A DNA stretch of 50,832 nucleotides from Seison nebaliae (lineage: Eukaryota), in the NCBI GenBank assembly GCA_023231475.1, contig JALJEE010002282.1, positions 124,001 through 174,832 on the forward strand, in the 5' to 3' direction. Below the pieces are notes generated by a model. It was given only the letters and a program-made list of their open reading frames with translations, did not search any database and had not been told where the DNA came from. This document shows, in pieces, positions 1 to 50,832 of the stretch. The position numbers and the translations under genes are program-made. The stretch's first letter is position 1; every line of letters begins with the position of its first letter.

Positions 1-9
1 TCAACCGTC

Positions 10-1421
10 TCAATTGACGTTTGTTCCATAGGAGACTACGAATAAAAAAGAATTAACAACAAATCAAAATTATTTGAAAATAAAGAAAAGAAGAACTTGG
101 TTATCAAAAAATTTAGCTGGTAAAATTTTGGGAATGCTTCCAGCGAACGATGACTTTAATATTTGTTCGTGCTTTTCAATTTCTTTCCGAAGTTCAATCT
201 CATTTTGCTCTTTCTCTTCCTGTAATTTTTTCGTTTCATTATATTTCCTGATTCCTTCTTCTGCCAATTTTTGAGCTTCCTGTTCTTCCAATATCAGTCT
301 AGCTAATCTCCTCTCCTTCTCTAACTTAATCTGTTCCAATCGTAATTGTTCGTTCTCTATTTCTTCTTTCTCCTTTTCAATATGGTGCAATTCTCCCGGC
401 AACATAATCTTCATATTTTTCGATGTTTCATTTGTCAATTCGATAGGTAATTCTGATGATCTATTATTCTCTTCAATTTCACTACTTTCTAACTGCCATG
501 GATTATTTCCATTGATTGGAGAATAATCGATATGTTCAACTGATTCAATGAATCGAACTTGATGTTGAGTCGATTTATTCAATGGTTCTCTCTCAATTAC
601 TTCAACTCGTTCCATAGTCGGTTGACGAGAGATTTGAATGACTTCTTCAATTTCATATTTTTCTTCATAAACATCTTCAACTAATTCGTCTTTTGGATAA
701 TAATTGGTTTCCAATACGGTTTCCTCTGATTTAATATCTTCATTTTCCGAAATTATTTTTACAGATTCTATTTCCGTTTCTAGCACAGGCAATTCGTTTG
801 AAATAGTTTTTCTAATGAAATCTTTTGGCATCGGATTTCTGAAATAATTTATTAATAATTATTTAAAATTTTCATTCAAATTATCCTTTTTCTGATAGTG
901 AATTGAAGGATAACTTCTGATGAGAATTGATAGATTTGGAGAAATAACTAAAACGAGGTGGAGTTTCTGCACTCTTCGAATTATCTTTCATATCCTCGTC
1001 ATTAACTATTGAATGGAAATTAATAAAAATTTCTTTTAAACGACAGATGAACCATCATCTTGTAGAATGTATTTAATGACGACGGTACAATTATATAATT
1101 TCCGTAAATAATCCCAAACTGCCGTTCCTCTCATTCCATTCAATTGTTGTCCATTCACTGATACGAGAAAATCTCCCACTCTTCAAAAAATGATTTTTTA
1201 TTCGAAATAATTTTAAGACAATTTTTAAACTTCATGTGACCACTAGAGGCAATAATTCCATAATTCCTAGCACGAATAATCTGATAGAGATCATAAGTCT
1301 CATTAAATTCGACCTAAATATTCCATCATTAAATATCTAATTCGATAAAAAAAAAGTGAACTGATATACCTAATCCATAAGATGTCGATTCGTATTCCAC
1401 TACTCTCACTTTATCTTCCAT
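10..1421 (-). CDS. PDZ-domain protein with Glu-rich/coiled-coil C-terminus (6 exons)
   Basis: Manual splicing with introns 1314-1361, 1181-1230, 1006-1052, 839-914 and 35-96. It gives MEDKVRVVEYESTSYGLGISVEFNE...SGHMKVGDFLVSVNGQQLNGMRG (PDZ GLGI loop and GD-x-L-x-x-VNG motif), joined to ORF 70..831 with an E/K-rich coiled coil. The last exon and stop are tentative. Confidence 0.7.
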
Positions 1422-1729
1422 TAGAACTGTTATCAATTTTAATAAGTCGTCTCTTATCTTATCACTCACTTCCTCCTCCACTTATTAATCGTCGTATGGT
1501 GTGAGAGTTGTGAAGGTAGAATAGTAGATAAACGTGTGGAAATAATGAATAAACTTCAATTTTTTTCTGTTCTAAAGAATTTTAATTCTCTATTTGTCAG
1601 TGGGTAAATAACAATGAATTATTTCCAGGCTGAAGGTCGTCAACTTTTCATCAACTTCAAATTCTTTTTATTTAACGAAACTTTCAACTCACAACCACAT
1701 TGAAAGTTGATGAAGGAAATAGATAATAA

Positions 1730-2491
1730 TTATTCATCTTCATAACATTTACGAGCGTCGACAGGTGTCGGAACAAAAAATGGTAAAAATTCTTTTCTCG
1801 AATTCGACGCGGAAGAATTAGTGAATGGCTGAGAGGAACATACTGATGTAACAGATAAATTTGAATTCGATGAATTTTTCGTGGGCAAACCGACACAAGA
1901 TGTTCGTTTTGATGTGACGTTCAATGGCAGATTGGATTGATGTGATGGAATTGTAGTTCGATTCAATTTATTGAAAACATGATCCTGATCATCATCATCC
2001 AAATTACCGTTCTGATCAGGATATGGTGTTGTCTGATAATTATTGTTTATAATCGTTGCATTTGAATCGATTTCCGTTCGATTATTATTTAATGTCCCTA
2101 AATAACCATATCGTTGCTGATGTTTCATATCAGGTAATTGATATTTTTTATCATAAACGTTCGTTGGTGGCGGTGGCACTTCGTCCACCATTCGAGCAGT
2201 CGATGGAGGTTTTCCCATGATCAGTTTACGAAAACCTTTTTGTAATAGATTTCCATTGGGACTACTCAATTCCTCATAATTTGATTCGAATAATTTTATC
2301 ATTTCTTCAGTTCGTTGTAACGCCGCCAAATTCTCCATTTTCCTTCGAGATGAAACCGCTAATTTCTTCACAATCGATTCCGGTATATTCTCTATCTCAA
2401 TCATTTCTCTCACCATATCATCCAACGACAATTTTTCATTTATTACATTTTGTTCATTCTCCTTAAATTCACTTTTTATCACTTTATCCAT
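1730..2491 (-). CDS. Uncharacterised 253-aa protein (helical N-terminus, low-complexity N/S-rich tail)
   Basis: 762-nt ATG-initiated ORF in AT-rich DNA with protein-like composition; no family recognised. Confidence 0.6.
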   Translation of the reverse strand: MDKVIKSEFKENEQNVINEKLSLDDMVREMIEIENIPESIVKKLAVSSRRKMENLAALQRTEEMIKLFESNYEELSSPNGNLLQKGFRKLIMGKPPSTARMVDEVPPPPTNVYDKKYQLPDMKHQQRYGYLGTLNNNRTEIDSNATIINNNYQTTPYPDQNGNLDDDDQDHVFNKLNRTTIPSHQSNLPLNVTSKRTSCVGLPTKNSSNSNLSVTSVCSSQPFTNSSASNSRKEFLPFFVPTPVDARKCYEDE

Positions 2492-2571
2492 AATAAAAAA
2501 AAAAATTTTATTTAAAAAAATTTTATTTAAAAAAATTTTTTTTATTTCACATAAATAAAGTTCAAATCATT

Positions 2572-3966
2572 TCAGCTTAATTCTTCAAATGGAATCCAAT
2601 CTCTCGGATTATTTAACACCTCTTGAATCTTCTTCTCATCAAATCTCAATTTATGTTTATACGTCCATTTCTACATAATCATATTATCAGTCATTTATAT
2701 TGGTATCAAAACTAAGAAGAACTAACAGCAACAGCAGGCATTGAAACTAGAATACTTTCGATTTGAGCGTTTGGTGTATGTAAACCGAACTTCGTTCCAC
2801 GATCATGAATCAAATTAAACTCGACATATCTCAAATTAAAAATTATAAATAATTCATTTCAACAATCTCTAACTTCCCCCGTCGAAACAATTGCCAATCA
2901 CGTTCTTTCAATCCATATCCATCAAAACGATGTCGATCTACTATCGGGAAATAACTCTCCTTAATCGAATCACCACACATCTAAAACAATTATCATCAAA
3001 ACGGTCAAACGAGTGATTAAAAGTAATAAAATTTAATAGAAATAGAACTTTGACGAATCTGAAACATTTTTCGGAATCGTCATTTTCATTAAGATCATCA
3101 AAAAATATTCCGCCAATTCCACGATGTTCATTACGATGTTTATTAAAGAAATATGTATCACACCATTTTTTAAATTTCTCGTAATAACGATCGTCGGCAT
3201 AACCACAAGTCTTCTTTAAAACTTTATGAAAATGAATGCAATCCTGAAAATCATTTAATATTTAAAATGGATTTAAAATAACTTTCTCATTCAAAAAATA
3301 TGGTGTCATATCCGTCCCTCCACCGAACCACCAATGTTTCTTTCCGTCACTTTGTTCCAATTCGAAATATCGATAATTGAAATGAAGGGTCGGAACATAA
3401 GGATTTCTCTATGAATGATTGAAGAAATTTGATTGATGGTAGATGAAAAATAACTGGATGAATGACTGAACTAATTCCTGTGGCGAAGAATTTTGATGGT
3501 TCATCCAAAATATCAGATCGTCGTGATTTAATTTGACGGACAGCTTCTTTCGGTAATATTCCTTGTATAACTGATACATTCACTCCACCACGTTCCCAAG
3601 TTTGACCATCTTCAATTACACAAGTTACACCACCACCACCCTCATCGATTTGTCGTTGCCATTCGTCGACGACGAAAAATTTCTCATCTTCATATTCCTC
3701 CATTTTATTACATATCTCTCGTTGTAATTGGAGAATATATTTCTGCATTTTATATTTCATTGACGACTTGTCATATTTCATAATCATCGAATCGCCGTGC
3801 ATAAAATGAGCATATGGTACGGAACCATAAGTGGTGGTCGATTGACTTTTAGCATGAACAACACTGGTAGTGGTGGCAATCGCTGTCACTCCACCACTAC
3901 AATTAAAAAATTGATTTTAAATAAGAGGAATAAAATTAACATTAATATCTTCCAACAATATTTCAT
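2572..3966 (-). CDS. CPOX: Oxygen-dependent coproporphyrinogen-III oxidase (7 exons)
   Basis: Motifs [84 protein letters not shown] and IESILVSMP. Introns 3897-3940, 3409-3454, 3244-3282, 2981-3048, 2830-2873 and 2671-2726. Confidence 0.95.
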
Positions 3967-4094
3967 GATAAGCTTTCGATCAACTTCAATCAATTCGAAT
4001 GAGAAATTTAAATTTGAAAATTTATTCTGAAATTTTATAGAGAATTGAGAAAGATTGGATGATGGAAAATAAAATGGTATTTAGAAAATAATTG

Positions 4095-5303
4095 ATGGAG
4101 AATTATAAATTTCGTTCATCACTCGCACGAACTTATTATGAGAAGACAATTCGAGATAATGAATTGAATTTAACAGATCGATCGACAGTATATCTTCTCT
4201 GCTCAATTCTCTCATTTTTCTTATCTTGTTAGTATTATGAGTTGAATGGAGATGGATGTCTGGAGAAGATGATGACGAAAAGAAACTTCTGCCAATCTCC
4301 TCACATTCTCCAACTCAACGAAGATGAAGAGACAATGGAATTTTTGGAAAGGAGTAAACAATTGTCATATTCATTCTTTACACAATTCTACTATTCTTTC
4401 GTCTCATCCGTTCTCTACTTCTTCAAGACGAAAACGGACATTCTCGGCCTCTTAAATTGCGGACGAATGTTCGTTCTTTCCAAGAAGAATTTCCAGCAAC
4501 TTCTTCCACGTTCACAATTCCATCAAATTTTAGATTTGGGTTCCAACTAATTATTTGCTATTAGGAAATTATTCAAAATTATTCTTTTTTTTTTAGGGTC
4601 CGGTAATGGAGACGTTACTATTAAATTAAAACAATTTACTAATAATCAAATTGATGTCACTGAAATTTCGACGACAATGAAGTCGAGATTGACAGAAAAA
4701 AATTTTAAGTTTCTATTCATTCAATTCAATCTCACATTCATTCTTCATTCAAGTGTTCTCGATATTGATTTCTATCAAATCGATATCTCAAATTTTCTAC
4801 ATATGACAAATGATTGTGGAAAGAATTTATTCAAATATTCTCTTGTGACTTGTTTGAATTTGTTGGATCGAATAGAAAAACCGAAAAAGTTATTGGACGA
4901 AATCGTTTTATTTTTACTCGAACGTGACGATTCGAGGAAGATTGGTGGAATTCTTCTCATTGCTCTCGTATTGCCATATGAACCATTTGTGGAATTTCCA
5001 ATAAGTGAGGACAAAAAAATCGAACGATTACCAGTGGAAAGTGGAAGTAATGATATTGAGATGAATATTGTCAATTTCATCGAGTTTATTAATGACAGAT
5101 ATAAAAATTTAAATGATAGATATGAAGAGTTTAAGAGGAATTATGGAGGAGTGGAGAATGAATATTCTCTTGAAAGAATGCATTATCAATTAGTAGTTAA
5201 ACGAGTCGCTCGAACTCCTTATTATAGTGAAGGTGATTTACACCAATCCTATTATCGTCTTTCAGACTATCTATTCGTCTGTGAGTTGAGACCACTTGAA
5301 TAA
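4095..5303 (+). CDS. METTL9: Protein-L-histidine N-pros-methyltransferase (DREV family, 4 exons)
   Basis: FRSSLAR N-terminus, KTDILGLLNCGRMFVLS, SAM motif LDLGSGNGDVT, VTEISTTM, CLNLLDRIEKP, ALVLPYEPFVE and PYYSEGDLHQSYYRLSD. Introns 4188-4232, 4540-4596 and 4709-4753. Confidence 0.92.
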
Positions 5304-5471
5304 ATTGATTGATCTCATCTAACGCTGTTAGCGGCAGATTTCCAATTAAATTCTTTTTCCTGCAATTGACGCATCATTCATTCATTCATTCATTCACCGA
5401 CTGGAAATGATGGAAAATGAAATGGCATTTCTTCTTTTATTTACGAAAATAAAATTATCATAAAAAATATC

Positions 5472-5973
5472 ATGTCTTCTTTTTCGCGTAAAAGGAAATA
5501 TTCTTCCATCAAATCCATTAGTAATAATCTCAATAAGAAGAATGGATTATCTATAACAGATTCAAATTTCAATTCAGGCAAATCCACCATCAACGGTCTC
5601 TTTGATGATCTTCGCAAATGTATTCCGACGTTTCCCTATGAGAAACGTCTGTCCAAAATTGATACGTTACATATCGCTTATTCGTACATCTCATTACTCA
5701 AATCGATGATGGAGGAGTCGAATGAAGGTAATCCAATAATTTTCATCCAGAAATCGGCCTCATCCGATCCTTCAACGTTATTCCATGCTGATTGGGCATC
5801 CAACGGTTAACATTCCATAAAACTTAATGAAATTGAATTTGAATTAAATAGATTTGTTATCAAGAATTTGCTGGTTAAATTGGTCGTCGTTAGGATTGTC
5901 ATCTGGAGACGCTAATTATTATTCCACCCAATTCAATAATTATCTTTCTCATTTTAAACGGAATATGAAATGA
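5472..5973 (+). CDS. Fer2/PTF1-family HLH transcription factor with degenerate basic region
   Basis: INGLFDDLRKCIPTFPYEKRLSKIDTLHIAYSYISLL is the PTF1/Fer HLH signature. After intron 5806-5851 comes WASNDLLSRICWLNW, resembling the Fer2 (48-related-2) C-terminal W-x-x-S-D-L-x-x-R-L-S-W-I-x-W motif. Confidence 0.85.
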
Positions 5974-6229
5974 TTTCCATTAAAATATCAGATCAAATTT
6001 GAGATAATGACTCAATTTGTTTTGAAAAAAAGATGTTTTCAGTCATTTAAAGCTTTGTATGAAGATTTACAGAGGAAATTTAATTTTTAATAAAAATATT
6101 TATTTATCAATTTTTTTTAATTCAAATCTTAAGCTTAAGATATCCTGCTTCTTCTGTTGTATTGAAATAAATTTCATTTTCTATTTTTATATCGAACTTG
6201 AATTTTTAACGAACTACTATTGAATAACA

Positions 6230-6490
6230 ATGTTAGCTCGCACATCCACTGCCTTAGTTAAGCGATCTGTCATGCATGTTGCCAAACGACAATTGCATGT
6301 AGATCAGGCTGGTCAGCCATTCAAAGTTCATATTTTCCATAATTACTTTTCTAACTTCATTTCTCTTTTTTAGAATATGCCATTTGGTCGAGGTTCTCCT
6401 CTCACCTTCACTCTCGGTATCAGCCTGTTTTTCTCGTCTGGATTTTGTATTCCTTTCCTGATGGCGAGATATACGATGATGAACAAGTAA
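6230..6490 (+). CDS. COX7C: Cytochrome c oxidase subunit 7C (2 exons; absent from ORF track)
   Basis: Intron 6326-6373 gives MLARTSTALVKRSVMHVAKRQLHVDQAGQPFKNMPFGRGSPLTFTLGISLFFSSGFCIPFLMARYTMMNK: a mitochondrial presequence, G-x-P-x-x-N-x-P-F, and a TM segment with F-x-x-G-F-x-x-P-F. Confidence 0.88.
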
Positions 6491-7136
6491 AGTTATCGGC
6501 GGAGATTTCAAGAGAAAAACTTAATGGAATTTCAAAATTATTTCTTCATATTTCTCTTTCTATTTGATTAGTAAAAGTTCCTCAGAATTCTTCTATTTCT
6601 ATTTCTGTTTACAATTTACATTATTTCCTACCCAAATTTTCAAATTCTAATTTCACTCTTCAAAGATTGACACCATATTATTTCGTGTTAATTTAGTTTA
6701 GGTGTAAGAGAAGATACAGACGTGAAAAGACACGTATAATTTGTGTTAAACCAAAAAACAATTTGATTAGGGGAGAGGATATATTGGAAAAATATTGTTT
6801 CTTTTGAATTGGAGAAAAATTTGCTTTGAAACATTTTTCTTGTGACTTTTCTCTTCTTATAATGATGTTGTTTTTTTCACGATTTTCGATTGAAATTCAA
6901 ATGAAAATTAATTCGCTACACTCGACATGGATGAGAAGGGGAAGTGTTGAAGAGGTGACTCTCATAGCGAATGATTAATAGACGTCATTAATAAGTGGAA
7001 TTAGGAGGAAGGAAAGAAGTATTATCGATTTAGATGAAAGAATTTTCTAAAAATTATTATGTATCTACTAATTAGTTTAATTGAATTCAGAATTAGATGA
7101 GAAGGAGGAATGGAACATAATGAAGAAATTGAGTTG

Positions 7137-7172
7137 AGTGTGTATGTGTGTGTGTTGTGTGTGTTGTGTGTA
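7137..7172. repeat. (GT)n imperfect microsatellite
   Basis: gtgtgtatgtgtgtgtgttgtgtgtgttgtgtgt. Confidence 0.8.
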
Positions 7173-8283
7173 TGGTTGGTGGAGAAAGTGCTTCATTTTG
7201 CACATTCATTCTCCGTATCAGAACATTAATGTCAAATGAAACTTAATCCGAAATTTCATTGAATAAACTGGAAAAAGGTTCGTCGTCTTCGTTGTCATAT
7301 TGGTGTATGTTGGGGATGAGTGGAGATGAAGACGGGAAGGTTAAAGAATTAATTTGTTAGAGACGAAACATATCGATTAATAAGGACAAACTCATTGAAG
7401 AACTAGTACAGGAGAATTGATTAAGAAACATGGGAAGTGATGATGATGATGATGAATTGAATGAGAAGGAATTTCTGTGCACATACAGGTGCACATAACA
7501 TCGAATTGACGTTCCGTTTTGTTGGGAGGGAATAGTAGGATGGAAATAATTAATAGAGACTGAAGAAATCATTGAAGAGAAAACTGTTTAACAAGAAGAG
7601 ATGATCATGATAAATATATGTAAGTAATCATAAGGAAATGTAATAGGAATGGTAATATTGGGGAATGTCGTAACTGGTCCTTTTTGCTGACAATGTTGAT
7701 TGTTAATATTTCATTTTTCCGCATAATTAATAACTAACATTGGGAATTCGTTCGAGCACGCTAAAATAATCATTGAAGAAGATAACATTACTTTACGGTT
7801 GTTCTAGTATTTTAATGAAAATAATTTCGTTCATATGAAACGATCTTATCAAATTCTAATTATTTCTTCTTACGTTAGTCTTATTGAACTGGTGACTGAT
7901 AAGAAGCAGTTGAATCAGTTCTTCATTCGATAACATTCTTATGGATGTACGTAATCGGATGTCGAGACTGGAAAGCACGAGAGAAGACGAATGGAATATT
8001 TGATTCAGTTTGTCATTCCCTATCAATTCTAGTTAAAAGGAAGAAGTCATTCTCCATTTTCTTATCATATCACATCGACGAATGAAGTTGAGAGGTTTTT
8101 TTTATTAATACAGAACCGAATAGATATTATAAGTGAGTAATCGAATGAAATTAATCTCATCACGAAATTGTTATTGTGCGAAAAAGGAGAAGAATCTTCT
8201 GAGAGACACTCATTTCAATTTATTAATATTCCGTCTTTTTTTCTCTTCATCCTTCCTCACTTCTAGTGCATCACGAATATGAT

Positions 8284-8285
<2 letters not shown>

Positions 8286-8320
<35 letters not shown>

Positions 8321-8328
8321 CAACAACA
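8286..8328. repeat. (AAT)n(AAC)n compound microsatellite
   Basis: Directly visible run. Confidence 0.9.
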
Positions 8329-9468
8329 TCCGTACCATCCTCAAATATAAACAACAGGAATATTAACATTCAATATAACTTTATTAATCTCCTCCCCACG
8401 GTATCTAGCTGTTGGAAGAAATTATTTGAAAAATTCTTTCTCCACATATAGATCTATCCACTCCACTTACTTCCCATCACACATGTAATCTTCACTAGTT
8501 TATTCTCCAATTATTTCCACAGACGACCATTTGTGAAGGAATAAGAAAGTGCACGAATTGGAGCAGTCTTCCTAATGAATTGTTAATTATTTAGAAAACA
8601 AATTTACATGTCCCCCCTCATAAGAAAAGATAAATTATTATGATTATGTAAGCAATTTAGGAGGAGTGAAGTGTATAGCTAAATAAATTAGCTTATTCAA
8701 TAATCTGTGGCTTCATTTCCTCGCCCAAATTCAACCATCCTCACCCAACATGAATAAATTGATTCACTAATTCATCTCGTTATAGTTATCACAACGATTC
8801 ACACAACAATAATAATAAGTTCCATTGACCACCATATTAATTCCTTCAAAGATAAATTGATAATTTAAAAAAAATTGAATTGATGTAAAATGATATTGTC
8901 ATCCACTCCTTTCTGTTTATCATCATTATCTATTGATTTGACAATGACAGGTTGTTATCTTGTTAATAGAATAATTTCCTTATAAATACGATAAGATGAT
9001 CTCATTTCTTGTTAATTTACCTTCTCCTCTATAAAGGTTTCATGAGATGTTTCTTACGTTACATTACATTTCTTATATCCTTACATTCCATTTAATGTCA
9101 ATTCCGTTTCATTAGTTACCATTATTTCTAATAAATCTACCTTTTCTTTTACTGTGCATATTCTGTGCAGATGAGGAAGGCGGAGGATATATATATATAT
9201 ATATTTGAAAATTATTGACGATATCAATTTCTATTCTTCTACCTTATTCTAGAACGAACGTCTGTTAAATTGACCAAAAATATTTTGACACTTAACCTTC
9301 CCCCTTAAACTGGAAAAACATTCGTCAAGACATTCGAGAACTATTTGAAATCTCCAAAAACTTTCCATATCAACTAGAAATAAATCAATCTTCTCTTATC
9401 ATCACCCACACACCACTTGAATTATTTATGTAACATAAGACGAGACTTCCTTCTTTCCATTCGTCGAA

Positions 9469-10443
9469 ATGACATCAACATCTTTCGAGAATGACGATGA
9501 AATTAACTCGGTCAATTGTAATCCATTGGCAAAGAAATCGAAGTTTACTCTACTTCGCCAATTCATCCTCTATCTATTCATCTTTGGCATTGTGTTGGGT
9601 GTGGTCTTCTTCCTTCTCGGATATCTGCTTCCAATAAAAGTCGAATATTATCATATTGACATGAACAAAAATGGAAAGTCGGAACATCAAATCTCGGAAA
9701 TTCTAACAGAATTAAATAAGAATAATCGAAATAACTTCCTCGCCAATACCCTGAGTTTAGGACACAATGATGATATGGACGAGAACAAAGATACACAACT
9801 CGCTCGATTGTTACGAGAATCGAATCGTTTTTCTAAATCGAACGGGAAGATTTCTGTTAGAAAATTTAATTTTTTTTAATTTATCATTCATGATTTCTAA
9901 AGATTCATGACATTTCTGCCATTCAATATAATAAGAAAGTTCGAAGTTTTCGTATGGTTGGATGGTTATTGTTTATCGTTTCAACGATCGGCGCTTTCGC
10001 CATGATAATCGTGGGGAAGGTATATGCTCGTAAATTGGAGAAACCGGAAGAGTTCGCTAATAATTTCCCGTCTTGCACTAATGCAAATACAAAAGCATCA
10101 ATTATATCCGATCAATCATTATTATGTTCCTCTACACAGACGTTTATATTTCTCTCATGGAAACTTAAAATTTTCAACAAATTACTTTTTCAGGTCAAGT
10201 ATGAAATCGAGTGATCCCAACATTGAGGCATTAAAACGAACAACATTAAATGCTATTTTCGAAGGAAATTCAATTGCGACGCCAGTACAACCCCAACAAT
10301 CTGATGGTGATGGTCAACGACATTCGACTCTTTCCATGAGAATTCCGGAAAAGAAACAATTAATTCCAGTAGAGCCATGGCGACATTCATTAGGCGCCGA
10401 AAAGATGGATAATAGAGTTTGGGAAAGTTTATATAAGAATTAA
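9469..10443 (+). CDS. Neurensin-like two-TM vesicular membrane protein (3 exons)
   Basis: TM1 ends LLGYLLP. After intron 9856-9902, IHDISAIQYNKKVRSFRMVGWLLFIVS resembles neurensin D-x-x-A-x-x-F/Y-N...G-x-x-L-F before TM2. Second intron 10142-10193. Confidence 0.6.
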
Positions 10444-10445
10444 AA

Positions 10446-11511
10446 TTAAACATTTAATTTTCTATTAATCCATTGAATATACGGACTAACTTTCGCATAA
10501 ACACCACCATCCGAACATTTATAACCCCAGTTCACTATACCAATCATCTCCCATCTCGCCACTAAACTGTAACGATTTTTACAGATCAAACTCGCTCCAG
10601 AATCTCCTACAAACAGGAAAAAAATTTCAAATAATTTTAATGAGAATTAAAAAACCGTTACATGAATCACCGAAATCACTGTTGTTCCCACCACCACAAA
10701 ATTCCAAGGAATGTTGAAAATTATAAAATTTTCCTGCACATTCACTTTGTCTGTACAAGTTTAACTGAACTTCGTGCGGTCGATCAGGAAATTGTAAATC
10801 TAAAATTTTTATTGAAATTTCAAAAAATTTCTCTAACTATAAAAACGACTAAACTATTTGTGTAACCCCAACCAGGTTGCATGCAAATACGGTTGTTTTG
10901 ACGTCTTGCTACAGCTACGGAAGCGCCATTCGGTAAACATGGTGGTCTGATGATATAACCGAAATTTTTGATTTTTCTCTAAAAATTTAATTTTTTAAAA
11001 TTAAATTTTTATTTTTAAAAACTTTCAATTTCACTAATACAATGTCGTTGAAATGTTTATACGGATTGTGACCGTCTGGTATATGGAATGAATCGACTTC
11101 TTCTCCATTTTCATAAAATGGTCCGATTGTTTCCGATAAATTATCGACGTTCATATAAACTCGATAATCACTCAAATTCCATTTTGGGTCATAAGAAAAA
11201 CAATGTCCTGCCGTTATAAAATGTTGATCAGTGATGATGGTACCAGTACAATGTGTAACATTATTCATTTTTATTAGAACCTTAATAATTTTATTAAAGA
11301 ATAATTGGAAATTTGAAAAGAAAACCATCCACGGATAAACTTTACCGGATATTTCATTACCATTAATCACACGTGAAGTAGCTACATAATTCTGTACTCC
11401 ACAAAACTTCTGATATTGATAAACGGTTTTATAGACGTTAAATCGGAAACAATCAATATTTAGAAGGAGAATAATAAACAAGAAGGTGATAGAGGGAAGA
11501 TTGGACTTCAT
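10446..11511 (-). CDS. Secreted trypsin-like S1A serine protease (5 exons)
   Basis: Signal peptide MKSNLPSITFLFIILLL, activation site R|VING, YPWM, CTGTII, TAGHC (His), NDIVLVKL (Asp), GWG, DSCNGDSG (Asp189 and Ser195), GIVNWGYKC and VYAKVSPYIQWI. Introns 11281-11325, 10979-11022, 10800-10854 and 10607-10655. An in-frame upstream ATG at 11604 is a less likely start. Confidence 0.93.
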
Positions 11512-11760
11512 GTCGCACCGAAATAGTTGAGAGTTTTCTGCTCCACAAATATCTCCTTCCTCCTCACAACATGAAATCGAATGTATGGGAAGAACACCAT
11601 ACATATGAATAATATGAAAAGGATTCGTTTTTTATTCGATATTTTATTAAAGACTAACTAAAAATAACTTTACAATTTCATATAAACATTACTGAAAAAA
11701 TTAATGAAATTTCGAATAAAATTAATATCAAAAAATTATTCCGAATCAGTATTTCTTTTT

Positions 11761-12813
11761 TCAAATACTTTTTTTATTAATACATTCATCATCACCATTA
11801 TCATTACCATTATTATTATTATTATTATCATCATCATTACCATTATTATCATTATCATCATTATTATCATTATCATCATTATTATCATCAACATCATCAT
11901 CACTCGACGATTCTTCATTCTCTTCCACTTCACTATCAATCTCATGTTTTAAAATTTTATCAGTCTCATTTTTTTTCATGTCCTTTGTCGTCGCTTTAGT
12001 TATGGGACTGTAACACATTTCCAGTTTGACCATTTTGTCAGGAATTTCAACTGCTTCAACTCTCGAACGTTTCGTTGAAAATGTGAGATGGTCAGTATTC
12101 TTTATGATATAATAATATCGATTGTTCGTCGAACAAATCAATTTGCCAAAACTGATTTTCTTCTTATAAATTCCCAACATATTATTGAAATAAATGAAAG
12201 GATTGAATAAAGTTCTTGTATAATATTCCTTCTGTTTCACATCGTGCACTTCATCTTTCGAACGGAAATGTCGACGACCAATATGGAAATAACAATCACT
12301 CTTATATCGATAAGTGATTTGACATTGTTTACATTGGAATCGATAAACATCCATTATCATTCGTCGCTTCTTTACAAAATAATCGACATTCTTCGATTCC
12401 AATAATTGCTTGTAATCTTCGAAACATTCATTATTTTCATAATTATTCAAATAAGTCTCTTCCATTTTCTCACTTTGGATGATTGTCCGATCTTGGAATT
12501 CCAACTTATGAATTGGAAATTGCAAAATTCGTTGTACGAAATGATATTTTTTCGTTTCATGCATTAAACCTTGTGGGAGAATTGCAGGTCGAGTTTGATG
12601 TTGTTCAAATTGGAGAATCATCCGACGGAATACTGGCTCCAATTGATTGGCTGTCATGAACACTAAATCTTTTACATATTCCAAATGTTGCTCATTCGTC
12701 TTCACTATCGGTACGGCGTCTTCAATCAATTTCAATGTTACACCGGCACAAATCGACACAGCATAACAATCGGCGACACTTCGAACAAATTGAAGAGCAT
12801 CAAATTCCGGCAT
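11761..12813 (-). CDS. Orphan protein with a single C2H2 zinc finger and acidic D/N-repeat tail
   Basis: 350-aa intronless ORF with FQCKQCQITYRYKSDCYFHIGRRH (C-x2-C-x12-H-x4-H) and a C-terminal DDDNNDDN tract. Confidence 0.65.
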   Translation of the reverse strand: MPEFDALQFVRSVADCYAVSICAGVTLKLIEDAVPIVKTNEQHLEYVKDLVFMTANQLEPVFRRMILQFEQHQTRPAILPQGLMHETKKYHFVQRILQFPIHKLEFQDRTIIQSEKMEETYLNNYENNECFEDYKQLLESKNVDYFVKKRRMIMDVYRFQCKQCQITYRYKSDCYFHIGRRHFRSKDEVHDVKQKEYYTRTLFNPFIYFNNMLGIYKKKISFGKLICSTNNRYYYIIKNTDHLTFSTKRSRVEAVEIPDKMVKLEMCYSPITKATTKDMKKNETDKILKHEIDSEVEENEESSSDDDVDDNNDDNDNNDDNDNNGNDDDNNNNNNGNDNGDDECINKKSI

Positions 12814-13366
12814 GTTTCGTCTTTGAAAAAATTTGGTTGAAATTAATCTCTCTAATTTTCTCTGTTGAAAACTTATATAGTCGAAGAAATTTTTAAAAAT
12901 AAACGTGCGATCTCCTTCTGCAATACTGAAATATTCACTTTCGTAAACTTTCTGACATTTAAAAAGAATTTGAACAGAATCTGTATTTAATCATAAATCC
13001 CACTCACTACATGTCAACAAAATATAATCTTCCAATTCAAATATGTAAACTTCACTAGATAAATCTGTAAATGTTGATATCGAAAATGTGGATGAAATGC
13101 AATCTAAAAAAACTCGCGGTTTTTCAAAATTTGAACGAAATGCAAAATTCTTCTTTTAACCAATCATTTTGGATTCTATTCCTTTTGAATAACAAAAAAA
13201 TATCTTAATAAAAATATTATAAATTTTAAGTTTCATTAAATATTTTAATAGAATTTTAAAAAATTATCGTTTTATCGAATTAATTTTATCCCTAATTTAA
13301 ATACAATCTCAATGTAAGAATTAGAAATGTTGTCATTAATATTCCCAATTCATCACGTGCTTTCAT

Positions 13367-13448
13367 GACGAGGTGGCCGAGTGGTTAAGGCGTTGGACTG
13401 CTAATCCAATGGGCTCTGCCCGCGTGGGTTCGAATCCCATCCTCGTCG
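13367..13448 (+). tRNA. tRNA-Ser(GCT)
   Basis: GACGAGG/CCTCGTC acceptor stem, TGGCCGAGTGGTTAAGG D-arm (A box), TTGGA-CT-GCT-AA-TCCAA anticodon arm, long variable arm and GGTTCGAATCC T-loop. A T-run Pol III terminator lies at ~13456-13462. Confidence 0.97.
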
Positions 13449-13839
13449 AATATCATTTTTTCTTGTAATTTCATAGTAAAATTCAGATTTTTCATTTGAA
13501 TTAATTGAGAAAAAATATCTATTGGTTCTGCTTTTTATTAACACTTTAAAGTTTTTTTCTGCTAGTTCACACAGCGTTATTTCTGGAAATTTACTTTTGC
13601 TATAATATTTCTTGATAAATTTAATTTGTTTTTTCGAAATTTTAGGCTTATTGTGCACGTTTTACTTTTACGAGTATTTTTAAAAATATTTAATTTCTTC
13701 ATATCTTCCGTTAAATCTACTTACAATAATATAGCAAACATTGTTTTCCAATAGAAATTATTTTCTTTATTCATTTCCTCAAATTTTTTTCTCTTCATAG
13801 AAATTTTATTCTTTTCGAAATCGAACACTTTTAGAAGAA

Positions 13840-15537
13840 ATGGGAATAGCAAAAGGAAGAACGCAAGGTTCGACGTCGATGAAGAAGAAAGTTTATGAGA
13901 GTCTCGATTTGAAAGATGAAAGATTTAAGAAACTAACAAAAAAATTAGTTGATGTTGCATTTGATAAGACAAAATATCGAGTGTATACTGAAGACGATTC
14001 GAAAGGTGATCGGACGATATTCAAGGCAGTTCTCAATAAAGTTATTTTTTTATTATTATATTTTTGTCTTAAATTATTATTTAAATTAGACGAGTAAAAA
14101 CGAAAATAATCTTTGCACAATCCAATTGTTGGAAGATAATGAAGAAAATTATTATTTTGGTCATCGATGGGGCAGAGAAGATGCGAGAGGTAGAACTTCA
14201 TTTATTAAATTCGAGAAGAAATTGGCAGCAGCGAAAAAACATTTTTTCAGCAAGTTATTTTTTTCTATTTCATTTATTTGTTCAATTTCTTAAAATTAGA
14301 TTAAATGAATTGACGAAGAATGAGTCGTTGAAGGATGTGAAGGATAATCCAGGTAAATATTATGTGATCGATATCGATATGGATTCGTTGATGGTACCGG
14401 AGGAAAATAAAACCGTTTCTGTTCCTGAAAGTAAATTACCTGAAGAAATTCAAGATTTGATGAAAACGATCTGTAACATTGGACCGTTTACGAAAGTGAT
14501 GAAAAAGAACAAATTAAATCGAGAACTATTATCATTGGGAATGTTGAGTGAAGAACAAATCTTGAAAGGATATCAAGTATTGAAGAAAATCGGTAATAAA
14601 TTATCGCAAAATAATAGCGATTCCTTCGTAACATTAACATCTGCTTTCTACTCGTACATTCCTCATTATTTTTCAACTAGTCGACCGATCATCATTGATA
14701 ATCAGAAGAAATTGAAAGTGGAAACGGATTTATTAAAAGTTCTTTACGACTACAATTGTGTTGATAGAATGTTGAAGAAAGATGTGACTGGTGTCTTTAA
14801 TCCAATTCAACGGAATTATGAACAGATCGGATGTAAAATTAAGGTGGTTGATGATGAATCGGATGTTTATGAAGTTTATTCTTTTTTTTTCTTATTCTAA
14901 TTTTAATCTGTTCGTGAAGATTTTGCAAAATTATTTAGAATTAAATCATTCACATATCCATTCAGATTATCGAATGGAACTAGAAGAGATTTATGAAATC
15001 GATAGAAATGAAGAATTCGTTTCAAAAGGAAATCTCCAATTATTATGGCACGGCTCTAAATTGAGTAATATTGCGAGTATTTTAGGAAATGGATTAACAC
15101 TCCCTCCGGAAGAAGTCTCCAATTTCGGTTCGATGTTCGATAGCGGAATTTATTTCGCTGATGTTTCCAGTAAGAGTGCCAATTACAGTATGGATGAAGA
15201 CGATATCGGTTTCTTAATACTCGCTCAAGTGTCATTGGGAAAAGTATATGAAACATATGGACCTGATAATAATGCCAGTAGCACAGTGGAGAAAAATAAA
15301 TGTGATTCTTTACGAGCTATTGGGAAACTATCACCAAATAAATCGAGTCATTCTAAAATTATATTTGGTAAGACTGAAGTAACAGTTCCAATTGGTAAAT
15401 GTGAGGAAATTACACAGGCTGATGATTGTATATTAAGACATAATGAATATGTTGTTTACGATGAGAGTCAAGTATGTATTCGTTTTTTGATGAAAGTGAA
15501 ATACATTAACAATACCGTTACAACATCTGAAGAATGA
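13840..15537 (+). CDS. PARP2/3-like poly(ADP-ribose) polymerase (WGR + regulatory + catalytic domains, ~518 aa, 4 exons)
   Basis: Introns 14041-14089, 14254-14299 and 14874-14919. Motifs IQLLED..HRWGR (WGR), PGKY, LGMLSEEQILKGYQVL, FYSYIPH, LLWHGS, GIYFADVSSKSANY and HNEYVVYD (H-Y-E triad intact). No zinc fingers or BRCT. Confidence 0.93.
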
Positions 15538-15661
15538 TATTGTTGAATTGAATAATGATTTATCAATTTTTTAAAATTTCATTTGATCCAAAATCAAATT
15601 CGTTCTTAAATTCAAATTTTTCTTTCTTTTTTTTTTGTGGTTTTCAATTTTCTTATGTCAT

Positions 15662-15767
15662 TTGACAATATCCGTTTTTTGAATATTTTTCTAAAATTTT
15701 TTTATTATTGTCTATTGACAATGTCCGTTTTTTGAATATTTTTCTAAAATTTTTTTATTATTGTCTT
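15662..15767. repeat. Two-copy tandem duplication, ~53-nt unit
   Basis: ttgacaatatccgttttttgaatatttttctaaaatttttttattattgtct recurs almost exactly at 15715. Confidence 0.9.
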
Positions 15768-15939
15768 TTATGTCCTATTGTCCATTCGTGTTTTGTTTGT
15801 GAAAGAATAAAAAATTCTTAATATGTATATATGTGGAAATGGAGACAAAGAACTGGAAAAAACTTAATCGGATAAATTGAATGGAAGATTAAAATAATTT
15901 TAATAATCAAAAAAAAAGAATAATTTATTTCATAATTTT

Positions 15940-18900
15940 TCAATTTTTTCCAAAATTTTTCCCTTCGAATAATGAGAATGTAATTGATCCAGATTTGACC
16001 TAACAAAGAGAATGATGAAATTTGATGAGAATGAAATTAAGAAAATACTACTTTGACAGTATCCTTAATAATTTGACGATTATTGATGTCTTCTTTGGTA
16101 AATTGTTTATTTATACCGTGGACTATGAAATCATATGTTTTCTCGATGACATCATTCAAATAATCGTCATCGGTTGAATATTTCACAATAATATCATCAG
16201 TAGATGTCAATTTTGCCTATTGGAAGAAAAGTGAAAATAAAGTTGTAAAATATGAAAATTTACTGCCAATCTCAATTTTTGAATTCGATTAATAATTTCT
16301 TTAGCGACACCTTCGAGAATTGAAGTTTCATCTTGACTGATATCGAGTAATACGATAACATTATTTTGTACTTTAGCAACTAATTGACCGAATTCTAAAA
16401 GGAGAACAATAAAAGAATTTTCCTTTAGTGTTTCATCAAGTGTTTCCCCTAACCAGAACATTGGTGGCAATTATAGAATATTCGAATATCTTCCAATAAC
16501 AATCGATAAATTTCTTTGTCAGAAATTATCAGATCGAAATGTCCATCATTTTGAAGTTGACGAATTTGTTCATCTGTCATCTTCTCGATGAGTGGAGTGA
16601 ATTCTTTCAATTTCTGCTTGATTTTACTACCTAATACTTTGTAATCAGCTTTGGCATTTAATGTTATTTTATATTTATTCTGATTAGTTGTCACTTTTAA
16701 TTGACGGATATTTAATTCGCTTTTAATTGCTGATACAATTTGAGAATAATAAGGAACATTCCATTTGATAGAGAATATATCCTCCAAAATTACAACCATT
16801 TGACTCAAAGGATACTACGAAATTAATTAATTAATTCGATAATTAGAAGTAATAATGAAACTTTGAGAGGTAAATTATTATTATCTCGAAGATATCGTCC
16901 ACATTCGATAATAGTTTGCATAGTAGACACAGATCTCTCAATTTTCAAATTGAAATATTTCTTACTAAAAGAAAAATTGAAGATATGATAAAAGAAAGTG
17001 AACTCTAATTTCGGAATTAATAGATAATGAATCGAATCCACATTTAACGATTTCTCAGTTATAAATTTGCGAAGTATCTGATAAATGTGTTCGGTAAGGA
17101 ATGGAATAAATGGTGCCAATAATCGACACAATGTCAATAAGACGTCGAATAACGAATGAATGGAACAGAGTGCTTCATATTTTCCATCTTCTCCCTGAAA
17201 AAATAAAAATTGAGAATTGGATTATTTTTTGATAGATTAAAATTTCCAACTTTAATTCGTTTTCTCGAAAGACGAACATACCAATTACATAAAATATCGA
17301 TCACTTTCACTAATGACGGTGTTACCATATATAATTTATATGCTGAAAATAAATGACATGTGAAGGAATTTGGAGAGGAAAACAAAAAAAAAAAAACCGT
17401 TCATTTTCTCCGTAACGTCAGCTAAGAGTGATTGGACGTAAGATAATATCCAAACATCCAAAAAATTTTCCGTTCGATATTCATTTTTATGATCATATTG
17501 ATAAATCACTTTATCTTCCTATTGTCATTAAGAAATGAAATTGACTGGAAATGAAACGGAAAAAAAAACTTTTTCTAATCGTTGAATATTTTGAATGAGG
17601 AATCTGAGTGAACTATACATGGGAATGAAAACATCTTTCAAGACGTCTTGAACTCCTTTTTGCTGGAATTTCAATGCATCTCCATGTGCTGCTGGTGAAG
17701 TGATCAAATATAATCGAATTGCATCAGCTCCGAAATTATTCACAACTTTGATGGGATCAGGAAAATTTTGTTTACTCTTCGACATTTTCTCTCCTTTCTC
17801 GTTCAAAACGATTCCATTACAAACGAGATTTTTGAATGGTGCCGTATCATAAATTGCCGTTGAGATGATTATGAGAGTATAGAACCATCCACGTGTCTGA
17901 TCGATTCCTTCGGCAATGAAATTTGCAGGAAATGTTTGTTCAAATAATTCTTTTTGTTCGAAAGGAAAATGTTTTTGAGCGAATGGCATCGAACCTGATT
18001 CGAACCAACAATCGAAAACTTCAGGAATTCGTTTCAATTTTCCTTTTCCTAATTTAGATGGAATTGTTATATGATCAATTTTATCAGAATGTAAATCTGT
18101 GATATTCTTCTCTCCAGATAATTCTTCCAATTGTTTAATGGAACCGATACAAACGACTTCTTCACCATCATCTGATATCCATATGGGAATTGGATTACCC
18201 CAATATCGATTTCTGGAGAAAGCCCAATCTCTCGCATTCTTCAACCAATTGCCGAAACGTTTCTCTTTAACAAAATCAGGAACCCAATATGTTTCACTCG
18301 TATTTTTCAATAATCGATCAATCAACAATTCCACACGAATGAACCAACTTTTGACCGCCTTGTATAAAAGAGGAGTATTCGATCTCCAACAAAATGGATA
18401 GTCATGTACACATTCTTCAATCTTAAATACTCGTCCTTCTCCTTTTAAATAACGAAGAATTTTCTTATCAGCTTCTTTCACATATTCACCTTTGAAATGA
18501 GAAACTTCATGAGTGAAACATCCTTTCTCATCTACTGGACAAATGACATCGCCCTCTTTACAAATGATATTATATAAGAGACAAACTCGATGATCATCTT
18601 CTCCAAAAAATGGTGCTTGATGTACAATACCAGTACCACTATCATCAGTCACATATGAATCACAATTAATTCTAAATGCTCTTTCTTTCATCTTTTCATA
18701 AAAATAATTAAATAAAGGTTTATATTTCTTTCCTTCCAAATCTTTCCCAATCATCTTCTTCACAATTTCATAATCATCTTCATCTTTGAACATTTCACTA
18801 ACTCGATTCTCCATTATAATATATTTCTTTGTCGTTTTCTTATCTTGAATGAGAATATATGTCGATGTGGGATTGAGACAAAGAGCCAAATTTGACGGTA

Positions 18901-19594
18901 ATGTCCACGGAGTTGTTGTCCAAGCAACTAATTCCACATCCATTTCCTCCATTAATGGAAATGTGATAATAACAGCTGGATCTCTAACTTTCCGATAATT
19001 TTGTTGTGCTTCAAAATTCGATAAAGGAGTTGAACATCCAGTTGAGTAGGGAACAACTTTCACTCCTTGATATACGAGTCCTTTATTGAAGAGTTGTTGA
19101 AATGTCCACCATACACTCTCCATAAACCATGGATACATGGTCTTGTAATCATTACGGAAATCGATCCATCGTCCTACTCGTGTAATAATCGTCTCCCATT
19201 CACCACTATATCGATCCACAATCTTTCGACATTCATCATTATATTTATCGATTCCCATCTTCTTCACATCCTTCGAACTTTTTATTCCCAATTTCTTATC
19301 AATCTCATATTCGACTGGAACGCCATGACAATCCCAACCGAATCTCCTCTCCACATTATGACCGGTTTGATAGGCCCAACGACAAACCGTATCTTTGATC
19401 GTACCAGCAAGTATGTGTCCATAATGGGGCAGTCCAGTGGCGAATGGAGGACCATCATAAAACGAAAATTCTTTCCTGCCTTTCGATAATTCACATGACG
19501 TCTCAAATGCTCGAATCTTCTTCCAATATTCCAATATATTCTCCTCCTCTTTCGGGAAACTGATTTGAGGTGGAAGATTTACATTCTCTGACAT
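15940..19594 (-). CDS. IARS1: Cytoplasmic isoleucyl-tRNA synthetase (9 exons, ~1080 aa)
   Basis: FYDGPPFATGLPHYGH (HIGH), GWDCHG, WTTTPWTLPSN and GTGIVHQAP editing motifs, SRNRYWG, EGIDQTRGWFY and KMSKS. The anticodon-binding exons (NWYVRLSRKR, LAPFIPFLTE, INRIQKLR) are joined through 8 short introns downstream of 17570. Confidence 0.97.
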
Positions 19595-20105
19595 TCTTAT
19601 TTTAATCTCAAAAAATTTATTTTAAAATTTATTTCTTGACAAAATAAAACTTGATAAAAATTAAAAGACACAAAAAAGAAGAATAATAAAGATAATTTCA
19701 AATTACATAATAAATTTATAAAAGAAATAAAATTTCTCATTTATATTCTATTTTAAGTTCTATTAAGTGGTTTTGACAGAAATTTTGATGAAATCAAAAG
19801 AAATTCTTACCATCCGTCACGTTGCTGAACATAATTGAATGGAAATGTTGAAATATTATATTTTTAGAAATTAAAGAATCCATTTGAAATTTTCAATTAA
19901 AATTTTAAGCTTACATCTCATAGTTTCAGCCTCATAAAAAACTCACTATAATATTGATAAAAGCTTTAAAATGAAATTTAAAATAATTTGAAAGTTTTCT
20001 TATTAGATGACGATGACATTTCAGTTCTATAAATTTGATTGCAGTAGAAATTAATTAAATTAATATTTCTTCTTATTTATATAGATCAGACGAGAATCGA
20101 GGAAG

Positions 20106-20945
20106 ATGTTAAGACTAACTACGCCTTCAAAATTAGTGATCAATAATCTTTTCAAAAATGGAGTTAATTCCATTTCCTCCACCACAACAGTATCAGCAAA
20201 TGAGAAAACGGTGAAATTATATCCACATGAAGATGCACAACGTGATTTGGTGAATTATCCCCGTCCCAGAATTCAGGAACATATGAATAAAGTGAGAATG
20301 GCATTCATTCCTGATAGTTGGTTTAAAGCACTTGAACCTAAACTTGGAATTACTGGACCATACACTTTACTCGCAGGATTATCCACATATCTCTTATCGA
20401 AAGAATATTTCGTTTATTGGGTAGATACTGGAGAGCATTTGGGATTTGTTTTGTTTCTCATGTTCTTCCATTATCGATATGGAGCGAAAGCTTATGAATT
20501 TTTCGATAATACTTTAAAAACGGAAGATGAGAAATATAAGAAATTTATAGATGATAATACAAAGTCGTTGAGAGAGAGTAACACAGAATTAGATATCGTC
20601 ATTAATGCACCAGAAGTAGTTAAATTGATTAAGGAAGTTAAGGCGGAGAATGTTGAAATGCAATTGGAACGTGATTATCGTCAACGACTATTAACCGCGT
20701 ATAAAGACGTGAAGAAACGATTAGACTATCAATTAGCTGTTGATGAGACGAAGAAAAGTTTCGAAAAAGATCATATGATCAATTGGATTATTAATAATGT
20801 GAAAAATTCGATAAAAGCAAAAGAAGTTTAAATTGAAATTTCTTTTTTGAAATTTTTTTAATTTTATAATTTATTTTCTTTCATTTTACAGGAAGAGAAA
20901 TTAATTAATGATTGTATCGCAACTTTGAAGACATTACGTGTTTAA
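20106..20945 (+). CDS. ATP5PB: Mitochondrial ATP synthase peripheral stalk subunit b (2 exons)
   Basis: RDLVNYPR, VRMAFIPDSWF, KLGITGPY, YLLSKE, ENVEMQLE.YR.RL...VKKRLDYQ and HMINWI. Intron 20826-20891 is followed by EEKLINDCIATLKTLRV*. Confidence 0.95.
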
Positions 20946-21154
20946 GAGAATCATCATTACTTGGAAAACATTTTGGAAAGATGAATTTAATTGTCATAAA
21001 TCATTAATTTTTAGTTTCTTAATAAAAAACTCTCTTAATCAAAATCTTTTGCACTTCAAGAAATTTTAATAAATTTCTTTTATAACTAATTTTTTTCGTT
21101 TGAACTTTTTCTTCAAATTTCTCGACAGAAATTTTTATAAATTAAATATTTAGA

Positions 21155-21540
21155 TACCGTCTTGTGGGGCAAAATGAGACACTTCGTAGTAGGCTTCTTT
21201 TTATTAGCCCTAAATCATTTTCCCAATCTGTAAATTTCTTTTAAAATAGTTTTATAGGTTTAAAAAAATAAGTAGTTTCAAAATATCCATTCATTTTTAT
21301 CGAATTTTAAATAAGAAAAAAGTTGCAGCCATTTTAAAATATTTTTGATTATGATGTTGATCAACTAACAGTAAGCTTATTTGATCAAAAAAAATTCAAT
21401 TTGTTCTCATTTAAAGATGTATCAAAAATTATTGAAAATCTCCATAGAAGCTTACTAGTTCATTATTTAGAGTCTGTCAAATTTTTAGAAAGTTAAATTG
21501 CTAAAAAAAATTAATTACAAATGAAGTGGTTGGGGCAATA
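21155..21540 (+). mobile_element. Possible decayed terminus of a pogo/Tc1-mariner-type DNA transposon or MITE
   Basis: TA-CCGTCTTGTGGGGCAAAATGAGACAC is a GC-rich TIR-like motif in AT-rich DNA, with an internal echo TGGGGCAA at ~21531. No matching inverted end or transposase was seen. Confidence 0.25.
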
Positions 21541-21970
21541 AGAATTCTCTCTCAAAAATAATCGGTTAGCACATATCATACCACGTTTTAGATGTCGAAT
21601 ACTACCAAAATTGGGAATCTTTTCTGTAGACACTTCTTGCGAACTGAATCAATATATTCTAAATTATCAATAACTTCACGGCTCGATTGAAAGAAGCAAC
21701 TATTCATATTTTCAATCTCATGTAGTAATAGAGATGGATTTTTACATATCGGAATCTGGAATGATATATTTTCATCATTATCTCTCGTTCCTATATATAA
21801 TAAAATATAAATAAAAATAATGTTGAAATTTTATAAGAGTATGTATATGTATGTATAAGAGATGTATTTAAAAATTTTTTAAGAGAAGATATAATTTTAT
21901 TAATGTCGTGAATGAACTTTACAATAAGTTAAGATGAAAATGGAGGAGTTTTGCGTTAGAAGAAATGAGA

Positions 21971-22956
21971 TTAAATAAGAATTGCGTTAGTATTCGAAGA
22001 CGATTGTTTCGTTGATTCGACACTTTTATTTCGATTCTTCTTCTTCAAAGGACTCAAAGGAGATTTCTTCTTTTTCTTCAGTGGAGTCTTTCCATTTCGA
22101 TTCTCTCCAAGTAAATGTTCGGTGGATCGAGCATTGCCATGTTCTAAAGAGATTTTATTCATTTTATTATTATTGAGGAGTTGAGGCGTTTGTTGATATA
22201 AACCGTTGAATTTACCGATATCAACTGAATTGTTAATTTCTTGGTAAATGTGTGAGGTAGTTGGAAATTGATTTGGATTAATTGATGTGATATATTGTTG
22301 TTGTTGTTGTTGCTGTGATTGAAGTTGATGATGTTGTTGTTGTTGTTGTTGGTTAATTTCCATTGGAACGGTTTGAATTAATTGTAAATGAGTTCGATCT
22401 GAATTTTCCGATTGTTCATTTGATGCAGATGACGGAGTTGCCAATACGATAAAATGACCATGTTGTTTTGATTGTAGATCATTTGTCATTTCTTTGTTTT
22501 GTTGAATTGTTGAGGTGGTAAATGGGAAATCTTTCATTTTTTTCGATGCAGCAGTTGATGAGGTGGAAGAAGATGATAAGAGACAACTTTCATCAGTCAA
22601 TAATCCAGATTCACCACTCGCTCCACTATGAGTATCTCCACCAGTCGAATGAAATTCTTCATTTCTGTCGATGGTAGAAGTTTGAATATTGATCGTTTTC
22701 TGCTGATTAACTGGTACTCGGAAGAGTGTTGCTAAATTATTATGATTCTGATTATTTTGGAATTGTTCAGTAGGAACGAACAATTGTTGTTGATAAATGG
22801 ATGCTGATGGAACGATCATCATTTTCGTTCCATCATTATTCGATGGAATTGCAATGGCATTCAATGGTCCATTACTCTGACTATGAACGATGAGACCTAA
22901 AGTATTACTATTATTATTATTCTTATTAAATTGAGAGTTTTCATTACTCATATAAA

Positions 22957-23008
<52 letters not shown>

Positions 23009-25858
23009 GAGTGGAAGTTGATGAAATTGAAAGTTTGACGGTTCTGTGAGAATGTCAATTGACTGATTTGCCATTTGTGACGAATAATCATTTAAAGCCA
23101 ATCTCTTCGTAGTCGTGTTACGAGTCTTTGAATCAAAATCTCGATTACTATTATTCGATGATTCACATGTTGATGGATTAGATGATTGTGTTCGATTTTC
23201 TGATGATTTACTCACTGCCATTACATCATAAATGAAATTCAAACAGAAACAATTCGATCGATTACTATTCGACCTCGATTTATTACCCAATCGTTTTTGT
23301 CGAATAAATAAGAACAATAACATTATTATTAATAAACTACACGTTGCTAACAACGTTACTATCACACTAATCATTAATCGTGATGATGTTATTCGTGCTG
23401 TTCCATTATTTTTCTTTCCATCATCATTTATTCCTATATCATGACGATAATTTTTCAATAAACTTTTATCTTGTAATAAAGACGAATGTAATTGTTTCGA
23501 ATTGCGAGAAATGGTCAAATTCAAATTTGATAATTTTTTCAATTTCAAAATTCCTGCCGTTAACCGTTTATTCATTTCTCCATATTTCACTCTTTCTCTC
23601 CCAGACGAACTAGTTACAGTAATAAAATTTGGATTTATTGTTGACGTCTTCACATTCTTCGATCGAATTCTCATCGTTCTTATTGTTGTTGTTTGTGATA
23701 CTGATGATAATTTCGTTGTCGTTGTCGTTGTTATTGTTGTTGTTGTTCTTCTTCCATCATTCTTCTTCATTTTTCTTTTATTAAAAATTTTATTTTTTTT
23801 TTGAATAATTCTCAATCGCTCCTTATGGTTGTTGAGCGGAACGTAATTTCCATCGAAACAAATCGATTTCTCTCCGTCCAATTCAGCCCATTTCCATTTA
23901 CCAAAAAACGGTTTTCTCACCGAATCACAATTCAATTCCGGATTGATTGATAATACTGGTAATCCGACTTTATTTGGCGGATATGAACACTTCCAAATCG
24001 ACAATTCATTTTTTGCTAATTTCAATAAATTTGCACGTTCTTCTTTTTCTACCGCTAAATGATTCTTCTTTTTCAAATCGAATAAATTCCTAAATTTTGA
24101 AAAACGATTTTTCAAATTAAACGGTTTCTTCTCATTCTTTTTCGTTCGTTCTCCACTTTCATTCAATTTCCCATCTTTCAATTGTCTTATCCATTTTTTA
24201 GCAAATTTTCTGAACAATTTCAAAGAATCACAATCGCACGAGAATAAATTATTGGAGAAACGAAATCGTTTGATTTGAATCGTTTTCTCCTCCATATTCT
24301 CTGGTAAGAGATTGATGAATGAATTTGAAATTCCACAAATCTCATTTCCACTGATATCTAAATCTAATCCGATAACTTTTTTCGATAATTTTGGTAATGT
24401 TCTCAATTGATTTGAATCCAATTTTAAATTTTTTAATTTTTTCAAACGAACAAAATCCAAATTTTCCGTTTTCACTTCACTGTTTATAGAATTCAGATTG
24501 AGATTAATCACATCTCGAACACTTTCTATTAATAATTCTATATTCGCTTTCGTGTATTGGGCCGAAACGTTTTGTACATTATTAGTAAGAATTATTGATT
24601 TTAAATCGATATTTTCATCCAAATCGATCGATAACAATCGTCGGAATCGATTTGATCTAAGATCGATATTAGTCAATTCATTTCTAGCGAGATTGAGATG
24701 TTGTAATTTGTTCAATCCGATATACTTCCTCGAATGTCCGTTGAAAGAAGAAATACGATTTCCTGTCAACGATAATCGTTGAAGATTCTTCGCCAATTTC
24801 AACCAATTAATAAAATCGAGAGAAATAATTTGATTGAAATCTAAAGATAATTCTGTCAACACGTCGAATCCTTTCAATTGTTCATCAATAATGAAATCGT
24901 TTTCATTCTGCGATTTAGTTGGAAGATTTGATGGATAATAAGGAAATTGTTGAAGGAATTTTTCTGTCAATTTGTTATTATTCAATTTCAACACTTTCAA
25001 CGTCTTCATTAAACCTTCAAACGCATTAATTGATAATGTTGTCAATTTATTGTAAGACAAATCGAGAATTTCTAAGGAGGAGAAATGATTGAATGTTCCA
25101 TCATCAATTCGTTCGATATGGTTTCTGGATAAATCGATTTCTTTCAAATAATTAAATTTCGAATTTATTCCGAACATATTCTCTTTCAATTGTCTCATAT
25201 AATTGGAAGATAAATCTAATTTCATTAAACTTTCATTGAGTCCGAGGAAGAATTGTGTCGATTCTAATAATTCGATAGTGATATTCATATTCTTCATCAT
25301 TAGAAATTCTAATTTTGATAAGGATTCGAATGGTTTGTTTGGTAGAATCGATTTACCGAAATTCAATTGTCCTTCATCAATTCCCAAATTGAAACCGACT
25401 AAAGATAAACTTCTTAAATTAAAAAGATTTTTGAAGATCGAGGGAGGTAATTTGGGTTTGTGCAGGTGATTTTTTGTTGATTGGACACGGAATGAATTCT
25501 CATCTGAATGACTCAATTTCAATGAGAGTAATTGAAGATTATTTGTCAGTTCAATGAATGCTGATGGATGGATGTAAGAGAGAAATTGATTATTCTCAAC
25601 ATAAAGTTTCCTGACTTTCAATCCGGAGAAATCATTGACACCGATCGATTGAATAAGATTATCATTGAGAACTAATTCATCATAAATGACGCGTTGTTTC
25701 CTGAACGTTGGTACTTGACGTAATTGTCTATGAGAACAATAGATATAAGATTCACCTTCGGTTTTCACACCACACGTACAATTCGTTACGCAACAAGAAT
25801 AATTTTGAATGAGAATTATGAAGAAGATGAAATAGAATTGAGATTGGAAAGAAATCAT
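21971..25858 (-). CDS. Type I leucine-rich-repeat transmembrane protein (1295 aa, single coding exon)
   Basis: Signal peptide, LRRNT (CVTNCTC..IYC), many LxxLxLxxNxL repeats, LRRCT (NLFSCDC...WKCSYP), Thr-rich stalk, TM LMISVIVTLLATCSLLIIMLLFLFI and a poly-N/poly-Q cytoplasmic tail. No TIR or kinase domain. Confidence 0.92.
22959..23008. repeat. (ATT)n microsatellite encoding poly-Asn
   Basis: Perfect trinucleotide run inside the LRR gene tail. Confidence 0.9.
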
Positions 25859-28800
25859 TTTCTCTCGAACAATTTTTGTTTCTTGTCACGAAATTTTCTT
25901 TACTTACAAATTGTGTCAGTTAAAAGAAGAGAATCTCATGGTAAGTTATCACCAGATGTTCCATATAAATATGGAATGTATAAAATGTGAGAATGTGCTT
26001 CTATTCGGTTTTATGAGAAAGCTTTTCCACTTTCTGGTAAAATGTGGATAAATCTGTGAGAAACAAAAGAATCAGAGAAGAATTAATATTAGAGAAGGAT
26101 GGAGAATGTTCATGTTGAATCAATTGGGAAACATTGAGAATAATCCATAAATTAGAAGGAATTATAATAAATATTTGTTTTTCTTCCATCTCTGATGTTC
26201 ATTTGACTTGAATGAAAAGTTGGAATTAGATTCCATTTGGAAGAAATGAGATGAGAAAAAAGTTGAAATTGAATCTCATTTAAATGATGCAGCGATTAGA
26301 ATAAACAAAAGGAAAGATTTTTTTCGAATTTGACAATTAGATAAATAAAGAAACAATGAGACGAAGGTATTATTTGTTCAATATGAGAATGAAGGTAATG
26401 ATGATGTCGGTGAAAGATGAGTGAATCCATTCAACTGATTCTTATCTTGCTTATTAAGAAATGAAAGAAAAGAATTGACTTGAAGTGATGGGAAGAATGA
26501 TGATGAATTAACATCATCTCTTATCGCCTTTCCGTCATCTTTAAGCGCTGAGAAAACATTCGTTACCGACCCGACGGAAAGAGGAATTATTAGAACGACG
26601 AGAATAATCAGTTCTCTTCACGAATGGAGAAGAAAGAAAAGAGAATATTTTCGTGGAGAAGAATAATTGAGAGAGAAAAGAATAAAGTTAAAATGTCGGT
26701 AACGCCAATCCGGCTATCCGTTTTTACACCTTTCCTATAATTAGGGATGGAAGAAAATGTCGGAAATCAACATCGCCGAAATATTAATGATGAAGACACG
26801 ACACCATCATGACATGATTGCGTCTCGTGCAAAATCAGATATACAAGAAATCCAACGGACTGTCAATCAAAACAAATAATTAACACTGAATCCGATTAGC
26901 TTCCTTGACGAGTGCAACAAGAACAAGAGCAACTGACCAATGTCCATTGTAGTTTTATTTAATAGAATTCAATAAATTTTTCGTTGATGGAAAGATCATA
27001 TAAAACGGATAATTATTTTTCTCAATTTTTCTTTAATATCTTTCACATCAGTCACGCATCAGAAACTTCATAAATCGATTAGTACATCCCTTTGACTTTT
27101 CCTCTAACTAGTTAGTTACTTAGCAGCTGAGCTAGTTAGGGACAAATGTGGAAAGATTGCAAATTTCCCCACTCATCACCAATTGTTTGTCGAGTTGACT
27201 GTGTTTAGAGGTGAGAGACATGAATGAAGAGAATCCTTATAAACTGAAAATGAACTAAAAGTAAACCGAATTCAACATCAGTCAAGTCTCATCTATTGTT
27301 CTACTATTTATCGACGACTTAACAGCCGCAATGATGTGCTAAATTAATCAGAAATTCTTGCATATATGAATTAGTAAACACCATTTCTCCTAATTTCACA
27401 CTCATATATGAAGGCGCCAACAAATGATAAGCTGTCCATTGACCAGTTCATTCTCTAACTCACATGGCAACCAGAAACGGCAATAACATTAGAAATCTCC
27501 GAAAATTGATCATTTTCAGTTTCATAAATAAAGGACATCGTCTTACATTCTAGTTCAACATTATTTGACCAGTCCCTCAACATCATTATCGTTTGATGTG
27601 ACTTGTGTATAGTTAAAGTGAATATGATTTCCGTTCTCCAATAATTTAATCGGCATGATATTTATGTGAGAAATGGAAAGTAAATGTGGAGACGAAATTT
27701 AATTTGGAGACGGAAATAAAAACTGTTTATAAATAGGACTATTGAAAGAAAGGAAGAAACGTCTGTCGCACAATTTGTTAAAGGAACTGCCTCGGGTCGA
27801 ACCGAAAATTAATCTTGTCAATACTTTCTTGGAGACACTTTAATTGCCTATTAGGTCAATTTAATCAATTGAAGAGGAGGAATTGATTGGAAACGAAAGA
27901 TGGTAGAAAAGCAATTGTGGAGAAGCAAAGAATAATGTTTGCAGAAAATCTTTCCATCTAATCAATTTTCCACTTGGATGAACGACACATACACACTTGT
28001 CTATTGGAATTTTAGGTGTCGACAGTATCATTTACTCACGTTCATCTTATCTAACAGATTAATTACGCGATGATATCTTTATCAGATAATTTAATAATGA
28101 TGTAATCGATTAAGTATCGATAACTCATCATGCCTCTAATTCCATCAATTTCTTCCACATCTGTTACTTCTAATGGAATGGAAAAGTTTCGACAGGTATA
28201 TTTCTCCGGAAAATTCTCTGAAATCCATTTTCGAATTAGTTTAAATAATTCGGAAAGTTCGAATGTGAAAAAAGATGCAAATATCAATGGAATAAGTTTC
28301 GTGAATTGTTTATAGGAAAAGAAGAATGATTTACATAATAGAAATGAATATTAAAGAATTGACTCTTTCACTGAGAATGAGTTAATACGATTTGAATAGT
28401 TTTCTTGATAAGAATCTAATCTTTCAAACTCTGTTTTGACATAGTCTTTCCAGTTGTTGAAATAACGTTCTTAGGAAAACATTCCAAATAGAATTAGTAT
28501 GGTAAATCCTTCGTCAATAAATATGCATAAATTAATTTGTATATACAAAACATATTGGACATTTGATTAGGAAGATAAATTTTCACGATCCGGTCAACAG
28601 GAAACATTAACTCGTTTATATTATCCTCATTAGCATAAGTCGAGTTTGACCTGATTGAGGAGGAAAATTGAAAAAGAGTTTTGAAGTGGCGAAGAAGATA
28701 AATAATTGTTGGACTTCGGTCAAAGCCAAATGAAAAATTATGAGAATCATTTTTTGGTCAATCTCGATCGATTTAAATAAAAAAGATTTGATAGACACGT

Positions 28801-31800
28801 GTGGAGCAGGTTAGCACGATGGTAAGGTGCAAAGAAATTTCGAATTTTATCTTTCAACCACATCTAATCACCTTGCTTAATCTTAGAATAAATAAGTGGT
28901 AATTAAACCGTTCCACATTCAATCATTAGCATGGATGTGAAGATAATTGGACGTTTTCGATTCTCTGATAATCTCTTCTTGTTTACTTTGGATGGATGTG
29001 AAGAGAAAAGTTTCAATAAAGAAAAAATGGTATGAGAATTTTATGAATTTCATCTTTCTAATGATGAATGTTGTTGAAAGCTAATAAATAAGAAGAAGAA
29101 TATTTGATAAGGATGAGGAATATGATTGATCGATGAAGAAGAGTTAAGTTGACGCGCTGAATAATTGAAATGGTCTCTTCCCTTTAATTCTTTTTGACAG
29201 ATGCATAACGATAAGATAACGAGTTACTGAAATGGTAGAAGTGTTCGATGTCACGGATAGTGGTCATTTATTCAATCGACAATTTCGCACTTTGTCTTAA
29301 CACCCAACGGGAGAGAATTAATGGATGGAGAATGCACGGATGATGTAAGAGAAAATGAGCAGAAAATTTTCAGAAATTCAACCAATACATACGTGTTAAT
29401 GAACTCTTGGAAGAATGATTTTGGTCGAATGCATTAGAGTTATGTATCCATTTCACACATCTCTCCAAATGGTAAATAAACAAGACGATTGTTAATAAAC
29501 GAACGAATGTTTTATCTTCAAGTGTTTTGCCGTGTCGATTTGAGGAGGAGGAGGATAATGGAGGATGGTGGTGGTGAAGACCAAAGGCCAATAAAAGAAA
29601 ATTTGAGACGAGAAGAATGATGGTGAAAGAACGAGTCAGTAAATCGATAGATTTTGAAGTAAAAATAATAAAATTATGAGAATGACTTTTCTCCAAATCG
29701 ATCGATTGGAAATTATCAAAGAAAATAATTGAAGTTCTATTGGGGGAAAAGGAACAATTAATTCATCATTAGACTTTGGGCAATTTTCCTTAATTTCTCC
29801 CATCAGCACCTCAACTACATCTGGTAAGCATTTGGGCCGACAATGCTTCTGTCAAACGATGGAAGAAACTTTCCTTCTAATTGTCCAAATAACGTAACGA
29901 TGGTTTGTTGATGGTTATGCGATGATAATAACGACGGTGATGAGATGTGATGTACGAGGAGATTTGATGAACATTTCGAACGAATTAATATAAAACAGAT
30001 TTATGTTGGCGGACGGTTTAAGGGATTGCTGTGAGAAGAACATAAAAAAGATGATTGTTAAATATAAAAGAAATTTGGTGAAATGTTATAATGAATTATG
30101 GAATGATGTATCGAAATAAATCGTTCAAATGAGCTGTGCACAAACACACACATGTACCAGTCTGATTAGAGATAAGCTTCATTTAAGTAGGTCAGATAAT
30201 AATATAAATGACGAATGGAAACATGCAATCGCACCTTGTCTCATTTATTTTATGGAAACATTTTTATGCAGGAATAATAACAGGACAACATGCGGCTTCT
30301 TCGGAGATATCTTATATTTGCTAACATGCAACTGACCAGTTTCCGGAGATACATCATAATTGTTTATTTTTTACCTACACGACCAATTAATTTAACACAT
30401 CAACCAATTTTATTCTCTCATTCGCGCTCTACGTGAATCGAAAATTGAGAAAAAGATGGATCTAATGATATTGAACGGAAATTGTACATACTATATGGTT
30501 GCGGCGAAGTAGGAGAGAATAATTAAAAATATTTTCAATTTGAAAACAAAAAAATCTGTTGATAAAAATTCCGTTTTATTTCTGAAGAAAACCGTTCTGA
30601 TGGAACAGTGTGAGAAATGTGCACGGTTGGAATTTCCATGGAGAGATTCGTTGGCGAAAACGAGTAGAAGATAATTCCCCTTAGAGTTCCCTTAATGAAA
30701 TTATTGGAATAGCGCAGATTATTTCAAGCGCATTGTACCGATTCCCCTAAGGTGTCGTTTTAGATTACGAATAGACAATTGAGAATGTTGAATGATTTTG
30801 AAGAGTATGTCAATGAGAGATTGAACTCGTACTCGAGAAGCGAAGAGAAACATTCATTAAATTTACTTTCATTCACCTTCTATTTGGGCAACACCCTAGT
30901 TATTCAAATTGAAGTTAGTGAACATATTCTCTTATTTACCAGATGGAGACAATTTACTCAATACTTCCGTATATCTATTTCATCACAAATGTTACGGAAC
31001 GATCTCTAAATTATGTAATTAGAAAAAAAGAAAGAATCCACTGTTTATTACATATGAATTAATGATACCAAATTTTCCGCTTTTATAATCATAAATAAAC
31101 TTTCTTGTCTTACTCATCTACTTCCTCAAGTTTGGGTGGTTGGGGGGTAAAAATTGAAAGTATTTCAATAAACGAGAATTGACGAAAGAAAGACATGAAA
31201 AATTGAAGTGAACGAGATGTGTCGAGGGAGAAGAAAGAAAGTAAGATAAGATTTTCATTGAAACTTTATATCTTTTATTAACAGTATAAGATACATCGAA
31301 GGCGACTAGATATTGGGGACCCACCCCACCGAAACAAACGATATAACCTTCGTGATTCATGTGCTATTGTCTTAGGAAGTGGTGGAACTAAATCAATCGT
31401 TTATCCTTTAGTAAATAAAAAAGATGAAGTTTCGGAATATAAGACCATCAAAAAAAGGGGAGATGTGATGGTTATTTCATTCTTACTATCCTATCGATAT
31501 TTTAATCCCACTCATCAAATATTGCAGCGGCAGATAATTCCACTTCGAATTTATCCGATTAATTCTAATGCATTCTTCATCTACTTTATTTTTCCTCCAA
31601 ATAAAATAAATCAATTTCCCATCGGACTCGGACGAAAGATGGCCACAATTTCACTAAGAAGAAAATTGGTGGAATCATTAAATTCTAATAATTATCTATT
31701 TATCGTTGTGAGGAATTCTGAAGGTTAAGAAGTGGGAATTAGAAAGGAATAAAGTTTCTCCACTCCATTGTTCTTAAAGGGACGAGAATTTTGGGAATAA

Positions 31801-33424
31801 GTTACTGATGGGAAATCGAAGTAGTTAAGGGAATTCAAAGATTTCCTTCCAATTTTATATATTTCCGTCTCTGAATGTCGAGTTGATGGATTGTCTTCTA
31901 CCAGTCCATATTATTGAGCGAAATGATAAATTAGTATTTAACGTTCGTCACCTTTCCGTTTGGCGGTCAAACTTCAGTATACGGAAGTCTCTTGACGATA
32001 ATATAGAAAAACCGCAAATGACTCGCCACTATAAAAAAAATAAGTCTACCATTTTCGTTCGAATAGTCCACCTGCTTATTTTATTCTTAATGTTGTTCTT
32101 TCTCATCATTCATTGACATGTTTACAATTCGTCACTGTCAATTATCTGACATATATTTGGATAAAGTACATCGATTTCTGGTAGATGATTGATCGCGATA
32201 CTATCCATCAATAGAACTTTATTGAAATTATGATTCGCATCAATCCATCTTTTCAAATAAAATTCTCTTATCAATACACTAATCCTTTCAATCCATCGAC
32301 GATAAAAGAGATTATTATTATTATTATTCCCACTCATTCACCATACAATCATATCACGACTATCCATTGTAAGGTTTTATCAATCTGTACCATTGTCCCG
32401 GGTAGATTTATTGATTCTTTTAATTGTATTTCGTCGATTCATACAAATCATTAATTATAGTTTTTCTTTCAACTATAAATGAATAGGAAGAAGAATATTT
32501 GAATTAAAATATTTCCTTAGGCAAATCCGCTTCAAACTAGCGGTAAGCTTAGCATGCTTATGCAATTGTTCGGTATTTCTAATCGCTATCTAATAACATG
32601 TTGCAGTGAGGTGTCACTAATGAGAAGAGACGACGATTTTCTTCTTATCTAGTTAGTGTGAGTCATCGAGAAATCGAATGAAGAAGAAAAGAAGCAAATA
32701 TTAAACGGACGAAAAACCGGAAATAACAAGTCATAGTATTAGTCAAACGAATGATGACTTGATGATGAATTAATGATTATTTTTATCTTTCGTTCAACAA
32801 TTATAATGATAGGAAAGAATTTAAGAGAATTCCGTTAGAAATTCATCTCATTTATGATGTAATATTTGATAGTTTGAGGAAATAGATTGGGGAACGAATA
32901 AAAAATATTCTCCAACTTTTCATATCAATAACTGATAACGTCATTTTAAAGTAATTAATGGTAGAAAGGACAAATCATTTAGTATCTCGGATTTAGATAA
33001 AGAAATCAGTTTCCTATTTGGGAGGGGCGGAAGGGAGAAAAGATGAAATTTTGTAAACAAACCACAATTTCCTTTCGCTCTCAATATTTTTTACTTTTTT
33101 TCTGAAAAGGAACATAAAACTTATACGAAATAAAAATGGAATTGACCATTTCTTCTGGTTTAATGTGAAAGTCAAAGGGAAAAGGAAAAACTGTTGTAAA
33201 TCAACACCCAATTATCTGGTGAATTGAGTTGTGTAGAATAATCATCGATTTTTCCGTATTCTAAATGAGGAATGGCTATTTTCTGGAAGGAATTCTCTTT
33301 CGGTGAGAACGAGTAAACGATTCTACTTCATCTGGAAATGATGAGCGGATCATATTGCAAACAGTTCATTTCCAGATGGGTATCGAATAGTAGATGAAAT
33401 GACAATAACAATAAGCAGACACGA

Positions 33425-33458
33425 TTCCTTTCCTTTCCTTTCCATTCCATTCCATTCC
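33425..33458. repeat. (TTCCT)n(TTCCA)n pentamer repeat
   Basis: ttcctttcctttcctttccattccattccattcc. Confidence 0.8.
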
Positions 33459-36400
33459 TTTTTTTGATTACATAAAATTGATAGAAAGGAGAATGGACGA
33501 TGATATTAAATAATCGATTTGTGCATTCTAGATTCCATACATTTTACATCGTTTAATGGACGGCGAAGATATTCATATATCATTTCCGGATGAATCCAAT
33601 ACAATTCCAATATTCAATTGTTTGGATGTTAATATGAAATGTTTCTATTCTGATGGTCTGATATAGAAGAGTCTCGTTAGATAAACACTGAATGCATAAG
33701 AAATTATTCCTCTCTTAATATAAACAACTAGGAAAAAATTATTTTATGAGGAAAAACGAAGAAAAAGAATTTAATAAAATCTTCTCATAAAATCTTCTTT
33801 CATAAAATCTAGGTGGCGTGGAGTATGCTCAGTTATTGATGATTCTATATATCTTACAGTTAGCTCATCTCCCAAAGGAAATGACATCATGATTACCAAT
33901 TCTTCAATTCCATGGATAATCATCATAGTCAGATATGTGGGCGGGTAGAGATTGAAATTTGATGACGATCTGCTTCTAATCAACTTCTTTTCTTCTCATT
34001 ATTTTATTGGCATCATTCTCATCTTCTTTGTCGTCGCACAGTCAAAAGAAGAATTACCGATGTCCTGTTTGACCGATCTGATCATTCCCCTGCGAATCGG
34101 CGACTGCTGTCATTCATTTGGAAAGGAACTTCTTTCATTTCCCCAATTCCCCGAATGAATTAGATTATTCTGATTTTTTTCTTCTCAATTTATGAAAGTT
34201 GAACGGTTTGGCGGTTAGCTAAAGTACGTGGTACTCCAAAAGAACTTTAGAACTTCTTTTTAGTAACATGTCGAATTTGATACATAAATATCTCACCATT
34301 ATTTGACAAGTGAAAAATGTTTATGAAAATCTTGGAGATGATGTTGTTGATACTATAAGGAAAACAATATGGTTCGATGAATAAAATATTCAATAAGCAT
34401 TGAACTAAAAAATTAATAATATATCGTGCAAAAAAAGTGATGGATCTTCTTCTCCAATATAAATTAAAATGGATAAATTCTAGAGAGATTCCATAAACGA
34501 ATATATGTGACCGTAAATTATTGCTTCCGCTCTCGTGATGTCCAGGTGTGAGAATTGTATGGTTTACGAATATCTCTAGGAAATCAATTCATATTCTTGC
34601 CAAATGAATTGAGAGATTAATAAAAATAAAATGAAAATACAATTCTCATTCATTCTCCAAATCTCGAGAAACAGTGGCACGAATTAATAGAATAATTTTA
34701 TGATTCCTCTCCTAAATTAAAAATATCAACTTCCAAATTTCGAGAAGAGAAATATCGTTAAAAAATTTACTGAAAAAATTTCATAAAAAATCCACAGAAG
34801 AAAGCCATAAAAAAATCGTCAGAAAATAATCTTCATAAAAATCCTCAGAAAATTTATCACAAGTAGTAATGTAATTTATCGAGTAAAATATCATAAAAAG
34901 CATTTTGGAAAAGATTTTGATGAGAATGTTAAAAAAGTTAGTTGGGAAATGAAAACCTCAACAGATTTTTTACGATTACTCAATTTTACATCGATCATCT
35001 ACTTCATACCATGAGGTATGATAGAAGAGAATGACATGGAAAGAATTTGTTGTCGCTCTATGAGTCGTATAGGGAATTAGAGAAATATTGAAGGAAATGA
35101 AAGTCGAAAGGAATTGGCATTTCCATTAAACTTCCTTTTCGTCATTTAATCAGTATCTTAACTAAAGTCCTTTTTCCTTCTTGTTCCACTTTCTCTTTTA
35201 GTATTTCCTTTTCGTCTTTGCTGGAACATAAAATTCGATTTCGGAATAAGAAGAAGGTTAGGAATAGAAAGAATTTTTGTTTTCGAAGAAAAACTGAATT
35301 GACGAACTGAATTTACAATAATTGAAATTTTCATGAACGAGAAACCGGGAAGGAATTCTTTGTAGTTTGACCTTCTGCCAATCTAATGTGACTATTCTGT
35401 TTAGCCGATAGAAAAGTTCATAAATGACATCGATTGGAACTAATTGTTCCGAAGGATTAGATGATCAATAAAAGGAATAAAAATGAGATGTGAAAATGAA
35501 GTGAATGAAAGAATTGAATTAAATTGATATTCAAGGTTACATCTCCAAAATCAATGAGAGAGAGAATATGAGAGAGAAGTTAATATTTTTACTTTTACCA
35601 CTAAAGTTTCCCACATGTTTGCAATACTCATTTGAGAAAAATAAAATTTTTATTATTGTCCGTGACTCTATCGACGTGAAGTCATAAAAGAACGTCGATA
35701 ATAATATGTCATCGAATGAATAGGCATCGAGTCAACTTTCAATTGCATAATTTCTTATATAAATTCATGGCAATTTTCCGAGGAACCAGAAGTTGAAGGC
35801 CGGAAACATGTTGGACGAGTAAACATTTGAAAACACGACGTGCATTCGTAATTTGATTAATCACGTGAAGTGAATGGAAAGTAAATAAAACTACAAATAA
35901 GAATAGAAATTTCTCTGATTCCCAAATGATTAACGACCACTAACAATAAGCCTAATAAGCTTAGTTTAACTTATAACTTAAGATGGAAATTTTCCTTATT
36001 TTCCAAGCTACGTTTCTTTGAATCTGATAAGCTGTCAATATATTTCTCCTTATATTCGTTTTCCTGCTTTCTTTAAATTCTAAAAAAAACAATTCTCAGT
36101 TTCAGAATCGAATGAAGTGCTCTTCAACTTCGAATGAAGTTAAGCGTGGTGAGCGAACGATGAGGAGTTTTCTTTTTTTCGTTCGATAAAGGTGAAGTAG
36201 TTTCTCTTTCGAATATTCGACGACGAATATCCTTCTCTTATCTTCATTGATCGAGTCAGTTGCTTCAATTTTCATTAAGTAAATTTTGAGAAGAAAAGGA
36301 CTTACTTATTCTTAAGGCCTCAAATCATCGTCATTAAAGGAGACTGTATTGCTGTTGAAAGCGAATGAATTGATTTTGTACGATTGAAGAGCAGGTTAAA

Positions 36401-39400
36401 TAAATTCATTTCGCGTAATAGAAGGAAGGAATGGATATGTATATACTTCTTTTCTATTGTACTTTATTTGATGAGATTGTAATTTTTTTTTTACTCAAAA
36501 CGATTTCCTTCTTAAGGAAATTAATCGATTTCGATTAAGAACTTCTTGCGACGGAGACAAGAGATATCTCAACAAATCTAATAATTTCATAAAACGTATC
36601 TGAAATAAATCTGCTCAATCTCTCCTGATAATGGAAGTAGAAGGACAATAAAAGAGATTTTACAAGATTGATTGTGGAGAGGAATATTTTTCGATTCCTG
36701 CATAATGGAATCGAAAAATACTTTATTGAAACAGATTGTAACGATATAAAAAATTCGCTTAAAAATCTTTCTTCATTTATCATCTGCCAAACCAAAAAAT
36801 AGATACCACATTCCTACTTTTCTGTGGGAATACAATTATGAGAATGCACAAAAATTAGTCATCTTTTCTGTTGGGAAGAAAATGTGCGTTCTGACAAGTA
36901 CATGAATGTAATTAAATACATTAAAATTGAAGGATAAGATGATGATGAAGGTCTTGACAATTTGATGAAAAAGTAGAAATGGAAAGATGAAACCACCGCT
37001 ACTATATTGGTAACCAAGCATTATAATTACCTTGTTTATTGTTTACAATATCATCGAATGCCGACGATACTTGAGATGAGAGACGATATTATCGCTATTT
37101 CAAACGAAACGGCTAAATGACTGGTCTGCAGTAGTAAATAGCCATTAAAGTGAACGTGTTTCTAATTACTGAAAGAGAATGATGTTGTTCATGAGAAATT
37201 TATTTTCTTCACAAACTCCGATTTGGGAAATGATCCGGTTATATGAATTACCTTTACGGATCGATAACAGTAATGAATCGTTCTAGATTGTGTTAATGAT
37301 CCGTAGACGCATCATTCTTGTCCCATAAAAATTGCTCTAATGAGATTATTCAAAAGAATGGAACATCGGTGAAAAAATATGGTTAGAAAAGTGAAGATGA
37401 CTCGATTTCCAATGGAATTCCATAAGTGAACTCTCAATTCGTTTGGAAGAGTAAACAGTAAATGATGGTAAGTCGATTGGGAGGATGTTGAAATAATACA
37501 TGTAATAATATTGTGAGTAATAATAACAATAACAGAATGAAATATGAAATAAAAGTGACTTGGGAGAAAATCAGGCAGAAGTACTTACTTATTCAAGGTT
37601 TGAGCAGCCAGCAGCTAAATAGTCTGGGAAGGAATGAGTCATTATTATACATGTTCTTCTAATACATTATCATTCGAATAATTTGCCTTAAGAACCATAA
37701 TGAATGATCCTTATGATAATCATGAAATGCATATGTTTCGCTCCTTTCCCTCTTATTATGAAAGAAAAATTAATATTTTATTTATCGAATAAAACATGTA
37801 TTTATATGTATTACTTTTCAAAAAATTGTGCAATAAAAATTTTGGATGAAAATGATAAATCGGAGAAGAAGATCGAGAATGAATGATAAGAAAAAGTAGA
37901 AAAAATTTGATTCGGACCGGAGGAGAACGAAATCAATTCTGCTTTATCTTTACTTTGAATTTTCTGCTTGGTTGATAAATCCGTTTTTATTCGTCTTCGT
38001 TCTCCTAATTATATTTCAGTATCATCTTCTTTCTGTAATTTGACAAACACTTCTATTTCTGCCCCTACCATAGAACAATGATGAGTTGGGAAAGGAATAA
38101 ATAGATGGAATATTGATCACTAATCAACATCAATCACTTACCGGAAAGTAAGAAAGATAATTGTAATCATCAATTCATTCTCAATTCGACGGAAATTCTA
38201 TAATCAATGACATCAACTTCATCATCAACTGAAGTTCGTGAAGATGGAAGGAAGAAACATTGGAAGTGAATCGTTATTATCTTCTCCTATTTAGTGTTGA
38301 ACAGTTCGACTCTTCAAGTCATCTTTGACAACGACATCATTGTCGTCAAGTAAGAAGGGGGGAAGCTCATTGGGAAATTGTTTATGATCGAAGTTCGAAG
38401 GTTGAAATTCGATATCATTCTACATAATCATTAGGAAAAATGACATAACCGGAAATGAAACGAAATTGAATAAGATGTTTTGACTTCCTTTCTGTTTGAA
38501 AATGTTTTATTATTCTTCCTGATTCGCTCACTATTTAACATCACTCTATTTTATAAACGGAATTTGAATTATACGTTTCTCTTTGACTACGACGAATATC
38601 ATTCGAGAATGATTGAAGTTTTCAGTTCTTATAAAATTCAGATCATTTCTTTGTTTGAAACAATGGAATGATTTCCATCAAAGCTCCTTTCCTATGGTAT
38701 TATTTCTTTTGGATTTAAATAATTCCTTTTTTTTCGGATTCCTCTTCTATTTATTGAGGAGAAAATTTGCGATTCGTGATATGGAATGCATAAAAATAGA
38801 ATGTAACGGAATATTTATTAATTTGTAACGAGTAAAACAAAAGAAATTATTCAACACTTCATAAATCATTATTTAATCTCTTCATCATTCACGAGAACAA
38901 TTGTACCAGAATTTGAGAGGTTTCCAAAAATTCAGTTGAGATACAAAGAAGTTCGTTTAATAGGAACGTAATAAATTACGAAATTATTAATAAATAATAA
39001 GAATTCCCAAAAATAGATAAATGGATGATGGAACATCAAAACTCATTCGACGTCTCTTCTCACCATCAGAGAATGTTTCATATAGAATCGATTGTAGAAT
39101 ATGGAGTAACGATAAGTGGAATAAATAAATCGATTAAAAAATAATTCATTCATATTAAATCGATATTATTTTATCGTCCAAAAAAACTTCGAGAATATGA
39201 CTAAAGGGAATAAAGGAAACTCATACCGTTCTCCATACATAAAGGAAGGACAGGAAACTATTTATCATTGAGAATTTATTCATTCTTGTGGATCTCATCA
39301 ATTTTCACACATCTGTCGACATCTACAACAATTTCTTCATTGTTAAATGGCAGTAGAATTGTGAGAATATCATGATAGCGTATGCGAGAAAGAATAATAG

Positions 39401-42400
39401 AAATTAGTAACATAAAAAAAGTGAAGGAAAAATGAGAAACAATTTAGGAATTCCAAAGCATTCCATTTCATTGAAACATTATCGCCTCATCATTTGTGTG
39501 GGGTGTGGGGGAGAAGGGCGAAGGGATATTATTTTCCATTCACCTCCAGGACTAACGAAAGCTAATTATCTACTTCAATTATTCCGGCGTATAATATCCT
39601 TAAAATGCTAACTCATTTATCTGGAATGGAGATGGGAAAAATTCGCCATATCCAATTTTCTTCTTTCCAACAATTTTATGAGATTTACTTATGAATAATG
39701 TCTTTTGTCTTAATCGAATTATATAATTTCATGTTAGTGACATCTTCTTTTGTCCAATTTCATTCTTTCATTCATAATTATGAAGAGAACGGGACTTACG
39801 AATAATTAATAATTCAGAATAGTAATCGTATTAAAAAAATTTCGTAAAACAAAAATATTGTGGTCATTTTCTCATCCGTCGTACGCATTCGTCTCGTCTC
39901 GTGTGATGAATAATCACGTAATTACAAGCAGCACAATGTTATGGAATCAGCAGGAGATCTACAAAATTACATGTCCATTGATACTCGTCATTATTCCACT
40001 CACACTCATTATTAGTTGACTTATTAAATTTGACATTTTCTCACAACCCGATCGGGTGGATGAGACGGAAGTCTCATAAAAATTTGAAAATTTTTTAGAA
40101 AAACGTAATTATAATAATAATTCATTTCTAGAAGTTCCATCGTCTTACAGATGATCCATCATCAATACCATAAATCGCGATATTAGTATGATTATCGATT
40201 AAATTAGTGGGAGCACATTGAATGAGAATTTCGAGAAAGGAAAAGAATGTTCATTGGCAGTCTTCAGATTGGAATGATTTGTATATGAAGTTGATAGAGA
40301 TTAATGGAATAAGAATGACAAATCGACACCTGTCATCTCTTATCGGCCACTGTCCGCTTGATCTTTATGTTACGTGATGTAGATGATTACTATTCATTTA
40401 TTGTTCTATTAAGAAGCACGAAGAAAATGTAAATTTGGAAGAGATGTGTCTGTATGTCATTATTGGAGAACAGCTTCTGATATTAGTTCGATTTATGACG
40501 AGAAAGAACAAGAACAACAAGAACATCGTCAAATGAAGATGAGTTAAGGAATAGGAGAATAATGAGTAACGGTACCATTAAAAGTGGTATAGCTACTTTG
40601 AAATTGACCGAAAAAAAGAAAATTTATTTAACTACTTTCCTATCAGTTAACATCTGCTGGTAATGATAGTTGATTTTCTTGATGTCTTTACGACATCCAA
40701 TTGTAGTTGATTCACTAAATTTTCATCAACTTATTTACATTGTAGCCATAAATCAAAAGAGGGAATTGTATTGACAAATTCCATATGTGGTTGGTGATAA
40801 TATTGTGATGGGAAGATTAGTTGAAATTAATAATTTAAATAATTATTGTAGTGTTTTGATGGAATCGTTTTCTGTCGTTCACCATCTGAGATGATATTGA
40901 TGTTATTATTTTTATTTGTTTTTCATACTATATCGGTGGCATTCATGAGTGTTAGAATGTCTATTCTTAGTTTGTAATTGTTCGTTGTCTGTTGCCATCG
41001 GACAGTCGGGGGAACTAATGGATATTTTTATTGTAAAATAATTTTATGGTTATATCGAAAGGTCAATCGATGGAATTGAAAAAAGAAAATGGAAGAATAA
41101 AAATAGATGTTGTTGCGAATTGTAACTAAAAAATCGTGATGATGTTAAAGAGATGTAGATCGAAAGAGTAATTCTCTTATTGACATTGCCTCCAATCGAT
41201 TGTGGAGTTGTTAAGAGAATTTGCAGTGAAAGGAAAAAATGGAAATCTATAAGAAAGATCTATAAAACTTCTTATTTGGAGGCTATTGTCTCGAGGAGAT
41301 GAATAATCATAAAAATTTTTTCCATTTTATTTATGGACATTGGTCATCCGAAAATGGCATCGTTCCGCCACTCTATAATTAGAATAATGTTTGATATTCA
41401 CTAACATTCGATTAGTCTGAATGGAGAATTGTCATCACCTTCATACAATTACCATAATTATTCGCACTCGACATGAACAGAAAGAAAATGTGCAAAGAAA
41501 TTTCCTATAATTCTCATCATCCGTTCAATTTCAACATTTCCGTTACTTATTATATTCAAGAAGAGAAAATTAATTATTGTTATTATTATTATATATAAAA
41601 TTATTTCATATTTCACACACCGAATTGGAAGCGATTGAAGTTGATCAATTTATTGATGGGAAGGAATAATATCGCGAGAACGAAGTGTCGATTATGTCAC
41701 AGCTTATCTTGTTGCCATGACAATGGTCAGTTGACTTCCGACAATTCGGACAAACGAAGACTATTAATATTTACGTTCCATCTCTACAAGTACCATCATC
41801 GTGGAAATGGTACTTCACTTCGATTGCATCAGTTGTTGTGCAAATAGATTTTCGTAAACGAGAATCATCTCTGAAACAAATGAGACATATTCAATTGAGT
41901 GAAATTAATTAAAGAAAAAGAAAAAGAAAAAGAAGAATTTTTTCGAGTAAAGATAAAATTATGATAAATTTCAAGTCGAGTTTCGACCAGTTTCTTCGAG
42001 ACTTCCAGTTGACTGATGATGAAGAATGTACATAGGAAAACAGTGTGATGTTTATACAAACAAAACAAGAATATGAATTATGCTGCTGGCCATTCCTCCT
42101 TCAGGAATCCTTTCAAGATTCCATTTACTCTCACATTTTTAAAGTTTCCGTCACAAAGTTTTCTTTTCGTCGAATTGAGAGATGGGAAACGTTCCTTCAA
42201 TAATTGAATGATTCGTTATAAAAAGAAATGGTGAAGTGACAAATCATCGAGCAAGAACGATAAGCGAGGAAATGGATATTTATCAGATGAGTGTTTTTAA
42301 AACCTCACAGATGATTCTTGTCGAACAATCGAACAATTTCCATTATTTGTTGGTGCTTGATTACCATTGAACAAAAGGTGATCGAATCATGGTGATCGAA

Positions 42401-45400
42401 TAATGAATAAGAATAATGGAATAAATTTCGTTGCAATTATAGAAAGAAAATAAGGAACATTTCATATACTCGAGAAATTGTTAAGGCGTGAATAGATGAT
42501 GATGATGATGATGACCATGGATATATTGTTCAAATACTTTCATTAATTCAATACCTCTCACCATCAGAAATTATTTCGCCTTTTTTTTATGAAACGAATA
42601 ATAGTCGTTTGGGATATTGGGAAAGAAAGAAAAATTTTATCTGAAAGAAGATTGACGGAAAAATGAAGAATGAAAATATATGACAACATTATGTCGAACG
42701 AATGAACGCATAATGATGATAATGATTTACAAATTGACATATCACAGTACGGTGTTTTTGCATGAGAAGTGAGTGAATGTCATCTTACATGATCATATAC
42801 GGAAATTGAGATAAATGTGCATGAATGTTGTTTAGTTAAACATTAGGAGAAGCAGTTGAAAAAAGAATGTTGATGAGAATTGTTCGTTCTTTCTTTTTTT
42901 TTTTGAGAAATTTACCAGAAGATTTCATTATATATCAATAATAAGAACAACAACTATTCATCCATCGAATTGCATCGAATGAGAAACTTATAATAATTTT
43001 CGTTCGATCATTCACAAATAAAGGAAAAAAAACCATGAAATTGATGTTGTTCATTAATTTCCTTTATTATAACGGATGAATGATACAATGATTTGTGCTT
43101 TAGGCAAAAGCAATTCGTGCAATCTTCTCCTTTCTTATTACATAATTAATTTATGATATTCTTATGAGAAATTGTGAAAACGAGGAACATTAAGTGAGAG
43201 AGGAGACCTTCCAAGTGGGAAAACCACAAAATTTTTAAGAGTTCTAACAGCTGCAATTTACTGAATCATCTCTCATTTGGAGAATAGAGATACATCAACA
43301 TAATTGTCGGCTGATATTCCGCCAGCTGTAACTGAGTGATAATGTAACAACATATTTTCCACTAAATAAATCGTAATAAATTACTGTTTATGTAAAGAAG
43401 AAGAAGAGACGAGTTGGATAAAATATGAGCTAAAGAAAAGAAGTTCTTATGGAGTACCGACCTAATTAAGTTGAAGCGAAATAACGGAAACAAACATTGA
43501 CGATGATAATGAACGATAACTGAATTTGTTCATGTTTATTTGAAATTATGAGGTCATATCTACAATAACTTATTATCGGAAGTAATGAGGAGGATGAACG
43601 AACGAGTAATTCGATGTCTGATAACCTTAGGAAGAAGGAATAATCATTAAATTACTTATCTGTCTGATTCCCTCATGGAAATATGTGAAACGATTTCCTT
43701 AACAAGAAAAAAATCGATTTTTTCTTGCAGGAAATTATTGGGAGGATAAATGAAATGTTAAAAGTATAGAGTTGTTGAGAGGTAAACTTTAGCTTATCAG
43801 AAATCATTTACATCGAAATTATTCTATTGACTATTAAGTCATATTATTCTAATTGTAATTTAGCCTGTCAATACGGTGGTTAATGATATGGGGGCGGGGG
43901 GTGAGAGAAGAAAAGGAGTGGAAATGATTTCCTTTTACATTCTTTTTTATTATTATTAATTTTCAATCTATTCTAGTCAGCATTAACTTACAACATCTTC
44001 CGGATTTACGTAAAATTCTTATTTTTCTTAAGAATAAAATAGAAGAAGGGACTGATGATAAGGAAATGTCAGTTACAGAAAGAATCTAATATACAGAAAT
44101 GGATTTATTATTCTTCTTCTTTCCATGTACTATTATATCGTAGTCAAACATTCGTCAAATTTGAGTGGAGTCGTGTGTATGTGGGGGGGTAGATTGGTGA
44201 AAGACACTTTATGAGAATAAGTATAATCGTTCCCGAGTCACAATAATGGTATATTGTTTATTCATATGACTAATTCATCTACCAAACGATCACTTCTGCT
44301 TATTCTGCCTTTCTTTCCGTCAGGTTGTTCGCTATTCTTCTTTTTTCATCCACCAAATCGATTTTCTATTCTCATCACAACACTGAATGATGTAAGTTGG
44401 AATATTGTCGATAAGTCTCACAATCATTAGAATAATAACTCGAATGTACATATGTCCATTGAATGAATTAGCTACTGGATTCAATTGGAATCGTGATTGT
44501 AATAACTACATGGAATTCTTCTTCTATTTCTTCCTCTCATCCACTTCTCCTTTTTCCTCCCCTAACAATTTATTTGGATCTTACACATCCTTACATATCT
44601 ATCTGTACGAAATTTATTTTCAACCAGAAGTATGTAAAGACACTAATTCACATAACGATAATAATTTACAGTTTATCATCCGAATGAATCGTTTGAGATT
44701 AAACGGAATTTTTCTTACAGAAGAAATTTATCATAAATCAATTCGTAAACTAATCAACACGATGTCTCCCAAGATTGACCTTTCCAATTAGATTTGGAAG
44801 TAAATTCTGGAATTCATTTGACGACTAATTTCTGATTATTACATTTTCTATTGTCTCTCTGGACGAGGGAAGAAGATTGCATAATAAATCTTCAACGATC
44901 ATATTTGGAAAGCAATTTAGACATTTCTTATAATAATATACAGTAACTAGGTCAACATCCTGATCTGCTACGTGATAATAAAAACATCTTTTAGATAATT
45001 TCTTCCAAAATGGAATATCCAATTGAAACTGCCAATTAGAACAATTATTATTTTCATCATCATCATCATCATCGAAAATAAGAAATTTAGAAAGAAAAGA
45101 AATTTCCTTTCCTTCCCCTTTTATTTATTCCTCGAATTTGATATTTTATTTTATTTTTGGTCAATTTTTTTTTTCTAGATAGACCAGTAGATCGTCTATC
45201 CTTTTAACCATTGAAATAAATGAGAAATTAAAATTATGAGATACACCAAAAAAAACGGACAGCTGAAAAAGAAAATGATTTAAAAGAACTGAATAAGGGT
45301 TTCCAAAATAAAAAATAAAGAAAAAGAGAGAGTTTGATGAGAAGAAATGGTGATATTAAAAATTATTAATTAAATTCAATCGATCGTTAATTTGGGTAAT

Positions 45401-45413
45401 ATCATGAAATTTA

Positions 45414-45668
45414 TTAATCAATCTTCATGAATGTTTGGAAAGAAACTTTGCCTTCATTGTCGAAAGAATAGTTGGATGGTGTAATTCCACCTTGACGCAT
45501 TTCTTCGACGGTCAATTTACCGTTTCGATTAACATCAGCTTCTTGGAATGTCATAGCTGACATATGTTGTCTTCGATGTTCGGCTAAAGCTTCTTTGGGA
45601 ATACCAGGTATTCCGGGAATAGTTGTAATATGATCCATTTCGTTCTTGCTACTAGTTCTAGAGGACAT
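45414..45668 (-). CDS. Small EF-hand protein (84 aa)
   Basis: FQEADVNRNGKLTVEE is a canonical EF loop, followed by a second degenerate loop DNEGKVSFQTF. TATA-like TATATAAAT lies ~130 nt upstream. Confidence 0.75.
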   Translation of the reverse strand: MSSRTSSKNEMDHITTIPGIPGIPKEALAEHRRQHMSAMTFQEADVNRNGKLTVEEMRQGGITPSNYSFDNEGKVSFQTFMKID

Positions 45669-46033
45669 GTTTCTTTTCGTTGGTGATATTAAAAAAGAAA
45701 TGAGACAGAAGAGAAACTATAATACGAATGGACAAATGTGAACAATGTTAATTTATTGAGGATGATGGAAATATTGTTGAGTAAATTAAACAAATATTTA
45801 TATAGAAACTAGTTCTCCAAATACTGATAAATGGACAGAGGAAGGAAACACATAAGATGAAAGACAATAAAACTTATTTGAAAAATAAAATCGATTAAGA
45901 ACATTAATGAAAATGAAGGAAATTCAATAATGAAACCATTTGGGATTGACGTCATCCAAATCCCGGAGATACATAATGAAATTTGTTACACAAATGAAAT
46001 TATGAAGTCGTTGAAGAAGTTAATATTTCGAAT

Positions 46034-47140
46034 TCAATTAATTTCTTTCTTCTTCATTCGTCGACGTTGTCGTAAAAGTCGAATGAGATCAACTTCGATA
46101 TTCTTCATGTTCTTTTGTCTCTTCACATCATCTCCATCATTATCATCATTCTTACCATGATAACGTGAGGAACGACGTCCGATCTTCTCAATAGGAAATC
46201 GCACTTTTCCGCATACATCGATACGAACACATTCGTCCGATTGACATTGTCGTTCACATGATCTAGACAAAAACTACAAATTGTATAATTACGATGATTT
46301 TTCATTTCCTTTCTATTTATATGAGTAGAGGTGATCTCAACAATTGATCGACCTTCTTTCACATCGAACAACAAAAGAAGTCGATATAGCTCGCCACTCT
46401 TTCAATGAAATCTGACGACGCAACAAGACAATCATTACCGTCTTTTCATTTCGTTCGTTCATTAAAAACTCTTACTAAACTTCCTCATTTCCTGACTTAT
46501 GTAGCGAGTAGATCGTATCACTAAATTTCATACTCATCTGTAAGAATTTGAGATCGATACCTGATTCATTCGTTTCTAAATACAATTATCGATGAATCAT
46601 CATGAATTATGAGCAAAATTAAACTTTTCTGATAAGTAGATGTACCGAATGGTGGATTCATTACACAAATATCAAACTGGAAATCATTTCGAATCACTTT
46701 CTCCAAATTTTCCACATTACAACAAATCAGATCTAATTGGAAATATTCATCCAAATTCTCCTTGTAATTTCGTCGACAAACTAACAGTGCGTCAATGTCA
46801 ATATCGACACCTAAACAATATCTAATTATTTCTTAAAAATTAATTTCTCTAATTTAAACTAACTCCGTTTCCATCGTCATGGAAACGGCAGACGCCAAAA
46901 TTCCAGTGCCGATACCCAAATCCAAATGACAATCGACATTTTCTCTCTCGTTTTTCCTCGGAAAATTATTTAAAACATATGAAGCGATTTCAACTAATTT
47001 TGAAATATTTTTAATTAATTAAAATATATAATCGAGTAACCCGCTAATGAAGGTGGAGTGTAATGTTGTTCTAAATGTTGTTTAGGTTTATCGAACTTCT
47101 CTAACTCTTCACACACTTCCTCTATCTCATACTTTTTCAT
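46034..47140 (-). CDS. METTL5: 18S rRNA m6A methyltransferase (5 exons)
   Basis: FDKPKQHLEQHYTPPSLA, LDLGIGTGIL, GVDID, catalytic MNPPFGT, GIDLKFL, IYSLHKS and IEVDLIR. Introns 46994-47040, 46822-46863, 46576-46624 and 46274-46480. Confidence 0.93.
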
Positions 47141-47340
47141 GCTGCATCAAAACTTAAAATTTGAAAAAGAATTGAATTCATAAAAACTTTAAATTTATTC
47201 ATGAAATTTTATGATAAGCTCAATCTGTTCGTAAAATATGAGATTTCTTCTATCAATTTAATCAACTGCATAAGATCTGCATGAATAACTATGGTTATGC
47301 ATTATATTATATGTAGTAAAATTAAGAAAATTTACGGATC

Positions 47341-48174
47341 TTACATTGTCGTGCGACCCATTGAAGGGCGACCGGTAGGCATACCGTATGGTCTGGTTTG
47401 ACCACCTAAAGATACAGCCGTCTGTCCACCAAAAGCAAATGGTCCTCCGAATGGTCTACCAGTTTGTCCCCCATAAGGTCTACCAGTTTGTCCTCCATAA
47501 GGTCTACCAGTTTGTCCTCCATAAGGTCTGCCAGTTTGTCCTCCATACATTCTACTTGCAGGTCTAGTTTGTCCACCAAAAGGTCGACCAGTTTGTCCAC
47601 CGAAGGGTCTACCAGTTGGTCTAAATTGACCACCAGTTTGTCCACCGAATGGTCTACCAGTTGGTCTAAATTGACTACCAATTGGTCTCCCAAACGGTGC
47701 ACCAGAAGGTCTGAATTGACCACCATTTTGTCCTCCAAAGGGTGCACCAGAAGGTCTGAATTGACCGCCATTTTGTCTTCCGAAAGGTGCACCAGAAGGT
47801 CTAAACTGACCACCGTTAGGTCTTGCAAAAGGTCTGTTTGACGCTAAAACTTGACCTCCATTTTGTCCACCGAATTGAGGTCGGAACCCATTACCAAATT
47901 GTCCTCCATAACTTGGAGTCGTTCTCATAGTTCTTTGGCCATTTAATAATTGTTGGAATTGGGAAAGCATACTTGGATTGCTTTGTAATTGATTCAACAG
48001 CCCCATTAAATCTAATGACTGTTGTGGTCGTTGATATTGCGATGGAGGTGGGGGACGACGTCCATAAGGAAAATTGCCATTAAAATCCTGACTATATCCT
48101 CCACCGAATTGTGAAGGATAGTTTTGGGCAAAAATAACCCCGACAATTGATAAAAGTATTATTCGGTTCAGCAT
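47341..48174 (-). CDS. Secreted Gly/Pro/Arg/Gln/Phe-rich tandem-repeat protein
   Basis: Signal peptide MLNRIILLSIVGVIFA|Q, then repeats GGQNGGQFRP(S/T)G(A/R)PF and GGQTGRP(F/Y). Confidence 0.88.
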   Translation of the reverse strand: MLNRIILLSIVGVIFAQNYPSQFGGGYSQDFNGNFPYGRRPPPPSQYQRPQQSLDLMGLLNQLQSNPSMLSQFQQLLNGQRTMRTTPSYGGQFGNGFRPQFGGQNGGQVLASNRPFARPNGGQFRPSGAPFGRQNGGQFRPSGAPFGGQNGGQFRPSGAPFGRPIGSQFRPTGRPFGGQTGGQFRPTGRPFGGQTGRPFGGQTRPASRMYGGQTGRPYGGQTGRPYGGQTGRPYGGQTGRPFGGPFAFGGQTAVSLGGQTRPYGMPTGRPSMGRTTM

Positions 48175-48209
48175 GTTAATATTCTTAAATGTTACTCAAT
48201 TATCTCGAG

Positions 48210-48216
48210 TTTTATA
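48210..48216 (-). promoter_or_regulatory. TATA box of the Gly-rich repeat gene
   Basis: TATAAAA on the minus strand, ~36 nt upstream of the ATG at 48174. Confidence 0.5.
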
Positions 48217-48711
48217 CCCGAATATTGTTTTTCAGCATCTTCGTGTTAAACCTCTTTCAAATATATTCAAAACTTAAAAAATACTTTTTTTTATTAGTCG
48301 TTATTTACAGTTGTGTACGTCCAGGAGAAGTTTCTTCTTATATTTGATCTTTTGTGCAACTTCTGATATTCAGATCTCTCTTAATCATACATATTTTGCT
48401 AATATTAAACTTTTAAATCTTTCTTGAAACTCTTTCCGTAAAAACAACTTTCTACAACTTACATTAAGTTAAAATTCATAAGTTTATATTATAATAAATT
48501 TAACAAACGTAAAAGTTTTTTGAAATTTACATATACGAAATGTTTATTTATCCGATTACTTATTAGTAAATGATTATCATCATTTTTGTCATTACCCCTA
48601 TTTTGTTCATTCTAGTTCTAGTTCTAGTTTTCATTGTTCTAGTCATAAGATTTCCCTTAAATTTATTGTACCCATGAATATATAAATAACACTTTAAAGC
48701 ACTTAGAATGT

Positions 48712-48783
48712 GGCTTGATGGTCTAGTGGTATGATTTTCGCTTTGGGTGCGAGAGGTCCCGGGTTCAATCCCCGGTCAAGCCC
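48712..48783 (+). tRNA. tRNA-Pro(TGG)
   Basis: GGCTTGA/TCAAGCC acceptor stem, GGTCTAGTGGTATGATT D-arm, TTCGC-TT-TGG-GT-GCGAG anticodon arm and CCGGGTTCAATCCCCGG T-arm, with TTTT downstream. Confidence 0.97.
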
Positions 48784-48935
48784 AAAAGTTTTATTCTGAT
48801 AACAACGGAACTGTATATTTTTTCCAAAATTCGAAAATATTTTTCGCTAAGAAATGAATATTTGGAAATATTTTTTTTTATTGAGGATGAATCCCAGTTT
48901 GTTCAATTTTGAATGAATTCAAATAAAAAAAGGAA

Positions 48936-49274
48936 TTAAGACTTGAAATAATATGATGGCCCCGAGATACATATGTATGGAGAAAGAATATCGAGAACAT
49001 GGTTATCGATTGAAAAATTAGATATTAAGGATTCAGCATCTTCCACTGTGTTGAGAAGTGGAATCTCGTAATAGTAGCAGAAAAAGTAGACAGGATTCGT
49101 AAACAGCTCACACTGTTCGTAAGTCGGATATCGGAAGTCAGATAATTTTATGTTTTGGATGAGAGCAATAAACCTTTGCCCAACAAAAGAGGAAGAGCAG
49201 GAAGCCCGGTAATCGAGAACATAAAGGCACGATGTTAATAATCTCATTATATCTTTATTCTTCATTAAATTCAT
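48936..49274 (-). CDS. Possible short orphan ORF (112 aa)
   Basis: ATG-initiated ORF with elevated GC, head-to-head with the gene at 49354; no recognisable domain. Confidence 0.3.
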   Translation of the reverse strand: MNLMKNKDIMRLLTSCLYVLDYRASCSSSFVGQRFIALIQNIKLSDFRYPTYEQCELFTNPVYFFCYYYEIPLLNTVEDAESLISNFSIDNHVLDILSPYICISGPSYYFKS

Positions 49275-49353
49275 TTATCAGGATCAATGTTCTATTTTAC
49301 CAATACGTAAATCTAAATAAAACATGCAGTAGCAGAAACTTCACCTTCTGTGA

Positions 49354-50464
49354 ATGAAAATAACGCAACAAATATTCAACACTATATTAATTCACCGAAT
49401 ATCGACCCAGGATATTCATTATATTCTGTCGATAAGTCGTTTGTGGAAGAAGTTTCCATCTATGAACTATTTTTTTGTTAACCAAACATTCTTACAGGTA
49501 CTTTATGAAGTTTATAACAATGATGATGAAATTGAAATGTCGTACAAGAAAGACCTACGAGATAGCATCCTAGTTTATGGCGGTAAGAACGGTAAAACAT
49601 TCCAAAAACATAGTCATGAAAATAGGTGGATAATAATGTTTAATTTCTGTTCTGTTCATGAAATTATATTATTTCTTTTCAATAAAATGGTAGTTGGCAG
49701 AATAAGCTGCAGGTACACTCGTACACATCTAGTATTGAAACTTTGTACTATCTATGCCATTTTGGTTGCGCTTGCCAAAACGGTTCTGATAAATTAACTA
49801 TATTTTTGAGCGATATCAATATCCATTGTTTATTTTATTAAAACTTGTGATATAATATTAAATCAGTTTCACATTGCAATAACTTCACCCAAATGAAAGA
49901 AGTGAAGAAGTATTACATTTATTATATGGAAAATCAGTTAACAAATATTCCGTGCAATCGAACTTATTCTCATCAATCAATTATTAATGACAAGTATGGA
50001 ATTCAATTCTTTCGAGATAAATCTCTAGTTTTACTTCTCTCCTCCTTACATTTCATGTTTGGATTCTTTCTAGTTCAAATTGAAGGGCAATGAGAAAAAT
50101 TTCGTAATGTATTTCTCCAAAGGTGAAGTACTCGATATATTGGATAACTTGGACTCAAACTATCCTAAATGGAGTGAAGATTTAGTTGAAGGAAAAGTTG
50201 TAAAATTTGAATTAGGGTTAAACTATTAAATTGATGTTTTCTGCTCAATATTTAATTGATCTAACTAATTAGGCAAACAAGTTCTATACTGCAGGTTGAG
50301 AATAATGGCATTTTAATGTATTGTTCCTTTCACTATTCATACCGGAGAGTAAAATGTGCAAGTTATTTTCATTAATAATTTTAAAAAAAAGAAAAATTTT
50401 ATTTTTAGTTTCAGGTGCTTTTCTGAATCTGTCATTTAATGGAGATTTGGAATGTATTGGTTAA
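49354..50464 (+). CDS. Predicted 6-exon orphan (~273 aa), N-terminus weakly F-box-like
   Basis: Exons 49354-49637, 49694-49782, 49867-50027, 50074-50216, 50273-50361 and 50409-50464 join in phase without stops via five GTT..AG introns (46-84 nt). ITQQIFNTILIHRISTQDIHYILSISRLWKK loosely fits F-box spacing. Confidence 0.55.
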
Positions 50465-50832
50465 ACCCTATAAGTTTCATGATTAACATAATTTATGGTG
50501 ATTATAATAATTGGCGACTACAAAAATTTTTTGGTGAAATAATTTATTTTCATTATAAACGAATTATTCGCAAATATATATTTGAGTTTTTCTTTCGAAA
50601 TATGATGTAATTTCATCATTTTTATATTCTTTTAAATTATTACTTAATTATTAAATTCATTTCATCATCAATGGTGCATCTCAATAATTTTATATACTCC
50701 TCGTCAAAACTTTAAATACTATCATTTTGCATTGGAAATTGAAAATTCAGGTTTATTTTTGTCAAAACTTTAAAAACAGACATAAATTGTATAAAATTAA
50801 TGGTCATAAACGTTTCCTTTCTTTTCTAAAAC

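Follow-up and report, generated by a model that had tools for sequence, protein, structure and literature searches.

A Donor Reduced to A/GTT in Short Introns of the Animal Seison nebaliae

Introduction

How are introns recognized in an animal whose donors barely resemble the standard one? For animals, a GTR donor that pairs with U1 is regarded as invariant. A sequence-only reading of 50,832 nt from the rotifer Seison nebaliae (contig JALJEE010002282.1, assembly GCA_023231475.1; hereafter the window) claimed 38 introns in 11 genes, 35 of them starting with GTT and 3 with GTA. Our reconstruction likewise gives 11 genes, a predominance of GTT, and three GTA introns, but the totals come down to 37 introns and 34 GTT donors. 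We found no GTT donor change in an animal in the literature on splicing or splice sites of Seison, bdelloids, acanthocephalans, or Adineta vaga, and the available part of the published S. nebaliae intron work that we examined contains no description of donors.

Results

The intron set. We rebuilt 37 GT-AG introns, nearly all short, at positions 36..47040 of this single window, which has a GC content of 31% (Table 1; the slash marks the exon–intron boundary). The proteins encoded in the window are 100% matches to database proteins of S. nebaliae. Intron density in the 11 genes is about 3 per kb of coding sequence, the frame is open through the last junction in every gene model, and retention would cause a frame shift or a stop in 35/37 introns. 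Exact agreement with database Seison proteins, which are themselves predictions, is found at 23/37 junctions (18 + 5; 21 GTT and 2 GTA). The remaining 14 (13 GTT and 1 GTA) are models of this analysis in genes with Pfam support, with GT-AG presupposed. A profile of non-Seison homologues places the modeled junction top among GT/GC-AG alternatives in 13 of the 14 introns of IleRS and coproporphyrinogen oxidase (CPOX); for the 14th, CPOX intron 1, it ties four options, all of them GTT. A spliced aligner without donor weights beyond GT/GC arrives at the modeled IleRS donors when it is given proteins of Brachionus (7 donors), Adineta (7), or Owenia (8/8), and a terminus-free enumeration includes a GT-AG option at all 18 junctions of the CPOX, IleRS, and METTL5-like genes. 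No frame-compatible GTRAG donor occurs within 30 nt of the donor at any of the 37 introns.

Table 1. Introns rebuilt in the window. P-numbers, matching database Seison proteins; own, model of this analysis; sole, sole frame-compatible donor.
Intron	Position	Strand	Length (nt)	Donor	Basis and remarks
PDZ-domain gene 5	36..96	-	61	A/GTT	P0137
PDZ-domain gene 4	839..914	-	76	A/GTT	P0137
PDZ-domain gene 3	1006..1052	-	47	G/GTT	P0137
PDZ-domain gene 2	1181..1230	-	50	A/GTT	P0137; AAG acceptor
PDZ-domain gene 1	1314..1361	-	48	A/GTT	P0137
CPOX 6	2671..2726	-	56	T/GTTAG	P0121, non-Seison profile
CPOX 5	2830..2873	-	44	A/GTTAG	P0121, non-Seison profile; GAG acceptor
CPOX 4	2981..3048	-	68	A/GTT	P0121, non-Seison profile
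CPOX 3	3244..3282	-	39	A/GTT	P0121, non-Seison profile
CPOX 2	3409..3454	-	46	A/GTT	P0121, non-Seison profile
CPOX 1	3897..3940	-	44	T/GTT	P0121; homologues undecided between two GTT donors
DREV/METTL9-like 1	4188..4232	+	45	A/GTA	Own, sole; PF05219; exception
DREV/METTL9-like 2	4540..4596	+	57	G/GTT	Own
bHLH gene	5806..5851	+	46	G/GTT	Own, sole; PF00010
COX7C	6326..6373	+	48	A/GTT	Own; exon 2 begins at PF02935 position 28
Neurensin-like 1	9856..9902	+	47	T/GTTAG	Own, sole; weak PF14927 on both sides; AAG acceptor
Neurensin-like 2	10142..10193	+	52	C/GTT	Own, sole
Trypsin-like protease 4	10607..10655	-	49	G/GTT	Own; splicing restores GDSG catalytic motif
Trypsin-like protease 3	10800..10854	-	55	A/GTT	Own; +6G +7T
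Trypsin-like protease 2	10979..11022	-	44	A/GTT	Own
Trypsin-like protease 1	11281..11325	-	45	G/GTT	Own, least secure; in frame without stop
PARP (WGR-regulatory-catalytic) 1	14041..14089	+	49	A/GTT	Own
PARP 2	14254..14299	+	46	A/GTT	Own, sole
PARP 3	14874..14919	+	46	A/GTT	Own; AAG acceptor
IleRS 8	16000..16051	-	52	A/GTA	P0001, homologues; exception
IleRS 7	16217..16263	-	47	A/GTA	P0001, homologues; exception
IleRS 6	16395..16453	-	59	G/GTTAG	P0001, homologues
IleRS 5	16815..16861	-	47	A/GTT	P0001, homologues
IleRS 4	16965..17003	-	39	A/GTT	P0001, homologues; in frame without stop
IleRS 3	17195..17250	-	56	A/GTT	P0001, homologues
IleRS 2	17343..17397	-	55	G/GTT	P0001, homologues
IleRS 1	17519..17569	-	51	A/GTT	P0001, homologues
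ATP synthase subunit b	20826..20891	+	66	A/GTT	Own; PF05405
METTL5-like methyltransferase 4	46274..46480	-	207	A/GTT	P0136; +6G +7T; the one long intron
METTL5-like 3	46576..46624	-	49	A/GTT	P0136
METTL5-like 2	46822..46863	-	42	A/GTTAG	P0136
METTL5-like 1	46994..47040	-	47	G/GTT	P0136

Minor-class introns start with RTATCCT, and this motif opens none of the 37. The idea that standard donors persist in long introns of 26000-45000 was dropped for want of evidence: the six-letter standard donor occurs there 14 times for 13.0 expected, and the region yielded no coding exon convincing enough to place a long intron. Contigs over 2600-7100 from four sequencing runs (none known as RNA; two gave nothing) contain no joint that skips an intron. 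The exon and intron length signatures of the window have no true match among the published transcript alignments listed in the accessible part of PMC8351084, where the positive control worked; a single signature match is another gene, since its later lengths differ.

Donor composition. Introns start with GTT in 34/37 cases and with GTA in 3 (donors at 4188, 16263, and 16051), never with GTG or GTC. GTRAG donors are absent (0/37), in line with the absence of GTAAG and GTGAG first reported, and a purine at +3 is found in only 3/37; hence the set departs from the AG/GTRAG consensus. The frequency of T at +3 is well above the T content inside introns (34/37 versus 0.494, binomial p = 4e-8), the comparison that the sequence-only reading had set as a check, and above the frequency of T after any GT of the window (0.386, p = 2e-11). 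Unused GTs are followed by T in 25/49 cases inside introns (51%; Fisher p = 5e-5 against real donors) and in 24/51 within the intron size window. As a control, a metagenome scan with the IleRS of Adineta gave 80 loci, of which 29, picked as likely intron-bearing, were aligned; the 58 intron calls were reduced to 47 by dropping 11 that start with GC as likely artefacts, and some loci are near-duplicates. A hand tally of these 47 introns from other eukaryotes gives 33 GTA, 4 GTG, 6 GTC, and 4 GTT, so that GTT is found in 4/47 control introns versus 34/37 in Seison (Fisher p = 2e-15). One control locus, at 38% GC, has seven introns of 33-54 nt, all GTA or GTG. No rotifer DNA is present among the 80 loci, because none exceeds 59% identity to the Adineta query.

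The last exonic base is A in 25 introns, G in 8, T in 3, and C in 1, and -1A and +3U occur together in 22/37 donors. The early claim that this base is usually A rather than G thus stands, with the amendment that A itself is part of the signal. It is favored even at synonymous positions and hence selected: phase-0 donors (n = 20) have -1A in 17 cases and -1G in 1, where synonymous usage predicts 11.9 and 5.7, and all 13 Lys, Glu, and Gln codons at phase-0 exon ends terminate in A, versus 75% (p = 0.024). Upstream of the boundary, A is found at -1, -2, and -3 in 25, 20, and 19 of the 37 (p = 6e-5, 0.015, and 0.03).

Almost no information remains after +3, as first claimed, except for a small +4A/+5G trace. 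Among the 34 GTT donors, +4A occurs in 13 (p = 0.35), +5A in 13 (p = 0.35), +6G in 3 (p = 0.31), and +7T in 19 (p = 0.24), all at background. The weak trace lies in the normal register: +4A and +5G together occur in 5/34 GTT donors for 0.66 expected (p = 0.0005, uncorrected), and +5G occurs in 6/34 (p = 0.012), or 6/37 overall, the approximate number first given. The three donors with T at -1 share +4A, accompanied by +5G in two of them. The poor fit to standard U1 noted at the outset is likewise borne out: real donors match the standard donor at a mean of 4.0 of 9 positions and 506 unused GTs at 3.6 (p = 0.01).

Length, interior, and 3' end. Introns are 39-76 nt long in 36/37 cases (median 48), the exception having 207 nt. 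Among the lengths listed in the available part of PMC8351084, published Seison transcript-to-genome gaps number at least 20 at 35 nt, 50 at 38, 526 at 41, 1236 at 44, 1744 at 47, 1060 at 52, 355 at 60, 92 at 70, and 19 at 85, with a sharp peak near 47 nt. The donor is the GT nearest to 48 nt upstream of the acceptor in 33/36 introns, and the acceptor is the first AG beyond 38 nt in 36/36, both rules being fitted on the same 36 introns that they score. The size-based intron definition suggested by the sequence-only reading is thus supported as regards its premise, a tight length in the window and in the transcript gaps that by itself picks most donors. Intron interiors contain 5.9% G, versus 15.9% in noncoding DNA. 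The 3' ends are T-rich and mostly close in YAG (TAG 26, CAG 6, AAG 4, GAG 1). A scan for a branch-point 4-mer found ATGA in 10/37 introns versus 2.8 in mononucleotide shuffles, a weak null, with 132 words tested.

Discussion

The explanation that we tentatively prefer, giving it slightly less than an even chance, is that these are ordinary major-class introns with a donor cut to A/GTT, and that this donor is likely recognized by a U1 with a predicted rewritten 5' end together with length-based definition. The 5' end of U1 snRNA would be changed to pair with +3U and probably with -1A. An A of U1 would lie opposite +3 in the normal register, which would explain why +3A, favored in other eukaryotes, is nearly gone, and the partner of -1A would be either an altered base of U1 or the uridines in loop 1 of U5. 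Such a weak duplex might be tolerated because donor and acceptor would be bridged across an intron of about 48 nt with few competing GT and AG, and the few donors with +4A/+5G would still be read by U6 as usual. Entamoeba, the only +3U lineage that we know in print, has a compensating U1 (10.1101/2022.06.08.495308, in the part available). If U1 compensated perfectly, +4, +5, and +6 should be strongly conserved, as they are in Entamoeba, but 29/34 GTT donors lack +4A+5G. A standard U1 is retained by most lineages whose donors have changed, namely Saccharomycotina, Giardia, Trichomonas, Thecamonas, and Mamiellales, although these changes are at +4 (PMC10581693 and 10.1101/2022.06.08.495308, both in part). 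An Rfam scan of the window found two tRNAs and no snRNA gene, and splicing-factor names had no match in the published supplement searched. A rewritten U1 needs two changes, at +3 and at -1, whereas a shift of one base explains both with none.

This shift, an option absent from the sequence-only reading, would have standard U1 pair one base out of step as a rule, giving both the A before the boundary and GTT. In the +1 register, -1A lies opposite the U of U1, +1G opposite the first C, and +3U opposite the A; Roca and Krainer reportedly described it in 2009 at atypical human donors. Phase-1 donors constrained to -1G would pair through a bulge at +2/+3, and U6 would still read +5G normally. The shift predicts precisely the two flipped positions, -1A (25/37) and +3T (34/37). 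It also fits the crowding of Lys, Glu, and Gln codons at phase-0 exon ends (13/20 versus 20%, p = 1e-5), now ending in A, as if old MAG/ sites had become MAA/, and the full shifted pattern with +6G and +7T occurs in two donors (10854 and 46480), one of them in the only long intron. However, by position counts alone, on which this comparison of registers is based, the downstream bases expected under a shift do not rise above background, and the only enriched pair, +4A+5G, sits in the unshifted register. Moreover, validated noncanonical registers account for about 1.5% of human donors (PMC4856993, in part). We regard the shift as unlikely.

We also doubt, to much the same degree, that U1 pairing is marginal or U1 lost, with length and proteins choosing donors that U5 and U6 then fix. 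Here the uridines of the U5 loop would pair with the exon end, which is indeed A-rich, and U6 would form G.U at +3 and C:G at +5; U5 binds -3 to -1 and U6 binds +3 to +5 (PMC11347140). In favor are a consensus match barely above that of unused GTs, length and first-AG rules that nearly suffice, and the absence of about 35% of metazoan BUSCO genes in Seison. To our knowledge, no animal lacks U1, which speaks against this account, as does the fact that real donors are still slightly closer to consensus than decoys. Moreover, 92% +3U and the near absence of A there are poorly explained by a G.U wobble. On the supporting side, the -1T donors resemble the U5/U6 trade-off of PMC10581693 (in part), and U1 loss has been reported in Cyanidioschyzon, as cited in 10.1101/2022.06.08.495308 (in part). 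More doubtful still is the form in which intron-rich Seison has abandoned U1 base pairing or the U1 snRNP for donor choice, leaving the GT to a molecular ruler of about 48 nt and the A/GUU code to U5 and U6 alone. Compositional drift in tiny T-rich introns under weak selection, or a bias of annotation or reconstruction, is very improbable. Introns are 49% T in a GC-poor window, 14/37 junctions come from our own models, and the database proteins are predictions; but +3T reaches 92% whereas +4 to +7 are at background, unused GTs are GTT in only about half of the cases, foreign homologues yield the same donors, and the same aligner gives mostly GTA at control loci.

Cyanidioschyzon merolae has very few introns. 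Its U1-less splicing, as cited in 10.1101/2022.06.08.495308, corresponds to the extreme reading for Seison, but its spliceosome is much reduced (source available in part). Entamoeba shares with Seison GT-AG introns with U rather than a purine at +3; it is, however, intron-poor, with a donor among the strictest known (88-90% GUUUGU), whereas Seison, an animal rich in introns, retains hardly any signal beyond +3 and prefers exonic -1A (same source, in part). The strict +4U +5G +6U is not found in Seison, where +4T, +5G, and +6T occur in 13, 6, and 17 of 34 donors. Human shifted-register donors likewise combine an A preceding GT with +3U, but they are rare and carry the full displaced motif, whereas in Seison A/GTT is typical and +6G stays at background (3/34) (PMC4856993, in part). 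In Saccharomycotina, +4U donors are linked to loss of METTL16/SNRNP27K, with U1 and U6 invariant. As may be the case in Seison, a lineage-wide change of donor preference is possibly traceable to changes in the spliceosome, but it affects +4 and not +3 and -1 (PMC10581693, in part). A METTL16-type +4U donor was rejected for Seison, since +4T (13/34) lies below the 48.5% background.

In the lineages described so far, transformed donors occur in intron-poor microbes whose motifs are very strict (10.1101/2022.06.08.495308, in part), a pattern broken by Seison, an intron-rich animal with a transformed and nearly information-free donor. A rewritten U1, a shifted register as the norm, or U1-free selection would each, if true, have no animal precedent within the reach of our searches. 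The case bears on how donor choice is shared between U1, on the one hand, and U5/U6 and intron length, on the other. In gene prediction for Seisonidea, donor models trained on human introns would misjudge most introns. Should the GTT bias also occur in other rotifers, it would predate Seison and extend beyond it.

In a diverged second Seison lineage, low-depth pieces stop at 3937, 4543, and 6335, which correspond to +4, +4, and +10 in three of the GTT donors. These ends are only a hint of conservation near the donors, and we do not count them as evidence.

Gene Models and Donor Counts

Seison is a seisonid rotifer hosted by Nebalia crustaceans, with two lineages, a genome of ~46 Mb, and ~35% of metazoan BUSCO genes absent (available part of PMC8351084). 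The 37 introns analyzed here belong to 11 gene models built from three-frame translations of the window, whose GC content is 28–37%. IleRS was identified by protein search and the other genes were named from Pfam: PDZ (weak), CPOX (coproporphyrinogen oxidase), DREV methyltransferase, bHLH, COX7C, neurensin-like (weak), trypsin, PARP, ATP synthase b, and a small methyltransferase. The DREV and small methyltransferase genes are labeled METTL9-like and METTL5-like.

All 37 introns have GT-AG termini. GTT opens 34 and GTA 3, with no GTG, GTC, or GTRAG, which is one intron apart from the 35 GTT donors in 38 introns, none GTRAG, of the sequence-only reading. That reading also had A as the usual −1 base (the last exon base) and about six +5G; we count A 25, G 8, T 3, and C 1 at −1, and +5G in 6/37. 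T at +3 exceeds the intronic T background, the check it had named (34/37 vs. 0.494, p = 4e-8), the T rate after GT across the window (0.386, p = 2e-11), and the unused GTs inside introns (25/49 GTT, p = 5e-5). The GTT introns are real, exceed chance by a wide margin, and represent, in an animal, a variant form of the major-class intron. Acceptors are TAG (26), CAG (6), AAG (4), and GAG (1, in CPOX intron 5), and no clear branch motif was found among the 37 introns.

Boundary Checks

At 23 junctions (21 GTT, 2 GTA) the models match, letter for letter, database Seison proteins; three protein searches gave 100% identity to proteins named Seison nebaliae, for IleRS, coproporphyrinogen oxidase, and a methyltransferase, and a fourth gave an identical protein for the PDZ-domain gene. 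Because these proteins are predictions, the junctions were tested independently. With profiles from non-Seison homologs, the modeled junction ranked first at 13 of the 14 introns of IleRS and CPOX; at the remaining intron several options tied, all of them GTT. A spliced aligner used without donor weights recovered 7 IleRS donors from Brachionus, 7 from Adineta, and 8/8 from Owenia proteins, two of the three alignments setting one acceptor differently. For all 37 introns, a search out to 30 nt found no GTRAG that would keep the frame; unused GTRAG sites number 5 among the 506 other GTs in gene spans. The window's genes have no match among the 19,906 published transcript-alignment rows listed (PMC8351084 file 2, available part).

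As a control, 29 of the 80 IleRS loci from other eukaryotes were run through the same aligner, which left 47 GT calls once 11 GC calls were dropped. A hand tally of these gave GTA 33, GTG 4, GTC 6, and GTT 4, a GTT share different from that of Seison (p = 2e-15) and of Seison IleRS alone (p = 2e-4). Since control introns are mostly non-GTT, neither the method, short length, nor AT-richness alone gives GTT.

Information around the Donor

The near-total loss of information after +3 in the sequence-only reading holds at most positions: at +4, +6, +7, +8, and +10 no base is enriched among the 34 GTT donors, which there resemble intron interior. It is not complete, as +5G (6/34, p = 0.012) and +9T (22/34, p = 0.04) are enriched, and +4A with +5G leaves a small trace (5/34 vs. 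0.66 expected, p = 0.0005, uncorrected among many tests). The poor fit to the standard donor consensus was also borne out (mean match 4.0/9 vs. 3.6 for decoys).

The exon side of the donor carries real information. At phase 0 donors, where −1 is the third codon position, A occurs 17 times and G once, vs. 11.9 and 5.7 expected. Lys/Glu/Gln codons are crowded at these exon ends (13/20 vs. 20%) and end in A in 13/13 cases, vs. 75% elsewhere (p = 0.024); they may be former MAG/ sites turned MAA/ (the slash marks the exon/intron border). At phase 1 donors, where −1 is set by the amino acid, G is kept in 7/9. The donor of the 76-nt PDZ intron (839–914) resembles the minor-class motif with an extra T after GT; no minor-class branch site is evident in this intron, and the likeness is probably due to chance.

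Intron Length and Interior

Length does much of the work of intron definition. Introns of 39–76 nt make up 36/37 (median 48). In the published table of transcript-to-genome gaps (PMC8351084 file 2, available part, isoforms counted repeatedly), gap counts among the 19,906 rows listed rise from at least 8 at 25 nt through at least 11 at 30, 20 at 35, 50 at 38, and 526 at 41 to a sharp peak of at least 1236 at 44, 1744 at 47, and 1060 at 52, then fall to at least 355 at 60, 92 at 70, and 19 at 85. Interiors are G-poor (5.9% vs. 15.9% in non-coding DNA) and contain 13 AG per kb vs. 47. With the acceptor fixed, a mean of 2.4 GTs compete, and choosing the GT closest to 48 nt gives the true donor in 33/36; with the donor fixed, taking the first AG past 38 nt gives the true acceptor in 36/36, both thresholds being fitted on these same introns.

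Reading of the GTT Donors

The introns studied behave like major-class introns, yet their donors do not fit the major-class consensus. A standard U1 pairing in the normal register would be expected to favor −1G and +3A; both are disfavored, and therefore something in donor reading appears to have changed. We tentatively favor, at slightly less than an even chance, a U1 with a predicted rewritten 5′ end, which would act on introns defined by length, because the surviving +4A/+5G trace sits in the normal register and because Entamoeba, the sole published lineage with +3U, carries a compensating U1 of this kind (10.1101/2022.06.08.495308, available part). The strong +4/+5 consensus expected of a rewritten U1 is nevertheless missing, and most altered-donor lineages retain the standard U1 (available parts of PMC10581693 and 10.1101/2022.06.08.495308). 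A one-base shift in the pairing of a standard U1 would account for both −1A and +3U by a single change, and the full shifted pattern is present in the sole long intron; +6G, however, does not rise above background, and we regard the shift as unlikely. Donor choice by length, U5, and U6, without U1 pairing, is also rather improbable: it fits the A-rich exon ends but is a poor account of 92% +3U. Drift or artifact fails the controls and deserves very little credence; mixtures and unforeseen causes take the remaining probability.

Among bdelloids, donors beginning GTT are probably fairly frequent. Human shifted-register donors were reportedly described by Roca and Krainer in 2009. Seison shares A/GTT with such human donors but not their displaced motif, +4A +5A +6G +7U (PMC4856993, available part), has the +3U of Entamoeba without its strictness or its intron poverty (as far as the available part of that source goes), and differs from the +4U type in the available part of PMC10581693. 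In the literature searched, with most subscription papers outside it, no account of the donors of Seison or of rotifers was found.

Other Features of the Window

Features of the window
Feature	Position	Strand	Remarks
PDZ intron	839-914	-	76 nt
ORF	1730-2479	-	strong coding score; no Pfam match above curated cut-off
Low-depth contig coverage	2600-7100		two runs
CPOX intron 5	2830-2873	-	rare GAG acceptor
ORF	11761-12990	-	strong coding score; no Pfam match above curated cut-off
tRNA gene	13367-13448	+	Ser (anticodon by eye)
Leucine-rich-repeat membrane protein gene	21971-25858	-	single exon, 1295 aa
Region without convincing coding exon	26000-45400		~19 kb
Sole long intron	46274-46480	-	207 nt; GTT donor; GTRAG 5 nt downstream (46475) breaks frame
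Intronless ORF	47341-48195	-	signal-peptide-like start; Gly/Gln/Pro/Arg-rich tandem repeats
tRNA gene	48712-48783	+	Pro (anticodon by eye)
Intron-like stretch	50362-50408	+	47 nt, A/GTT...TAG

The intron-like stretch resembles the introns studied and may be one more of them, but it stands outside the set, no protein pinning its ends. The low-depth contigs, with ~80–90% exon identity and most introns unalignable, are a second diverged lineage. The intronless ORF perhaps encodes a secreted structural or adhesive protein. The region without convincing coding exons, in an otherwise very dense genome, lies upstream of the leucine-rich-repeat gene and may be regulatory or home to untranslated exons.
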